DNA of 64,000 nt from a virus: IMG/VR virus record IMGVR_UViG_3300047476_002124, positions 4,133 through 68,132 of that record, one strand, 5' to 3'. Shown one piece after another: positions 1-64,000 of the stretch. The position numbers were made by a program, and so were the translations under genes. Each line of letters begins with the position of its first letter. Within the stretch, counting starts at the first letter, position 1. A model generated the notes under the pieces. That model had not been told where the DNA came from and did not search any database. It worked only from the letters and a program-made list of their open reading frames with translations.

Positions 1-1
1 G

Positions 2-1147
2 ACTAACACAGAAAAAATTAAAGATAAATTACAGGGTCGCTCTTGGACTTGGTATAAACCTCATCTAATAAAAGATGTTTTTACCCAACATCCTGATTGT
101 AGTCATGTTTTGTTTTTGGATATTGATGCGGTTTTCAGTACTGAAAATAGAAGAATTGAGGGGTTCATTGATGATACTGCCGATATCGTTATGACTAACG
201 ATTACGGACCTTCTTTGGTCAATGCTGGGGTTATGTTAGTCAAGAATACCGATTGGTCAAAAAATTTCATGGATGATTGGTGGAATATTTGTGAAGAATT
301 TCCGCAGTACAAAACAGGATTGTGGCATGACCAAACTTGCATTGGTTTTTTATACCAAAGAATTGACAGGTCTAAATTTAAAATTATTGATTATTCTGAT
401 TTAAATTCAAAAGATTATGATGAGAGTAAATTTGTTTTCCATGCCTTTGCTTATGGAATGCTACCCTATAGGACAATAGATGCAATCTATAATCGTAAGT
501 TTAACATCACCACAAACATCGACATGGGTTTAAATGAATTGGCAAAACATCATGGTACAGACAAATTTTATCACCACAATTATTACACAAGAGTTTACGA
601 AAATCTTTTTAGACCTTATAAAAAGTCTTGCGACATCCTGGAGATTGGGGTCTACTTTGGTTCTAGCATAAAAGTGTGGGATGATTTTTTCGATTCAGGT
701 CTTGTTCATGGTATTGATATAGAACCAAAAAATTTAGGTTATGGGAGAGTAGAGTGTTTCGTTGCCGACCAATCCAACCAAGAAAGTCTTAGGCAATTCT
801 CAGACTTAGGTCATCAATACGACATAATTGTGGATGACGGTTCACATAAAATGAAAGACCAACAGATAACTGTTCAATTACTTTTTAAAAATTTAAAAAG
901 TGGGGGGACCTTCGTTATTGAAGATTTACAAACCTCAATAGAATGTAGAATGCCTTCCAAAGTTATTTTTGGTTGGGGAGACCCAAATAAGACGACTTTT
1001 TTGGATATGATAGACAGTATCATTGCCGGCTCACCAAAAAGTGATTATATTACATCAGAATGGGATTATTTTATTTCAAATATTTCTGAAGTTTGGATAA
1101 GTAAAGATAGAGATGACTCTATAATCGCAACAATAAAAAAGAAATAA
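2..1147 (+). CDS. 5'-truncated fusion: GT34-like (MNN10/GMA12) glycosyltransferase + class I SAM-dependent (sugar O-)methyltransferase
   Basis: The frame is open from position 2 (TNTEKIK...SWTWYKPHLI...VLFLDIDA), so the TTG at 110 is not the true start. GT part: DxD motif (LDIDA), VNAGVMLVKN, WHDQ. MTase part: GTDK..HNY, ILEIGV..GSS, GIDI, DIIVDDGSH, LKSGGTFVIED. Confidence 0.75.
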   Translation, partial: TNTEKIKDKLQGRSWTWYKPHLIKDVFTQHPDCSHVLFLDIDAVFSTENRRIEGFIDDTADIVMTNDYGPSLVNAGVMLVKNTDWSKNFMDDWWNICEEFPQYKTGLWHDQTCIGFLYQRIDRSKFKIIDYSDLNSKDYDESKFVFHAFAYGMLPYRTIDAIYNRKFNITTNIDMGLNELAKHHGTDKFYHHNYYTRVYENLFRPYKKSCDILEIGVYFGSSIKVWDDFFDSGLVHGIDIEPKNLGYGRVECFVADQSNQESLRQFSDLGHQYDIIVDDGSHKMKDQQITVQLLFKNLKSGGTFVIEDLQTSIECRMPSKVIFGWGDPNKTTFLDMIDSIIAGSPKSDYITSEWDYFISNISEVWISKDRDDSIIATIKKK

Positions 1148-1148
1148 A

Positions 1149-2108
1149 ATGATTAGTATTGTATACCATTGTTTTTTGGTAGGAAATTGGAAAGAGGTTG
1201 TTACATCACAACTATTTAGACTAAAAAAATCAGGATTGTATGACAGAGCCGATTCTATCTACGTGACCATAAATTTATCGGAAGGAACTGAAGAAGAATT
1301 CAATGAAATCACAAAAGAATATGATAAACTAGAAAAAGAATTTTTCCCTAACAATGGTGCAGAATATCCATCTATAAAAAAAGTCAGGGAGATTGGTCTA
1401 TCCAAAGAGACAAAAATTCTCTATTTTCACACCAAAGGTGTTAGTAATAGGTACCGAAAATATCAATCGAATGAAATATCTGTTGATAAAATTAAAAATA
1501 TTGAGGCATGGAAAGAATGTTTGGAATATTTCCTTATTGACAGATGGGAAGAATGTATAAATAAAATGGACGAATATGATAACGTAGGAGTTACATGTAT
1601 TTTAGGATGGTTTTGGGGTAATTTTTGGTGGACACAGTCAAGACACGTAAAAAAAACTAAGGAAGTACAACATAGTACAAGATGGGCTTATGAAGCTTGG
1701 TTAAACGAAGGGGTTACTGATGTTAAAAACTATGAATGGTACAGATTTACATACAACCCGTATGTCACTAATATTGAAGAATCTTGGTATAAAGAACCTC
1801 CAAAATATGAAGGACAAAAAATTATTTTACACAAAGCAACGTATGGTTCCCCCAATTTTGACATAGATGAAGGATATTATGATTCCATATTAGGAGTTAC
1901 GAAAGAAGTAACTGAAGTTATCCAAAGATTTTTGGAAAAAGAAAATTTTCTTAGGTTTAATTTCAATGTGAACAATAATAGTATGGAAATTGACCCAATA
2001 CACATGTCAAAAAAATTTTTAATGTTAGAGTTTTCTCCAGAAAGTGACCCATCAAAAGTTTTCAAAATCGGTGCTCACGAAGGAATGACTTTAGACTTTA
2101 GATTTTAA
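1149..2108 (+). CDS. Putative glycosyltransferase-like protein with a C-terminal lectin-like domain
   Basis: LYFHTKGVS, GNFWW and RWAYEAWL motifs resemble GT-like proteins of large viruses. The C-terminus (ATYG...EVTE...NNNSMEIDP...KKFLMLEF) resembles galactose-lectin/DUF3395-type domains. Confidence 0.5.
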   Translation: MISIVYHCFLVGNWKEVVTSQLFRLKKSGLYDRADSIYVTINLSEGTEEEFNEITKEYDKLEKEFFPNNGAEYPSIKKVREIGLSKETKILYFHTKGVSNRYRKYQSNEISVDKIKNIEAWKECLEYFLIDRWEECINKMDEYDNVGVTCILGWFWGNFWWTQSRHVKKTKEVQHSTRWAYEAWLNEGVTDVKNYEWYRFTYNPYVTNIEESWYKEPPKYEGQKIILHKATYGSPNFDIDEGYYDSILGVTKEVTEVIQRFLEKENFLRFNFNVNNNSMEIDPIHMSKKFLMLEFSPESDPSKVFKIGAHEGMTLDFRF

Positions 2109-2139
2109 AAAATAAAAAAACATATAATTTTCAATTTGT

Positions 2140-4527
2140 ATGACCGATTATAAGAACGAGATAAAAATTTGGGACGAACATTCCAAGATGCACATACTCA
2201 ACGCAACATCTATTTTAATAAAAGAGCTCAAAAACAGACAGGACATAGTCATTGTGGATGTGGGGGCGAACAGTGGAACTTATTTTGATGAGTTGAGTAA
2301 GTCTTTGAAAGTGTCTCGAGCAATTTTATTTGAAGTTCAACCACAACTTTATTCTTACTTATGTGAAAAGTATAAAGATAAACCATACATAACTGTTGAA
2401 AATATTGCAATGTCCGATAGGGTTCAAGGGTTCGTATTGAACGACAGTGCATTCAAGTATGAAGTGGAAAATAGTGTAGGAACTCCCAATTACAATTTGG
2501 GGTTATCTAAAATTAACTACAATGAAAATTCCGAAATAAAGACAAATTATTTCGATAATATTAGGGATAGGTATAATTTAGATAGAATCGACCTTCTCAA
2601 AATTGATACTGAGACTGAAGATTTATTAGTATTGAAAGGGTTCACAGAAACAATCAAATCACTCAAACTAAAACCAATTATAGAATTTGAAAATAATTGG
2701 TGGGAAAAATACACATTAGAAGAATCACAAAAAATAGTTGATGATTTTTGTGCTCAATGTGGGTATATTAACGATATTGATTTAGAAAGAAGAGGAGACC
2801 ATTTTCTTTTTCCAATTACTGAAACTGTTGATGTTAATTCCGTAGATAGAAAAAATATTACAATTGTAACTGGTTTGTGGGATTTGAAGAGAGGTGATTT
2901 AGAAGGGTGGGCTAAAAGGGATTTTCAACATTATAAGAATAAATTTTTCGAATTATTGGAAACAGACATACCTATGTGTATCTGGATTCCTGAGGATTTG
3001 AAAGAAGAGGTTTTAAATATCAGGGGAAATAAACCAACAAAAATTTTCATAAAGAATGTTGAAGATTTCAAATCTTGGAACCCTTTTTTCGAGAAGATTC
3101 AAAGTATAAGAAACAACCCAAGTTGGAAAAATTTTGCCGGTTGGTTACCCGAATCTCCTCAAGCGGCTTTAGAATATTATAACCCAATGATGTTCACAAA
3201 GATGTTTATGTTAAACGATTCTGCTATAACTAATCCGTTCAAGACTGACTACTTTTTTTGGGTCGATGGTGGACTAACAAACACTGTGAGTAAGGGATAT
3301 TTTACAAAACATAAAGTTTTGAACAATCTTGAAAATTATGTTCTGAAGAACAATAGTAAGTTCCTTCATATTTCCTATCCATATGATGCAAATGAAGAAA
3401 TACATGGGTTCGAAAGGAAAGCTATGGCAAGATATTGTCAAACAGACTTTGTAAATTATGTATGTCGTGGTGGGTTCTTCGGAGGGCACACTGAAAAAAT
3501 AAATCAAATCAACGGATTGTATTATGGTGTAATGGAATCAACTCTAAAAGAGGGTTTGATGGGTGCTGATGAATGTCTTTTTACTATTTTAGCTCACAGA
3601 CATACAGATTTAATACACAGATTTGAAATTGAAGGTAACGGGTTAGTTTGGCCATTCTTCGAAGAATTGTTAAAGTATACCGAAATCGAACTAAAACAAG
3701 ACCAAACATTTCTAAATCCTTCTAACTCGGCGTTATATGTGATTGGATTCAATAGCCCAAAACAATTCGAAACTTTGATAAAATCAATGTATGATTATGA
3801 TGATGATTTTATAACAAAACCAAAAAAGTTTTTACTTGATAATTCATCTGATGAATCAACATTTGAAATGTATTCTGACTTGTGTAATAAACATGGTTTC
3901 GAACATGTAAAAAAAGATAATTTAGGAATATGTGGGGGTAGACAATGGGTTGCTGAACATGCCGATAATAACGGATTTGACTTTTATTTCTTTTTTGAAG
4001 ACGATATGTTTTTTTACAATGGAGAAAGCACAACTTGTAGAAACGGGTTCAACAGATACGTTAAAAACCTTTACAAAAACTCAATTGAGATTGCTCTAAA
4101 AAATAATTTTGATTTTGTGAAATTAAATTATACTGAGTTTTTCGGTGACAATGGAGTCCAATGGTCTTGGTATAATGTGCCTCAGCATATAAGAGAAAAA
4201 TATTTTCCAAACAAAACCAAGTTACCTGTTAAAGGATTAGACCCCGATGCTCCAAGAACAAAATACAATTCTATACGAACTTACAATGGTATACCATTTG
4301 TTGATGGAGAAATATATTATTGTAATTGGCCACAAGTAGTGACTCGTCATGGAAATAAAAAAATGTTTTTGGAAGAAAAATGGGCTCACCCATTCGAACA
4401 AACTTGGATGAGTTATATGTTCCAACTAACAACAAGGGGAGAGCTGAATCCAGGATTACTATTATTGACTCCAACCGAGCACAATAGGTTCGAACATTAC
4501 GAAGGAACTCTGCGTAAAGAATCATAA
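2140..4527 (+). CDS. Three-domain fusion: FkbM-family methyltransferase + HtrL/YibB (WlaTC)-like glycosyltransferase + GT-A/GT2-like domain
   Basis: FkbM: VDVGANSG, LLKIDTETED. HtrL-like: ITIVTGLWDLKR, NPFKTDYFFWVDGG, GGFFGG. GT-A: LLDNSS, DNLGICGGR, FFFEDD. Confidence 0.7.
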   Translation: MTDYKNEIKIWDEHSKMHILNATSILIKELKNRQDIVIVDVGANSGTYFDELSKSLKVSRAILFEVQPQLYSYLCEKYKDKPYITVENIAMSDRVQGFVLNDSAFKYEVENSVGTPNYNLGLSKINYNENSEIKTNYFDNIRDRYNLDRIDLLKIDTETEDLLVLKGFTETIKSLKLKPIIEFENNWWEKYTLEESQKIVDDFCAQCGYINDIDLERRGDHFLFPITETVDVNSVDRKNITIVTGLWDLKRGDLEGWAKRDFQHYKNKFFELLETDIPMCIWIPEDLKEEVLNIRGNKPTKIFIKNVEDFKSWNPFFEKIQSIRNNPSWKNFAGWLPESPQAALEYYNPMMFTKMFMLNDSAITNPFKTDYFFWVDGGLTNTVSKGYFTKHKVLNNLENYVLKNNSKFLHISYPYDANEEIHGFERKAMARYCQTDFVNYVCRGGFFGGHTEKINQINGLYYGVMESTLKEGLMGADECLFTILAHRHTDLIHRFEIEGNGLVWPFFEELLKYTEIELKQDQTFLNPSNSALYVIGFNSPKQFETLIKSMYDYDDDFITKPKKFLLDNSSDESTFEMYSDLCNKHGFEHVKKDNLGICGGRQWVAEHADNNGFDFYFFFEDDMFFYNGESTTCRNGFNRYVKNLYKNSIEIALKNNFDFVKLNYTEFFGDNGVQWSWYNVPQHIREKYFPNKTKLPVKGLDPDAPRTKYNSIRTYNGIPFVDGEIYYCNWPQVVTRHGNKKMFLEEKWAHPFEQTWMSYMFQLTTRGELNPGLLLLTPTEHNRFEHYEGTLRKES

Positions 4528-4543
4528 CAATATATTTATTGTT

Positions 4544-4921
4544 ATGGAATTTTTTATTAAAAAGAATGCATCCCTTCCAATTTTGAAAATGCAAGTTGTT
4601 AAAGACGGAAGGTCAGGATATCAACAATTGATGGAAGATTTAGAAGTATCTTCTATATACTTCTCTATGGTAGACACAACCAATGGGATACCTAAAATAA
4701 TTGATGCTCCTTGTGGTATTGTACCAATATACCTGCCTGCCGGCTCACCCCCTGAATATTATATTTATTTCCAATTTAATTCAAGAGATACTAATACAGT
4801 TGGTAGATATAAAGGTGAGTTTTTAATTAAGAATGACGAAGGAAACTTAATTTTACCTTTAAGAGAAGAGATTTATATAAACGTCCAAGACAGTTTTTCT
4901 GCTATCGACCCTTGTTGTTAA
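4544..4921 (+). CDS. Probable virion protein, BppU N-terminal-like Ig domain
   Basis: FFIKKNASLP at the N-terminus and YFQF...DTNTVGRYKGEFLI...LP...IYINV; preceded by a TATTTAT motif. Confidence 0.45.
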   Translation: MEFFIKKNASLPILKMQVVKDGRSGYQQLMEDLEVSSIYFSMVDTTNGIPKIIDAPCGIVPIYLPAGSPPEYYIYFQFNSRDTNTVGRYKGEFLIKNDEGNLILPLREEIYINVQDSFSAIDPCC

Positions 4922-4922
4922 T

Positions 4923-4950
4923 TTGATTCGTTAAAATAGTTTTTTATATT
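4923..4950 (+). promoter_or_regulatory. Possible sigma70-like promoter of the DNA polymerase gene
   Basis: TTGATT-N16-TATATT upstream of 5012. Confidence 0.35.
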
Positions 4951-5011
4951 TAATTCGGAAGACAAACTTCACTATGAGTGGAAGCAAATAAGTCACCCAA
5001 AAAAATATAAT

Positions 5012-7792
5012 ATGATATCTAACGAAGAAATTGAATCGTTTCTACATGGAAACGACCCCGAAGAATTTATTGTTGCAATCGAATTCGATTACGCATCTAA
5101 CTCCATCTACAAAATCAAAGAAATTCCTGGTAAAGGAAAAGAAATCAGAAAAGACACTTTCATTCCATTCGCATGGGTTGGTGACTTAAAAGGTCTCAAA
5201 TTTTACAACGATTCCAAAGCCGCTCAAAAAGAGGCTATGACCAAATATGGAATTATGATTGAGAAACTTGAAACTTCAGGAAATGAAAGATTAGAGAAAG
5301 GAATGACTTTCATGGTTAAATCCCTTAAAGGTTATAGAGAACTAATTCAGTTCTTCAGGGACGGAGGATGTGACCCATGGGGTGATAAAACAAAAGATAA
5401 AATTACAATTCTACCACCCGTAGAGCAATACCTCATATCAAAAGAGAAAAGATTATTTAAGGGTTTTGAAGACTATAATCAAGTAACAAGACTTGTGTAT
5501 GACTTGGAGACAACATCTTTGGAACCTAAAGATGGTCGTATATTCATGATTGGAATTAAGACAAACAAGGGATACCACAAAGTTATTGAGTGTATGGATG
5601 AGTCTCAAGAGAGGGGTGCAATTATAGAGTTTTTTAATATAATAGATGAGATAAAACCAAGTATTATTGGTGGATATAACTCGGCAAACTTCGACTGGCA
5701 TTGGATTTTCGAAAGATGTTCTATACTAAAAATTGACCCAAGAAAAGTTTGTAAGTCCCTACACCCCCAACATTCTTTCACAAGAAAAGATAGTATGTTG
5801 AAATTGGCAAATGAAGTAGAGTCTTATGTTCAAACTTCAATATGGGGGTATAATGTTATTGATATAATTCATGCGGTGAGAAGAGCTCAAGCAATCAATT
5901 CAAGTATCAAATCTGCGGGTTTGAAATATATTACCAAATATATTAACGCTGAAGCACCTGACCGTGTATACATTGACCATCTGGATATTGGAAAAATGTA
6001 TGTGAACAAAGAAGAATTTTGGTTAAACATTCAGAACGGTAACTATAGGAAGATTGGTGTCGACCCCAAGATTGATGCAATCTGTGAGAAAAGAAATGAT
6101 GTTTATATCAAAACTACGGGAGATAATCTTGTAGAAAGATATCTTGACGATGACTTGGAGGAAACCTTAAAGGTTGACCAAGAGTTCAATCAAGGTTCGT
6201 TTCTACTAGCAGCTATGATTCCAACAACATATGAGAGGGTATCGACTATGGGTACCGCCACATTATGGAAGATGTTGATGTTGGCTTGGTCATATAAACA
6301 TAAGTTGGCAATTCCTGCAAAACAAGACAAGACAGACTTCGTAGGAGGTCTTTCCCGACTACTTAAGGTCGGTTATAGTAAGAATGTGCTTAAGCTCGAC
6401 TTCTCGTCTCTATACCCTTCCATTCAACTCGTACACGATGTTTTTCCTGATTGTGATGTAACAGGCGCAATGAAAGGAATGTTAAAGTGGTTCCGTGATA
6501 CTCGTATCAAATACAAGCAACTATCAGAACAGTATTATGAAACTGACAAGAAAAAGTCAGAGTCATATGGTAATAAACAGCTACCGATTAAAATTTTTAT
6601 CAACTCGATGTTCGGTGCGTTATCTGCCCCTCAGGTTTTTGCTTGGGGTGACATGTATATGGGAGAACAGATTACCTGTACAGGTAGACAATATCTTCGT
6701 CAGATGATTAAGTTCTTCATGTCCAAAGGATATACTCCTCTTGTGATGGATACGGATGGTGTGAACTTCTCAAGTCCTGATGGTGTTGAAAACAGAAAAT
6801 ACGTTGGTCGTGGATTGAATTGGAAAGTAAAGTTAGGAAAAGAATATACCGGTCCTGAAGCAGATGTTGCAGAATATAATGACATATTCATGAGAGGTGA
6901 AATGGCACTTGATACGGACGGAGTTTGGCCATCATGTATTAATTTGGCTCGTAAGAACTATGCTGTAATGGACGCAAAGGGCAAGATTAAACTAACAGGT
7001 AACAGTATCAAATCAAAGAAACTTCCAATATACATCGAAGAGTTTTTGGATAAGGGTATAAAAATGTTACTCGAGGGCGATGGTAAATCTTTTGTCGAAT
7101 ATTACTATGAGTATCTTCAAAAGATATATGATAAGAAAATTCCTCTGTCCAAGATTGCACAAAGAGCAAAAGTAAAATTAACTCTTGATGATTATAAAAA
7201 AAGATTAACCACTAAAACGAAGGCGGGTAATAGTATGTCTCGTATGGCTCATATGGAACTGGCGATAAAAGAAAATTTAAATGTGAACTTGGGTGATGTT
7301 ATCATGTATGTTAATAATGGTACAAAGGCTTCGCAAGGAGATGTTCAGAAAATGACCGCGAAACAAATTAAAGATACCAACGCAGTTTTGTTGAATGAAA
7401 ATCCTAGAGCAAAACCAATTACCGAAGGTGTTATGGTTAATTGCTATATGTTAAACTCAAATATACTTGAGACCAATCCAGAATTGACTGGTGATTACAA
7501 TGTACCAAGAGCAATAACAACTTTCAATAAACGTATTGAACCTCTACTTGTAGTATTCAAACAAGAAATAAGAGATACTTTGTTAGTTGATAATCCGGAA
7601 GACAGGGGTATTTTTACAACTTCACAATGTGAATTGATTAATGGACAACCTTTCGAGGAAGGTGACCAAGATAGTTTGGAAGAGGTAATGTCTCTTTCCG
7701 ACGGGGAGGTCAAATACTGGGAAAAGAGAGGATTGAATTCTGATTATATGTATGAGTTGGCAGAAGAAGGATGGGACCAAAAAGTAAAATAA
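5012..7792 (+). CDS. DNA polymerase family B
   Basis: ExoI YDLETT, ExoII GYNSANFD, region II LDFSSLYPS, region III KIFINSMFG, region I MDTDG, RKNYA. Confidence 0.96.
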   Translation: MISNEEIESFLHGNDPEEFIVAIEFDYASNSIYKIKEIPGKGKEIRKDTFIPFAWVGDLKGLKFYNDSKAAQKEAMTKYGIMIEKLETSGNERLEKGMTFMVKSLKGYRELIQFFRDGGCDPWGDKTKDKITILPPVEQYLISKEKRLFKGFEDYNQVTRLVYDLETTSLEPKDGRIFMIGIKTNKGYHKVIECMDESQERGAIIEFFNIIDEIKPSIIGGYNSANFDWHWIFERCSILKIDPRKVCKSLHPQHSFTRKDSMLKLANEVESYVQTSIWGYNVIDIIHAVRRAQAINSSIKSAGLKYITKYINAEAPDRVYIDHLDIGKMYVNKEEFWLNIQNGNYRKIGVDPKIDAICEKRNDVYIKTTGDNLVERYLDDDLEETLKVDQEFNQGSFLLAAMIPTTYERVSTMGTATLWKMLMLAWSYKHKLAIPAKQDKTDFVGGLSRLLKVGYSKNVLKLDFSSLYPSIQLVHDVFPDCDVTGAMKGMLKWFRDTRIKYKQLSEQYYETDKKKSESYGNKQLPIKIFINSMFGALSAPQVFAWGDMYMGEQITCTGRQYLRQMIKFFMSKGYTPLVMDTDGVNFSSPDGVENRKYVGRGLNWKVKLGKEYTGPEADVAEYNDIFMRGEMALDTDGVWPSCINLARKNYAVMDAKGKIKLTGNSIKSKKLPIYIEEFLDKGIKMLLEGDGKSFVEYYYEYLQKIYDKKIPLSKIAQRAKVKLTLDDYKKRLTTKTKAGNSMSRMAHMELAIKENLNVNLGDVIMYVNNGTKASQGDVQKMTAKQIKDTNAVLLNENPRAKPITEGVMVNCYMLNSNILETNPELTGDYNVPRAITTFNKRIEPLLVVFKQEIRDTLLVDNPEDRGIFTTSQCELINGQPFEEGDQDSLEEVMSLSDGEVKYWEKRGLNSDYMYELAEEGWDQKVK

Positions 7793-7795
7793 AAT

Positions 7796-7831
7796 AAAAA
7801 AGGAATATGTTTGTTACATATTCCTTTTTTT
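7796..7831. terminator. Bidirectional intrinsic terminator between convergent genes
   Basis: AAAAAAGGAATATGT-ttgtt-ACATATTCCTTTTTT perfect stem with A/T tracts on both sides. Confidence 0.8.
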
Positions 7832-8166
7832 TATGATTGTTTCAATCCGTCGGATGATAAAATATACCAATTCCCACCGCAGAATCTGAATTCAACGCAG
7901 GCTCCATGTCCCATTTCTATTTCATCAAATTCTTCATCTATTCTACCAGCATCTGGTTTTATTATTATATCTGTTAACGCTTTAACTACGGTGTGGTCTG
8001 TTGTTCTTGAATCCAAAATTATCACACATTTTGGTACTCCTTTAACGATAATACAGTCTTCTCCTTGAGAGGAGTACTCTGATTCTGAGACTATTGATAC
8101 TTCTGAAGTGTTTAGTATTCTACCGTGAATTATTCTCTGAGATGGTATTGTTTTGATTATTGCCAT
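7831..8166 (-). CDS. Small hypothetical, probably structural beta-rich protein
   Basis: 111 aa ORF directly downstream of the neck gene; ends RIDEEFDEIEM..GACVEFRF..GNWYIL, like small phage fibre/baseplate modules. Confidence 0.55.
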   Translation of the reverse strand: MAIIKTIPSQRIIHGRILNTSEVSIVSESEYSSQGEDCIIVKGVPKCVIILDSRTTDHTVVKALTDIIIKPDAGRIDEEFDEIEMGHGACVEFRFCGGNWYILSSDGLKQS

Positions 8167-8172
8167 AAAGAA

Positions 8173-9294
8173 TTATATTACATAAATTTGTCTTGGGAAA
8201 GCATGAAACTTAAGTTGTTTATTTAAATTTTCTGCAATTGCCGCTTCTTTTTCCATTTGTTTTTCAGGTCTGAGTCTTTCCAACCTTAATTTGAGTTCTT
8301 CCTCAAGTTTCGATTTTTCATCTTTCGCTTCAGTTGATAAGCTTTGATAATCCATACTGATTTCAGAATCTGGTGTTTTAAGGTTACCAGAATATTTTCC
8401 TCTGACTCTAGCTAAAGTTTCTTTAACGTATGCGGTAAACCATCTTCTCACCCACTGTTTTGCGGGGTCGTTCAAATCTGCCCACTCAAGTGTTCCAATA
8501 GGAACATCTGTAGGTAGCTTAATAATATCAGGATTTTGTTTTAGACAGTCGTTTCTGTCTTTTCCTGTTGTATCATAATACCAATACCAAACTTGTTTTC
8601 CTGCATACATACTGTAGTTCGACCAGTTAAATCTACCACCAGGCGTGTTCATCAAGTGAACCAACTTTTTTCCGTCAGGTAATCCTGTTATTCTATAGGT
8701 CAAACTACCACCCAATATTCTATTCAAAATGTTTGCTTCCTGAGCCCTCAGTAGATAATCAAAACCTGACATCATAAAATACGAGCCTTGATATCCGAAT
8801 TGTGCATATCCTGCTTGGTTAGCACCTAAACCTATACCGTCAAATCCAAAACCACCACCAACACCACCTAATCCGAACATTGTCCAAGGTTGGTTACTGA
8901 ACCATAGTAATTCGTTAACCTCTCTTCCTGCGGGTATTTCATACAATTGTGTATTTGCACTAAGTGTGAAGTAGTCCTTTTTCAATACCCAAGGACCCAC
9001 TGTCTGTAGACCAACAATTTTAGAATATGAATATTGAAACTGTTGCTCAAAATTCATTGTTCTTGTAATCAATGCGTTTGCAACTGATTGGTTGTTCATG
9101 TCAAGGTTAACAAGGTTAACCCATTGAGATTCAATTAACCAATCCAAAATGTATTGTTGATAATCTCCGATGGCCAATTCCATCAAAGAATCCATCATTT
9201 CATCTTCGATTTCAACACTTCTAATGGGCGCACCCAATAAGTGTTTGATTCTAGTATATATCTGACTTCTTTCTGGTTCTGCTATAACTGACAT
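8173..9294 (-). CDS. Neck / head-tail adaptor protein (T4 gp13-like)
   Basis: IKHLLGAPIRSVEIEDEMMD at the N-terminus and WVRRWFTAYVKETLARVRGKYSG...EAKDEKSKLEEEL at the C-terminus. Confidence 0.75.
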   Translation of the reverse strand: MSVIAEPERSQIYTRIKHLLGAPIRSVEIEDEMMDSLMELAIGDYQQYILDWLIESQWVNLVNLDMNNQSVANALITRTMNFEQQFQYSYSKIVGLQTVGPWVLKKDYFTLSANTQLYEIPAGREVNELLWFSNQPWTMFGLGGVGGGFGFDGIGLGANQAGYAQFGYQGSYFMMSGFDYLLRAQEANILNRILGGSLTYRITGLPDGKKLVHLMNTPGGRFNWSNYSMYAGKQVWYWYYDTTGKDRNDCLKQNPDIIKLPTDVPIGTLEWADLNDPAKQWVRRWFTAYVKETLARVRGKYSGNLKTPDSEISMDYQSLSTEAKDEKSKLEEELKLRLERLRPEKQMEKEAAIAENLNKQLKFHAFPRQIYVI

Positions 9295-9311
9295 ACCTAT
9301 AAATATGTTAG

Positions 9312-11060
9312 TTATCTCATTTCATTAATTTTATTCATTATCTCTTCTACGAAGTCTGAATCGTTCAGGTTATCCCCCATAACTGTTGCAATAACTTGTT
9401 TTTTCGCCATTAAAATATCATAAATTAAACCTTCAATTGTATTCTCAAATAAAGGATAATAAACCAAGACATTATTTTTTTGGCCAATTCTATAGGCTCT
9501 GTCCTCTGCTTGTGAATGGTCTGAAGGAAGGAAAGATAAGTCATTCATAATGACCGCTTCCGCAGCTGTCAAAGTGATACCTACACCAGCAGCTTTGATG
9601 TTACCAACAAAAACTTTGACTTTATCATTTTCCTGAAATTGGTCTACACTATTTTGTCTTTCTATTTTTGACATTGACCCGTCTATTTTTACCGCTTGTT
9701 TTCCAAAATGATTAACAATCTGATTTAAAGAATCAGTAAAATTACAAAATATGATAACTTTTTTATCTTGTTCAATAATGTTCTCAGCTATTTCTATTGT
9801 CTGTTGAATCTTTTCATTTGCAATCACTTGTCTGACTTTAGTCAGTTTTGTAAACTGTACCGTTAATGATTTTGACTCCTCAGGATTACTTCTATACCAC
9901 TCGAAATATTCTCCCATTAATTCTTCGTACGCCTTCGATTTCAGTCTCAAATAGACAGGGGTAATAATTTTATCAGGTAAATCCAAAACGTCCTCTTTCA
10001 ATCTTCTTAATATCGTCCCTGATGTTCTGTCTCGCAGTTCTTCCAAATTGGAAGAACCCATAACATTCCAAACCTTTCTTGGTCCAACTTTAAATTGATA
10101 TCCAGCACAATACCTTATGACATATGCCATCCAATTTTTAGCAACAGGAGAATCGACTAAACTAAGTAAGTTATAGTAGTCAATTGGTCTTGATGTCATA
10201 GGAGTACCTGTTAGTAACCATAACCTTTCAATATCTTTGACGATGTCATTTATTAATTTTGTTCTTTGTGCTTGAGCGTTTTTTATATAGTGTGCTTCAT
10301 CTACAATAACCAAATCAAAATTTGATTTCAAAATCTGAGAATCCTTTTTCTTTTTTACATCATGAAAATTTTTTATGATATCGTAATTTATAATGACAAA
10401 ATCGTGTTCTGTACTAAAGTTTTTACTTTCAGCAATATACACAGGTCTATCAGTATAATTTTCTATTTCTCTTTTCCAGTTTATTTTGAGTGTTGCCGGA
10501 CAGATAACTAAAATTTTCTTTGCTTTGGTTTCTAATGCCGCAATAATTGTACTTGTTGTTTTTCCGAGACCCATGTCGTCTGCAAGAATGAATTTTTTGT
10601 TTTCGACTAACTTTTGAATAGACTCTTTTTGGTGTTCCATTGGGGGTCTGCTCTCATATTTTGAGTAGTCGATTATTACATCCTTTACTGTATTGTCTTT
10701 AATTAAAGACGCTTTCGGTACCCAAAACTCACTGAGTTCTCCATCCTGAAAAAACTTACCCCAAACATGATACGCCTTTTCACTTTCGGCCAACAATTTT
10801 TCTATCCATATTTTTTCAGGTACTTTAGTAAGTAACTTATCGTTAGCAAACTTTTGTGCGAAATATGCATCCAAAACAACCCACTTTTTTGCAACTTTTG
10901 GTATTTTATCGTGGTTGTTGATTATGTATTCTGATTGACTTCTTGTAGGATAAAACTTTCTATTTATTTCAGATTTTCTTTTTAGTTCTAAAATATAGTT
11001 ATTTGAACCCTCATATATTTCAAGTATATCTAATGCTTTGGATTCTAAAGTTTGTTCCAT
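9312..11060 (-). CDS. SNF2-family helicase/ATPase (SMARCAL1/HARP-like)
   Basis: LADDMGLGKT, VDEAH, LTGTP, AAGVGITLT, QAEDRAYRIGQ. Confidence 0.92.
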   Translation of the reverse strand: MEQTLESKALDILEIYEGSNNYILELKRKSEINRKFYPTRSQSEYIINNHDKIPKVAKKWVVLDAYFAQKFANDKLLTKVPEKIWIEKLLAESEKAYHVWGKFFQDGELSEFWVPKASLIKDNTVKDVIIDYSKYESRPPMEHQKESIQKLVENKKFILADDMGLGKTTSTIIAALETKAKKILVICPATLKINWKREIENYTDRPVYIAESKNFSTEHDFVIINYDIIKNFHDVKKKKDSQILKSNFDLVIVDEAHYIKNAQAQRTKLINDIVKDIERLWLLTGTPMTSRPIDYYNLLSLVDSPVAKNWMAYVIRYCAGYQFKVGPRKVWNVMGSSNLEELRDRTSGTILRRLKEDVLDLPDKIITPVYLRLKSKAYEELMGEYFEWYRSNPEESKSLTVQFTKLTKVRQVIANEKIQQTIEIAENIIEQDKKVIIFCNFTDSLNQIVNHFGKQAVKIDGSMSKIERQNSVDQFQENDKVKVFVGNIKAAGVGITLTAAEAVIMNDLSFLPSDHSQAEDRAYRIGQKNNVLVYYPLFENTIEGLIYDILMAKKQVIATVMGDNLNDSDFVEEIMNKINEMR

Positions 11061-11062
11061 AA

Positions 11063-11461
11063 TTACTTAACCTCTGTGTGTGTTCTTCCATCGAGCCAAT
11101 ACCCATCACCGCCATAATAAACGAAGATTTCCTCGTGTGGATTTATATTTCTTGTTGAAATAAATTCAAAAGTGTAGTTATTCATATTAGACCTCCATGA
11201 GGCATTTGGTGTGTTTGAATGATTATATAGAGAACCGTATCCCCATGTAATCACCTGTTTATCCCAAAAATCAGTACCTTGTGGCCAATTGAATCTGTAA
11301 TCAATAAAGAGGGGGCTCGATTCACCTTTAGGTATTCCTAAATCAAAAATCGGACACTCTTCTATTATTTCACCTTCCGCTATGAAGGTACTTGCAAAAA
11401 CACCGTATCCATGAATATTACTTTTAGATACATAAATTTTGGTCGGTGGAAAGATTCTCAT
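11063..11461 (-). CDS. SET-domain protein-lysine methyltransferase
   Basis: SNIHGYGVFA, GEIIEECP, GSLYNHSNTPNA, EEIFVYYG. Confidence 0.88.
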   Translation of the reverse strand: MRIFPPTKIYVSKSNIHGYGVFASTFIAEGEIIEECPIFDLGIPKGESSPLFIDYRFNWPQGTDFWDKQVITWGYGSLYNHSNTPNASWRSNMNNYTFEFISTRNINPHEEIFVYYGGDGYWLDGRTHTEVK

Positions 11462-11477
11462 CTATTTTTGTGTTAAA

Positions 11478-11500
11478 TATAAATAAAATTAAGTATTTAT
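11478..11500. promoter_or_regulatory. Back-to-back TATTTAT motifs (putative divergent late promoters)
   Basis: TATAAATA at 11478-11485 (TATTTATA on the minus strand) and TATTTAT at 11494-11500, in the 49-bp gap between divergent genes. Confidence 0.55.
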
Positions 11501-11510
11501 CAAATATACT

Positions 11511-12026
11511 ATGCAAGAAAAACTAGTTCCAATAACAAGATTAGGTAGATTCTTTGGTGGAGAAGATTATGCCCTGGATATTGATATGGGTCAGGAATGG
11601 TTAGAAGGTGATATGAACTTTACTGTTATACTTTACCGTGTTGATAGATACAAGACTAAAACAGATGATGTATATGGAGAAGCTCTTTCCGACGGAATAC
11701 AATTTCTTCCTCCTGTCGAATTAAAGGGGTATGTCAAGATATTGGCACCAACTAATCAAACAATAAGTAAAAGTAGAGTTGAGTTGGATGAGCCAGGAAA
11801 TATGATGTTTTCTGTGTATCAAAAATATCTTGATGATTTACAAGTTGATATTGCGTTCGGTGATTATTTGGGATATTATGAAACTGAATCGAGAGTCAGA
11901 TATTATAGTGTTTCTAATGACGGTAGGGTTGTTTCAGACAATAAACATACTTATGGGGGATACAGACCATTCTATAGAACTATCATTGCAACCCCTGTTA
12001 ATCAAAATGAATTCAGAGGTTTATGA
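11511..12026 (+). CDS. Neck / head-closure protein (T4 gp14-like)
   Basis: LYRVD...DDVYGEA...PPVEL...GDYLGY...YYSV pattern; lies upstream of the tail terminator and sheath genes. Confidence 0.6.
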   Translation: MQEKLVPITRLGRFFGGEDYALDIDMGQEWLEGDMNFTVILYRVDRYKTKTDDVYGEALSDGIQFLPPVELKGYVKILAPTNQTISKSRVELDEPGNMMFSVYQKYLDDLQVDIAFGDYLGYYETESRVRYYSVSNDGRVVSDNKHTYGGYRPFYRTIIATPVNQNEFRGL

Positions 12027-12442
12027 TTATTTTAATATCAGAGTCGCAAAAATATGTTTTAAAAGATAACATAATTGGTCAGAAAGTTATGGTTTATTAT
12101 AATCTTCATAAGCATACATTCTCTGTTCAGAAAAGTGGGATAGTTATTTTGCATGCTGATTTTATAAAGTTATCTAATGTAGAATTCAGGGTTCGCAAAG
12201 GTGGTTTGGAAAAAGTAAGAAAAGAAAAGACTAAGAATGTACACGCATTTGTAATCGGTACTTTGGAAGATTATTGTGAGTTTCCTTGTGATAACATACC
12301 TCAAGAACAGGAAGGAGAAGTAATTTCATACAACCCATATAAAAACGATAGTTTTGTAATAAAATCAACACAAGAACCAATATTTCATGGGGATGAAGTA
12401 AATATGGTTAATGGTACCAATAAAATTTATTTACTAAAATAA
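12023..12442 (+). CDS. Conserved phage hypothetical protein with N-terminal IISES-like motif
   Basis: VYYNLHKHTFSV...KNVHAFVIG...YNPYK pattern; ATGA overlap with the upstream gene. Confidence 0.65.
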   Translation: MIILISESQKYVLKDNIIGQKVMVYYNLHKHTFSVQKSGIVILHADFIKLSNVEFRVRKGGLEKVRKEKTKNVHAFVIGTLEDYCEFPCDNIPQEQEGEVISYNPYKNDSFVIKSTQEPIFHGDEVNMVNGTNKIYLLK

Positions 12443-12443
12443 A

Positions 12444-13487
12444 ATGGCATTCCCGATACAAATAAAAAAATCATTACCGTTAGTTCCTGATAAGACTTTG
12501 TTTGCCAGAAGGGAACAGCTTAAGGACTATATAAATAAGGACGGCACATATCTTCCAAAATCTGTGTTACATGCTGATTTGGATAGGGGTATGTTAGATT
12601 TTGTCAAAACTGATTTACAGTTAGTTACCTCAGGAAAAATTGTACCAATGATTGATACAATCATCACAACTCAAAATTGGGCTCAGTTTGCGGAAACATG
12701 GACTTTCGTGGACCAAGATTTCAATCCTCAAGTTCCGTTTATTTCTGTTGTTAGACAACCTGAAGTGAAGTATGGTACAAACCCATCTTTAAGGTGGAAT
12801 ATTCCAAACAGAAAAGAATTCTACTATGCGTCAGTTCCTACTTGGAACGGTAACCAAGAAGGTATGGATATTTATAAAATCCCCCAACCTGTTCCTGTGG
12901 ACATAACTTACAATGTTAGAATTGTTTGTAACAGGATGAGAGAATTGAATCAGTTCAATAAAATTATTCTACAAAAATTTTCTTCAAGGCAAGCATATAC
13001 TTTTATCAAGGGACAGTACGTCCCGATTGTTATGCAAAGTTTAAGTGATGAAAGTATAACCGACTTGGAAAAGAGAAAATATTATGTTCAAAATTATGAA
13101 TTTATCATGCTTGGTTACCTTATTGACGAAGATGAATTCGAAGTTAAGCCTGCAATATCGAGAATATTACAGGTAATGGAAGTGGAGGGTTACACTCCTG
13201 TTGGAAAGAAAAATCAAACGTATCCTAAAAATCCTGATTTATTCACACAAGAATTTTTGTTTGTTACAGGAAACACTGTGTTGAGCGATATCATGGATTA
13301 TATGGTGAACATGACAGTGGACTCTACAGAAAACGTAACAAGTTATGATGTTTATATCAACAACCAATATTACGGAACGGATGTGAACGAAATATTAATT
13401 AATACAAACGACGTACTGAGGGTTGAGGTTGTTAAGACAGATAATTCACTTGAGTCTAAAATACTTTTCACAAACAAGTTACTTTAG
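12444..13487 (+). CDS. Tail terminator / sheath stabiliser (T4 gp15-like)
   Basis: PFISVVR and PQPVPVDITYNVRI...ELNQF motifs; lies immediately before the sheath gene. Confidence 0.65.
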   Translation: MAFPIQIKKSLPLVPDKTLFARREQLKDYINKDGTYLPKSVLHADLDRGMLDFVKTDLQLVTSGKIVPMIDTIITTQNWAQFAETWTFVDQDFNPQVPFISVVRQPEVKYGTNPSLRWNIPNRKEFYYASVPTWNGNQEGMDIYKIPQPVPVDITYNVRIVCNRMRELNQFNKIILQKFSSRQAYTFIKGQYVPIVMQSLSDESITDLEKRKYYVQNYEFIMLGYLIDEDEFEVKPAISRILQVMEVEGYTPVGKKNQTYPKNPDLFTQEFLFVTGNTVLSDIMDYMVNMTVDSTENVTSYDVYINNQYYGTDVNEILINTNDVLRVEVVKTDNSLESKILFTNKLL

Positions 13488-13651
13488 TCTTCACCATAGA
13501 TATCCTTCCTTTCTTTACATTTTTCTAAAATCAGTTGTTCTAAAAACTTGTAAATTTTTATACCCTTTTTGTCACAGTATTTTTTCAATACTTTGTGCGC
13601 ATCTTCGGATATTTTAATGTTTTTTATTTTGCTCTCGTATAGTTTAGACAT
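13484..13651 (-). CDS. Small ribbon-helix-helix-like DNA-binding protein (not in ORF track)
   Basis: Manual translation: MSKLYESKIKNIKISEDAHKVLKKYCDKKGIKIYKFLEQLILEKCKERKDIYGED (55 aa), a beta strand KNIKIS followed by two helices. Confidence 0.7.
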   Translation of the reverse strand: MSKLYESKIKNIKISEDAHKVLKKYCDKKGIKIYKFLEQLILEKCKERKDIYGED

Positions 13652-13773
13652 AAAAGATAAAAAAGGCAGAATTTATTCATACTAAATACAAATAGATTAT
13701 GAAAAGTAAAGTTTTTTCATTTGTTCTCTAATATTTATGAATAAAAATAAATCTTTTTAGAAACCAATAAATA

Positions 13774-16700
13774 ATGGCAACAGTACAAACTAATCAGAAA
13801 GTGTTTGTTTCTCCAGGTGTTTATACCTCAGAAACAGATTTGTCTTTTGTGGCTCAGAGTGTGGGTGTAACTACACTTGGTTTGGTTGGTGAGACTCTTA
13901 AGGGTCCAGCATTCGAACCTATTTTCATAACAAACTACGATGAGTTCCAGGCCTTCTTCGGAGGTTCAGAACCAACAAAATTTGTAAATACACAGATACC
14001 AAAATATGAAGCATCATATATTGCAAAATCATATTTACAACAGTCCAACCAGCTCTTTGTAACAAGAGTTTTAGGTTTGTCTGGTTATGATGCGGGTCCT
14101 TCTTGGACTTTGAAAGTGACCGCAAATGTTAACCCTGATACTGTAGGTTTAAATCCTGCAACCGCTACCCCATGGACAATTAATTTTTCTGGTGTTGCTT
14201 CAGCTAATACTGTAACTTTGATAGGAACATTACCTGATGAAGTTAATAATCTTTTAAACACACAGTATAGATTAGGCGACGGAAGTACTTCAACATTCAA
14301 CGAAGACTTCACAAATATTCTCGATAGTTTTGCAACAACACCATCGTCAACGGGTACAACCGCAATTGTTTACGGTTCTATACCTTCGGCAGACTACACA
14401 AGTTTGTCAGGATTATATACAACTTTGAATAACGTGTTCGGAGTCAATTCTTTAGATTTTTCTGAAAACGACTTATCAGATAGTGACAACTCGGCTTGGA
14501 TGTATTCTAACTTTGCAAATTATAGTGGGAACGATTACTCAGGGTTCTCTTTCGACTATGTTGTTTCTAGTTTTTCAACAGGCGCTTCAGAGACATATTC
14601 AGGTACCTTATCTGGTAATGTTTATACTTATTCGGCAACGGCTTATTCAGAATACAACAATTTAGTTGTTGCTACTTTACGTTCTAGAGGTATATCTTTA
14701 TATGATAGTACAAATCACGGTCCTCAGTATGAAGTTTCTGCAACAACAGACTTGAATATGGTTTGTACAGGTTCTTATTCAGGAGTTTCGAGTAATCCAT
14801 ATTCAACGTTCTTATTGTCTGGTGTAACAGTTGACGGAGATAACTTTTCTTTCGAAACTTCATTGTCAAGTGTAAGTAGTAAGTACTTAACTAAAGTATT
14901 AGGTTTTGATAACTTTGGAAAATCAAGGAATGAAGTTCCTGTTTTTGTTGAAGAAGTTTACCCTGTGGCTTTAGATTATTTATATGATAAAGGATACATT
15001 CGTGGTTTGAGTTGTGATTTGATTGCTTTACCGGCAGCGAGTTCTTATAATGCTGATTCAATAGCATGGAATTTAGAAAAATATACAACACCACAATCTC
15101 CATTTATAGTTTCAGAATTGAGAGGTACAAAAGTATACAAACTTTTCAGATTTATATCTATTTCTGACGGTACTTCAGCAAACACTGAAATTAAAGTTTC
15201 AATTGCAAACATTTCATTCGCTAATTTGTCTTTTGACGTATTAGTTAGAAGTTTCTTTGACACTGACCAAAACCCTGTTGTTATAGAAAAATACACAAAC
15301 TGTACTATGGACCCAGCGTCTAACAGTTTCGTAGGTAAGAAAATAGGTTCGTTTGACGGTGAGTATCCATTACTTTCAAAATACATTATGGTTGAATTAT
15401 CTAAAGAAGCTCCAATTGACGCTCTACCTTGTGGATTTTATGGGTACGACCAAAGAATTTACAACACAACTTCAAACCTATCACCTGTTCCTGTATATAA
15501 AACAAAATATGATTACCCAGGAGAACCTGTATTCAACCCTCCTTTTGGTATCACCGCTTACGGAGCTAGTGTTAATGATTCTACCGGTGATAATGTTAGA
15601 AGAACTTATTTAGGATTTTCCACAACAATTGGTGTTGATGAGTCATTCTTACAATATAAAGGTAAACAAAACCCTTCAGCGGCAACTTGGGGAGTTGCTT
15701 ACGACTCAGTTCCTTGGAACTACTTAACACAAGGTTTCCATATGGACTCAGGTGCAACAGTTGTTACTATAGGTTCAGAATACGTAACTAGCGGAACACC
15801 AGCATTCCAATGTGGTGACGCTGAATTCAGGGCAGAACCCGATACCCAAGAAAATCCATATTACTATATCTACTCAAGAAAGTACACGGTATGTTTCGCA
15901 GGTGGGTTTGACGGATGGGATATCTATAGGGAGTATAGAACAAATGAGGATAGATTCAGACTTGGAGCTGCGGGATATTTAGCAGGAGCTGCACCATCAA
16001 CAAGATACCCAACGGCAACAGGTCAAGGTATGTTTAAAAGAATTGTTGTGGCTAAAAACACACAAGACTTTGCAAACACTGACTACTACGCTTACTTATT
16101 GGGTATTCTATCGTTCTCAAATCCTGAGTCGACAAATATCAATGTTTTCGCAACATCAAGTATTGATTATGTAAATAACGGAAGTCTTGTTGAACAAGCA
16201 GTTAATATGGTCCAATTCTCAAGAGCGGACTCAGTTTATATCGCAACAACACCTGACTACCCAATGTATCAACCAGACTCAACTGACCCTGAATTAATAA
16301 TTCAACCACAAGAAGCAGTTGATAACTTGGATAATACAGGTATCGATTCAAACTATACAGCAACTTATTATCCATGGATTTTGGTTAGAGATACTGTAAA
16401 TAATACACAACTATATCTTCCACCAACAGGTGAGGTTTGTAGAAACTTGGCACTTACAGATAACATTGCATTCCCTTGGTTCGCATCAGCGGGTTACACA
16501 AGAGGTCTTGTAAACTCTGTAAAGGCAAGAGTTAAACTAACACAAGAAGGTAGAGATATTCTATACCAAGGAAGAATCAACCCAATCGCAACTTTCTCTG
16601 ACGTAGGAACTGTAATTTGGGGTAATAAAACTCTTCAAGTTGCCGATTCAGCACTTAATAGATTGAACGTTAGAAGATTACTACTTCAAGCTCGTAAGTT

Positions 16701-16968
16701 GATTTCAGCGGTAGCGGTTAGATTGTTGTTCGAACAAAACGACCAAATTGTTAGACAACAGTTCTTGGATAGTGTTAACCCAATTCTTGATTCAATCAGA
16801 AGAGACAGAGGTCTTTACGACTTCAGAGTAACAGTTTCTTCTTCACCTGAAGATTTGGATAGAAATACACTAACAGGTAGAATTTACCTAAAACCAACAA
16901 AAGCACTTGAATTCATTGAGATTGAGTTCTTGATTACACCAACAGGTGCTTCGTTTGAAAATATCTAA
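13774..16968 (+). CDS. Contractile tail sheath protein (T4 gp18-like)
   Basis: FVSPGVYTSETDLS, YTATYYPW, PWFASAGYTRG, RINPIATF, WGNKTLQ, RLNVRRLL, KPTKALEFIEIEF. Confidence 0.95.
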   Translation: MATVQTNQKVFVSPGVYTSETDLSFVAQSVGVTTLGLVGETLKGPAFEPIFITNYDEFQAFFGGSEPTKFVNTQIPKYEASYIAKSYLQQSNQLFVTRVLGLSGYDAGPSWTLKVTANVNPDTVGLNPATATPWTINFSGVASANTVTLIGTLPDEVNNLLNTQYRLGDGSTSTFNEDFTNILDSFATTPSSTGTTAIVYGSIPSADYTSLSGLYTTLNNVFGVNSLDFSENDLSDSDNSAWMYSNFANYSGNDYSGFSFDYVVSSFSTGASETYSGTLSGNVYTYSATAYSEYNNLVVATLRSRGISLYDSTNHGPQYEVSATTDLNMVCTGSYSGVSSNPYSTFLLSGVTVDGDNFSFETSLSSVSSKYLTKVLGFDNFGKSRNEVPVFVEEVYPVALDYLYDKGYIRGLSCDLIALPAASSYNADSIAWNLEKYTTPQSPFIVSELRGTKVYKLFRFISISDGTSANTEIKVSIANISFANLSFDVLVRSFFDTDQNPVVIEKYTNCTMDPASNSFVGKKIGSFDGEYPLLSKYIMVELSKEAPIDALPCGFYGYDQRIYNTTSNLSPVPVYKTKYDYPGEPVFNPPFGITAYGASVNDSTGDNVRRTYLGFSTTIGVDESFLQYKGKQNPSAATWGVAYDSVPWNYLTQGFHMDSGATVVTIGSEYVTSGTPAFQCGDAEFRAEPDTQENPYYYIYSRKYTVCFAGGFDGWDIYREYRTNEDRFRLGAAGYLAGAAPSTRYPTATGQGMFKRIVVAKNTQDFANTDYYAYLLGILSFSNPESTNINVFATSSIDYVNNGSLVEQAVNMVQFSRADSVYIATTPDYPMYQPDSTDPELIIQPQEAVDNLDNTGIDSNYTATYYPWILVRDTVNNTQLYLPPTGEVCRNLALTDNIAFPWFASAGYTRGLVNSVKARVKLTQEGRDILYQGRINPIATFSDVGTVIWGNKTLQVADSALNRLNVRRLLLQARKLISAVAVRLLFEQNDQIVRQQFLDSVNPILDSIRRDRGLYDFRVTVSSSPEDLDRNTLTGRIYLKPTKALEFIEIEFLITPTGASFENI

Positions 16969-16987
16969 TAACAATTTAGATTATAGT

Positions 16988-17013
16988 AAAACCCCTCCAT
17001 AGTGAGGGGTTTT
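16988..17013 (+). terminator. Intrinsic terminator after the sheath gene
   Basis: AAAACCCCTC-catagt-GAGGGGTTTT followed by a T-rich tract. Confidence 0.8.
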
Positions 17014-17036
17014 ATTTTATGTAATATTTATAAGAC

Positions 17037-17405
17037 ATGAGATATATTATTTCAGAATCTAAATTAAATGATGCGATGATTAAACTTTTCAATCAATATA
17101 TAAATGTTGATGAGATAAAGTATTACCATCCAGTCGAAGAGACTGAAGATGGTGATGAGTATGAAGATTTAAACAGAGCTATCTTTTATATTGGGGATGT
17201 AGAACTCGACGAATCTGAAATTTTTAGATATTATGAATGTGATTATTTTGAACCACGTACTCAAATCAAGGAAAAATGTCCTCTTATATCATTAGATTAT
17301 GATATGGTAGACACATTCAACGATTTGTTTGGTGACTTATGGAAAGAACCATTTCGAGAATGGGTTAATAATACATTTGACTTACATGCAAAGGAGGTAG
17401 AATAG
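17037..17405 (+). CDS. Acidic hypothetical protein with MRYIISES N-terminus (candidate internal head protein)
   Basis: 122 aa ORF with its own TATTTATA motif 4 nt upstream of the ATG. Confidence 0.6.
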   Translation: MRYIISESKLNDAMIKLFNQYINVDEIKYYHPVEETEDGDEYEDLNRAIFYIGDVELDESEIFRYYECDYFEPRTQIKEKCPLISLDYDMVDTFNDLFGDLWKEPFREWVNNTFDLHAKEVE

Positions 17406-17428
17406 TTAATTACTAATATTTATATCAT

Positions 17429-18253
17429 ATGGTTTACATTATAAAAGAATCTTTCAGAGACGACACCACCCCAAATATGAAGTATTATGCTTTTGATTGG
17501 GATGACAATATTGTACATATGCCAACAAAAATCATGTTAAAAAATGAAAATGGTGATGAGGTTGGTATGAGTACAGATGATTTTGCAAAGTACAGACATG
17601 ACATCGGAAAAAAACCGATAGAATATAACGGTGAAAAAATTGTTGGGTTTGCGGACAATGCATTTAGAAACTTCAGAACAGAAGGAGACAAGCAATTTAT
17701 AATTGATTCAATGAAAGCCAAGGTGGGTCCGGCATTTGATGACTTCAGAGAAGCATTAAACAACGGGTCAATTTTTGCAATTATAACCGCTCGAGGACAC
17801 AATCCGAACACAATAAAACAAGCAATATACAATTATATTGTAAGTGGTTTTAATGGAATAGACAAAGAACAATTACTGAAAAATTTGAGGAAGTACAGAA
17901 CTTTTGTGGACGAAGAAGATATGTCTGACAATGAAATAATTAAGAGTTATTTAGAATTGAACAAATATCATCCTGTAACATTTGGACAAGGAGGCGCGGA
18001 AAGTCCTGAAGAATTAAAGGTTATGGCTATGGATGATTTTGTATCTTATATTAAAGGTATGGCCGCGGTACTTAATAAAAAGGCTTATCTTAAAAAGGAT
18101 ATTGCTAACAAATTTGTACCTAGTAAACCTATGATTGGGTTTTCAGATGATGACCCTAGAAATGTAGAAGTGATGAAGAAGCATTTTGAAGATAAACCAG
18201 AAAAACTAGTAAAGACATTTTCTACTGCAACTGGAACTAAGAAAGAAGTATAA
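17429..18253 (+). CDS. HAD-superfamily phosphatase-like protein
   Basis: Motif I FDWDDNI, motif II IITARG, motif IV GFSDDD..N. Confidence 0.7.
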   Translation: MVYIIKESFRDDTTPNMKYYAFDWDDNIVHMPTKIMLKNENGDEVGMSTDDFAKYRHDIGKKPIEYNGEKIVGFADNAFRNFRTEGDKQFIIDSMKAKVGPAFDDFREALNNGSIFAIITARGHNPNTIKQAIYNYIVSGFNGIDKEQLLKNLRKYRTFVDEEDMSDNEIIKSYLELNKYHPVTFGQGGAESPEELKVMAMDDFVSYIKGMAAVLNKKAYLKKDIANKFVPSKPMIGFSDDDPRNVEVMKKHFEDKPEKLVKTFSTATGTKKEV

Positions 18254-18348
18254 TTAATATTAATTTTTTCAAAAACGAAAGTAAATAGAAAAATTTTTAA
18301 ACTGGTTATATTTATAACATATAAACAAAGAAATTAAAAAATTATTAT

Positions 18349-18837
18349 ATGGCTGATTTATTAATGAAAATGCCTCTACCTTACGAACCGAAAAGACAAA
18401 ATCGTTTCATTGTAAGGTTTCCTAGTACATTAGGTATAAATGAGTGGTTTGTAGAGAGTTCTAAAAGACCGAGCATTAAAATAAAAGAAGTTGAAATTCC
18501 ATTCTTAAATACATCTACATTCGTAGCGGGAAGATTCAATTGGGACTCATTACCTGTTGTATTTAGAGACCCAATTGGACCATCAGCGGCTCAGGCTCTT
18601 ATGGAGTGGGTACGTTTACATGCAGAATCTGTTACAGGTCGTATGGGTTATGCTGCAGGATACAAAAAAGATATCGACGTTGAAATGTTGGACCCTACAG
18701 GAGTTGTTGTAGAAAAATGGATTTTGTACGGAACATTCCTAACAGGGGTTGATTTCGGAGTATTGAATTATGGGCAAGACGGTTTATCTACAATCAGTGC
18801 TACAATGAGAATGGATAGATGTGTGTTGGTTTACTAA
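18349..18837 (+). CDS. Tail tube protein (T4 gp19-like)
   Basis: EPKRQNRF, RPSI, GRFNW, LMEW, YKKDI...LDPTGVVVEKWIL.G.F; 162 aa, downstream of the sheath. Confidence 0.9.
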   Translation: MADLLMKMPLPYEPKRQNRFIVRFPSTLGINEWFVESSKRPSIKIKEVEIPFLNTSTFVAGRFNWDSLPVVFRDPIGPSAAQALMEWVRLHAESVTGRMGYAAGYKKDIDVEMLDPTGVVVEKWILYGTFLTGVDFGVLNYGQDGLSTISATMRMDRCVLVY

Positions 18838-18869
18838 TAATATTTATTTTAAATTATTTTCACTTATTT

Positions 18870-18907
18870 TTAACCCTAAAGCAATAAACTTTAGGGTTAA
18901 TTTTTTT
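18870..18907 (+). terminator. Intrinsic terminator after the tube gene
   Basis: TTAACCCTAAAG-caataaa-CTTTAGGGTTAA followed by TTTTTTT. Confidence 0.75.
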
Positions 18908-18909
18908 AT

Positions 18910-19653
18910 ATGGACGAACAAACAAGAATATATTCACAACAAAATCTGACATTACCTCACGATGTGGTTCCTTTACCTTCAGAAGGTGTTTTTTATAAAA
19001 ACAAAAAGAAATCATTAAAAGTTGGTTATTTGACCGCTTCAGATGAAAACATACTTTTAGCGGGTGGAAATGATATAACTCTTACGTTGTTGAGAAATAA
19101 AATTTATGAACCAGACGTTAGGATTGAAGATTTGTTAGAAGGCGATGTGGAAGCTATTTTAGTTTTTTTAAGAAACACAGCTTTTGGACCCGACATGGAG
19201 ATAACACTTACAGACCCTAAAACATCTAATCAATTCAAGTCCACAGTCAAACTAGATACTTTACCGATTATTAAAGGTCAAGAACCATCAGAAGATGGAA
19301 CTTTTATAACAGTGTTACCAAAGTCTCAATCAACCGTTAAATTAAAGTTGTTAACTTATGGGGATGTTGTGGATATTAATAGGTTAAGTCAATCATATCC
19401 TCAAGGTAGGGTTTTTCCTAAAGTTACCTTGAGATTACAAAAACAAATAGTTGAACTGGATGGAAACCCTGATAAGGCAGAAATTGCTAAATTTGTGGAA
19501 CAAATGCCGATAATGGACTCAAAATACATACAAAAATTCTTAACGGAAAATGAACCAAAGTTAGATATGACTAAATATGTTACTACCCCATCAGGAGAAA
19601 AACTACAAGTTAATGTTGGTTTTGGGGTGGACTTTTTTCGCCCTTTCTTCTGA
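18910..19653 (+). CDS. Tail/baseplate-hub assembly chaperone (T4 gp26-like)
   Basis: VPLPSEGVFY, LTASDENIL, DLLEGDVEAILVFLRNTAFG and a C-terminal DFFRP; lies between the tube and tape measure genes. Confidence 0.75.
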   Translation: MDEQTRIYSQQNLTLPHDVVPLPSEGVFYKNKKKSLKVGYLTASDENILLAGGNDITLTLLRNKIYEPDVRIEDLLEGDVEAILVFLRNTAFGPDMEITLTDPKTSNQFKSTVKLDTLPIIKGQEPSEDGTFITVLPKSQSTVKLKLLTYGDVVDINRLSQSYPQGRVFPKVTLRLQKQIVELDGNPDKAEIAKFVEQMPIMDSKYIQKFLTENEPKLDMTKYVTTPSGEKLQVNVGFGVDFFRPFF

Positions 19654-19792
19654 TTATAGAAAAGGACAAATCGATGAATTTTATTATCTGACAACTTTAA
19701 TGAAAGTTAGTTGGTCTGATTTTGAAAAAATGCCAATTTTTATTAGGAAATACCTTTTAGAAAAATGGTTTGAATTAAACAATAAGGGTTGA
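19637..19792 (+). CDS. C-terminal extension of the tail chaperone (gp51/gpT-like), probably reached by a +1 frameshift
   Basis: The +1 frame reads FALSSDYRKGQIDEFYYLTTLMKVSWSDFEKMPIFIRKYLLEKW, including the (W)SDFxxMPxxxR motif of tail chaperone C-terminal domains; no convincing start codon of its own. Confidence 0.65.
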   Translation, partial: FALSSDYRKGQIDEFYYLTTLMKVSWSDFEKMPIFIRKYLLEKWFELNNKG

Positions 19793-19808
19793 AAATTCAA
19801 CCCTTATT
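19781..19808 (+). terminator. Hairpin/terminator overlapping the stop codon
   Basis: AATAAGGGTTGAA-aa-TTCAACCCTTATT inverted repeat. Confidence 0.6.
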
Positions 19809-19835
19809 CTATTTATATGAAATAAGTATTTTCCA

Positions 19836-21722
19836 ATGTATGATGAAGTAATGAAATTTTTGGCCCCTTTGGGACAAATTATACCAACAGGAGAAAGAGT
19901 CAAAGAGGTTATTAGAGATATAAGTGATGGTATAGAGGCAATGAACTATAGGTTCGTACAATCTAGACAAAGGGTTACGGAATTTAGTCAGGCAATTGGA
20001 GATACAGTTCCTTTGGTTGCAAAGTTAGGTGGAAACGCAGCAGATGTATCAAGAACAATAGATAGTGTAGCAGCTGCAACAAGAAGGAATGTAGTTGCTA
20101 GCTCTGATGAAATAACAAAATTATTTGCAGCGCAAAAGTTAACGGGTACCGACGCTCAGACTTTAGTTGATAAGTTTCAAAACGTGGGTGTGGGATTCTC
20201 ACAAATAGGTACACAATTAGAAGGGTCTATAAAATACATTCAAAGTGTGGGAGGAAACGCAAGAGACATAATGTCTCAAGTTAATGGAATTTTAGAAAAC
20301 GTAAACAAATATAACTTTCAGGACGGTGTATTAGGTTTGACAAGAATGGCAACCCAAGCACAACTTTTGAAGTTTGACATGAACCAAACATTGAGTCTTG
20401 CTGAAAAGGCTTTGACACCTGAAGGTGCAATAGAATTAGCATCGGCATTTCAAAGACTAGGAGTTTCCGTTGGAGACCTAACAGACCCATTCCAATTGAT
20501 GTATAAATCACTAAATGACCCTGAAGGTTTACAGGACAGTATCATCGAGATGACTAAAAAGTTTACTTTCTTCGATGAAAAGTCAAAATCTTTCAAAATA
20601 AATCCTGAGGGAATGTTAATGTTGAGGGAAATTGGTGCACAAGCCGGATTGAGTAGCGCCGAACTATCTAAAATGGCGGTCAATGCTGCGGAACTAGATG
20701 ATAGAATATCCAAAATTTCACCATCTTTTGAGTTCGAGTCAGAGGATGATAAGATGTATATTGCTAATATAGCAAAGATGGGTGCGGGAGGAGAATATGA
20801 AGTAACTATAAAGGACGAAAAAGGAAAACCACAACAAATACTTTTACAAGAGGCAACCAACGAACAACTTCAAGAATTAATTGACGCTCAAAGACAACAA
20901 CAAGATTTGACATTAGAAGAGTTACAAAAGGCTCAATTGGATTTATTACGTTTGATAGAGGGTGAGTTGATTTCTACAAGAGATAGTTATATTGCAGGTG
21001 CGGCAACATCAAATAAAATAGTAGAACTTCTACAAGGAAATCAACTCAGAGAAGGTGCTGTACAAGGTATTAGGAGATTTACAGAAGATAAAGGATTGAA
21101 CAAAACACCTGAAGATATAAGAAATAAAGTTGACGACGGGTTGGATGAAATTTTCAAACTGACTAAAAATTTCGTGGACAACGAAGGAAAGATATTTTTG
21201 GAATCAGTCAAACCAGTATTTAAAAAGTTAGCAGATACAATGGAAGAGGCCTTTAAACCACTAACAGAAAAAATCGAAGAAATATTAAAAAGAAATGGTA
21301 TGAATCTCCCAACAGGATTTTCTACTGGTGGGTATGTCAGTGGGCCAGGAAATGGGACATCTGATTCTATACCAACGTTATTAAGTAATGGAGAATTCGT
21401 TGTCAACGCGGAATCCACATCGGCATTCGGCTCGTTACTAGAAAATATAAATTCTAACCCCAATTATAATTTGACTGAGTTTACGAACGAGAAACTACAA
21501 CTCAGAAACACAAACGATATTGCTAATTCGACTACAATAACAAGTGGTAAATTAGAGTTCGGAGAAATACCTCCTTTGAGAGTAGTATTTGAAAAAGGAC
21601 CAGGGTTCACCGATAATGACATGGCGATGTTAGAATTCAATTTAGGAAAAGAATCAATAACACAACAACTAACACAAAGTATATCAGAAAAACTCAAGGT
21701 CATACAACAGAAAGAGTCGTAA
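19836..21722 (+). CDS. Tape measure protein
   Basis: Helical Ala/Gln/Leu-rich body, the C-terminal motif FSTGGYVSGPGNGTSDSIPTLLSNGEFVVNA, and position after the chaperone. Confidence 0.8.
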   Translation: MYDEVMKFLAPLGQIIPTGERVKEVIRDISDGIEAMNYRFVQSRQRVTEFSQAIGDTVPLVAKLGGNAADVSRTIDSVAAATRRNVVASSDEITKLFAAQKLTGTDAQTLVDKFQNVGVGFSQIGTQLEGSIKYIQSVGGNARDIMSQVNGILENVNKYNFQDGVLGLTRMATQAQLLKFDMNQTLSLAEKALTPEGAIELASAFQRLGVSVGDLTDPFQLMYKSLNDPEGLQDSIIEMTKKFTFFDEKSKSFKINPEGMLMLREIGAQAGLSSAELSKMAVNAAELDDRISKISPSFEFESEDDKMYIANIAKMGAGGEYEVTIKDEKGKPQQILLQEATNEQLQELIDAQRQQQDLTLEELQKAQLDLLRLIEGELISTRDSYIAGAATSNKIVELLQGNQLREGAVQGIRRFTEDKGLNKTPEDIRNKVDDGLDEIFKLTKNFVDNEGKIFLESVKPVFKKLADTMEEAFKPLTEKIEEILKRNGMNLPTGFSTGGYVSGPGNGTSDSIPTLLSNGEFVVNAESTSAFGSLLENINSNPNYNLTEFTNEKLQLRNTNDIANSTTITSGKLEFGEIPPLRVVFEKGPGFTDNDMAMLEFNLGKESITQQLTQSISEKLKVIQQKES

Positions 21723-21762
21723 TAAAAAAATGTTAGTTAGCTATTTATTATAAAATAGTTGA

Positions 21763-24700
21763 ATGGCAAGTCCATTATTAGTTACATCAGAGGGTTTTAG
21801 GAAAAAAATTCTTGTTAAGAATTTGACACCATATAACAAGTCACCTAGGAAAATTGTGCCACCTGTTGACTATCCTGCAAATATATCTGATTTAGCAGTT
21901 AAAGATTCACCCGATGATTTAATAGATACACCTATATTTGCCAAAGACCTATACACTAAAAACCAATATGGTGCTGAAGGTGGGTATAAGCAAGTACCCG
22001 ACCCTGGTGCATTATTAAATACAAAGTCTAATCAAGGTGAGTACGGACCAGGACAGCAAGACGCACACATAGTAGACCAAAGCGCTGTTGCTGCCCAGAC
22101 AGGTTTTGCAGGAGTTTCTCCTGCATGGAAACCTTTGAATGCATATAGTAATGGGACAACATTAATAGATTCGGCAGAAGCCTTTTCAAGTTTGGATATT
22201 GTATATCCAAATGGAGGTAGAAGACCAAACGCTCAACCATACCCAACCACATTTAACCCTTCTTCTTATAGTCCTATTTCAATACTTTTATCACCAGACC
22301 CACAGGGTAGTGATGGATTATTAAGTTCAGACTCCTACATTGCAAGATTAGGTGCAACAATTCTGAGAAAAGAATTCGAAGTAAGAATTGCAACTGAAAT
22401 TAGGCAAAATACAATAGGAAGAGCTAACATTTTTAATACAAGAAGTGGTACTGATTTATTGAATATAGTTACAGGAAGGGTACCTTTGATAGAACCTAAC
22501 TATAGAATTACAGTACCGGCAAATCCTGTTTTAGCTGCCACTGATTTTGCATTGAGATTGGCGGGAAGTATACTCCCTGTGTCACCTATAGTAGGTTCGT
22601 ATTGGGACACTAGTATAAATTCTGGACAACCAACCACAATACAACAATTGAATAATGCATTCAAGAGAAGTGGAGTTGGAAAATTCTTTTCAAGGGTTTT
22701 AGGGTTTGATAAAACAGGTTCACAGTTATTTTTAAACAATACAGGTGGAGGACAAAAATCTAGGTTGTTTGATAACTTGGATTATAATAGATATAAACCT
22801 AATTACCCAAGAACTATACTAGATAGGCTCGGAGGTGCAATTGTAGGCACCTCAGTTTCTGTTAGTGATTACTATGTAGGTTCCATTACATCCGACCCAT
22901 CGAGAGTATTTTCTCCTGGTGGTGATTTACCCGTTGATAGTTTTGCTAGAGAGGTTGGAACTCCAGTGTACGGCCCGACTGAGTTGGCTCAACTATATGA
23001 AGGACCCTCCCAAAGTGTTAGGCTCGGAGCAAACGGTCCAACGTATGGTAACGGTGGAGGAATTGAGGGTGGATTTACATGGGTATCTCCAAAATATAGA
23101 GGTAATGCTGGTAAAAAAGTCGGACCCGGAGGAGAAATAATTCAACAAGACGAAGACTTTAAACCATCATCATACAACTCAACCGAGTCAACAAATAATG
23201 AATTCAGGGACGGTTCCATATTGGACGACACACAAAGAATAATTGATAGCCAACCATCTGGAGGTAGAAGATTACAACACGTAGGAAATGCTATTGACCA
23301 AGTAAGTAAAGTTTTCCATGATGGGTATAAAGAAATTACTAAGGGTTCTAAAATCATAAAATACACCGGCTCAATAGGACAAGAAGTTGGATATGAATAT
23401 TGTAGAATTTTCACGAAAGATGTACCATATCTTCAGTACAATGATTTACAAAAGGTTGACGGTATTACAACATCTGGTAGAAAGATATCCTACTCTGTTT
23501 TGGATAATACATACAACCTTAATATATTCCCTAATAAAAAAGACAGTGCTGGAAACTCAACTAATTTAGTGGGTGATAACAACAACACCTTTTATGCTAA
23601 AAAATATATGTTCTCCATAGAAAATTTAGCATGGAGAACTTCGTCAACACCTGGTTATACTGTTTCTGATTTACCTGTTTGCGAAAGAGGTTCTAATGGC
23701 GGTAGAGTAATGTGGTTTCCACCATACGATTTAAAATTCACAGAAAGTAATTCTGCTTCATGGAAAGACACTTCGTTCATCGGGAGACCAGAACCTATTT
23801 ACACCTACTCTAACACAAGAAGGACAGGTACTTTGTCATGGAAGATAGTTGTTGACCACCCTTCAGTTTTGAACCTGATTGTTAATAAAGTTTTGACGAA
23901 CGAAACTAACAACTCAAGAATTGACAACATGATTAACTCTTTCTTTGCAGGATGTTTGAAATATGACTTATATGAGTTAGCTGAAAAATATCCGTTAGCA
24001 AATCCAAATGAGTTATATAATATTCAGAGAGAATTGGATTTGGGTCAACTAAGTAAAGAACAACTTGGTACGGTGAAAGACACCCTATCAAGTGGGAATG
24101 ACTCACCAACAGGGGAAGATGTGAGTGTTAAAAGTAATACGGAACTTAAATCCAATAACATAAAAACCGCTCTTACGGGTATAGGGTTCTATTTTGAAAA
24201 CGAACAACCAACAGGAAACTCATCATTTTCAACATTATATGAAACTTATATTACGAGGAAACCAGTTATTGTAAGTCAATCGCCTACAGTAACCGACCCA
24301 TACAATAGTAGTCCGCAACAAGTCGAGAGTTTTTTCGATAATGTGATTAAATGGAATTACGAACAATTCAATAAAAATCTTATTGAAATATATAACGGAT
24401 TACTTAGTGGTAACATAGATAAGGTTACCTTTAATCTTGCGGGTACGACAAGTAGTTCGACTAACAGGTCTTACAACAGAAGAATCAATGAAAGTAGAAT
24501 TGAATCAATAAAAACTTATATCAATGCATTTAAACCAGGAGGACAACAAAAAACTTTGGAACAAATTGCAAATTCAAAAATTACTTTTGTTACAGTTTCA
24601 GAGGAATCCAGTGCTGCGGTAAAATCTAATTCGGGATATGGTGCATCATATATGTGTGGTGAAAAAGATACCAAAAAAACTGATGCAACTGTAGTTAATA

Positions 24701-26769
24701 CAGTTAATGCTATGGCTTGTAGAAGAATAGTGATTTCATCTATAAATGTACAACAGAAAGTACCTGTGGCACAAAATCCTGCGAACTCAAAACAAGAAGT
24801 AGTTACGTCTCAAAATGGAACTACAAATGTAATACAGAATACAAATGTAAACAGAAGCCTCCCAACAAAAAATCTTTCCAAAAAGGTTTTGAGACTTTTA
24901 CTTTCTGAGTGTGATTATTTTGAATCGATAAAAGAAGACACACCGATGGTTTATGACAATTTGAAAGAAAAGTTAAAATTCTTTAATCCTGCCTTTCACT
25001 CAACAACACCAGAGGGTTTAAACTCTAGGTTAACCTTTTTAAATCAGTGTTTAAGACCTGGTGAAACTATTCCTGTGGTTAAAAGTGTAAACGGTAAAAC
25101 AGAATTACAATATAATAACGCGGTCAATACTTCATTCGGTGCACCTCCTGTATTGGTTTTGAGGGTCGGTGATTTTTATAATACCAAAATAATACCTGAC
25201 ACCCTGAATATAACTTACGAAGGGTTAGACCTTAATCCTGAGGGAATTGGTGTCCAACCTATGATAGCAAATGTAAGTTTAAGTTTCAAATTTGTTGGTG
25301 GTAGTGGTATTAAAGACGCGGTTGATAGATTACAAAATGCACTTTCGTTCAACTATTACGCAAACACAGAAGTCTATGATGATAGAGCGGAAGCAACTGG
25401 ATATGATAAAACAACTCAAGACCTTGACACTTTATTTGCATCGATATATGAACCAACTCCTGCTCCACCTACAACAAACGAAGTACAAAATAACGATGGG
25501 CAAAAAAATGGTGGAACTATTGGTGAAATAATATCAAGTGAAACAACGGAAAATGGTGTTTCAGGTCAAATATCATACGAGAAATATTTCTCAACTTTAT
25601 CGGACAAAACACAAGAATACTTCAGAAATGTTGTAAATAAAAACAAAGAAGTTCTATCGCAATATAACGAAGCCGTCAGACAGGTTTTCACCCTTACTAG
25701 AAATTATGCTAATGGTGAAATATTGGGTGTTGGAGGTGATTACGGAATGATTTTTGGTAAACCGGCAAACTATCAGTCAAACGTTGATACAGTTTTAAAT
25801 GACCTAATTTCAGACATCCAAAGTGGAGATGATAAATTTATTGAATTCATTTCGTCTAAAGGGTTTTCAAATAAAGCAATAAGAGCGATAAAAAATAACT
25901 ATAAGAATTTCATAATTCAAAAAAAATCAACATTTTCCAATGCGTTAAGTAAGATAGTTCAAGATTTCACAGTATTACAGCAAAACTATGTTATTGAACT
26001 TGCAAAACTGAATATAATAACTTATGGACAATTGGATGGTATTACTGAAATTTCAGGTACCGACGGATATCAAGAAAAAAATAATAATATAATTGTTTAT
26101 TATACATCAGGAACATCTTTGGCTAATTTAGTTACCGATGCAAAAACAGTTAGAGGTTCTCTAATAGATTTTGCAAGAAAAACACAGGAATCTGTTTCAT
26201 TCAATTTTAAAGGGAATACATTTTCAAACAGACTTGTAAGAAGTAATAACGATAAGTTTAAAAGCAACGCAATTTTTTTACAAGTCAGAAACTTAGATTC
26301 GGGCAAAGCTTTTGATAACGTGAACTTTCAGAGACAATATTTTGTTTTGAACAGTGAAGTTGTTGATTTAAACAAATATCAAGCTTTCAAAAGTTTTTTA
26401 ATTGATAATATAATCAATACAAAGTCTTTGATGGAAAACGGAAATACCAATTTGTCTGAAATGTTTGATGAATATTGGTCAAATCAAACAAGGCCAATCT
26501 TTGTTGCGGAAAACGAAAGTGCTTTGGAGTTTATAAATTATGTGGAAAATAATACACTTAAAGAGTATATTAATTATACTGCTTTGAAAGGACAAAAAGA
26601 CAAAACTTTATTTTTTAGTAATAATCCAAATACAAGTGAAGATAGTTTGAAAAACAACAGGAAAAATCTAATTAGTTCCATAGGAAAAACTACGAACAGT
26701 AACACCAAAAAAACAACATTTAACGACCGAGATGGAAGTATAAACATTACAAAAGTTAAATTAAACTAA
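21763..26769 (+). CDS. Large baseplate/tube-initiator-like protein with internal OmpA-like domain
   Basis: Tube-initiator-like segments (W..TSFIGRPEPIYTYSNTRRTGTLSWKIVVD and APPVLVLRVGDFYNTKII...PMIANVSLSF) flank an OmpA-like segment (FYFEN...LAGTTSS...YNRRINESRIESIK...ACRRIVI). Confidence 0.6.
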   Translation: MASPLLVTSEGFRKKILVKNLTPYNKSPRKIVPPVDYPANISDLAVKDSPDDLIDTPIFAKDLYTKNQYGAEGGYKQVPDPGALLNTKSNQGEYGPGQQDAHIVDQSAVAAQTGFAGVSPAWKPLNAYSNGTTLIDSAEAFSSLDIVYPNGGRRPNAQPYPTTFNPSSYSPISILLSPDPQGSDGLLSSDSYIARLGATILRKEFEVRIATEIRQNTIGRANIFNTRSGTDLLNIVTGRVPLIEPNYRITVPANPVLAATDFALRLAGSILPVSPIVGSYWDTSINSGQPTTIQQLNNAFKRSGVGKFFSRVLGFDKTGSQLFLNNTGGGQKSRLFDNLDYNRYKPNYPRTILDRLGGAIVGTSVSVSDYYVGSITSDPSRVFSPGGDLPVDSFAREVGTPVYGPTELAQLYEGPSQSVRLGANGPTYGNGGGIEGGFTWVSPKYRGNAGKKVGPGGEIIQQDEDFKPSSYNSTESTNNEFRDGSILDDTQRIIDSQPSGGRRLQHVGNAIDQVSKVFHDGYKEITKGSKIIKYTGSIGQEVGYEYCRIFTKDVPYLQYNDLQKVDGITTSGRKISYSVLDNTYNLNIFPNKKDSAGNSTNLVGDNNNTFYAKKYMFSIENLAWRTSSTPGYTVSDLPVCERGSNGGRVMWFPPYDLKFTESNSASWKDTSFIGRPEPIYTYSNTRRTGTLSWKIVVDHPSVLNLIVNKVLTNETNNSRIDNMINSFFAGCLKYDLYELAEKYPLANPNELYNIQRELDLGQLSKEQLGTVKDTLSSGNDSPTGEDVSVKSNTELKSNNIKTALTGIGFYFENEQPTGNSSFSTLYETYITRKPVIVSQSPTVTDPYNSSPQQVESFFDNVIKWNYEQFNKNLIEIYNGLLSGNIDKVTFNLAGTTSSSTNRSYNRRINESRIESIKTYINAFKPGGQQKTLEQIANSKITFVTVSEESSAAVKSNSGYGASYMCGEKDTKKTDATVVNTVNAMACRRIVISSINVQQKVPVAQNPANSKQEVVTSQNGTTNVIQNTNVNRSLPTKNLSKKVLRLLLSECDYFESIKEDTPMVYDNLKEKLKFFNPAFHSTTPEGLNSRLTFLNQCLRPGETIPVVKSVNGKTELQYNNAVNTSFGAPPVLVLRVGDFYNTKIIPDTLNITYEGLDLNPEGIGVQPMIANVSLSFKFVGGSGIKDAVDRLQNALSFNYYANTEVYDDRAEATGYDKTTQDLDTLFASIYEPTPAPPTTNEVQNNDGQKNGGTIGEIISSETTENGVSGQISYEKYFSTLSDKTQEYFRNVVNKNKEVLSQYNEAVRQVFTLTRNYANGEILGVGGDYGMIFGKPANYQSNVDTVLNDLISDIQSGDDKFIEFISSKGFSNKAIRAIKNNYKNFIIQKKSTFSNALSKIVQDFTVLQQNYVIELAKLNIITYGQLDGITEISGTDGYQEKNNNIIVYYTSGTSLANLVTDAKTVRGSLIDFARKTQESVSFNFKGNTFSNRLVRSNNDKFKSNAIFLQVRNLDSGKAFDNVNFQRQYFVLNSEVVDLNKYQAFKSFLIDNIINTKSLMENGNTNLSEMFDEYWSNQTRPIFVAENESALEFINYVENNTLKEYINYTALKGQKDKTLFFSNNPNTSEDSLKNNRKNLISSIGKTTNSNTKKTTFNDRDGSINITKVKLN

Positions 26770-27092
26770 TGGGATTTCCTTATTACAATAGATACTCGAC
26801 TTTCCTAATTAATGGTGAACAGACGGTGGTTCCTTATGTTACTGTTCCAAATAAAACTAGTGACAAAACCTATATCTATAAAGTAGGTAGAAGTAGATTA
26901 GATAAAGTATCACAAGAATTTTATGGTACCCCATATTTCGGATGGTTGATATTACAAGCAAATCCGCAATTTGGTGGTTTAGAAAATTATATTTATGACG
27001 GTGCGATATTGACAATTCCTTTTCCGCTTATACCATCTTTACAGGATTATAAAGGTGCTCTAGAAAATCATTTCTATTATTATGGCAGATAA
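26769..27092 (+). CDS. LysM-like baseplate protein (T4 gp53 / P2 gpX-like)
   Basis: RLDKVSQEFYGTPYFGWLILQANP...GAILTIP. Confidence 0.8.
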   Translation: MGFPYYNRYSTFLINGEQTVVPYVTVPNKTSDKTYIYKVGRSRLDKVSQEFYGTPYFGWLILQANPQFGGLENYIYDGAILTIPFPLIPSLQDYKGALENHFYYYGR

Positions 27093-30000
27093 CTTTTTAT
27101 CGGACACTAGTGGTAATATATTAGTTGAATTTGATTACAACAATATAATTGTGGTTGACCCCAACAAAACTATTGACGGACAAGGTAACGTTAAAGAAAG
27201 ATTGGTTGACCATGAGAACTTGGTTATGTTCGTGAATTTAGAAGCCGAAGTTTTACCAAGAACTAAGTTAGCTGTGGGGGGTAGTCCGACAGATGTTGCA
27301 ACAACAGTATCAATTGCAAAAATTAATTTTTTAAAACCAAACAAAGATAACTTTTTCTCGACACAATATTATGATGAGTTGACGGGAAATAATACAAATA
27401 AAGGGTTAGGACAAAACCAACCAACAGAAACTTTGGAATCTGGTCCTAATCAAAAACGAGCATACATTAAAACTGGAGTTATTTCCAACGGTATTGATGG
27501 TTCGGTAGATAACGGTCTTTTAGGTATAACAAGTATTAATATTAAGATGGGTACATCATTCATCCCTTCTGTAGACATAGAACTTGAAGATGTACAAGGA
27601 AGAGCATTATTCCAACTTGGAGACAAATCTCCATATGCAGCTTTTTTTAATTTACCATACCCACCATTTTATCTAACAATAAAAGGATATTATGGGCAGG
27701 CAGTAAGGTATCAATTAAATCTACAAAAATTTAATGCAAGATTTAATTCGTTCAGTGGAAATTACCAAGTCCAACTTAATTTGAAAGGATACAAGTTCAA
27801 CATTTTGAACGAAATCGAAATGGGAAGTCTCTTTGCGGCACCACACATGTATTCTACAAGATATGATATATCAAGTAGTTCAAATCCTACAGTAAACACC
27901 TCACTGAATTCTCAATCGACTGGAACTACACCCATATTGAACGCAAACGATACTCAAGTAAATGTAGAATCTATTGTAACCGAGAAAGGGTATGAAAAAA
28001 TACTTGAGGTTTATAGTGAGTATAAAGCTAAAGGACTATTGGTACCTGATTTTCCCGAACTTACATTGGCTCAATTCATGAACAAGATTGATTTGTTTGA
28101 AACAAATGTGTTGGAAACATATCCTAAAACAAATGTACAACCACTCACCGATTGTAGAAACTTCAAAACAATTTTGAAATCTTATTACGGAAAAGTTTAT
28201 CAAGATTCAAACTCGTGGTTTAACAAATGGATGAATCCGAAACCGTTAATAGGAAAACAAGGACAACTCTACTACGTATTCAAAAGTTTCACAGCAAATG
28301 AAAAACTAGCGGCGGAAAATGAATTGAAAAAAATCATCAAAGACTACAAAAACAAACTTGATGACACAGGTGTGTTGGGAAGTTTAGGAAGAACTCCTGT
28401 TGAAAACAATATTAAGGAATCTGATATTATTTTAGAAAACTTCAATATTCTTGCTAATATTGATGAAGAAAAGACAGTACAATCAATTACAGGAGTGGTA
28501 AGACCGAATGTTGATTCTGAATCATTTACCAAGGCAAGAGAGATTATTTCACAACTATATAAGATAACAATAATCACAGACCCAAACTCCGATAGTCAAA
28601 CATCAAAAACTGATTTGAAAAAAGAATCAGTTTTCCGATTTGATTTATTCACAAAAGAAATACAAATAATGGAGGCTGAGGCAAACAGAAAGTTAGGTGA
28701 GTATGAAACTCTAATTACTGAGGACTTGGCTAGAAAGTTAGAGGATGATAGATTAGGAATTGGTTTTTTACCTACAGTAAGAAATGTTAGTGCGATTATA
28801 ATGGCTTCCGCTGAAGGGTTCATAAGACTGATGGATGAGGTGCATACTAACGCTTGGAAAAAAGTTAATGATGAAACGAGAAGACGAGTTATTACACAAA
28901 ACACATCTTCAGCACCAAGTCCTGATACAAAAAATATTGTTAATAAACGTGCATCTGAACTTGCAACAGAATCTCAGATACCTGTATATCCATGGCCACA
29001 ATTTTTTGTAGAAACACCGGATGATAAAAAAGGAAGATTCCAACTTAGATATTTGGCAGACCCGTCTGTCGTGGCGTTGACTCAAGGAAACAGATATGAT
29101 ATTTGGCCTGAAGTTGAATTTGTTGAGGAATATTTGAAAGGGCTGACCCAAAAGTTTGACCCCCCGATGGCACAACCACCATCGAATAATTCGAATATTA
29201 CTAATTTAATTAATATCAACGCTATTGAATTTCCGCAAAATAATTTGGCATACAGGAATAAAGAAGAAATAAAATTTTTCTACGAGATATTCGAAAGACA
29301 ATTTGTTACTTCACATTACACAGGTCTCAGTAGAATTAAAGACGACAATCCTTTTTTAACTACACTGTTGAATTCATTGAGAGACTATGAAACTCAAAAC
29401 ATTATTAGTAGTTTGGGTATCAGTAGTCCAAACCTAACATTCAAATTGAAAAATTATGTTTTCGATTCTGTTAACTATGAAGATAAACTTAGGGAGTTTT
29501 CGAACCAAGGAACAGGAAGAAGTTATCAAGATTTTATAAGAGATTTTCTTGTAACACCTTATCTCAGAACTTTGACCGATAAGTCCTTTTCTATATTAAA
29601 TTTGGACGACGAAGGGGCAATCCCACAAAATAGCTTAGCTAACGTCGCAGTTCAAATACAAGAAGTATTAAATAACGCACCCAATAATACAACTATAATG
29701 GACATATATCCATTCACAGATGAAGAATGGACCGAAAAAAATATGGTGCAAATTAATCAGCATCAAAACGGGTTAGTTTTCAATACCAACAAAACATTGA
29801 CAGTATATAAGCCGAGAAACGTGATTTCAAATTTCACAAATATGACGGACTATACTGTTGCAAGACCGGTGACTAACTTCAATTATACACAACCAATATC
29901 ATCATTTGTTAGTCCTGTAACATTTAATTATGGAAGGTCTGCGTCACAATTAATTCCTACCGAGGGCTATGTGGTAACAAATGTTCCGTCACTTGATAAT

Positions 30001-33000
30001 CTTAATACACCACAAATACCTCAACAAACAACGACATCTATCTTGAACACTCCTTTCTTTATAAACGCAATTTCGGAGGGTGTTGCTAACAATAAAAATG
30101 ATAATAAGTATCCGTATAAATCTGCGGCTTATCTTTTTTTAAACTCCTTACCATTAATTTCTTTAAGAGAATTGCTTAAGACTAAGGGTGAAGGTTCTAA
30201 CTATGTGGAACAAGATTACATGTTTGCAACACTTAAAAAGTTTGGGGCAATACACAAACTCCCGTATGCTTGGATTTTAAAAGTGGGTTCGATTTGGCAT
30301 AGATATAAAACTTATAAACAAAGTAATATTGATATTTTAAGCGGGGTATGGACTAATTTTGATTATATTAATAGTTATGACCCAATCACAAACAATCCAT
30401 CTAAAATATATTCATATGTTGACTCTTCAGGTCAAAAACAAGAAATACAGTTGGCTAGTACGACTAATAATGTAAGTTTAACAAACGTAGGATTCTATCC
30501 AAAACTTATTGATGATTTTAACTATTTCTATAATGGGTTCAGTTTTTTCACTGAATATACCGATGATGAATTACAATCGGCAGTCAACAGAGGATTGAAA
30601 ATTTTCAATATAACTAACTCTAACATCAGTAACGTAAAGTCTGGAGAAAACACTTTCAATTTAAAAACATGGTCAGTTATGACACCTGTTACGGGTATAA
30701 CTGTAAATGTTGAAGATTGTAAACCAACTACGAAGACTACGACAGCAAGTTTGTTTATAATGCCATCTTTCGGTTCGACAATCAACGAAAGTAGAACTAC
30801 CTTAGTTTATAATTCACAAATGGCATCGGGAAAAGCGTTCAGCAACAATCCTTCAGTATTCAATGGTTCCTGTAGATTATTTTGGAAATCACCAAATTAT
30901 GGATATTTCGATTCAACCACAGCAACGAAACCAGAACCTGACGAATACATGAATCAAATCAAACAAGATATTGGTGAATTGTCACCATTCAGATTTTTGG
31001 CTGACGGGGAGTATACAAAAATAGATGATATATTTTCCGTCTTTGATAAGAAAATCTTAGATTCATTTGAAGAAGAATTTTTGAATTTCTGTAAACCTCT
31101 CACTGATATTGAAATAGGTCCTCAAACTGTTATAACATACAACGGTGTTAGGACAAGCCAAAATGATGTCTTCAGGAATTTCCAGTATCTTATGAGGAAT
31201 ATGATGAAAGTACCACCACAGGGAAATCAATCTTTGCAAGATGTTTTTTTAAACAATATAAATAATCAGGCGGACATCTTACAAAATCAAATAGCATCTT
31301 TCTTACAGTATGATGTGTTATTTAGATATGGAAACCCGTCAAATTATAATGAAAGAATTTTTAACTCTTTCCTTTCACATAATAGTACGTTGGAAGTTGT
31401 TGACCCAATAAATTTTGAACCCTACGTGACCAATAGTTTGCCGTCCTCGACAGGAGGTATTACACTTGCCCAATCCAAACAAAGATATCCTCAAGCTTGG
31501 GCTGAGTTAGAGTTACAAGTTGGGTTTTCAACAATAGAACAACTTAGGTATAAAGATACTGGTTCTTATATTACAGATTTCTTTATAGATAATAATATTG
31601 AATTTACTGTAGATAACGTCACAATACTATCCCCTATCATTAAAATATATGCAACTCAAAAGTTGCAAAATCCAAACATAAGTAACTCACAATTCAGAAC
31701 ACTTTTAAATGAAAACGAAGCAGTTGCAAAGTCATTACAAGATAAAATATTAAATGGTGTAATGAATAAACTCAGAACTGACTTACCGAACCAAGACCAA
31801 GTAGTACAAACAACGAATCAATCTGTTGTAGATGGTGACCAAAGTAAAGTCGAGACATATGAAAAGTTCAAAGCTCTCAACGACAAGTGGATTGCGGGAG
31901 GAGATTTTACAAACAAGACATTCTTCGAAGATATTCTTTTTTTAGATAGAGCTTCGAGAAATATTGGAAATACGTTACTTGTAGACGTTTTTGAACTGAA
32001 GAAGGTTCTAAACAAAAGAACATCCGAATCTAGTTTGAAAATGAGCGTGTATACGTTTTTAGCGGGATTATTAATTAATAACAATTTTGTAATTATGAAT
32101 CTTCCAGCATACGTGAATTTTTATAATGTGCAAAATGTTGACGGGGTTCAAGTAAGAAACCCTGAAGGAACACTAGATTTTGCAAATAATCTTTGGGGAA
32201 CCTTTTTAAGTGTTGATTATAGAAATTCTGGCCCTAAAATGGTTTGCTTCTTTGCGGGAAAACCTTCTCAATATTTGGACCTTCCCGACAACAATTATTA
32301 TGGATACAGAAATGACGGATTCGATATGAGAAGGTTGTCCGAAGTACCACTGATTGAAAATGTAGATAAAAAAACAGATTATGCAATATCTAACAGATGC
32401 GTAGGTTTTAACGTGGATATTGGAATCAGGAATCAAAATATATTCAATTCGTTCACGGTTGGACAAGATAACGGAAAGGCGACTTCAGAATCTGTGAACA
32501 CTGTTTATAATATGGCATCTCAAGCTGCCGGTGTTAATACCGCAACACAAAATGTTGGTTTATACAACTTATACAAACAAAGAAGTTATCCATGTTCGGT
32601 ACAATCATTAGGAAACGCAATGATACAACCTACGATGTACTTCAACCTGAGACACGTGCCAATGTTCAACGGACCATACTTGATACAAGATGTACAGCAT
32701 ACAATTTCACCAGGGAACTTCCAAACACAATTCACGGGTATCAGACAAGGTATGTTTGACCTACCACAAATTGACCAATATCTACAAAGTATTAATAGAA
32801 ACCTACTTACAAAACTTGAAGCTATCGTCAAAAATAGGAAAGAGGAGGTAGATGCAATTGCGGTTACAGATGCACAAAAAGCCGCTAAAACACAAAGCAC
32901 TAATGACAATAAAGGGTCAACTGAAAACTCGTGTGAAGCTAATACATCTTATTTGAATGAAGGTTTTGTCAGTGTCAAGTTTACCGCAACTACGGAAAAC

Positions 33001-33843
33001 CCACAAACAGTTTACAATGAAATTATTAAAGTAATCAAACAAAATAGTCCGACCGCTGTAGTAGACAATCAGATGGTAAAAATAATGTATTCTATATGTT
33101 ATGTGACAAACTATAAAGACAACGTTTTCGAGGGATATTCTAACAATTACTCAACACCTATAAACTTGAAAGTAAATTTTTCACCGACTTATAAAACTGC
33201 AAACGGAATACAATATTTTAATAAAACATATAGTTGTGTAACAGGGAGTGACAAAAAAGTAATACCTGTTGCGAACTTTGATACTTTGAATGATTTTGTA
33301 TCATTCTTATATGCCAGATTAAAACCAAATCAAAAATTGATAACTAAAGAAGGTTTATGGAAATATTATAGTTGTGATTATCCAGTTGTTAGAACGGTTT
33401 CTAAATCATACTTTGAAAGCTCAAAAACAACTAATGTCACTTATCAGAATACCTTATCAAGGCTAACAGAAGGATTACAAAGTTTAAAAAACTTAGGGGT
33501 AGACGTTTCAGATATCAGTCAACTTATAAATGGTACTACAACAACCACAGCCACGACATCAACGACTCCAAAATGTGATAAACCCAAAATAATTGACTTT
33601 TATCCTAAATCAGCGTTCACGGGAGATACTGCACCACTAATCACAATAACGGGAACTTCACTTTATGGTAGTGCTCAAGTATTCTTAAGTGGTATTACTG
33701 GTACGGTCAAATCAAATACAAATACAGATACTGTTATTCAGTTTGTACCAAAACAAAAAGTGACAGGTAAAATCAAAATAAAAACAGAATATGGTGAAGA
33801 TGAAAGTGACCAAGATTTTGTATTTCTTAAGAAGAAACCATAA
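27082..33843 (+). CDS. Giant baseplate hub protein (gp27/VgrG-hub-like) with C-terminal IPT/TIG domain
   Basis: N-terminal LGITSINIK...PSVDIELEDVQG...FYLTIKGYYG. Hub-like CSVQSLGNAMIQPTMYFNL..VPMFNGPYLIQDVQHTISPGNFQTQF. Terminal PKIIDFYP...ITITGTSL...GKIKIKT. Confidence 0.65.
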   Translation: MADNFLSDTSGNILVEFDYNNIIVVDPNKTIDGQGNVKERLVDHENLVMFVNLEAEVLPRTKLAVGGSPTDVATTVSIAKINFLKPNKDNFFSTQYYDELTGNNTNKGLGQNQPTETLESGPNQKRAYIKTGVISNGIDGSVDNGLLGITSINIKMGTSFIPSVDIELEDVQGRALFQLGDKSPYAAFFNLPYPPFYLTIKGYYGQAVRYQLNLQKFNARFNSFSGNYQVQLNLKGYKFNILNEIEMGSLFAAPHMYSTRYDISSSSNPTVNTSLNSQSTGTTPILNANDTQVNVESIVTEKGYEKILEVYSEYKAKGLLVPDFPELTLAQFMNKIDLFETNVLETYPKTNVQPLTDCRNFKTILKSYYGKVYQDSNSWFNKWMNPKPLIGKQGQLYYVFKSFTANEKLAAENELKKIIKDYKNKLDDTGVLGSLGRTPVENNIKESDIILENFNILANIDEEKTVQSITGVVRPNVDSESFTKAREIISQLYKITIITDPNSDSQTSKTDLKKESVFRFDLFTKEIQIMEAEANRKLGEYETLITEDLARKLEDDRLGIGFLPTVRNVSAIIMASAEGFIRLMDEVHTNAWKKVNDETRRRVITQNTSSAPSPDTKNIVNKRASELATESQIPVYPWPQFFVETPDDKKGRFQLRYLADPSVVALTQGNRYDIWPEVEFVEEYLKGLTQKFDPPMAQPPSNNSNITNLININAIEFPQNNLAYRNKEEIKFFYEIFERQFVTSHYTGLSRIKDDNPFLTTLLNSLRDYETQNIISSLGISSPNLTFKLKNYVFDSVNYEDKLREFSNQGTGRSYQDFIRDFLVTPYLRTLTDKSFSILNLDDEGAIPQNSLANVAVQIQEVLNNAPNNTTIMDIYPFTDEEWTEKNMVQINQHQNGLVFNTNKTLTVYKPRNVISNFTNMTDYTVARPVTNFNYTQPISSFVSPVTFNYGRSASQLIPTEGYVVTNVPSLDNLNTPQIPQQTTTSILNTPFFINAISEGVANNKNDNKYPYKSAAYLFLNSLPLISLRELLKTKGEGSNYVEQDYMFATLKKFGAIHKLPYAWILKVGSIWHRYKTYKQSNIDILSGVWTNFDYINSYDPITNNPSKIYSYVDSSGQKQEIQLASTTNNVSLTNVGFYPKLIDDFNYFYNGFSFFTEYTDDELQSAVNRGLKIFNITNSNISNVKSGENTFNLKTWSVMTPVTGITVNVEDCKPTTKTTTASLFIMPSFGSTINESRTTLVYNSQMASGKAFSNNPSVFNGSCRLFWKSPNYGYFDSTTATKPEPDEYMNQIKQDIGELSPFRFLADGEYTKIDDIFSVFDKKILDSFEEEFLNFCKPLTDIEIGPQTVITYNGVRTSQNDVFRNFQYLMRNMMKVPPQGNQSLQDVFLNNINNQADILQNQIASFLQYDVLFRYGNPSNYNERIFNSFLSHNSTLEVVDPINFEPYVTNSLPSSTGGITLAQSKQRYPQAWAELELQVGFSTIEQLRYKDTGSYITDFFIDNNIEFTVDNVTILSPIIKIYATQKLQNPNISNSQFRTLLNENEAVAKSLQDKILNGVMNKLRTDLPNQDQVVQTTNQSVVDGDQSKVETYEKFKALNDKWIAGGDFTNKTFFEDILFLDRASRNIGNTLLVDVFELKKVLNKRTSESSLKMSVYTFLAGLLINNNFVIMNLPAYVNFYNVQNVDGVQVRNPEGTLDFANNLWGTFLSVDYRNSGPKMVCFFAGKPSQYLDLPDNNYYGYRNDGFDMRRLSEVPLIENVDKKTDYAISNRCVGFNVDIGIRNQNIFNSFTVGQDNGKATSESVNTVYNMASQAAGVNTATQNVGLYNLYKQRSYPCSVQSLGNAMIQPTMYFNLRHVPMFNGPYLIQDVQHTISPGNFQTQFTGIRQGMFDLPQIDQYLQSINRNLLTKLEAIVKNRKEEVDAIAVTDAQKAAKTQSTNDNKGSTENSCEANTSYLNEGFVSVKFTATTENPQTVYNEIIKVIKQNSPTAVVDNQMVKIMYSICYVTNYKDNVFEGYSNNYSTPINLKVNFSPTYKTANGIQYFNKTYSCVTGSDKKVIPVANFDTLNDFVSFLYARLKPNQKLITKEGLWKYYSCDYPVVRTVSKSYFESSKTTNVTYQNTLSRLTEGLQSLKNLGVDVSDISQLINGTTTTTATTSTTPKCDKPKIIDFYPKSAFTGDTAPLITITGTSLYGSAQVFLSGITGTVKSNTNTDTVIQFVPKQKVTGKIKIKTEYGEDESDQDFVFLKKKP

Positions 33844-33881
33844 TATATAAAGTTACGATATATTTATATAAAAACTATTTT

Positions 33882-34106
33882 ATGGATTTAACAAATACAT
33901 TAAACGCTTACTTAGGAAAAAGAGTGAGATATAGTGAACAAGATAATGGTGATGGAACAAAAGAAGTTTGTGATTTAGATACAGGTGATTGTTATGTTGT
34001 TAGAGAAAAAGATGGACTTATCGAAAGAGCGGGGCACCAAGTATATGCAAACAGGAAAGTTAAAGTAGAAACCTCTAAAGGAATAAAAAACTTATTAAAC
34101 GGATAA
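33882..34106 (+). CDS. Hypothetical protein
   Basis: 74 aa ORF with a TATTTATA motif upstream and an EVCDLDTGDCYVVREKDGLIER motif. Confidence 0.65.
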   Translation: MDLTNTLNAYLGKRVRYSEQDNGDGTKEVCDLDTGDCYVVREKDGLIERAGHQVYANRKVKVETSKGIKNLLNG

Positions 34107-34108
34107 AA

Positions 34109-34753
34109 ATGGCAATTGATAAAAAAATTATAAGTGAGATACAAAGGTATCATTTTATAAATAACTATTTAAATGAGCAAGAAGTACCACCTCCACCATC
34201 ACCTTTGGGGTCATCTGAACCAGCGCCTGAGACACCTGCACCTGCGGCAGAACCAGCACCTGAAGCAGACACTGCACCGCAAATAATCGATGTTGAAACA
34301 GACACAGAAGTTGAGAAAATAGACGATGCGGGAAAATCAGAAGAAACTGGAGACGAGGAAGGAACAGAGGAACTCGACATTACAGATTTGGTTAAATCCC
34401 AAGAAAATATTGAAACTAGACAAGAAGAATATTTCAACAATTTATTTTCACAAGTATCTAATCTAGAATCTAAGTTAGGCGAAATGGATGCAATTATCAA
34501 TAAATTAAATTCATTGGAATCTAAAATAGAAAAGTACAGAGAGAAAACACCACAAGAAAAGTTAGAATTAAGGACATATGATTCTTATCCATTCAACCAA
34601 AAACTAACAGATTTTTTTGAAGATAAGAAAGAAGAAATGGAAAAGACAGGTAAACATGATTATGTTTTAACAACTGATGATGTGACCGACATTAATGATA
34701 GGGATATAAAAGATAGTTTTCTTTTAAATCCTGATGATGAAGAACAATATTAA
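34109..34753 (+). CDS. Acidic coiled-coil protein (scaffold/prohead-core-like)
   Basis: IISEIQR...YLNEQ N-terminus, Pro/Ala/Glu linker, heptad coiled coil. Confidence 0.55.
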   Translation: MAIDKKIISEIQRYHFINNYLNEQEVPPPPSPLGSSEPAPETPAPAAEPAPEADTAPQIIDVETDTEVEKIDDAGKSEETGDEEGTEELDITDLVKSQENIETRQEEYFNNLFSQVSNLESKLGEMDAIINKLNSLESKIEKYREKTPQEKLELRTYDSYPFNQKLTDFFEDKKEEMEKTGKHDYVLTTDDVTDINDRDIKDSFLLNPDDEEQY

Positions 34754-34756
34754 AAT

Positions 34757-34780
34757 AAAGGTCTCCCACGAGACCTTTTT
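34757..34780 (+). terminator. Intrinsic terminator
   Basis: AAAGGTCTC-ccac-GAGACCTTT followed by T tract. Confidence 0.8.
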
Positions 34781-34783
34781 AAT

Positions 34784-34812
34784 TTGACTGAAGTCAAACT
34801 TTCAATTATACT
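34784..34812 (+). promoter_or_regulatory. sigma70-like promoter of the replication/recombination operon
   Basis: TTGACT-N17-TATACT, 21 nt upstream of the SSB ATG. Confidence 0.65.
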
Positions 34813-34833
34813 TAAAATATAAATTTTATAAAC

Positions 34834-35682
34834 ATGAACACTTTAGACGCCGTATTGGCACAGTACGAAAAGAATCAAGTATCGGGCGGGGCCCAAAACA
34901 GAATGTCGCAAGACGAAAGAATGAAAAAGTATTTCGCCCTTATTTTGGGTGATAAAGAAAAAACGGGACAAAGGAGAATTAGGATTCTACCAACTCAAGA
35001 TGGTTCTTCACCATTTAAAGAAGCTTGGTACCACGAAATCCAAGTCGGAGGTCAATGGCAAAAATTCTATGACCCAGGAAAAAATGACAACGAACGCTCG
35101 CCTTTGAACGAAGTTTATGAAGAACTTATGTCTACAGGTAAAGAGTCAGACAAGGAACTTGCAAAACAATACAAATCACGTAAGTTTTATATTGTGAAAG
35201 TTATCGACCGAGACAACGAACAAGACGGACCAAAGTTTTGGAGATTCAAACACAATTATAAGAACGATGGTATTCTGGATAAAATCATTCCAATTTGGAG
35301 AAACAAAGGTGATATTACCGACCCTGAAAAAGGTAGAGACCTTATTATCGAGTTGAGTAAATCTAAAACACCAAAGGGTAAAGAGTATACAACAGTATCA
35401 ACCATCATGTATGATGACCCATCTCCAGTACACGAAGAGAAAGACCAATCAAAGGCTTGGATTAACGACGAACTAACTTGGCTTGACGTTTATTCTAAAA
35501 AGCCTGTCGAATATCTTGAAGCGATTGCGAGAGGTGAAACCCCGAAATGGGATTCTGAAAAAGGTGGTTATGTTTATGGTGATAGTACTGTATCTGAAAC
35601 ATCTATGGGTGGAAAATCAGCAAAGTCATCTTATGTTGACCCACAAGCAGGTGATGAACCAGACGGAGACTTACCATTCTAA
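34834..35682 (+). CDS. Single-stranded DNA-binding protein (T4 gp32-like)
   Basis: RIRILP, PF...WYH, KFYIVKVIDR, DITDPEKGRDLII and an acidic tail ending DGDLPF. Confidence 0.8.
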   Translation: MNTLDAVLAQYEKNQVSGGAQNRMSQDERMKKYFALILGDKEKTGQRRIRILPTQDGSSPFKEAWYHEIQVGGQWQKFYDPGKNDNERSPLNEVYEELMSTGKESDKELAKQYKSRKFYIVKVIDRDNEQDGPKFWRFKHNYKNDGILDKIIPIWRNKGDITDPEKGRDLIIELSKSKTPKGKEYTTVSTIMYDDPSPVHEEKDQSKAWINDELTWLDVYSKKPVEYLEAIARGETPKWDSEKGGYVYGDSTVSETSMGGKSAKSSYVDPQAGDEPDGDLPF

Positions 35683-35688
35683 ATAATC

Positions 35689-35735
35689 AAGCATGGACAT
35701 TTGCATAGACAAAGTGTCCATGCTTTAATTTTTTT
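35689..35735 (+). terminator. Long hairpin / intrinsic terminator after SSB
   Basis: AAGCATGGACA(T)TTG...CAAAGTGTCCATGCTT stem followed by a T tract. Confidence 0.7.
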
Positions 35736-35737
35736 AT

Positions 35738-36034
35738 ATGACTTTTAAAGAAGAAATAGAGTTACAATTAAGAGATAACAAAGTGTTATCTTACGAAATA
35801 TTGAGTCAATTGAAAGACAAAAATTACTTTTCAGGTAGAAGTAAAGAGATAGGTGATACCGTTTTGTTTGGAATGCTCGATGAGGGATATGTAAGTGAGA
35901 AAGAAGTTAGTATCAAGTTAATTACTTTTCATGAAGAAGAACTCAATGTTTTATATGAACAAAACCCTACACACTATACTAAAACAAAGTCAAATAAATT
36001 ACCCATACTAAAAAGAGTGGAAAATGGCAATTAA
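35738..36034 (+). CDS. Hypothetical protein
   Basis: 98 aa ORF overlapping the start of uvsX. Confidence 0.55.
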   Translation: MTFKEEIELQLRDNKVLSYEILSQLKDKNYFSGRSKEIGDTVLFGMLDEGYVSEKEVSIKLITFHEEELNVLYEQNPTHYTKTKSNKLPILKRVENGN

Positions 36035-37025
36035 GAAAAACGAATTTAGTGATATTAAAAAGAAGTTCTCAACTTCTGCAAAATATAAACCACAAAGATT
36101 CTTCGACTTAGGTGAAGACTTTTTGGATGCCGTAGGTTTACCTGGTCCTGCAATTGGACACTTGAATATGTTCTTGGGTCATTCTGACACAGGTAAAACA
36201 ACTGCAGCAATCAAAACTGCGGTAGATGCACAGAAGAAAGGTATTCTTCCTGTATTCATTATTACAGAACAAAAGTGGTCTTTCGAACATGCAAGACTTA
36301 TGGGTTTTGAATGTGAAGAAACTGTTGACGAAGAAACAGGAGAATTAGATTGGGATGGTTTTTTTATTTTTAACAACAACTTCAGTTATATTGAACAAAT
36401 AACAGATTATATTAACTCACTTCTTGATGCTCAAGAAAAAGGTGAACTTGAATATAGTTTGTGTTTCATTTGGGATTCCGTAGGTTCTGTACCATGTAAG
36501 ATGACTTATGAAGGTAAAGGAGGTAAACAACACAACGCATCCGCTTTGTCTGATAAGATTGGAATGGGAATCAACCAAAGGATTTCAGGTTCAAGAAAGT
36601 CAGATTCAAAGTTTGAAAATACTTTGATTATTATTAACCAACCTTGGGTTGAACTTCCTGATAATCCATTCGGACAACCAAAGATTATGGCCAAAGGTGG
36701 AAATGCTGTGTGGTTGAATTCATCATTGGTATTTTTGTTTGGTAATCAAAAAGGTGCGGGTACAACTAAAATAACTGCAACAAAAGACAAAAGAAGTGTT
36801 AAATTTGCAGTGAGAAGTAAAGTATCTGTGTTGAAAAACCATATTAATGGTTTGGGATTTGATGATGGAAAGATTATTGTAACACCTCACGGTTTCTTGG
36901 CTGGTAAGGAGTCTTCAGAAGAGAAAGCATCTATCGAAAAATACAAAAAAGAATATGCTGACTATTGGAAAGACATTATTGGTACAGACGGTGATTTCGA
37001 TTTGAAAGAAGAAAAAGAAGATTAG
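36024..37025 (+). CDS. uvsX: RecA/UvsX-like recombinase
   Basis: Walker A GHSDTGKTT, IITEQK, Walker B FIWDSVG, IIINQ, KGGNA. Confidence 0.85.
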   Translation: MAIKKNEFSDIKKKFSTSAKYKPQRFFDLGEDFLDAVGLPGPAIGHLNMFLGHSDTGKTTAAIKTAVDAQKKGILPVFIITEQKWSFEHARLMGFECEETVDEETGELDWDGFFIFNNNFSYIEQITDYINSLLDAQEKGELEYSLCFIWDSVGSVPCKMTYEGKGGKQHNASALSDKIGMGINQRISGSRKSDSKFENTLIIINQPWVELPDNPFGQPKIMAKGGNAVWLNSSLVFLFGNQKGAGTTKITATKDKRSVKFAVRSKVSVLKNHINGLGFDDGKIIVTPHGFLAGKESSEEKASIEKYKKEYADYWKDIIGTDGDFDLKEEKED

Positions 37026-37045
37026 TAACCCTATAAAAACTAAAT

Positions 37046-38038
37046 GTGGGAAAAACTTTATTGGTAGACGGTGACAACTTATTCAAAATAGGTTTTCACG
37101 GAGCTAAGGACCTCTATAACGACGGTTCTCATGTTGGTGGAGTATATCACTTCATTAACACTTTGAGACGATTCTTGGAGGAGCATAATCACGATAAGGT
37201 GGTTGTTTTTTGGGACGGAGATTCCAACTCCTCTACGAGGAAAAAATTATATCCCCAGTATAAAGAGAACAGAAGGTTGGGTATGAACGAGTTTAAATAC
37301 GAATCATACCTGACCCAAAAGTCTCGTGTAAAAGAATACATCGAAGAAGTATTTGTTAGACAAGTTGAAATGCATGATAATGAGGCAGATGACCTCATAG
37401 CTTATTACTGTAAAATTGCCGTGGACGAGAATATAATAATTTTTTCGGCAGACAAAGACCTCACACAATTAATCAATGAAAGAGTAACAATCTACTCACC
37501 TGTATCAAAAACATATTTCAAACAAGGAGACAAAATAACCATCAATAAGGTTGAAATACCTCATCAGAATGTTTTGATTTGTAAAGTTTTTACAGGAGAC
37601 AAATCAGATAATATCGATGGAATTGAAGGTTTAGGTGAAAAAACTTTAGTCAAATATTTCCCTGAATTGCAGGAAAAATCATGCACTATCGAAGAAATAC
37701 TTGATAATGCACGAAATATCCCGCAAACAAAACCAATTAAAAGTCTATCCAATATTTTGACAGGTAAGTCAAAAAGTGGTATACTTGGTGAGGAGTTCTA
37801 TAATATTAATAGGAAAATTGTTGATTTATCAAATCCCCTCATTACCGATGAGGGAAAAGAATTGGTAGAACAAATTTATCAAGATACAATAGACCCCACA
37901 GATAGGGGGTATAAGAATTTGATGAGGATGATGGTTCAAGACGGGATGTTCAAGTTTCTACCTAAAAATGATGAAGCGTGGGTTAACTTTTTGAAACCAT
38001 TTATGAAACTAATAAGAAAAGAAAAAAGAAAAATATGA
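37046..38038 (+). CDS. 5'-3' exonuclease / flap endonuclease (T4 RNase H-like)
   Basis: LLVDGDNL, VFWDG, YPQYKENR, EADDLIA, SADKDLTQL, GDKSDNIDGIEGLGEKT. Confidence 0.92.
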   Translation: MGKTLLVDGDNLFKIGFHGAKDLYNDGSHVGGVYHFINTLRRFLEEHNHDKVVVFWDGDSNSSTRKKLYPQYKENRRLGMNEFKYESYLTQKSRVKEYIEEVFVRQVEMHDNEADDLIAYYCKIAVDENIIIFSADKDLTQLINERVTIYSPVSKTYFKQGDKITINKVEIPHQNVLICKVFTGDKSDNIDGIEGLGEKTLVKYFPELQEKSCTIEEILDNARNIPQTKPIKSLSNILTGKSKSGILGEEFYNINRKIVDLSNPLITDEGKELVEQIYQDTIDPTDRGYKNLMRMMVQDGMFKFLPKNDEAWVNFLKPFMKLIRKEKRKI

Positions 38039-38193
38039 TTATTGTAAAGAGCATGATTTCAAGTTGTCTATCCGCACTTGGAGGTGCATTTGTGGTATAT
38101 GGTTAAATAGACGATTCACCTGGTTTAGGTGGAATAGGTTTAATTTTGATAGGAGTATCTTTTTATTTAAATTTAAAAAACAACAAAAAATAA
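38035..38193 (+). pseudogene. Small two-TM membrane protein gene interrupted by an in-frame TAA (38104-38106)
   Basis: Manual translation MIIVKSMISSCLSALGGAFVVYG*IDDSPGLGGIGLILIGVSFYLNLKNNKK*. It overlaps the exonuclease stop (ATGA) and fills the gap to the next gene exactly. Confidence 0.6.
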
Positions 38194-38198
38194 AAAAA

Positions 38199-38651
38199 AT
38201 GAAAGAGCAAGACATTACGAAACTAGAGTTTCTTTTGACACTTAATGACAACATCGTGGTTCAAAGATTCTTTAACGTGAAAGGGTTCAACCCGAGGGCA
38301 AGAAATTCTGTAGACCTTTATGAGTTTATGAAAGATGTTGCAGATACTTTGAAGTATGATATGAAAATGAAAACTGTTGTCTACATGATGGATAACAAAG
38401 AATCAATTATGCACGACCCGAGTGTTATGGAGACTTCCTTCACAGATGGAGCAGAGAATTTCAACATGTATATCAAACTTGGAGAACAGACAATTTGTCA
38501 TAGAATTTTTGACGGAAAAATGTTTCCACCAAAAGTTCGTTATACTGTGGACGTAAGACCATATTTGAAAGATTTGTTAAAAGGTTTGACTGACATTTTT
38601 TCCACTCAGAAATTAAATTTCCAATATCTAGGTTACGACTTGAGTAAGTAA
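38199..38651 (+). CDS. Conserved hypothetical protein
   Basis: True start is likely the ATG at 38199 (MKEQDITKLEFLLTLNDNIVVQRFFNV) after an A-rich leader, not the TTG at 38064. Confidence 0.7.
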   Translation: MKEQDITKLEFLLTLNDNIVVQRFFNVKGFNPRARNSVDLYEFMKDVADTLKYDMKMKTVVYMMDNKESIMHDPSVMETSFTDGAENFNMYIKLGEQTICHRIFDGKMFPPKVRYTVDVRPYLKDLLKGLTDIFSTQKLNFQYLGYDLSK

Positions 38652-38680
38652 GTATTTAATTAATAGAGAGGTCTAAAATT

Positions 38681-40066
38681 ATGATGAAAAATTTTGAGTA
38701 TTTAGGTAATACCTTTCAGCTTCAGCTGATAAATCAAATAGTCCTCGACAAGACCTTTTCTGCTGCAATCATAGATGTTTTAGAAAGTTCCTATTTTGAT
38801 AACAAGTACTTCAAGATTATCACACAGATGATTAAAGAGTATCATAAAAAATATGAATCATCACCATCTTTTGATACTTTAGAACAAATAGTAAAATCCG
38901 AAATCTCTCAAGAACTAGTTGCCAAGATTGTCATGGACACCTTGAAACAAATCAAAAACGCACCTCTTGAGGGCTCAGTTTTTGTACAGGAAAGGGGTCT
39001 GAAGTTTTGTAAACAACAAGAGCTTCAGAAAGCGATGGAGAAAGCGCAGAAAATTATCAACGAAGGAGACTTTGAATCATATGATAAAGTTGAAGGGTTG
39101 ATTAGAGATGCCTTACAAGTTGGCCAAATTGAAACTGGTACCGAAGATGTGTTCCAAAATCTTGATACGGTTTTGGACGAAGACTACAGACACCCAATAC
39201 CGATGGGTATTCATGGAATCGACAACCTACTTAAAGGTGGGTTGGCTAAAGGTGAGATTGGTGTAATATTGGCACCAACAGGTGTGGGTAAAACTACCAT
39301 CCTAACTAAGATTGCAAATACCGCATTTAACATGGGTTACAATGTTCTTCAAATCTTTTTTGAAGACAATCCAAAAATTGTACAAAGAAAACATTTTACG
39401 ATATGGACAGGAATTGAGCCTGATAATTTGGCTAACCACAAAGAAGAAGTTATCAATAAGATAACCGAGATTCAAGAGACAATGAGTAATAAGTTAATTC
39501 TTAAAAAATTGGCTTCCGACACAATGACCATGAATCAGATTAAGAATCAGGTTAGAAAGATGATTGCTGATGGTATAAAGATAGATATGATTCTATTAGA
39601 TTATATCGATTGTGTTCTACCAGAACAATCATCAAAAGATGAGTGGAAGGCTGAAGGTTCAGTAATGAGAGGTTTTGAAGCTATGTGTCACGAACTCAGT
39701 ATTGCGGGATGGACGGCAACTCAAGGAAATAGAAGTTCTATTTCATCGGAAGTTGTAACTACAGACCAAATGGGTGGGTCCATCAAAAAGGCACAAGTAG
39801 GACATGTGATTATTACGGTCGCAAAAACATTACAACAAAAAGAAATGAATTTAGCAACAATCGCAATTACAAAATCAAGGCTAGGTAAAGACGGAGTTGT
39901 ATTCGAAAATTGCAAGTTCAACAATGAACTTTTAGAGATAGATACAGAAAGTTCTGTAACTTTCTTAGGGTTCGAAGAACAGAAAGAAGAAAAGAATAGA
40001 GATAGGGTAAGAGAACTCTTGGAAAAGAGAAAACAAAAAGAAGGGGTAAAAAAACAAACAAACTAA
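38681..40066 (+). CDS. dnaB: Replicative DNA helicase (DnaB / T4 gp41-like)
   Basis: GGLAKGEIGVILAPTGVGKT, LLDYID, WTATQGNR, ITKSRLG. Confidence 0.9.
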   Translation: MMKNFEYLGNTFQLQLINQIVLDKTFSAAIIDVLESSYFDNKYFKIITQMIKEYHKKYESSPSFDTLEQIVKSEISQELVAKIVMDTLKQIKNAPLEGSVFVQERGLKFCKQQELQKAMEKAQKIINEGDFESYDKVEGLIRDALQVGQIETGTEDVFQNLDTVLDEDYRHPIPMGIHGIDNLLKGGLAKGEIGVILAPTGVGKTTILTKIANTAFNMGYNVLQIFFEDNPKIVQRKHFTIWTGIEPDNLANHKEEVINKITEIQETMSNKLILKKLASDTMTMNQIKNQVRKMIADGIKIDMILLDYIDCVLPEQSSKDEWKAEGSVMRGFEAMCHELSIAGWTATQGNRSSISSEVVTTDQMGGSIKKAQVGHVIITVAKTLQQKEMNLATIAITKSRLGKDGVVFENCKFNNELLEIDTESSVTFLGFEEQKEEKNRDRVRELLEKRKQKEGVKKQTN

Positions 40067-40196
40067 ATATCTACTTTTTGTCAAAAAAACTTATTATTTT
40101 TAATGAAAAATATGGGTCGCATATCCTGCGACCTTATATTTATATCTAAAATCGACGATTTTTTATAAAAACAAATTACAAAAAAAAAAGAAAAAA

Positions 40197-42053
40197 ATGG
40201 ACATTTCGAACAGAATCCTCAGTGATATTACAGTATACATGAAGTATGCGAAGTTTATTCCTGAGTTGAACAGAAGAGAGACGTGGCAAGAATTAGTCAC
40301 AAGAAACATGGAGATGCATATTAAGCAATTCCCTAACTTAGAAAAAGAAATCAGAGAGAACTACATGTATGTTTTTAAAAAACAGGTTCTCCCATCAATG
40401 AGGTCAATGCAATTTGCAGGTAAACCAATCGAGATTTCTCCAAACAGAATATACAATTGTGCTTTTGCGCCAATTGATGATTGGAGAGTTTTTTCTGAAG
40501 TGATGTTCTTGTTACTTGGTGGAACAGGAGTTGGGTATTCTGTTCAAAAACATCATGTTGAAGCGTTACCTGAAATATTGAAACCAAACAAAGAAAGAAG
40601 TAGAAGATGGTTGGTTGCAGATTCTATCGAAGGATGGGCAGACGCAGTCAAGATTTTGGTTAAGTCATATTTTTATGGTGGTTCACATATCGAATTTGAT
40701 TTCAGTGATATCAGACCTAAAGGTGCAAGACTTGTAACTTCAGGTGGGAAGGCTCCTGGACCGCAACCACTTAAAGAATGTCTTATCAAACTTGAAGGAA
40801 TCTTGGATTCAAAAGAAAATGGAGAAAAATTGAGACCAATCGAAGTCCATGATATGGTTTGTCATATTGCAGATGCGGTATTGGCTGGTGGTATTAGAAG
40901 GGCGGCGTTGATTTCACTTTTCTCGGCAACTGATGATGAAATGATTGGTTGTAAGTCAGGTGCTTGGTGGGAGACAAATCCACAAAGAGGTAGGGCTAAT
41001 AACTCAGCTGTGTTGCTCCGACACAAAATAACTAAAGATTACTTCATGGACCTTTGGAAGAGAATTGAAGCGAGCGGAGCTGGTGAACCCGGTATTTACT
41101 TAACTAACGATAAAGATTGGGGAACCAACCCTTGTTGTGAAATTGCACTTAGACCATTCCAATTCTGTAATCTAACAGAAGTAAACGTATCTAATGTTGT
41201 GTCACAAGAAGATTTCGAAGATAGAGTGAGAGCCGCCGCTTTCTGTGGTACACTACAAGCGGGTTATACTAACTTCCATTATCTGAGACCAATTTGGCAA
41301 AGAACGACAGAGAAAGATGCTCTTATTGGAGTATCAATGACAGGTATTGGTTCAGGTGCAGTGTTGAAGTTGGATATGAAATCGGCGTCCAAAATAGTTA
41401 AAGAAGAAAATAAAAGGGTTGCTGAACTACTCGGAATTAATCCTGCCGCAAGAACAACAACAGTAAAACCAGCAGGAACTACTTCACTTACTTTGGGTAC
41501 TTCGTCAGGAATTCATGCTTGGCATAATGATTACTACGTTAGGAGAGTGAGAGTTGGAAAGAATGAGGCGATATATACTTACTTGAAAGAAAATCACCCT
41601 GAATTGGTTGAAGACGAATATTTCAGACCACACGATACTGCGGTTATTGGTATTCCACAAAGAGCACCTGAAGGGTCAATATTGAGAAATGAATCACCGA
41701 TTCAACTTCTTGAAAGAGTTAAAAAAGTACATGTTGACTGGATTAAACCTGGTCACAGGACTGGCAGTAATTCTCATAATGTTTCTGCAACCGTATCGAT
41801 TCGTGAACACGAGTGGCCTGCGGTAGGTGAATGGATGTGGGAAAATAGAGACCATTATAACGGACTATCAGTACTGCCTTATGATGGGGGTACCTATATT
41901 CAAGCACCGTTCGAAGACTGTACAAAAGAAAGGTATGAAGAACTAATGGAAACATTACATGAAGTGGATTTATCTAAAATTGTAGAATTAGATGATGAAA
42001 CAGATTTAAGCGGTGAATTAGCTTGTGCTGGTGGTGCGTGTGTTTTAGTCTAA
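40197..42053 (+). CDS. nrdJ: Class II (adenosylcobalamin-dependent, monomeric RTPR-type) ribonucleotide reductase
   Basis: RRETWQE, LPSMRSMQFAG, YNCAF, GGIRRAALI, GTNPCCEI, FCNLTEVN, TTVKPAGT, C-terminal CAGGAC. Confidence 0.92.
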   Translation: MDISNRILSDITVYMKYAKFIPELNRRETWQELVTRNMEMHIKQFPNLEKEIRENYMYVFKKQVLPSMRSMQFAGKPIEISPNRIYNCAFAPIDDWRVFSEVMFLLLGGTGVGYSVQKHHVEALPEILKPNKERSRRWLVADSIEGWADAVKILVKSYFYGGSHIEFDFSDIRPKGARLVTSGGKAPGPQPLKECLIKLEGILDSKENGEKLRPIEVHDMVCHIADAVLAGGIRRAALISLFSATDDEMIGCKSGAWWETNPQRGRANNSAVLLRHKITKDYFMDLWKRIEASGAGEPGIYLTNDKDWGTNPCCEIALRPFQFCNLTEVNVSNVVSQEDFEDRVRAAAFCGTLQAGYTNFHYLRPIWQRTTEKDALIGVSMTGIGSGAVLKLDMKSASKIVKEENKRVAELLGINPAARTTTVKPAGTTSLTLGTSSGIHAWHNDYYVRRVRVGKNEAIYTYLKENHPELVEDEYFRPHDTAVIGIPQRAPEGSILRNESPIQLLERVKKVHVDWIKPGHRTGSNSHNVSATVSIREHEWPAVGEWMWENRDHYNGLSVLPYDGGTYIQAPFEDCTKERYEELMETLHEVDLSKIVELDDETDLSGELACAGGACVLV

Positions 42054-42062
42054 AACTAACCT

Positions 42063-42260
42063 ATGGAAAATACAAATAAAGAAAGGGAGAATCAAAATCA
42101 GATTCTCCCTTCTGATTATTACGTTGAAAATAATCGAGTGGTCTTTACTGAAGAGTACCATATAAGAAGAGGTTCTTGTTGTGGGTCACATGGAGGATGT
42201 AGGCATTGCCCCTACCAACCAAAAGGAGTCAAAGGAAATACCACTTTAGTTGAAAAATAG
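42063..42260 (+). CDS. Small Cys-rich protein (DUF5522-like)
   Basis: DYYVEN.RVVFTEEYHIRRGSCCGSHGGCRHCPY. Confidence 0.7.
   Translation: MENTNKERENQNQILPSDYYVENNRVVFTEEYHIRRGSCCGSHGGCRHCPYQPKGVKGNTTLVEK
42083..42111 (+). terminator. Hairpin inside the 5' end of the Cys-rich gene, downstream of nrdJ
   Basis: AAGGGAGAATC-aaaatca-GATTCTCCCTT, an 11-bp perfect stem. Confidence 0.5.
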
Positions 42261-42280
42261 TCTGCGTATATTTATTTAAT

Positions 42281-42751
42281 ATGGCAGACGGCACAACATA
42301 TGGTTTATTTTTTCCGTTCCAAGATTCGAGAAAGGGTGACTACTTAGCACTTACGGAATTTGAACAACAAGAAATAAGGTCCGATTTAATACATTTATTA
42401 TTAACAAGAAAGGGTACAAGATATTTTTTGCCAGACTTCGGTACAAAACTTTACGATTATATATTTGAACCGTTCGATGGATTGACGTTCAATGCAATAG
42501 AATCGGACATAAGGGATTCTATAAATAGGTATATGCCCAATCTGATAGTAAATAATATATCAATTGAACCAATAACACCCGAAGACGAATTCGACGGAAC
42601 CACCACTGGAACTATAGGAAATGTTAGAACCTACGACATTTATAGAGTACCTGGTAAAAACACATACGAATACACTGCAAAAGTTAGAATCGATTATTCT
42701 ATTAATAATCTAACTTTTTCACAAAGTGATTTTGTTATTATTAATATTTAA
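42281..42751 (+). CDS. Baseplate wedge protein (T4 gp25-like)
   Basis: IRSDLIHLLLTRKGTRYFLPDFGTKLYDYIFEP...I.RYMP. Confidence 0.9.
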   Translation: MADGTTYGLFFPFQDSRKGDYLALTEFEQQEIRSDLIHLLLTRKGTRYFLPDFGTKLYDYIFEPFDGLTFNAIESDIRDSINRYMPNLIVNNISIEPITPEDEFDGTTTGTIGNVRTYDIYRVPGKNTYEYTAKVRIDYSINNLTFSQSDFVIINI

Positions 42752-42757
42752 TACAAT

Positions 42758-44596
42758 ATGGCTAACAATAAAATATCATATACAGTCAGGGACTATCAAG
42801 GAATTAGAGCCGAACTACTCAATTATGTAAAGACTTATTATCCCGAACTAATTCAAGATTTTAATGATGCATCAGTCTTTTCTGTATTTTTGGATTTGAA
42901 CGCTGCAGTGGCAGATAATTTACATTATCATATTGATAGAAGTATACAAGAGACAGTATTACAATATGCACAACAAAGGTCTTCTATATATAATATAGCC
43001 AGAACATATGGTTTAAAAATTCCTGGACAAAGACCTTCAGTTTCTTTGGTTGATTTTTCAATCACAGTTCCAGCCTTTGGTGATAAAGAAGATGATAGAT
43101 ATCTTGGTACTTTGATAAGAGGTTCACAAGTTAGTGGCGCGGGAATAGTTTTCGAAAACATTTATGATATCGATTTTACTTCACCTTATAATTCACAAGG
43201 GTTTCCTAATAGACTTAAAATACCAAACTTTAATTCTAACGGTGTATTATTAAATTATACGATTACAAAAAGAGAATTGGTTGTCAATGGTATCACGAAA
43301 GTATTCAAAAGAGTAATTTCACCAAATGACGTAAGACCATTTTTTGAATTGTTCTTACCTGAAAAAAATGTTTTAGGTATAACAAGTGTACTTTTAAAAA
43401 ATGGTACTGATTATACAAATATACCTCCCGCATCAGAATTTGTTGGATTGGCCAACAGATGGTTCGAAGTAGATGCATTAGCTGAAGATAGAATTTTTAT
43501 AGAAGACCCAACGAAAGTTGCCGACCAACCTGGTATAAAAGTTGGAAGGTATATTCAAACTAGTAACAGATTTATTTCCGAATATACACCGGAGGGATTC
43601 AAAAAAATGACCTTTGGTGGAGGAACAACTTCAGCACAAGAACAACTCAACTTATTCACAAACTTGGGAGGGCCTTTGAATATTCAGAATTATTTGAATA
43701 ATTTTTCTTTGGGTTCAGCTTTGGTACCTAACTCCACTTTGTTCGTTCAATATAGAGTTGGAGGTGGATTAGCAACAAATTTAGGTACAAACGTTATCAA
43801 TCAAGTTGGAACCGTTTCGTTTTTCGTAAATGGTCCTTCGGAAGTAACAAATCAATCTGTGGTAAATTCTCTAAGGTGTAATAATGTTACTGCTGCTATA
43901 GGAGGTGCAAACCAACCTAACATCGAGGAAGTTAGAAACTTTGTTTCGTTCAACTTTTCCGCACAGAAAAGAGCTGTGACTATCAATGATTATGAGGCAA
44001 TAATAAGAAACATGCCTTCGGAATTTGGTGCACCTGCAAAAGTAGCTATCACCGAGAATGATAATAAAGTCAAAGTACAAATATTATCATACGATACACA
44101 GGGTAAACTAACTAGCGTAGTGTCAAATACATTGAGACAAAATATTGCCACATACTTATCGAACTATAGAATGTTAAATGATTATATTTCAATATTGACT
44201 GCTGAAGTAATTGATTTGGGTGTTGAAGTTTCAGTTGTATTAACGTCAGCACAAAATTCAGGACAAATAATTACAGACGTTATAAGTAGAATCTCGAATT
44301 ATTTCAACCCACAATTCAGAGAACTTGGTCAAAACGTTAATATTTCTGAGTTAAAAAGTATTATTCAAAACCAAACAGGTGTTTTAAATGTAACATCAAT
44401 CGACTTTTTCAATTTAGTCGGAGGACAATATTCATCATCACAAACATCCATGTTTTATGCTGATGAAGAGACAAGAAAAATCCAACCTGTAGACGACACA
44501 CTTTTTGCAGAACCAAATCAAGTTTATCAGGTAAGATTCCCAACAAAAGATATCAAAGTTAGTGTGAAAAACTATCAAACAACTACATTATCTTAA
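42758..44596 (+). CDS. Baseplate wedge protein (T4 gp6 / baseplate J-like)
   Basis: RDYQGIRAEL...DFNDAS, SIYNIARTYG, YRVGGG, SAQKRAVTINDY. Confidence 0.88.
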   Translation: MANNKISYTVRDYQGIRAELLNYVKTYYPELIQDFNDASVFSVFLDLNAAVADNLHYHIDRSIQETVLQYAQQRSSIYNIARTYGLKIPGQRPSVSLVDFSITVPAFGDKEDDRYLGTLIRGSQVSGAGIVFENIYDIDFTSPYNSQGFPNRLKIPNFNSNGVLLNYTITKRELVVNGITKVFKRVISPNDVRPFFELFLPEKNVLGITSVLLKNGTDYTNIPPASEFVGLANRWFEVDALAEDRIFIEDPTKVADQPGIKVGRYIQTSNRFISEYTPEGFKKMTFGGGTTSAQEQLNLFTNLGGPLNIQNYLNNFSLGSALVPNSTLFVQYRVGGGLATNLGTNVINQVGTVSFFVNGPSEVTNQSVVNSLRCNNVTAAIGGANQPNIEEVRNFVSFNFSAQKRAVTINDYEAIIRNMPSEFGAPAKVAITENDNKVKVQILSYDTQGKLTSVVSNTLRQNIATYLSNYRMLNDYISILTAEVIDLGVEVSVVLTSAQNSGQIITDVISRISNYFNPQFRELGQNVNISELKSIIQNQTGVLNVTSIDFFNLVGGQYSSSQTSMFYADEETRKIQPVDDTLFAEPNQVYQVRFPTKDIKVSVKNYQTTTLS

Positions 44597-44677
44597 TCCG
44601 TTTATTTATTTCAATAAAGTCCTAATTTTTGATGTGGGTAAAAATTTGCCCTAAACTATTTATAGATTAAAGACTAC

Positions 44678-47600
44678 ATGGGTCAAAGCCTGAGAATTAG
44701 AAGTAAGCTTGGAATAAATCAAACAATAAATGTACCCCTCGACCAAGAATATGAATTTTTAGAGATTTTATCTTTGAAAATTTTACAGGCAGATATCTAT
44801 ACACGTTCGTGTGCTGATTATGGTGTGGTAGTTGGTAGAGTCACCGCTAATAACGGTTTTGGAATCCCGAATGCAAAAATATCGGTTTTTATTCCGATAC
44901 AGGACGAAGACTTGAATAATCCTCTCATTACAAGTGTTTACCCGTACACAGTACCAACAGATAAAAACGATGATGGGTATAGGTATAATTTACTACCTTA
45001 CGAAAAATCATATAGCAAGCACGCGGCAACAGGAACATTTCCAACAAGATTAGATGCTCTAACTGATTCTACGGTTATAGAGTTGGTTGACAAATATTAT
45101 AAGTTTACTGTTAGAACAAATGACAGTGGTGACTACATGATAATGGGAATACCATTAGGGTTTCAAACCCTTGTCATGGATGTAGACCTTTCAGACATTG
45201 GTGAGTTTTCTTTAACTCCTCAAGATTTGATAAGAATGGGATTGGCAACAGAATCACAAGTTGCCGGTAATCAGTTTAAGAGTTCAGAAGATTTAGAATC
45301 ACTACCACAAATTATTAATATTACAAAGACGGTTGAAATATCTCCTTTATGGGGTGAACCTGAAATATGCCAAATAGCAGTTAATAGAGTAGATTTTGAT
45401 TTGAGAGACGAAGCTAACGTTGACATACAACCCACGGCGGTTTTCATGGGGTCTATCTTTTCGAATAGTGAAAAATATAGAGTTAGAAAAAATTGTAGAC
45501 CAAGAGATAATACGGGGGAGCTTTGTAGTCTCCAATCTGGACCAGGACAAATATTGGCTGTAAGACAAACAATAGACCAAGATGTTAATGGAAATCCGAG
45601 TTTGGAACAATACCAATTGGAACAATCGGGTAATATAATAGACGAAGATGGGACTTGGCTTACAGAATTACCTATGAATTTAGAATACGTTGCAACCAAT
45701 GAATTTGGTGAAAAAGTCATATCTTACGACCCTAACATAGGAATTCCAACAAAGGCGAAATATAGGTTCAAAGTTAAATGGCAACAATCTAATGACTTGA
45801 CTCTTCAGACTAGAAGGGCTTACTTTATTGTTCCGAATGTAAGAGAATATGGTTGGACAGGAAATGCAGACCCATACTTAACTACACCAAAAACATCCGA
45901 TGTCTATAAACAACTTAAAAGCTCATATTACTTTGGTTTGGATTGGTCAGGGTATACTAATGGATTTGGTATCCTATCTAATCTCAAATCAGATATAGTT
46001 ACAAATTGCGAAGATAGTTTTTATCAAATGTCCTATAATAAAGTTTATACTGTGTCAAGTTTAATTGACCAATATAAAAAAGGTAATAGAGCTAGATTCA
46101 TAGGAATAAAGGAAATTGATGATGATGATTGTGCTGATTCAGTAAATAAGTTTCCTGCTAACGAAGGATATAGAAATTATGACACAATATACTTTTTGGT
46201 TGCTTTATTCATAACTTTATTTCAGTACGTCGGCCAATATCTTCTGATTTTGGCTCACGTAGTAATTGGTACCATATATCAAATAATAAGATTACTTTCA
46301 TTCAATTCCATAAGTGGGGGTATCCCATTAAGGTTACCTATGATAACTTATCCCGAATGTGAAAATTGTGAGTGTAAAGGGGAGAACGTTACAACAACAT
46401 TGATAGATGCGTCTGGTAAGGGAACACTGACACCTGTATCTACACCATCGAAATACTACGAGAGGTTTACAGAGTATCTTTACGATATGAATTATCAACC
46501 GTCTGAAGACATACCAATAATTGCAGATTTGTATTCGCAGGCTATGGGTGGTAACATAAGTTCGGGTGTTGACACAGTTTATAAAGTACCCAAATCTGAT
46601 GTACTAAGAGAGGTTTCAGAAGGTAATGATAGAATGTTTGTTTGGGGTATGGATTTACCATTGGGAGAAAGAATTAATATTTTTAATCAAAGAACAAGTT
46701 ATTTCACAGGACAGAACATCATGAAAGTGAGTTTCGACGCTTTCAATAACTTGAACTCTTTTCACTTCGATAATACGATTACTGTTTTATCTACTGTGGG
46801 ATACACTGCAGGTCAACTTCTTACTACTGTTGACCCAACAAGTACGAGTGATGTCAATGTTAGATTCACCGAAGTGGTGAGCGGGCAAACTCTTTTTGGT
46901 ATTTCCGGAACCTCAGTGACTGGACCCCAGCAAATTACAGTGAGTTATTCAGACACAACAAATCAAACAATTCAGAGAACTACTTCGTATAATTTAAGTA
47001 CAGGAACGACAATAGATAGACAAATATTCCCTATGGATAGAGAATATTTCCAAGTAGTCACTGCAATGACAGTATCAGATTATTTCGACATGATAAGTTC
47101 ATCTTCGGGACAAAATTTTCCTGAAGTTTTGAATTCACAATCTGTACTTAGACTAATGGAACAAGGAGTATCAGATTACCGAGAAAGGAATCTAGGTATT
47201 AACAATTTTTTGATTGCAAATTTTTATAAAGAATTCGATTCACAATATGTTGTAATTTTACAAAGAGGGGTTGACCCATACTCCCCATTATTAAATAATA
47301 AATATAATTTAGGGGTTATATTCGGCTCAGACTATAATAACCCAAGGTACGAATTGACTATTCAGTCAAGAGTTAATATTCCAATTCAACCAAAACAAAA
47401 CGGTCAAACAATTGATAATTTGACAACGCAGTCAGGTAACTTTTACCAATCTAATTTTTTTACGATAGGTAATGAATTCTCTGCATTTACGTCTTCTTCA
47501 GTCGGGTATTATGGCGCTATTGACGCGTCGTATACACCAACAGTAGACAATCTCGTAAGTAGATTTTTCAATGGGTTAAGGGGTATTGTTGGGAGAGGTG

Positions 47601-49471
47601 ATTTTTTTAGTACTGATGCAAGTCCCAAAAAATATGACAACTCAGAGGATTTAACAGGTAATGCGTTTTTAGATGGACTTGTCAGAGATAACACATGGGT
47701 CACAGTTCTTTTGGGAACCGCAATTTCATATGTTGTGACTGTTGGTGTAATTGCATTGTCTTTTGCCTCTGCAGGTTTTGCTGCACCATTAAGTTTTTTC
47801 TTAGTCAGAGGACTAGTTGGGTTAGGGGTTGCACCTTTTATTGCAACCTCAATAGGTAGATTATCATATAATGATTTGAGATATAAATATAATTCACCGA
47901 ATTTATACGCGTCACTAAGAACCAATCCTATGTTGTTCTCAAACAAATCTTTGAACGTGATGAGAACAGATAGGTTACCTTCTTCAGATGGACTTGATGG
48001 ACTTTCTTGGAGTGCTAACAATGTTGCGTTGTTACAACAAAATATCAACTTTAATTTTTATGAAGTTTCAAATCCTTTAGAAACATTTATCCCACAAGGA
48101 TTTCAGACAGATGCCGATGAAATTGGCCAAGATATTGAGGGTCAAATATATTCTGGTACTGTTTTTACAAGTTTCAGTTGTCCTGGTATGGTGTCATTGG
48201 ATTGTTATACGGGGTTCAGCAACAACTTTGGTGTAAACACTCAATGTTCACAAACGGACCAAGTGGTGAACGGATGTTATGTTCTATTTACAAGACCACT
48301 TTTGGGTTTAATCAGTGATTTAAGATATTTTACAGAGTGGGGTACTAGATATAAATTCTTTTATGCGATGTGTAGAGGAGTACTTTCTCAGTCGTTTACC
48401 AATAATTGGATTAATGGAACTTTGTTTGCATTTCCTATACAAGTAGACACAACGTTCAATTCACAGAATAAACCGAATGAACCTGTTTTTTGTAAAGACT
48501 TAGTTTTTTTTGATGATGATACAAATAATTTCTACTACAGAAGTAGTCCTTACGATATTGAAGATAATTTATTTCTTGGTAAGTTGTCAACAGAAGTAAC
48601 TGCTGTGAATCAGAGAAACCTATTATTTCCAACTACCATCATAGATTTAGGGTACAAAGATAATTTCTACTCTGAAATAACAATGAATCCGGAAACATCA
48701 GCATTTGTAATGAATAATTTGAATCCCACTAGTTATTCAGACCCATCTGACATTATAAATCTTTTTGTAATATCGAGAATATTAAATAGTTCATTTTTAA
48801 ATGGTGATTCGTTAAATAAACTGTTCAGTAGAAACGATTTAGTCAGAAATAAAAGGGTTGATGCCGATTTAGCACAAATGATTTCTATAAACTCAGAGGA
48901 AGGAGTTATCAAATTCAGTCCGGAGTATTATGATAGCTATACATCAAATAGTCCTGTAGGAGTCTACGGAACTGTTTCAAACCCAACGATTGGTATTTTC
49001 TACTCTTCAACAACAGAGAATCTACAATTTAAAGATTTTATAACACCAGGAAAAATTGACTTCAGGTCTTCACCAACAGCAAATTATAGTCCATATTATT
49101 TTGGTATAAAGAGTCAACTTGTTCCATTTTATCCTTGGAAATTACAATCATCGTCTCAGATATTTGGTACTGAAAAAAATAACTGGGTTACTACCGATAT
49201 TGTACAATATTATTATCAGTCATTAGATAGAACTGGTAGTCAATATTTCAAGGCGAGTGGAATTGTCAATGACCAAAATATGAGAGGATATATTTTCAAT
49301 GTTTATGATGATACGATAAACGTTGCGGGAGGTCAGTATAAATCTGTAGGACCCATACAAAATACAACGGGGTCATTTGTTGTTGGGGCACCTTTCCATT
49401 TTTATTTTGGAACAGTAGTCGGGGCATCAGCTTTGGATAAATTCAAAACAAAGTATCTTTCAGATGAGTAA
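44678..49471 (+). CDS. Large virion protein with N-terminal carboxypeptidase-regulatory-like beta sandwich and internal hydrophobic segments
   Basis: GVVVGRVTANNGFGIPNAKISVF...TNDSGDYMIMGIPLG; two long hydrophobic stretches; TATTTATA upstream; located in the baseplate cluster. Confidence 0.6.
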   Translation: MGQSLRIRSKLGINQTINVPLDQEYEFLEILSLKILQADIYTRSCADYGVVVGRVTANNGFGIPNAKISVFIPIQDEDLNNPLITSVYPYTVPTDKNDDGYRYNLLPYEKSYSKHAATGTFPTRLDALTDSTVIELVDKYYKFTVRTNDSGDYMIMGIPLGFQTLVMDVDLSDIGEFSLTPQDLIRMGLATESQVAGNQFKSSEDLESLPQIINITKTVEISPLWGEPEICQIAVNRVDFDLRDEANVDIQPTAVFMGSIFSNSEKYRVRKNCRPRDNTGELCSLQSGPGQILAVRQTIDQDVNGNPSLEQYQLEQSGNIIDEDGTWLTELPMNLEYVATNEFGEKVISYDPNIGIPTKAKYRFKVKWQQSNDLTLQTRRAYFIVPNVREYGWTGNADPYLTTPKTSDVYKQLKSSYYFGLDWSGYTNGFGILSNLKSDIVTNCEDSFYQMSYNKVYTVSSLIDQYKKGNRARFIGIKEIDDDDCADSVNKFPANEGYRNYDTIYFLVALFITLFQYVGQYLLILAHVVIGTIYQIIRLLSFNSISGGIPLRLPMITYPECENCECKGENVTTTLIDASGKGTLTPVSTPSKYYERFTEYLYDMNYQPSEDIPIIADLYSQAMGGNISSGVDTVYKVPKSDVLREVSEGNDRMFVWGMDLPLGERINIFNQRTSYFTGQNIMKVSFDAFNNLNSFHFDNTITVLSTVGYTAGQLLTTVDPTSTSDVNVRFTEVVSGQTLFGISGTSVTGPQQITVSYSDTTNQTIQRTTSYNLSTGTTIDRQIFPMDREYFQVVTAMTVSDYFDMISSSSGQNFPEVLNSQSVLRLMEQGVSDYRERNLGINNFLIANFYKEFDSQYVVILQRGVDPYSPLLNNKYNLGVIFGSDYNNPRYELTIQSRVNIPIQPKQNGQTIDNLTTQSGNFYQSNFFTIGNEFSAFTSSSVGYYGAIDASYTPTVDNLVSRFFNGLRGIVGRGDFFSTDASPKKYDNSEDLTGNAFLDGLVRDNTWVTVLLGTAISYVVTVGVIALSFASAGFAAPLSFFLVRGLVGLGVAPFIATSIGRLSYNDLRYKYNSPNLYASLRTNPMLFSNKSLNVMRTDRLPSSDGLDGLSWSANNVALLQQNINFNFYEVSNPLETFIPQGFQTDADEIGQDIEGQIYSGTVFTSFSCPGMVSLDCYTGFSNNFGVNTQCSQTDQVVNGCYVLFTRPLLGLISDLRYFTEWGTRYKFFYAMCRGVLSQSFTNNWINGTLFAFPIQVDTTFNSQNKPNEPVFCKDLVFFDDDTNNFYYRSSPYDIEDNLFLGKLSTEVTAVNQRNLLFPTTIIDLGYKDNFYSEITMNPETSAFVMNNLNPTSYSDPSDIINLFVISRILNSSFLNGDSLNKLFSRNDLVRNKRVDADLAQMISINSEEGVIKFSPEYYDSYTSNSPVGVYGTVSNPTIGIFYSSTTENLQFKDFITPGKIDFRSSPTANYSPYYFGIKSQLVPFYPWKLQSSSQIFGTEKNNWVTTDIVQYYYQSLDRTGSQYFKASGIVNDQNMRGYIFNVYDDTINVAGGQYKSVGPIQNTTGSFVVGAPFHFYFGTVVGASALDKFKTKYLSDE

Positions 49472-51182
49472 CCTTTATAGTATCATACCAAGTGTACAAC
49501 AATATAAGTCTGCACCCGCAGATGACCAGCAATTGCCAATTGTCTTGGAAGAACAAAGTCAAAACCTTGTTGAGTATGATAGAAGTACGAACGTAAGCTT
49601 AGCACAAGTTTTTGACGACGAAAGGCAAGAATCTACCGTATTCAGACCTACGTTCAAAGTGAGTTACTTATATTCTAATGTTTTTACTGGAACAACAAAT
49701 TATTTGCCGTTTCAGTACAACTTATTTTATGTTGACCCTGAGGGTTCATTATTTAATAATGTATGGAAAGGATATCCGCAATATTACGAGTTTGATTTTT
49801 TTAGAAATGATTTTGCGGATAGACACATCGATTATTTTGCAAAAAGTGCTTATACGTACAATTGGACATATAACATTTCTTACGCTTTCGAGAATGACTA
49901 CAAAAAAGAAATGTTTGCAGTATTAAATAACAATTCATTCAAATGGACTGCAGAGCAAGGTATTCCTTTTATAATTAAGAGAAGTACCCAAAACGGAAAT
50001 GGAATTATTTCTTTCGAATGTATTTGTCCTCATGGACTTACAGTTGGGGAGTCAGTAGAATTGATTATTAGTGATTCTGTATACAATTATAGACAAGAAA
50101 CCCTGTTTGAAGTCTATTCTTTAGGAAACGGACTTTTTGATAGTGATTTATACATATTTAATATCTACGACATAGGATTCACTGGTACAACATTAAATAA
50201 TAATGTCAAAGGGACATTCAAAAGAGTCATCAACTCTGAAAACTCTATAGAAACGAAATCCAAGTATTATGTTAGAAAACACAAGATATTACAGGATGTT
50301 GATAATATTATAGTGACAAAGACTGGATTTGAGAAACTACCTTTTGGAGAAGAAAGAAAGTTAGAGTTGAGTTCTATAACACCAAATCAGGTGACTAGAA
50401 TTTCTCAGAAAACAAGTTCTAATGTTTATACTTTTACGCCGAAAAGAGATATTGATTTAGGAAAATTAATCGATAATCAAAAAAGACCTGTGACTGAATT
50501 ATTTTTAACAATTATAAATCGAGGATACTCAGGATATTTCAATAAACCTACTAATGGAGTTGGGTTGAAACAAGGTTGGTTATTCAACATTACAAAATTT
50601 AATAATTCGTGGTGGAGCGATAACAACACACTTTCGAATTCTAATATAGGTGTGAGTTCTTATACACAAACAAACGGTGCAACAAAAACATTTTATTACA
50701 ACCAAACTTTGAAAATTGATGATGTTATAGATGGTGATTTTTGCGAATGGAATGACTACGAACAAATAGAAAGAGTTGTCTCACCATATTATCATAAGAT
50801 AAGATATAACCAAGATGTTTTTCAAACCGTTTCTTCTCCAAGTCCAAATACGGCTGGTTATTATTATAACCCCCACACGCAGATTACATTACGAGTTTTT
50901 TCTGATTACATTGAAACTGCCGATGTTGACGAAGTAGATAATGTTCCCACATATGCTTTTTATTCGAATACTGACCAAGAATTCAGATGGAGAGACATAT
51001 ACACTTATGGGTTTTTTGACCAAGAAGGAAGAGGTGTTGATTATCCTTTTTTTAACAAATCACACTACCCTTTTAAAAATACGATATTTAGATTAACCCC
51101 CGATGATAAAGGGTTTAACATAAACGACATAATACAAGGAACCGATGTTCCGGTGAAACCATTTATAGATGGGTGCGAATAA
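49464..51182 (+). CDS. Putative baseplate/virion structural protein
   Basis: 572 aa, overlapping neighbours in the structural operon; ERQESTVFRPTFK and FRWRDIYTYGF motifs. Confidence 0.55.
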   Translation: MSNLYSIIPSVQQYKSAPADDQQLPIVLEEQSQNLVEYDRSTNVSLAQVFDDERQESTVFRPTFKVSYLYSNVFTGTTNYLPFQYNLFYVDPEGSLFNNVWKGYPQYYEFDFFRNDFADRHIDYFAKSAYTYNWTYNISYAFENDYKKEMFAVLNNNSFKWTAEQGIPFIIKRSTQNGNGIISFECICPHGLTVGESVELIISDSVYNYRQETLFEVYSLGNGLFDSDLYIFNIYDIGFTGTTLNNNVKGTFKRVINSENSIETKSKYYVRKHKILQDVDNIIVTKTGFEKLPFGEERKLELSSITPNQVTRISQKTSSNVYTFTPKRDIDLGKLIDNQKRPVTELFLTIINRGYSGYFNKPTNGVGLKQGWLFNITKFNNSWWSDNNTLSNSNIGVSSYTQTNGATKTFYYNQTLKIDDVIDGDFCEWNDYEQIERVVSPYYHKIRYNQDVFQTVSSPSPNTAGYYYNPHTQITLRVFSDYIETADVDEVDNVPTYAFYSNTDQEFRWRDIYTYGFFDQEGRGVDYPFFNKSHYPFKNTIFRLTPDDKGFNINDIIQGTDVPVKPFIDGCE

Positions 51183-51966
51183 GTTTATATTAAGACAAGG
51201 ATTCTTTACTGACAAAGAACTAACGATACCTATCGAAGGTAAGTGGGATTTTGAAGGTATTGATGATGCAATTGACCAATATGAGCAAAATGCAATCAAA
51301 GAGGTTTTAGGTGGTGGATATGATTTTGAGGTTGATAGATTCCCACATGCACAACATAGTGGAAGTAGTAGAACAGATATAAATTATGAATTTTTCTTTT
51401 TCTCAGGGGGTAATTTGAGTTCACCTTCTGAATGGAGAAATACATACATCAGCGAATCTTTTACAGTACAAGATGTTTTTTATTATTCCGACAGCTTCGC
51501 TAAATCTTTTTTTAAACTAGACTTTTACGATACGGTAGATGAAAAAAATCAAAAAAATTATTTCACGATAATAATACCTACACAACAGGGTGAGTTTATG
51601 GATATAAACATGGCTAGAACCCCAGTCAGAATAAGAAAACCAAAATTCAAATTAGATTATATTGGAGATAAAGAAGGGTTTTTTATTTATTGGTTGAAAA
51701 GTTTGGAATTCATTCCTTTGAATACTTTCTACATGACGGCTAAGTTCTATAATGCAAAGACAGGAACTTTCACCAAAATGTTAAACAAACCACAATCGAC
51801 AATAAACAACAGTAACAAATTTATATTCGATAACATAGATTATTTCTATTACAGAGTAGTTTTAGATTACATTAATATACAATATATTGTTTATGACTTA
51901 CAAGGTAATAGAGTGGGTACAACAAGTACCATAAAATGGTATGAATACGTTAACCCTCCACAATAA
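51169..51966 (+). CDS. Putative virion structural protein
   Basis: 265 aa, translationally coupled; SFFKLDFYDT and FYMTAKFYNAKTG motifs. Confidence 0.55.
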   Translation: MGANKFILRQGFFTDKELTIPIEGKWDFEGIDDAIDQYEQNAIKEVLGGGYDFEVDRFPHAQHSGSSRTDINYEFFFFSGGNLSSPSEWRNTYISESFTVQDVFYYSDSFAKSFFKLDFYDTVDEKNQKNYFTIIIPTQQGEFMDINMARTPVRIRKPKFKLDYIGDKEGFFIYWLKSLEFIPLNTFYMTAKFYNAKTGTFTKMLNKPQSTINNSNKFIFDNIDYFYYRVVLDYINIQYIVYDLQGNRVGTTSTIKWYEYVNPPQ

Positions 51967-53045
51967 TGAGTGATTTATATAAAATAAGAATTTCGCCAGA
52001 AACTATAGTTGGTGATTTGTCTGAGGTTACTTATAGCGGACAAACATTTGGAGTATATTCAGCAATGACACAAGTTGTTAGTTCTGGACCTAATGGAAGT
52101 TCTTCACTAACAGGATTGACGATACCTATACTATTGAAACAAACATCACTCGATGCGGGTTATTATAGTCCATTTGATGGTGCAATATACCAAAAAGATG
52201 TGGTGACAAATTTTTTAGTTTCCGCGAATACAGTCAACCCATATACAATAAATTTATATAACACTTCGGAACAATATCAAAAGTTTATCGAGCTATCATC
52301 ATATAGTGTTGATTGGGGTGACGGAACTAAAGAGTCGATAACGGCATTCACACCAAACTATATTTCACATACATACCCAACATCAAATCAAGAATATACT
52401 ATCACATTATCACAGATTAATCCTTGGGGTAAAATTATTGTTGAAAAACCAATACGAACTCCTTACAAGACACCTGTAATATATAACCCTAAGGGGAGGG
52501 TATTTTTTCAACCTAATGTAGGAAGTTGGTCTGCAACACCTGTAAGTTATGACTATATATTCACAGGGGACCAGTACAATGAAGTTTCATATCAAGTGTC
52601 TTCTACATTTGGTAATGTTCCTTTCACAGTATCAGGAGAAACAAAATCAAGAATTACAGAACTCAGTCAGTATGGACCCACACCCTACAAAGTAGGTGTA
52701 CCTGTAATAAAAAACAGACAAGTTTTCGGTGTTGTAAATTCAATCACTCCAATATTCACAGCCTATACAATACAGGACGTGGATTATTATGATTATAAAG
52801 GTGGATTGACAATATATTTTGTTCAATCTTCAGGGTTCACGGAAGAAAATATTACGGAAGTTCCAATTACAAAAGACGAACTTCTTTTGAAAATAACTGA
52901 CCAAGGACAGATACAGACAGATGTTTTTGTGGAAAGAGGAAAAAATAGTGCTTTCGAAAGAATACAAAGATTAGGGGAGATAGATAATTTAGGAGATTTA
53001 ATTAACTATGGATATGGATTTTTTAACGTTGAAAAAAAGACATAA
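51966..53045 (+). CDS. Virion protein with PKD-like domain
   Basis: YSVDWGDGT...SHTYP...YTITL PKD signature; C-terminal DVFVERGKNSAFE. Confidence 0.6.
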   Translation: MSDLYKIRISPETIVGDLSEVTYSGQTFGVYSAMTQVVSSGPNGSSSLTGLTIPILLKQTSLDAGYYSPFDGAIYQKDVVTNFLVSANTVNPYTINLYNTSEQYQKFIELSSYSVDWGDGTKESITAFTPNYISHTYPTSNQEYTITLSQINPWGKIIVEKPIRTPYKTPVIYNPKGRVFFQPNVGSWSATPVSYDYIFTGDQYNEVSYQVSSTFGNVPFTVSGETKSRITELSQYGPTPYKVGVPVIKNRQVFGVVNSITPIFTAYTIQDVDYYDYKGGLTIYFVQSSGFTEENITEVPITKDELLLKITDQGQIQTDVFVERGKNSAFERIQRLGEIDNLGDLINYGYGFFNVEKKT

Positions 53046-53070
53046 ACTATTTATAGAAATAATATAAATT

Positions 53071-53979
53071 ATGGCAATTGGAACATATGGTACGGTAAGA
53101 CCAAGTGATGTATCTCCCGAAGACGTGGAGATAATTATGAACTATACCCCATCGAGAGATGTGACCACAGAGTTTGTGTTAAAACAACTTAGCTCTACAA
53201 CTTTATTACGTCCATATTTTAACAACCCCTCAACAGGAGGAAACGACGGTGTTGAGGTTTTGGGTGGACTATATAATTTAACATTACCTGCGGAAGAGTT
53301 TAATGCCTTAGGTTTCTACACATTATATCTGAGACCAAAACAGATAAGAACAAGTATCACGGATTGTGGAGTTTTGAGTGCATTACCAAACGTTAAGGGT
53401 ATTGTTATCGATTTATCGAACGTTCCTACTAATTCGATTAATAAATTTGTTCCCCAAGGTTTAGTCGGATATAGGATAGAGTATCTAAATAATGACGGTT
53501 CTAAAATACCAAATTTTTTCAGAATAGTTACATCTTGTTTCTATTGTGAGCCTGTTTTAACAAATCAAACAAATACAAATCAAAAATCAATTAGATATAG
53601 ATATGTTGATGGGCAGTCAAACTTATTGTTCTTAACAGTATCACCATCATCTTCACCTACAAACAAACCAAACGCAACTCCATTTATAGGGCAACCTGGC
53701 CAAGATATTATCATAACAAATACCTTTTTTAATCCAGTTACTGTTGATATCGAAATGGTTGAATACGACATATCATCTCTTGCAATCGCATTGTACGGTA
53801 ACCAAACTAAATCGATTGATGACGGTATCTATACTATTTACGATTCTGATAATAACATTTACAGACAATACAACTTGTATGAGATAAGAAATCAATTCAA
53901 TGAATTATTATATGAAGTTAGACAGAATAGGGGGAATGATATAGACTTCAGTAAAAATTTTAACACTATAATAACCTAA
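53071..53979 (+). CDS. Putative baseplate structural protein
   Basis: 302 aa; TATTTATA upstream; GLYNLTLPA..F...GFYTLYLRP. Confidence 0.55.
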   Translation: MAIGTYGTVRPSDVSPEDVEIIMNYTPSRDVTTEFVLKQLSSTTLLRPYFNNPSTGGNDGVEVLGGLYNLTLPAEEFNALGFYTLYLRPKQIRTSITDCGVLSALPNVKGIVIDLSNVPTNSINKFVPQGLVGYRIEYLNNDGSKIPNFFRIVTSCFYCEPVLTNQTNTNQKSIRYRYVDGQSNLLFLTVSPSSSPTNKPNATPFIGQPGQDIIITNTFFNPVTVDIEMVEYDISSLAIALYGNQTKSIDDGIYTIYDSDNNIYRQYNLYEIRNQFNELLYEVRQNRGNDIDFSKNFNTIIT

Positions 53980-56954
53980 TGGCCACACCCAGAAGTAAAT
54001 ATTTTTATCCACCTAGACCAGGTAATGGTGCGGGTACATTCTCCGATGAAATTGTTGGATTACAAACAGTTACGGGTGGAGGACTTACGCAAGGTAATTT
54101 CGAATTTACAACAAACGTTGTTGAGAAGGTTAACAGAACATTCAACGTAGGGGCTTTTTCAGCACCTATAAGTTTGGAAGACCTTAACGTCGATAGTTTA
54201 TTACAAGGAAATACAATACTTGAAACTCAATTCAGAGTTTATCCAAAGTATGATATATCACAAGTACTCAACTTTTCGATGTATGGTTCATTGGTCAAGA
54301 GATTCAGCGTCTCCGTGACTAAAATTATCAATTATTTTCCAGCGTCTTTAGACATTTTAAATACGCAGTTAAATCTCACAACAGGTGCCACTGCAGTTAA
54401 TATTTCATTTGACCCTGTTGAAAACGAAACTTATTTTGAAATCAATGTTGATAGGATTCATAATCCTTTTGATATTGACTATACAGTCAATGCAATCACC
54501 AATCTAAGTGTTAGAGAAATAGAGGTTTCAAAATATAGAAATTTGTATAACACATATTTGGATTATGCGGTTAATGTAAACGGAGTTGAATACAAAGTAG
54601 AATCTTTTTCACCTTCAATATCGTTTACTGCAGGAACGATAGCATTTTATGTTTCTGGTTCACCATTCGGAATGACCGCAACTACTTGGTATGAAGATTT
54701 TTATGTCAAACCAAACTACTTTATAACAGACAAAGTATTTGAAGAAGATTTCGATGAAGTTGAAAAGTTCATTCTTAATAGATTAATCAATCCGATTTAT
54801 ACCGCAATATTCCAAGTTCCACAACAAAATGACGATGGACAATTCTACATAGACAATAGACAAGTAACATGGCCTAAAGACGGAGAGTGGAACTTAGATA
54901 TCAGGTCAATTGAGTTCGATTCCTATCTAACACAACTACAATCTATTGCCGGAAATTTAGATGAATTCAAAACCAATTTAATTTCTAGATTTTTAATCTC
55001 GGGTTCTCTGAAAGACTTCGATACCATGGGACAAAAAGCGGAGAAAATATTTCAAATTTACGGACGAAGTTTCGATGAAATAAAAAAATTTATTGATGGT
55101 TTGGCCTATATTAATTCAGTAAACTATAATCCGGGTAATGATATACCGTCACAATTATTATTCAATCTAAGTCAAACATTAGGTTGGAGTAGTAATTTTT
55201 CACCAATTACCAACGAGAATTTTTTGGAAAGTGTTTTTGGAAATCAAGCGGTGAATGAATATCCAGGATACTCTAGGTCGCTCACACCAACTGAACTTAA
55301 CTATGCTTTTTATAGAAATTTAATTATAAATTCATCATATCTTTTTAAGTCCAAAGGGACAAGAAGGTCTATTGAATTTCTTTTAAGATTAATTGGTGCA
55401 CCTGAGTCATTGGTTGAATTTAATGAGCACGTTTATTTGGCAGACCAAAAAATCAATATGGAGAGTTTTAACTCCCAGTATGCACAGATATCAGGAGGTA
55501 CATATAATCAAGAATTACCTGCATTATCCGAAGGAGATACCTACAAAATCAAAGGACAAGTATTTACCGCTTTTACAACAACGGACATATTCCAACCGGT
55601 AATAGTAACAAGGGGAGAATATCCTGTTGATGATGAGGGATACCCTAAAGCGCCTGATGAAACAGAAGAAATGTTTTTTCAAAAGGGGGCTGGTTGGTAC
55701 GAATGTACTCCACAACATAGAAGTCCTGACCAAGTTGAAGTAACAGGATTGGTTTACACAGGACAAAACTATAACATACAGACACAACTACAACCCTTTA
55801 CTTATGGTCAAAAATATTTGGATGTCTATAGAGATTTTCCATATATGAGGGAAGGGTTTAAGATGAGAAAAATTGTTGACAACAACAAATCATGGTTGGC
55901 AACAGACGATAAAGTAAGAATTTCAAATCAAGCTGATTACAACGCATACTACTTTGTTGATAACGAAAAATTAATAATCAACGTTAAAAATATTGAACTC
56001 AATTTGAATCCTGGGCAAGGACTCGCATACGACGTATGGGACCAATCTGTAAAATATGATTATCCAATACCCGAGTCGGGGTTCACAATTGATTTTCCTG
56101 TACCTGGCGGAGTTGATTCTACATTCGTAAACCCAGAACCAAAAAAGAAAACATTTTTTGAATTTCTTCAAACGTTTTGGCTCAACATGGTCAACACTAG
56201 AAATAGACAATTTATTACAGATGGTAAGACAGGAGGATATCCAAATCTACAATCTATTTTCTGGAAATACATCGAATCAGAACAAGCGGTCGGTATTCCA
56301 AATAACAAGTACACATACCAAAAATTGATTGATTATGTACAGGGAATGGGACCATACTGGATGAAGCTCATAGACCAAATGGTGCCGGCAACCTCAATAT
56401 GGACAACAGGTGTTAAATTTGAGAACTCGATTCTACATAAACAAAAATTTGTATATAGAAGACAAAGAGGTTGTGAGTTAGTACCCGTACCGGTTGCACC
56501 ATGTTCAATAATAACAAACATATTTGACTATACATGTAGTACTGATTATGTGGATTTCTTTATATATCCATGGTTAAATGGAGATGTTGATGTTTCTAAT
56601 TTCAGTTCGATATTAAATAACAGAGTCAACAATTATTTATTACAAGAAGGGTTAACACTTTCTGATTGTAATTTGAATTCTTTAAAAACAACATGGTTTG
56701 TTGATTTAAGATTGGAAAACCAAATTTTGATTCAGTATCAGTTTTATATTGGATATGGACAAAGTGACGTACCAACAAATACACAATGGAAAGATGCCTT
56801 AATAACTAGCTTACCCCAATTAAGTCAATATAGTTTGGGATATTTTTTAAATGGAACTATGCTTACAATATCCAATTTGACAATGACACCTTTGAATTTG
56901 GGAGAATTACTTTCTCTGAATGTTGGTATAAACATCGAAATTAATTGCGTTTAA
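53979..56954 (+). CDS. Baseplate wedge protein (T4 gp7 / P2 gpI-like)
   Basis: IPSQLLFNLSQTLGW and YLFKSKGTRRSIEFLLRLIG motifs. Confidence 0.6.
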   Translation: MATPRSKYFYPPRPGNGAGTFSDEIVGLQTVTGGGLTQGNFEFTTNVVEKVNRTFNVGAFSAPISLEDLNVDSLLQGNTILETQFRVYPKYDISQVLNFSMYGSLVKRFSVSVTKIINYFPASLDILNTQLNLTTGATAVNISFDPVENETYFEINVDRIHNPFDIDYTVNAITNLSVREIEVSKYRNLYNTYLDYAVNVNGVEYKVESFSPSISFTAGTIAFYVSGSPFGMTATTWYEDFYVKPNYFITDKVFEEDFDEVEKFILNRLINPIYTAIFQVPQQNDDGQFYIDNRQVTWPKDGEWNLDIRSIEFDSYLTQLQSIAGNLDEFKTNLISRFLISGSLKDFDTMGQKAEKIFQIYGRSFDEIKKFIDGLAYINSVNYNPGNDIPSQLLFNLSQTLGWSSNFSPITNENFLESVFGNQAVNEYPGYSRSLTPTELNYAFYRNLIINSSYLFKSKGTRRSIEFLLRLIGAPESLVEFNEHVYLADQKINMESFNSQYAQISGGTYNQELPALSEGDTYKIKGQVFTAFTTTDIFQPVIVTRGEYPVDDEGYPKAPDETEEMFFQKGAGWYECTPQHRSPDQVEVTGLVYTGQNYNIQTQLQPFTYGQKYLDVYRDFPYMREGFKMRKIVDNNKSWLATDDKVRISNQADYNAYYFVDNEKLIINVKNIELNLNPGQGLAYDVWDQSVKYDYPIPESGFTIDFPVPGGVDSTFVNPEPKKKTFFEFLQTFWLNMVNTRNRQFITDGKTGGYPNLQSIFWKYIESEQAVGIPNNKYTYQKLIDYVQGMGPYWMKLIDQMVPATSIWTTGVKFENSILHKQKFVYRRQRGCELVPVPVAPCSIITNIFDYTCSTDYVDFFIYPWLNGDVDVSNFSSILNNRVNNYLLQEGLTLSDCNLNSLKTTWFVDLRLENQILIQYQFYIGYGQSDVPTNTQWKDALITSLPQLSQYSLGYFLNGTMLTISNLTMTPLNLGELLSLNVGINIEINCV

Positions 56955-59086
56955 TGGCACAATTCGATTATACAATATTAGTCACGGGAGATTGTCAAAG
57001 TAACCTTGGAGGGTCTATAAGTATATTACCTTTTGGAGGTACACCTCCTTATACCGTTGAGTGGACAACACCTAATTTAGGGTCAGATATTTTAACTATT
57101 TTACCTTCCATAAGAAGTGGACTAGCTAGTGGTACTTATGCCGTTAGATTGAACGACTCCACTCTACCAATAAACAACGAGTTTTTTGTGAATATACCAG
57201 TGTCGGATGGAGTTTGTGTGACAATAGATGATTCTAATGGAACGACATGTGGATTAAATAATGGTTCGATAACAGGAAGTTCATCAACAGAATATTCTTC
57301 AGCATCTTTTTATCTTTATAGTGGTACGGGAGAATTAGTAACGTCAGCGGTCACTAATACAGATACTATAGTATTTTCCAATCTGACAGCAGGTACTTAT
57401 AATGTTGCGGTATTGGATTTAGGGGGATGTACTGGATTCAGTGAAACTATAGTAATTGAAGATTCATCTCAATTTGATTACGGTCTTTATATAGTACCCA
57501 ACTCAAGTTGTGGGGATAGTTTTTTAGGTAAGATTTACGTCACGGGAGAAACAGGTCCGTCCCCATACACATATTTGTGGAGTAACGGACAAACAACAAG
57601 TTACATAACTGGTCTAACCGAAGGTAGTTATTCGGTCACAGTTACAAATGCGGATGGGTGTGTTGTGAGTAAAGGTGCTGAAGTAACGAGAGTACAACCC
57701 GTAGGGTTCGGAAATTTTGTGGTCACACAACCAACATGTTTTTCTAATGATGGGGTTCTTACAATGACAATTACTGGAGGAACTGCACCATTTTATTATT
57801 CAGCAAGTACAGGTGATTTTGCAATATCATATTCAACAACTTACAGTATATCAGGACTTACACCAGGTCAAATAAGTATAAAAGTGACTGATTCAGGGTT
57901 CTGTACATTCACAGAAACAACACAACTTGTAACTCCTAATGGTATGAGTTCTGTATCGATTACGGGTAGTAATTCTACATGTTCGAATACAGATGGTTCG
58001 ATTTTGGTTTCGGTTCAAGGAGGCTCAACACCTTATACGTATACTTTGATTAATCCTACCGGAGACACAGACGTGGTGTCAAATAATAATACAACACAGG
58101 AGTTTACAAATCTGACCGCAGGAACTTATTCTGTCTTTGTGGAAGACAGTTCAGGGTGTTCGTATAATGATGAAATAACTTTAATCACAGAAAATAAATT
58201 TACAATATCAACACAAATTACTGGCTCAACCTGTGGTCTAAACAACGCTACGGTCGAGGTTTTGAAATCTACAGGTGGTACAGAACCTTTTGATTATATT
58301 TTGGACGGGACAAGCCAGATAATTGATACTACTCAATCGGCTGTCACGTTTACAGACGTAAGTCAAGGAAATCACACCGTTTCAGTAGTTGATGCCGACG
58401 GATGTACACAAACTACAAATTTCTTCATAAGTTATTCTGAGCCAATTTCATATAGTTTATATTCTAACTCATGTGGAACAGGTAACGAAGGTAGCATAAC
58501 TGCATTCATTTCATCGGGAGTTCCTCCATTTACTTTTTATTGGTCTGAAAACGTGCCCAACAATCCACAAGAAATAGCTGTAACAGGATTGACTGCAGGT
58601 ACATACAGTGTAACTATTGTAGATAGCACAGGATGTTCATTGAGTAGAACAACTGATTTAGTCTGTAGTCAGAGTTTCATTTCATACCAACTTTATACAA
58701 TGGGACAGGAAGAATTCCAACTTCAGTCAGGTACCAAATGTGGCCTGTTACAAATGTTGAATGAAGGATTTGTGGATTTGACATCGGTGAACGAAGGATG
58801 TGTTCTGAATTCTGCGGTATTCATTGCAAAAGTAAGTGTTGACCCTACAGGTCTTACATACACAAATTCATTCTATACTGCAACTACATTGAATCAGGCA
58901 CCTTCGGATAATTTATGGTATAATACATTGACAAGTTTACTTACATCAGTACCAGGAATTCAATCTGTTACAATAGATGCTTTGAGTAATAAAATTACAA
59001 TACAAACTACTGTGGGAGGACCACTAAACAATCAAATTATAACGGTTGATGTCTTAATAGAATATGACATCACATGTAGACAATGA
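56954..59086 (+). CDS. SprB-repeat-containing fibre/adhesin-like virion protein
   Basis: Start likely at the ATG at 56954 (TAATG coupling). About seven repeats of the form TC..N.GSI...GGT.PY.Y.W...GL.AG.Y.V.V.D..GC. Confidence 0.75.
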   Translation: MAQFDYTILVTGDCQSNLGGSISILPFGGTPPYTVEWTTPNLGSDILTILPSIRSGLASGTYAVRLNDSTLPINNEFFVNIPVSDGVCVTIDDSNGTTCGLNNGSITGSSSTEYSSASFYLYSGTGELVTSAVTNTDTIVFSNLTAGTYNVAVLDLGGCTGFSETIVIEDSSQFDYGLYIVPNSSCGDSFLGKIYVTGETGPSPYTYLWSNGQTTSYITGLTEGSYSVTVTNADGCVVSKGAEVTRVQPVGFGNFVVTQPTCFSNDGVLTMTITGGTAPFYYSASTGDFAISYSTTYSISGLTPGQISIKVTDSGFCTFTETTQLVTPNGMSSVSITGSNSTCSNTDGSILVSVQGGSTPYTYTLINPTGDTDVVSNNNTTQEFTNLTAGTYSVFVEDSSGCSYNDEITLITENKFTISTQITGSTCGLNNATVEVLKSTGGTEPFDYILDGTSQIIDTTQSAVTFTDVSQGNHTVSVVDADGCTQTTNFFISYSEPISYSLYSNSCGTGNEGSITAFISSGVPPFTFYWSENVPNNPQEIAVTGLTAGTYSVTIVDSTGCSLSRTTDLVCSQSFISYQLYTMGQEEFQLQSGTKCGLLQMLNEGFVDLTSVNEGCVLNSAVFIAKVSVDPTGLTYTNSFYTATTLNQAPSDNLWYNTLTSLLTSVPGIQSVTIDALSNKITIQTTVGGPLNNQIITVDVLIEYDITCRQ

Positions 59087-61005
59087 CACAAGTAAGAATT
59101 GATACCATAACTGGGGTTAGTTATCCTATAGACATATACGTTGCTGACGTATACGGTAATAATAGGACATATTTAGCGACCGTTGTTAGTGGACCCGTTC
59201 CTCCAGAATTGGCTTATACAACACTACCGCCTCTTTTTGATAATGCTCCTGCGGTAATGATAATTGTACTCGATGCTAACAATTGTGAAAAATTTGAAAT
59301 AGTTCCATGTACCGTACCATCAACACCAACCCTAACACCAACCCCAACAGTTACATCAACACCAACCCTAACACCAACTCTAACATTAACTCCAACACTT
59401 ACATCTACACCAACTTTAACCCAAACGCCTACACTTACTCTTACACCAGGATTGAGCCCAACTGTGACACCTACACTAACAAGTACCCCAACCGTTACAC
59501 CAACACAATCCGTAACACAAACAAATACACCAACACCATCTGCAACTCAAACAAGTACACCAACAACAACACCAACCCTAACACCAACTCAAACACTAAC
59601 ATCAACACCAGCAAATACACCAACGCAAACACCAACTCAAACAGAATCTGCAACCCCAACCCCAACATCAACACAAACACCAACTCTAACAGAGTCTGCG
59701 ACCCCAACTCCAACACCAACTTCTTCACCAACACTAACACCTACATTGACCACAACTCCAACGGTAACACCAACACCATCCGCAACACCGGCAGTAATTA
59801 CGTTTGCTTATTTAATAATGGATGTAAATACCGTAGCGCAAAGAAACGAATTGGCAACATACATGTTAAGTCAAGGAAGTACTTGGGGTGGATTCAATAT
59901 CGGTAATCCTTTAGGTGCGTTAGGTGATAGCCCATTAGATGTCACTACACCAGCTGTATCAACAGGTGCCGCTGGAATGCCTAACTCACCGGCAATAACT
60001 ACGGCTACAAACGGAGATGTTATTGTTTCTCTTGGATTCTTAGATGACGAAGTGGTTGCTTCATCAGTGACTGCACCAGCAGGATACACTTTAATCGGTG
60101 CTGCACAATATGGTATTATAGAAAATGGTGCAACTGTGATGGCGGCATTTACACAACAAGCCACTGCAGGAGCAACCAATCCTGGTGCTTTCGGTGGTGC
60201 AGGTACAGATGCATGGGTTGGTTCAACATTTGCATTAAGACCTGTAGCGGGAACTATACCACAAATTTCATACGTAGGTCAAACACAATCAATAACTACA
60301 ACCATAACCTTACCAACAGGTCTACAAGAAAACGACTTGGTAATTATAGCAAGTGCTAGTGATGCTACTGCACAAACAATACCTGCGGGATATACTAATG
60401 GTCAGAATGGAAACCAAGGAGTACAGTACAGGTGGTCTTACAAATTTATGGGAGCAACCCCTGACACTACAGCAACAGGATTGGCAGCAAACTCTGTACA
60501 TATTGCATTTGCGTTCAGAGGAGTAAGTGGTCCTATTGTTGCTCAAACAAACTTTAACAATAGATTTAATTCATACATTAGTTACTCAGGATGGGGAGGA
60601 ACCCAACCTGCAATACTAAGTGCACCAATATCCAACGTTTCTGCAGGAGTAGATGCGTTCGGAGTACCAGTTGTTGCAGGAAGATTCCAAACAACCGAGG
60701 TATCAGGGGCCACTCTACCTGTTACAGGTGGTCAAAGTCCACAAGCTTGGTATACATGGTTCGTTCCAACAGGAGCAACACCAGGTCAGGCATACACTGC
60801 AATATCAATGAGTAGAAACTCTGCAACACAACAAGAAATTGGTGCGACCTTGAACTTCTACAATAGAGTTGTTAATTATACAGGAACAACTATACCGGCA
60901 GGATACTATAGAGTTTATACTTCATATTCTCAGAATGGACTTAGACCAAGACTAAATGGACAAAGTTTCTACTTTAGAGGTGGAAATACTAGAGTAAATG
61001 TGTAG
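59083..61005 (+). CDS. Fibre/appendage protein with long Pro/Thr mucin-like linker and C-terminal beta domains
   Basis: N-terminal anchor-like domain (PIDIYVADVYG...DANNCE), about 160 aa (TP)n stalk, then Ala/Gly/Thr-rich globular domains. Confidence 0.7.
   Translation: MTQVRIDTITGVSYPIDIYVADVYGNNRTYLATVVSGPVPPELAYTTLPPLFDNAPAVMIIVLDANNCEKFEIVPCTVPSTPTLTPTPTVTSTPTLTPTLTLTPTLTSTPTLTQTPTLTLTPGLSPTVTPTLTSTPTVTPTQSVTQTNTPTPSATQTSTPTTTPTLTPTQTLTSTPANTPTQTPTQTESATPTPTSTQTPTLTESATPTPTPTSSPTLTPTLTTTPTVTPTPSATPAVITFAYLIMDVNTVAQRNELATYMLSQGSTWGGFNIGNPLGALGDSPLDVTTPAVSTGAAGMPNSPAITTATNGDVIVSLGFLDDEVVASSVTAPAGYTLIGAAQYGIIENGATVMAAFTQQATAGATNPGAFGGAGTDAWVGSTFALRPVAGTIPQISYVGQTQSITTTITLPTGLQENDLVIIASASDATAQTIPAGYTNGQNGNQGVQYRWSYKFMGATPDTTATGLAANSVHIAFAFRGVSGPIVAQTNFNNRFNSYISYSGWGGTQPAILSAPISNVSAGVDAFGVPVVAGRFQTTEVSGATLPVTGGQSPQAWYTWFVPTGATPGQAYTAISMSRNSATQQEIGATLNFYNRVVNYTGTTIPAGYYRVYTSYSQNGLRPRLNGQSFYFRGGNTRVNV
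59311..59793 (+). repeat. Degenerate ACACCA-type coding repeat (Thr-Pro linker)
   Basis: TPTLTPTPTVTSTPT... over about 480 bp, strongly A/C skewed. Confidence 0.9.
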
Positions 61006-61035
61006 TTAAAAACTAAATAAAAATATTTATAAGAA

Positions 61036-63621
61036 ATGCCGATAGACGAAACTAATTCATTACCGATTATCAACTATGGAGGAGATGATAATTACCTAGA
61101 GATGGGTAATGATGGTCTTATTACCTTCCAAGGAGTAGGACCGTTAGTTCCGTTACCACCAACCAATGACGGTATCACTTGGGACGTTTATAATATTGGT
61201 GGTTACATGTCAGTTAATTATCTTTCTGACTTACTTTTTACGATACCATCAGGGACAACAGGTGAAATCGTTGATATTAATACAACTATACCAATTGATT
61301 TCGATTATTTTGACCCTATAGGGTTTCCCAATGTAATTCACCTCAATAATGATGGAATCTCCTCAGGTAGAAGAAAGGTTGGTATGCTTGTTTATGTTGC
61401 GGAAACTAATAAAGTTTATCAATATTCATTTGAGAATTATTCTCAGTTATATACAGATGCTTTAGCTTCAGGAGCACTTTATGAGTTTTATTCAGAATTT
61501 ACATATCCAACAGACCCTCCAGGTACTAAAGAAATTATTAATTCGATAGAATGTAATTCAAGTACACCTGAAGGATTGGCGTTTATAGAAGCGTGGACAG
61601 GAAATACAATCGAGGGTATAGATGGAGTGTCAAGAGATGATGCTAAGTGGAAGATATTTCCTCTAGACATTTACATAACCGGAGGAACTTATTTTAGTGC
61701 AACATCTACTCTAGATTTATATAATAATACTGGAGGAACAATAAGTGTTACCGGTTTAACTACAACCACACCTCTTACAATATCAAGTGGAGGTACATTA
61801 GTTGCGTCTGGTGTGACATCAATAGATTTTGAAGGTTCAGGTTTCACAGTGACTGCAACTGGAACCTCTGTAACACTAAGTTTCAGTGGAGGTACTGGTA
61901 ATTCAGGTTCGAGTGGTACATCAGGTACCAGTGGAGTTGACGGTGTTTCAGGAACTTCTGGTACATCAGGTACCAGTGGAGTTGACGGTGTTTCAGGAAC
62001 TTCTGGTACATCAGGTACCAGTGGAGTGGATGGCGTTTCAGGAACTTCTGGTACATCAGGTACTAGTGGAGTGGATGGCGTTTCAGGAACTTCTGGCACA
62101 TCAGGCACTAGTGGTGTTGATGGTGTTTCAGGAACTTCTGGTACATCAGGCACTAGTGGTGTTGATGGTGTTTCAGGAACTTCTGGTACATCAGGAACAA
62201 GCGGTTCTTCAGGAACTGATGGTAGTTCTGGTTCATCAGGTAGTTCAGGTACATCTGGTTCTTCGGGAACAAGCGGTAGTTCAGGAACTGATGGTAGTTC
62301 TGGTTCATCTGGTTCGAGTGGAACATCTGGTTCTTCAGGAACAAGCGGTAGTTCAGGAACTGATGGTAGTTCTGGTTCATCAGGTTCATCAGGTAGTTCA
62401 GGTACATCTGGTTCTTCAGGAACAAGCGGTAGTTCAGGAACTGATGGTAGTTCTGGTTCATCAGGTAGTTCAGGTACATCTGGTTCTTCAGGAACAAGCG
62501 GTAGTTCAGGAACTGATGGTAGTTCTGGTTCATCAGGTAGTTCAGGTACATCTGGTTCTTCAGGAACAAGCGGTAGTTCAGGAACTGATGGTAGTTCTGG
62601 TTCATCGGGTTCTAGTGGAACATCTGGTTCTTCAGGTAGTTCAGGAACAAGTGGCAGCTCAGGTTCATCTGGTAGTTCTGGCTCATCAGGAAGTTCTGGT
62701 ACAAGTGGTTCTTCAGGAACTAGCGGTAGTTCAGGAACAAGCGGAACCTCTATAAAACTTTCGGGAAGTTCAGTGACTTGTATTTCACTCCCCCTTAATA
62801 TTTGTGTCACACTAACTCCGACCGTCACTTTACAGTTGAGTGATACCCCTACACCAACACCTACTCCTACCCCAACCCCAACTGAAACTCTACCAATACC
62901 AACCCCAACACCAACTACGGCACAAACGGCTTATTTGAATTTATGTCTACCAGACGTAGTGCCTCCGAGTGGAATAGTTGAATGGTGTTTCTATTCGCAA
63001 ACAAGTACTGACTGTAATAGTGAGAGGATTAATGTAGACCAAACAGTAGGGTTAAATTATGACATATATCTCTGTGTACCACCATATGGTCCTGGAGATT
63101 GTGCTTCGATTTGTTCTGGTTACGTTACATTGAGTGCTGGAACAAGTTGTAATTGTTCATTATATTGTGATGCAACAGGAAGTGAAGGACTTGTTATATC
63201 GGCACAAACAATCGGTGGAATTTTCCCAACACCTACAGGTAGTTCAATAAATTATCAAATTGGAAATATATGTTACAGTGGTTGTTCAGGTTGCACAACC
63301 CCAACTCCAACACCAACTGAAACTCTACCAATACCAACTCCAACACCAACACCAACTGAAACTCTACCAATACCAACTCCAACACCAACTCCTGTGAATT
63401 GTGATTGTTACAGATTCCAAAACGAGACAATTACGTCGGATGATATAACTTATACTAATTGTTCTGGTGTTGAGGTTACGATAACAATGTCACCATCAGA
63501 GATACAATATAAATGTGTGAGAAGTGGAACTTCTATTACAACCGCAACTATAACATATGTTCCGTGTACAAGCCCTACGTCTTGTACAGACGATACAAAT
63601 TGTTCTGGATGTAGTTTTTAA
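61036..63621 (+). CDS. Fibre-like protein with Gly-X-Y (Ser/Thr) repeat, Pro/Thr linkers and Cys-rich C-terminal domains
   Basis: [10 protein letters not shown] motif, about 285 aa with Gly at every third residue (GTS/GSS/GVD/GTD), (TP)n linkers, many Cys in the C-terminus. Confidence 0.75.
61895..62750 (+). repeat. Hierarchical coding tandem repeat: six 45-bp units ([15 protein letters not shown]) then six GTDG units about 72 bp apart, on a 9-bp base period
   Basis: GVDGV occurs 6 times. ACTGATGGT occurs at about 62215, 62287, 62359, 62440, 62512 and 62584 (spacing 72/72/81/72/72). Confidence 0.92.
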
Positions 63622-63637
63622 AATATGAAAAAATAAA

Positions 63638-64000
63638 ATGGAATTACAAACACCATATTGTCCGATAACTATAACAGCCTCAACAGGAATGGATTTTGTT
63701 GTAGGAAGTTTCATTCAATTAACGTATGATGTTAATAATTTCATTTTAGCACAAGTCGATTCTTATGACCCAAATACAGGTGTATTAACCTTTACTCCGT
63801 ATTATTATGAAGGTTCTGGTAATTATTGTGATTGGCAAATATCGTTAGCGGGATTAGGTGGAACCTCAGGTTCATCAGGAAGTTCTGGCACAAGTGGCTC
63901 ATCAGGTTCTAGCGGTAGTTCTGGTACGTCTGGCTCATCAGGAAGTTCTGGCACAAGTGGTTCTTCAGGTTCTAGTGGAACATCTCTGTCTCATATACAA
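63638..64000 (+). CDS. 3'-truncated second Gly-Ser-Thr repeat fibre protein (not in ORF track)
   Basis: Manual translation MELQTPYCPITITASTGMDFVVGSFIQLTYDVNNFILAQVDSYDPNTGVLTF...[24 protein letters not shown]...; open to the end of the window. Confidence 0.8.
   Translation, partial: MELQTPYCPITITASTGMDFVVGSFIQLTYDVNNFILAQVDSYDPNTGVLTFTPYYYEGSGNYCDWQISLAGLGGTSGSSGSSGTSGSSGSSGSSGTSGSSGSSGTSGSSGSSGTSLSHIQ

Follow-up and report, generated by a model that had tools for sequence, protein, structure and literature searches.

A glycosyltransferase and methyltransferase cassette next to the DNA polymerase gene

The window, the whole 64,000-nt stretch of viral DNA analysed here, opens within a cassette of glycosyltransferase (GT) and methyltransferase genes that adjoins replication genes. 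The gene for a homologue of the GT60 family (PF11397) lies 117 nt before the window (3.3e-67; score 227.9 bits, cut-off 21), and the genes that follow are:

2..1147, + strand: GT-methyltransferase fusion, last 381 of 418 residues (gene start 110 nt before the window, L001:4023)
1149..2108, + strand: 319-aa protein, in the variable stretch of the cassette (only an Atlas lead, to viral DUF8361-type clusters at 0.95-0.98)
2140..4527, + strand: 795-aa core enzyme, conserved partner of GT60 (Pfam, NCBIfam)
4544..4921, + strand: conserved small protein of 125 aa, located between cassette and DNA polymerase gene (73 of 80 loci have a homologue)

In the GT60 homologue, D93-S94-H95 and 154 of 421 positions are invariant across 63 sequences including those of XacN1 and Xoo-sp13, and about 120 conserved residues follow the Pfam domain. 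The fusion protein has an N-terminal GT-A domain of the GT34/DUF273-like type (Pfam Glyco_transf_34 3.5e-14 and DUF273 1.4e-11 for the full protein), with a PDB phmmer match to the GT domain of PBCV-1 A64R (2p6w, 1.5e-4). Its C-terminal domain resembles SAM-dependent sugar O-methyltransferases (TylF 8ia9, 3.2e-19; MycF 3ssm, 6.1e-16), and the protein also matches a PHROG methyltransferase (1.5e-22). This gene is accessory, being present in 4 of 80 relatives; the 319-aa protein has no Pfam, PHROG or NCBIfam match and no homologue in any of the 80 related loci. The 795-aa protein, with a homologue in 78 of the 80 loci, combines an FkbM-type methyltransferase (aa 40-209; Methyltransf_21 3.9e-10, fkbM_fam 4.5e-16), an HtrL/YibB-like putative glycosyltransferase (aa 239-494; HtrL_YibB 6.2e-14) and a conserved C-terminal domain (aa about 500-795) whose Atlas lead is to viral HtrL/GT2-type clusters. 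Pfam and PHROG searches gave no family match for the 125-aa protein. The window thus holds at least three GT-like domains and two methyltransferases, as originally predicted, with an Atlas lead as the sole basis for one of the GT-like domains.

The GT60 homologue and the other cassette proteins are soluble, none containing a stretch of sufficient hydrophobicity for a membrane helix (maximum 19-residue Kyte-Doolittle hydropathy 1.09). Identity of GT60 is 82-89% in the best 80 loci, against about 70-82% for the tail sheath in most. From GT60 to the polymerase gene the cassette spans 3.7 to 9.0 kb across relatives, with differing GT and methyltransferase sets, a variability that fits a fixed initiating enzyme with variable decoration.

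Thr/Pro-rich tracts travel with the GT60 gene

Thr/Pro-rich tracts, of which the original prediction made no mention, travel with the initiating enzyme in phages and bacteria. By a tract criterion defined for this analysis, the ORF directly before GT60 carries a Thr-Pro tract in 53 of the 56 related loci with at least 2.5 kb of upstream sequence, and collagen-like triplets in one more; the ORF itself changes among relatives and may be as short as 180 or as long as 1104 aa. As a base rate, tract ORFs stand at 17% in GT60 loci, 7.2% in fibre-region loci and 0.7% around the sheath. Because the phage relatives form one lineage, the adjacency in 54 of 56 loci is largely inherited synteny.

Upstream sequence was available for nine bacterial loci (Cytophagales, Bacteroidia, Gemmatimonadota and others). 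In five of these, GT60 has a Thr/Pro-rich ORF as its neighbour; in a sixth the neighbour is S/T/P-rich but fails the strict criterion, and the remaining three have no Thr/Pro-rich ORF next to GT60. Chance is hard to invoke for this adjacency, since the 12 bacterial loci contain five strict tract ORFs in all and every one of them lies right beside GT60. Several of these bacterial neighbours look exported; in L300, inspection by eye points to an N-terminus of twin-arginine-like type and a C-terminal end of T9SS type. In XacN1, no tract ORF adjoins GT60. Tract ORFs number 3 of 35 in our contig, 15 of 245 in XacN1 and none in Mel-JY01, immuto or T4. The pairing of GT60 with an HtrL-like protein likewise persists in 78 of 80 related loci from phages, in 8 of the 12 from bacteria, and in XacN1 and Xoo-sp13; in the latter three groups the HtrL and C-terminal parts lie beside GT60 at 35-58% identity. 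Thr-Pro linkers are, in general, widespread without known glycosylation.

Structural and fibre-like proteins of the window

The original prediction started from the motif [S/T]-[G/A]-x-[S/T], commonly preceded by a hydrophobic residue, in virion proteins. The proteins that matter most for the motif and for the tracts are:

13774..16968, + strand: tail sheath, 1064 aa (PHROG tail sheath 3.4e-56)
27082..33843, + strand: 2253-aa structural-region protein; modest motif excess, clustered near the C-terminus
51966..53045, + strand: 359-aa protein (unk359), downstream of gp25/gp6-like baseplate genes; strongest per-residue motif excess outside the fibres
56945..59086, + strand: SprB-repeat protein SprB713, 713 aa (Pfam SprB 7.6e-22, 3 stretches)
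59083..61005, + strand: 640-aa fibre-region protein (unk640); mucin-like Thr/Pro stalk, candidate O-glycan acceptor
61036..63621, + strand: 861-aa collagen-like fibre protein (Pfam Collagen 5.8e-40; PHROG tail fibre down to 2.6e-37); candidate acceptor
63638..64000, + strand: second collagen-like protein, start only, cut by the window end (Pfam Collagen 5.2e-07)

The stalk of unk640 comprises 158 residues (aa 79-236), with 71 T, 34 P and 15 S, and its strict tracts lie at nt 59311-59790. The 861-aa protein contains 96 uninterrupted Gly-X-Y triplets (aa 285-572), X being T, S or V and Y being S or D, as well as two Thr-Pro tracts (nt 62836-62895 and 63295-63369). Fifteen further triplets, of the G-[ST]-S type, occupy aa 72-116 of the second collagen-like protein. 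The Gly-X-Y run accounts for 71 of the 91 motif matches in the 861-aa protein, and the non-collagen parts hold 20 in 573 aa. Fibre repeats that had been taken for the motif in polymerised form are collagen Gly-X-Y repeats, with a period of three and not four. PT878, unk640 and the collagen-like proteins are putative virion parts, judging from their position and from PHROG fibre matches driven by the collagen repeats. The tube protein is not Ser/Thr-rich, and the capsid gene is not on this contig.

The motif is enriched in some structural proteins

All 29 distinct pentamers quoted in the original prediction are present, FTGTT twice in the 572-aa protein. The names given to the proteins are less exact than the sequences: the 'hub' (the 2253-aa ORF at 27082-33843) and 'gp15' (a 347-aa ORF) have no family match. 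The 'PKD protein' corresponds to the 359-aa ORF at 51966-53045 and 'gp7-like' to a 991-aa ORF.

Motif counts were compared between a structural set of 20 proteins (13,079 aa, two collagen proteins left out) and 18 non-structural or unassigned proteins (6,487 aa). The structural set contains 81 matches against 48.4 +/- 6.5 in whole-protein shuffles, a number attained in 0 of 500 shuffles, and against 45.5 or 47.0 when residues were shuffled locally (40- or 20-residue); the other set contains 8 against 8.2 expected. The excess in the structural set is thus real. The raw densities, 0.62 versus 0.12 per 100 aa, differ five-fold, but composition alone predicts about 0.37 versus 0.13, so that the raw gap is mostly composition plus a further 1.7-fold excess. 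The rarity in the polymerase, helicases, exonuclease and RNR reads similarly: 2 matches occur, in line with the 3.5 expected from composition.

The order of residue classes is specific, the six positional permutations giving observed/expected ratios (O/E) of 0.92-1.37 and residues other than G/A at position 2 giving 0.71-1.22. When all 411 [class][class]x[class] patterns with an expectation of at least 10 were scanned without preselection, [ST][GA]x[ST] ranked first (z 5.1), and with the hydrophobic prefix the structural set has 46 matches against 15.6. The excess is nonetheless uneven. It is seen in SprB713 (21 vs 7.1), unk359 (8 vs 1.4), the sheath (12 vs 5.4), unk991 (6 vs 1.9) and the 2253-aa ORF (11 vs 5.5), but half of the structural proteins have none, among them by shuffle counts the 1668-aa ORF (3 vs 6.0), the gp6-like protein (0 vs 1.6) and unk640 (6 vs 8.4); the tube, the gp25-like protein and unk302 have no match at all. 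SprB713 contributes more to the excess than any other protein, as its repeated domain carries the motif in recurring columns. Leaving out SprB713 lowers the motif to rank 6 of 410 (60 vs 40.6); leaving out unk359 as well lowers it to rank 26 of 402 (52 vs 39.4; z 2.0). The original observation is thus confirmed in part: the motif is genuinely, though unevenly, characteristic of some beta-rich outer domains in this phage lineage.

Motif sites lie at strand ends and hairpins

Among 98 sites, position -1 is hydrophobic in 59% (background 35%), +2 in 42% and +4 in 47%; at -1, fewer residues are charged than in the background (7% vs 19%), and proline is scarce (2-6%) from -1 to +4. The usable structural models place motif sites at beta-strand ends or hairpins. 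An insertion in the sheath (aa about 110-420) carries 8 of its 12 sites, and the model of this region, with block pLDDT of 63-90 save for three 10-residue blocks at 39, 49 and 59, puts sites at strand ends, in hairpin turns and in mid-strand. Seven sites fall in blocks with pLDDT of at least 63. Of these, five occupy a strand, a strand end or a hairpin turn, another is found where a helix passes into a strand, and the last is in a loop immediately ahead of a strand. For unk359 the model is of low quality (pLDDT 47); its more reliable parts show ITAFT at the end of a strand and FTAYT within one. In SprB713 at least 13 of the 21 matches fall into three recurring columns of the internally repeated domain (L-T-A-G-T-Y / I-[ST]-G-L-T; V-x-D-[ST]-[ST]-G-C-S; [IV]-T-G-[GE]-T-x-P), which we take to be part of the SprB family consensus.

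Motif S/T residues are retained more than other S/T, at 0.91 versus 0.62 over 50 orthologues of unk359 and 0.81 versus 0.73 in the sheath, where 10 of the 12 sites each persist in a majority of 45 orthologues; one sheath (L046, 59% identical) has lost most of the insertion-domain sites. Hydrophobic neighbours, scarce proline and positions at strand ends or hairpins together match what the original prediction itself had named as a refuting outcome, motifs explained as beta-turns. The hydrophobic-[ST]-[GA]-x-[ST] pattern is most probably structural, marking a beta-strand end or tight hairpin, and not a glycosylation sequon. Because hairpin turns tend to be exposed and the motif sites show conservation, the sequon reading keeps a low probability.

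Motif enrichment does not follow the cassette

For counts across genomes, 'ST-rich' ORFs, by a criterion defined for this analysis, served as a proxy for structural proteins. These ORFs contain 90 matches against 46.4 expected in our contig. XacN1, which is GT60/HtrL-positive, shows no enrichment (114 vs 132.7), whereas the GT60-negative Mel-JY01 does (81 vs 50.8, rank 4 of 416); two other GT60-negative phages, immuto and T4, have 140 versus 118.5 and 45 versus 44.2. Mel-JY01 carries GT1- and GT2-family genes and is therefore not a GT-free control. The expected co-occurrence of motif enrichment with the GT cassette is accordingly absent. The hydrophobic-prefixed form is enriched only in our contig (50 vs 14.9; O/E 0.81-1.43 in the four comparison phages) and is thus not a general feature of phage structural proteins.

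A candidate protein-glycosylation module for fibre stalks

With about even confidence, we favour a combined view in which the motif is a structural signature and a separate protein-glycosylation module acts on fibre stalks. That the phage would carry such a module is suggested by the family memberships, solubility, conservation and gene neighbourhoods described above; from these we infer which sugar is donated, what accepts it, in what order the steps run and that the tract proteins belong to the virion. GT60 would act in the cytoplasm, before the virion is assembled or as it forms, putting the first sugar (GlcNAc, by family) on Thr/Ser of the Thr-Pro 'mucin-like' stalks of fibre-like proteins and possibly also on their Ser/Thr-rich collagen-like triplets. 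The glycan would then be lengthened by the conserved HtrL-like enzyme and capped with O-methyl groups by methyltransferases of the FkbM and TylF-like kinds. Variation would come from exchangeable accessory genes, in this phage those for the A064R-like GT fused to a methyltransferase and for the 319-aa protein.

An unlikely alternative is that the cassette remodels a host envelope glycan (LPS, capsule or surface glycoprotein), for example to block superinfection, with the Thr-Pro tracts as flexible linkers. HtrL/YibB, FkbM, GT10-like and CmcI-like enzymes are typical of LPS/O-antigen gene sets, cassette content differs between close relatives, and the exported-looking bacterial neighbours suggest that the GT60 family may serve surface proteins in cells; in a passage of a jumbo-phage review, the variable GT clusters of cyanophages are read as polysaccharide-modifying (PMC7824862). 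However, characterised GT60 members use polypeptide acceptors, the cassette proteins lack a membrane segment, GT60 is more conserved than the sheath, and a tract-bearing upstream ORF is kept in 54 of 56 loci though the ORF changes.

It is improbable that GT60 modifies one regulatory or host protein, as Gnt1 does Skp1, the Thr-Pro neighbours being passengers of the fibre-gene region. A cytosolic GT60 member with a single substrate does exist and XacN1 lacks a tract ORF beside GT60, but Thr/Pro-rich adjacency recurs in Gemmatimonadota, Cytophagales, Bacteroidia and the phage lineage.

We give still less weight to the original model as a whole, in which hydrophobic-[ST]-[GA]-x-[ST] is the acceptor sequon for a methylated O-glycan over sheath, baseplate periphery and fibres. 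Several results speak for it: the top rank and order specificity of the motif, including G/A at position 2, the 3-fold enrichment of the prefixed form in this phage and not in four others, the conservation of motif S/T, and an excess that is strongest in the probably outermost proteins (PT878 with 18 vs 4.3, SprB713, unk359 and the non-collagen fibre parts). Cytoplasmic glycosyltransferases that recognise strand-loop-strand elements, such as the autotransporter heptosyltransferases, also count in its favour. Against this, enrichment is absent from XacN1 despite the same GT60 and HtrL-like pair and present in GT60-less Mel-JY01, half of the structural proteins show no excess, and removal of two proteins lowers z as described. 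Hydrophobic flanks, scarce proline and strand edges are unlike GT27/GT60-type acceptors, many SprB713 sites are repeat columns, sheath L046 has lost most insertion sites, and the collagen period is wrong. The proposed interpretation is therefore supported in part. A methylated O-glycan made by a soluble GT and sugar-methyltransferase set is reasonable for virion appendages, because the nearest characterised relatives (GT60 polypeptide GlcNAc-transferases, chlorovirus A064R and TylF/MycF sugar O-methyltransferases) act on proteins or protein-bound glycans; a coat over sheath and baseplate finds no support. More probably, the sugar-adding enzymes decorate Thr-Pro and collagen-like fibre stalks rather than motif sites.

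The least probable reading is that these enzymes glycosylate modified bases and so hypermodify the phage DNA, as happens in T-even phages and TET-associated systems. In its favour, the cassette immediately precedes the DNA polymerase gene in 73 of 80 loci and is close to that gene in XacN1, the 795-aa protein has weak similarity to TAGT (E 0.01, below cut-off), 3 of 5 large relatives have a thymidylate-synthase-family gene, and phage GTs that assemble glycans on DNA are described in bioRxiv 10.1101/2023.12.21.572611. Against it, the strongest family matches are to enzymes directed at proteins or glycans. The ThyA-like protein is similar to T4 td (5e-40) and not to the dCMP hydroxymethylase gene (0.066), and it keeps the PFNIASY/PPCH motifs typical of dUMP-specific enzymes. 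A search run without a positive control gave no Tet/JBP match in the 5 relatives (42-61% complete), and bacterial chromosomes have the same GT60 and HtrL-like pair next to Thr/Pro-rich ORFs.

Comparison with known systems

The closest counterparts of the favoured stalk-glycosylating module are the protist CAZy GT60/PF11397 enzymes (T. cruzi mucin enzyme, Dictyostelium Golgi and cytosolic Skp1 enzymes). A section of PMC8724618 describes GT60 members as polypeptide alpha-GlcNAc-transferases that start mucin-type O-glycans on Thr-rich domains, the cytosolic one acting on Skp1, and an excerpt of PMC3769586 has the T. cruzi enzyme using the peptide KPPT8KPP. The phage enzyme shares the invariant D-x-H and is soluble like the Skp1 enzyme; where the protist acceptors are Thr-rich mucins, Thr-rich, proline-flanked tracts are encoded next door in the phage. 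The phage version differs in being a prokaryotic virus gene with about 120 extra conserved residues, and in its partners, which are HtrL-like, FkbM and TylF-like proteins rather than the GT2/GT74/GT77 enzymes of the Skp1 pathway.

The accessory fusion recalls A064R, a GT-GT-methyltransferase that finishes the PBCV-1 capsid glycan (a passage of PMC9614988). Both are viral multidomain enzymes with a GT-A domain of GT34-like fold and a sugar-methylating domain, directly linked by the weak 2p6w match; A064R has three domains against two here and, as described there, acts in an alga on N-linked glycans of an algal-virus capsid protein, whereas the methyltransferase here is TylF/MycF-like and the gene accessory (4 of 80). 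Mycobacteriophage-encoded transferases likewise decorate the phage's own virion proteins (Freeman et al. 2023), with glycans placed by a section of PMC12619734 at the C-termini of capsid and tail-tube subunits; the enzyme families differ from ours, and so does the acceptor type, the candidates here being stalks of fibre-like proteins.

The collagen-like region of Bacillus exosporium BclA is densely O-glycosylated with a short glycan that ends in an O-methylated sugar, according to PMC10050317 and PMC6222408. The 96 Ser/Thr-rich Gly-X-Y triplets found here together with sugar methyltransferases resemble that arrangement, which is cellular, not viral, and uses other enzymes; the phage collagen-like proteins may be glycosylated in a comparable way. 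For the motif itself, the nearest likeness is to the SprB/Ig-like beta-sandwich repeats of Bacteroidota surface proteins, to which SprB713 belongs by its Pfam match and in which the motif occupies fixed columns such as L-T-A-G-T-Y-x-V.

A GT60-led cassette in a jumbo-phage lineage

The window runs from base 4133 to base 68132 of a viral contig 68,132 bp long (G+C 32-41%), and a tRNA search of it found no tRNA genes. Its replication set is T4-like, with a family B polymerase, SNF2 and DnaB helicases, a gp32-like SSB, a UvsX-like recombinase, a 5'-3' exonuclease and a class II RNR. The contractile-tail module encodes sheath, tube, gp25-like and gp6/J-like baseplate proteins, an SprB-repeat protein and collagen-like fibres, together with several very large proteins without a family match. 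Cultured relatives are remote, the sheath of Microcystis phage Mel-JY01 (PP395634.1) being 33% identical over 62% of the query; related stretches in IMG/VR number 611 for the sheath, 536 for GT60 and 326 for unk359, a 359-aa window ORF. Since relatives of 146-183 kb have an estimated completeness of only 42-61% and orthologues of SprB713, the 713-aa SprB-repeat protein, lie on contigs of up to 324 kb, the virus is taken to be a jumbo phage of roughly 300 kb. Two further genes of the window were noted in passing:

Window 11063-11461, minus strand: SET-domain protein of 132 aa (Pfam SET, 1e-13), separating the SNF2 helicase gene from the structural genes
Window 19836-21722, plus strand: 628-aa protein whose residues 457-549 match tape-measure (7.2e-16) and endolysin (1.6e-10) PHROGs

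SET is a protein-lysine-methyltransferase fold and is unusual in phage; the 628-aa protein possibly sits inside the tail and bears a lytic domain.

The cassette preceding the DNA polymerase gene consists of the following three genes, a 795-aa protein (window 2140-4527) that joins an FkbM methyltransferase to an HtrL/YibB-like domain and a conserved C-terminal domain, and the 125-aa unk125.

Contig 2751-4016, just outside the window: GT60 homologue of 421 aa (PF11397, 3.3e-67)
Window 2-1147, first gene of the window: GT-A domain fused to a TylF/MycF-like sugar O-methyltransferase, recognized by phmmer
Window 1149-2108, plus strand: unk319, resembling Atlas clusters with DUF8361 that are common to tailed phages and Nucleocytoviricota (scores 0.95-0.98, a lead only)

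The GT60 homologue scores 227.9 bits against a cut-off of 21, and its best stretch covers profile positions 96-350 of 352. It is 45-49% identical to its counterparts in the two Xanthomonas jumbo phages XacN1 and Xoo-sp13, and D93-S94-H95 and 154 of the 421 residues are invariant in 63 sequences that include both. We take D-S-H to be the GT-A metal-binding D-x-H/D-x-D motif, a role known from the GT27/GT60 literature. Members of GT60 are characterized in PMC8724618 as polypeptide alpha-GlcNAc-transferases, which in Dictyostelium and T. cruzi begin mucin-type O-glycans on domains rich in Thr, and PMC3769586 gives the acceptor peptide KPPT8KPP. The family is defined by a UDP-GlcNAc donor and an alpha-linkage to Thr, Ser or Hyp of a polypeptide; for the phage enzyme the pertinent evidence is context, the Thr-Pro tract ORFs beside its gene. 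The GT-A domain of the fusion matches 2p6w, the solved structure of the chlorovirus capsid-glycan transferase A64R, weakly over residues 7-159 (phmmer, 1.5e-4); A064R of PBCV-1 has three domains, GT-GT-methyltransferase (PMC9614988), whereas the window enzyme has two, GT-A and a TylF-like methyltransferase. The neighbouring unk319 may represent one more transferase domain, shared by the glycan kits of phages and giant viruses. An NCBIfam search of the cassette contributed nothing beyond these assignments.

Among 80 related loci, which were chosen by GT60, the 795-aa protein recurs in 78, unk125 in 73 and the polymerase in 73, the A064R-like gene in 4 and unk319 in none. The interval between GT60 and the polymerase varies from 3.7 to 9.0 kb across related loci, and in one relative it holds GT1-like, GT10-like, FkbM and CmcI-like genes instead. 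The presumed initiating enzyme is fixed and the decorating enzymes are variable. Such a set could also serve to remodel the host envelope, a use that we consider unlikely; none of the cassette proteins contains a hydrophobic segment of membrane-helix length.

Thr-Pro tracts accompany GT60 in phages and bacteria

As initiating enzyme, GT60 would act on Thr-Pro tracts and not on the [ST][GA]x[ST] motif of the original prediction. Three proteins of the contig carry candidate acceptors of this kind. The collagen-like fibre has two Thr-Pro tracts besides 96 Gly-X-Y triplets at aa 285-572 (Pfam Collagen, 5.8e-40); its repeats had been regarded as the motif in polymerised form, which fails because the 96 triplets, the source of the motif matches in the fibre proteins, are uninterrupted and have a period of three, not four. 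In the 640-aa unk640 a stalk of 158 residues includes 71 Thr and 34 Pro, and PT878, the 878-aa protein encoded before GT60, ends in Thr-Pro tracts. A PT878 homologue is kept in 39 of the 80 related loci. In the 56 related loci with sufficient upstream sequence, the ORF immediately preceding GT60 carries a Thr-Pro tract in 53 and collagen-like triplets in one, at lengths of anything from 180 to 1104 aa. Among ORFs near GT60 17% have a tract, as compared with 7.2% in the fibre region and 0.7% around the sheath.

Counted per genome, tract ORFs are 3 of 35 in our contig and 15 of 245 in XacN1, and whole-genome counts gave none in the comparison phages Mel-JY01, immuto and T4. Within XacN1 (AP018399.1, 249342-261711), ORF369, ORF370 and ORF372 are large hypothetical proteins with Thr-Pro tracts that adjoin the tail sheath and tail completion genes, which places tract proteins in the tail module of that GT60-positive phage too. 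No Thr/Pro-rich ORF adjoins GT60 itself in XacN1.

A GT60 scan of 185,579 species genomes yielded 12 bacterial loci, independent of the phage lineage. An HtrL-like partner with the C-terminal domain adjoins GT60 in eight of the 12, and a carbamoyltransferase stands between the two in two Cytophagales, as it does in XacN1. Nine loci have upstream sequence: the immediate neighbour of GT60 is a Thr/Pro-rich ORF in five (Jiulongibacter, Arcticibacterium, a Bacteroidia MAG and two Gemmatimonadota), a third Gemmatimonadota neighbour is S/T/P-rich and falls below our own tract criterion (hence 5-6 of nine overall), and three have no Thr/Pro-rich neighbour. The recurrence of such neighbours in unrelated genomes is the strongest argument for Thr-Pro tracts as the GT60 target. 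That GT60 has instead a single non-stalk substrate is decidedly improbable on this showing; the precedent for it is a cytosolic GT60 member that glycosylates Skp1 (PMC8724618).

The bacterial loci have features of their own. PqqD is the peptide-binding element of RiPP pathways, and in the Gemmatimonadota loci L305, L306 and L309 the Thr/Pro-rich ORF directly upstream of GT60 begins with a PqqD-like domain (1.1e-07 to Pfam PqqD in L306); in L305 and L309 it is preceded by a P-loop ORF that looks HPr-kinase-like by eye. GT60 may be part of a peptide-modification cluster in Gemmatimonadota. The Thr/Pro-rich proteins of the Bacteroidota loci L300, L303 and L310 are encoded divergently from GT60 and have twin-arginine-like N-termini; those of L303 and L310 share a conserved C-terminal domain, the end of the L300 protein resembles a T9SS sorting domain, and all three may be exported glycoproteins. 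A further PF11397 paralogue in L303 is shorter (3.1e-34). In Cytophagales, Bacteroidia and Gemmatimonadota, the occurrence of GT60 and its HtrL-like partner next to Thr/Pro-rich proteins suggests a bacterial protein-glycosylation system that has yet to be described.

The [ST][GA]x[ST] motif exceeds composition unevenly

All 29 pentamers quoted in the original prediction are present in the sequence. With the two collagen proteins tallied separately, the motif occurs 81 times in 20 structural proteins against 48 expected, and whole-protein, 20-residue and 40-residue block shuffles agree; none of 500 shuffles reached 81, so the excess over composition is borne out. The 18 other proteins hold 8 matches against 8.2 expected. 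Because the motif had been chosen after the data were seen, all 411 comparable three-class patterns were scanned, among which it ranked first in the structural proteins (z 5.1). Permuting the positions of these residue classes yields no enrichment (O/E 0.92-1.37); at position 2 only G/A is favoured, and O/E rises to about 3 when a hydrophobic residue precedes the motif.

The excess is unevenly spread over the virion proteins. It is concentrated in SprB713 (21 against 7.1) and unk359 (8 against 1.4) and moderate in the sheath, unk991 (991 aa), a 2253-aa ORF and unk572 (572 aa); the shuffle comparison gave none for the 1668-aa ORF, the gp6-like protein, unk640, the tube, the gp25-like protein and unk302. 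Virion glycosylation of the mycobacteriophage type is associated with C-terminal extensions bearing Ser/Thr on the capsid and tail-tube subunits; here the tube (162 aa) is 6.2% Ser and 5.6% Thr, and the capsid gene lies off the contig. Removal of SprB713 lowers the motif to rank 6 of 410 (60 against 40.6), and removal of unk359 as well lowers it to rank 26 of 402 (52 against 39.4, z 2.0). At least 13 of the 21 matches in SprB713 fall in three recurring columns of its repeated domain, which shuffling does not model. As for a cellular SprB control, the best 120 of 3029 homologues of SprB713 were all phage orthologues. Two other patterns are over-represented to a like degree in all window structural proteins, namely [DE][VILM]x[KR] (55 against 28.7, z 5.0) and [P][ST]x[ST] (43 against 21.1, z 5.0), the latter because of the Thr-Pro tracts. 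A top-ranked short pattern can come from repeated domains and strand-edge preferences.

Flanking residues were tallied at 98 motif sites. The residue is hydrophobic at -1 in 59% of them (background 35%), at +2 in 42% and at +4 in 47%. At -1, charged residues are rarer than in the background (7% against 19%), and proline stays at 2-6% from -1 to +4. AlphaFold2 models were built from 41 alignment rows for the sheath (mean pLDDT 42.4, usable only at residues 110-420) and 42 rows for unk359 (mean pLDDT 47.4). Blocks of the sheath insertion domain (110-420) have pLDDT 63-90 except three at 39, 49 and 59, and seven of its eight motif sites lie in blocks of at least 63 within a poor overall model. 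In the model, five of these seven occupy a strand end, a hairpin turn or the middle of a strand; of the other two, one sits where a helix gives way to a strand and one in a loop immediately preceding a strand. In the better-modelled parts of unk359 (pLDDT 47 overall), ITAFT lies at a strand end and FTAYT within a strand. Ser/Thr retention at motif positions is 0.91 against 0.62 in unk359 (50 orthologues) and 0.81 against 0.73 in the sheath (45 orthologues). A related phage sheath that is 59% identical (locus L046) has lost most insertion-domain sites, and the Mel-JY01 sheath is without the insertion domain. Both a structural motif and an acceptor would account for the conservation and the hairpin position, which are thus not decisive.

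Motif enrichment does not follow the transferases

Whether the motif follows TRANSFERASES was examined in five genomes by comparing ORFs that reach both 150 aa and 15% Ser+Thr; ORFs below 150 aa, those of 13-15% Ser+Thr and those with at least six consecutive Gly-X-Y triplets were left aside. Observed and expected matches were 90 and 46.4 in our contig, 81 and 50.8 in Mel-JY01 (O/E 1.60), 140 and 118.5 in immuto (1.18), 45 and 44.2 in T4 (1.02), and 114 and 132.7 in XacN1 (0.86). XacN1 has both GT60 and the HtrL-like partner, and GT60 was not found in Mel-JY01, immuto, T4 or the uncultured record LR756508. The expected association is not seen in these five genomes: enrichment is absent from XacN1, which represents the one further lineage with this enzyme pair, and present in Mel-JY01, which lacks GT60 and has other glycosyltransferases.

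In Mel-JY01, where GT60 and Thr-Pro tracts are both absent, the motif ranks 4 of 416 in the Ser/Thr-rich ORFs (81 against 51), and it may be a broader feature of that branch of T4-like phages. Of its 155 ORFs that reach 150 aa, 110 were scanned against Pfam, leaving out those that exceed 900 aa, have at least 16% Ser+Thr or span a piece boundary (2 ORFs); the scan found Glycos_transf_1 and Glycos_transf_2 genes. Having GT1- and GT2-family genes, Mel-JY01 is not a glycosyltransferase-free control. The hydrophobic-prefixed form is enriched in our contig only (50 against 14.9; O/E 0.81-1.43 in the other phages), which domain content may explain in part, not fully. We regard the motif as very unlikely to be an acceptor sequon, and it is best read as a structural signature.

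Discussion

The proposal of sequon-directed virion glycosylation is confirmed in part as an observation and supported in part as an interpretation. As far as sequence can tell, a glycosylation system in this phage is plausible but directed elsewhere than at the motif. Highly improbable is the use of the transferases on phage DNA. Base-glycosylating systems, T-even or TET-associated, pair a GT of a DNA-modifying family with a base hydroxymethylase or TET/JBP. The TAGT profile match in the cassette (E 0.01) is below the cut-off, and the ThyA-like protein of a relative resembles T4 td, not the dCMP hydroxymethylase gene (gene 42). A Tet_JBP search run with no positive control found no match in five incomplete relatives or in the control genomes, and says little about absence. 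The thymidylate-synthase-family protein of the relative (368 aa; G005:C1:147256-148338, L298) has an apparent insertion of about 100 residues with respect to T4 td.

A coat in two tiers would combine mucin-type chains that GT60 starts on stalks of the Thr-Pro and collagen-like kinds with glycans that one of the accessory glycosyltransferases places on hydrophobic-[ST]-G-x-[ST] hairpins. Targets of this second tier would be conserved hairpins of the sheath insertion domain, unk359, and SprB-type and LamG-type proteins. Such a coat is scarcely to be expected; if real, it would involve a sequon defined by structure as well as sequence, a kind of which no phage example is described.

To return to GT60 acting on Thr-Pro tracts, our literature search on GT60 with phage and on PF11397 found no paper tying either to phages or bacteria, nor one on a methylating phage module that is headed by GT60 and adjoins Thr-Pro stalk proteins. 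If it operates as proposed here, an abundant freshwater jumbo-phage lineage, with more than 500 related contigs in IMG/VR, sugar-coats its own appendages, and the widespread Thr-Pro 'linkers' of phage fibre proteins would acquire a function. In its chemistry the module would be homologous to the first step of mucin-type O-glycosylation in protists, with a fixed initiating enzyme and swappable methylating and extending enzymes. That a virus can encode the glycosylation of its own particle is established for chloroviruses and mimiviruses (PMC9614988) and, according to citing papers, for mycobacteriophages. Phage virion glycosylation, so far shown in mycobacteriophages, would thereby gain another enzyme family and another type of acceptor.
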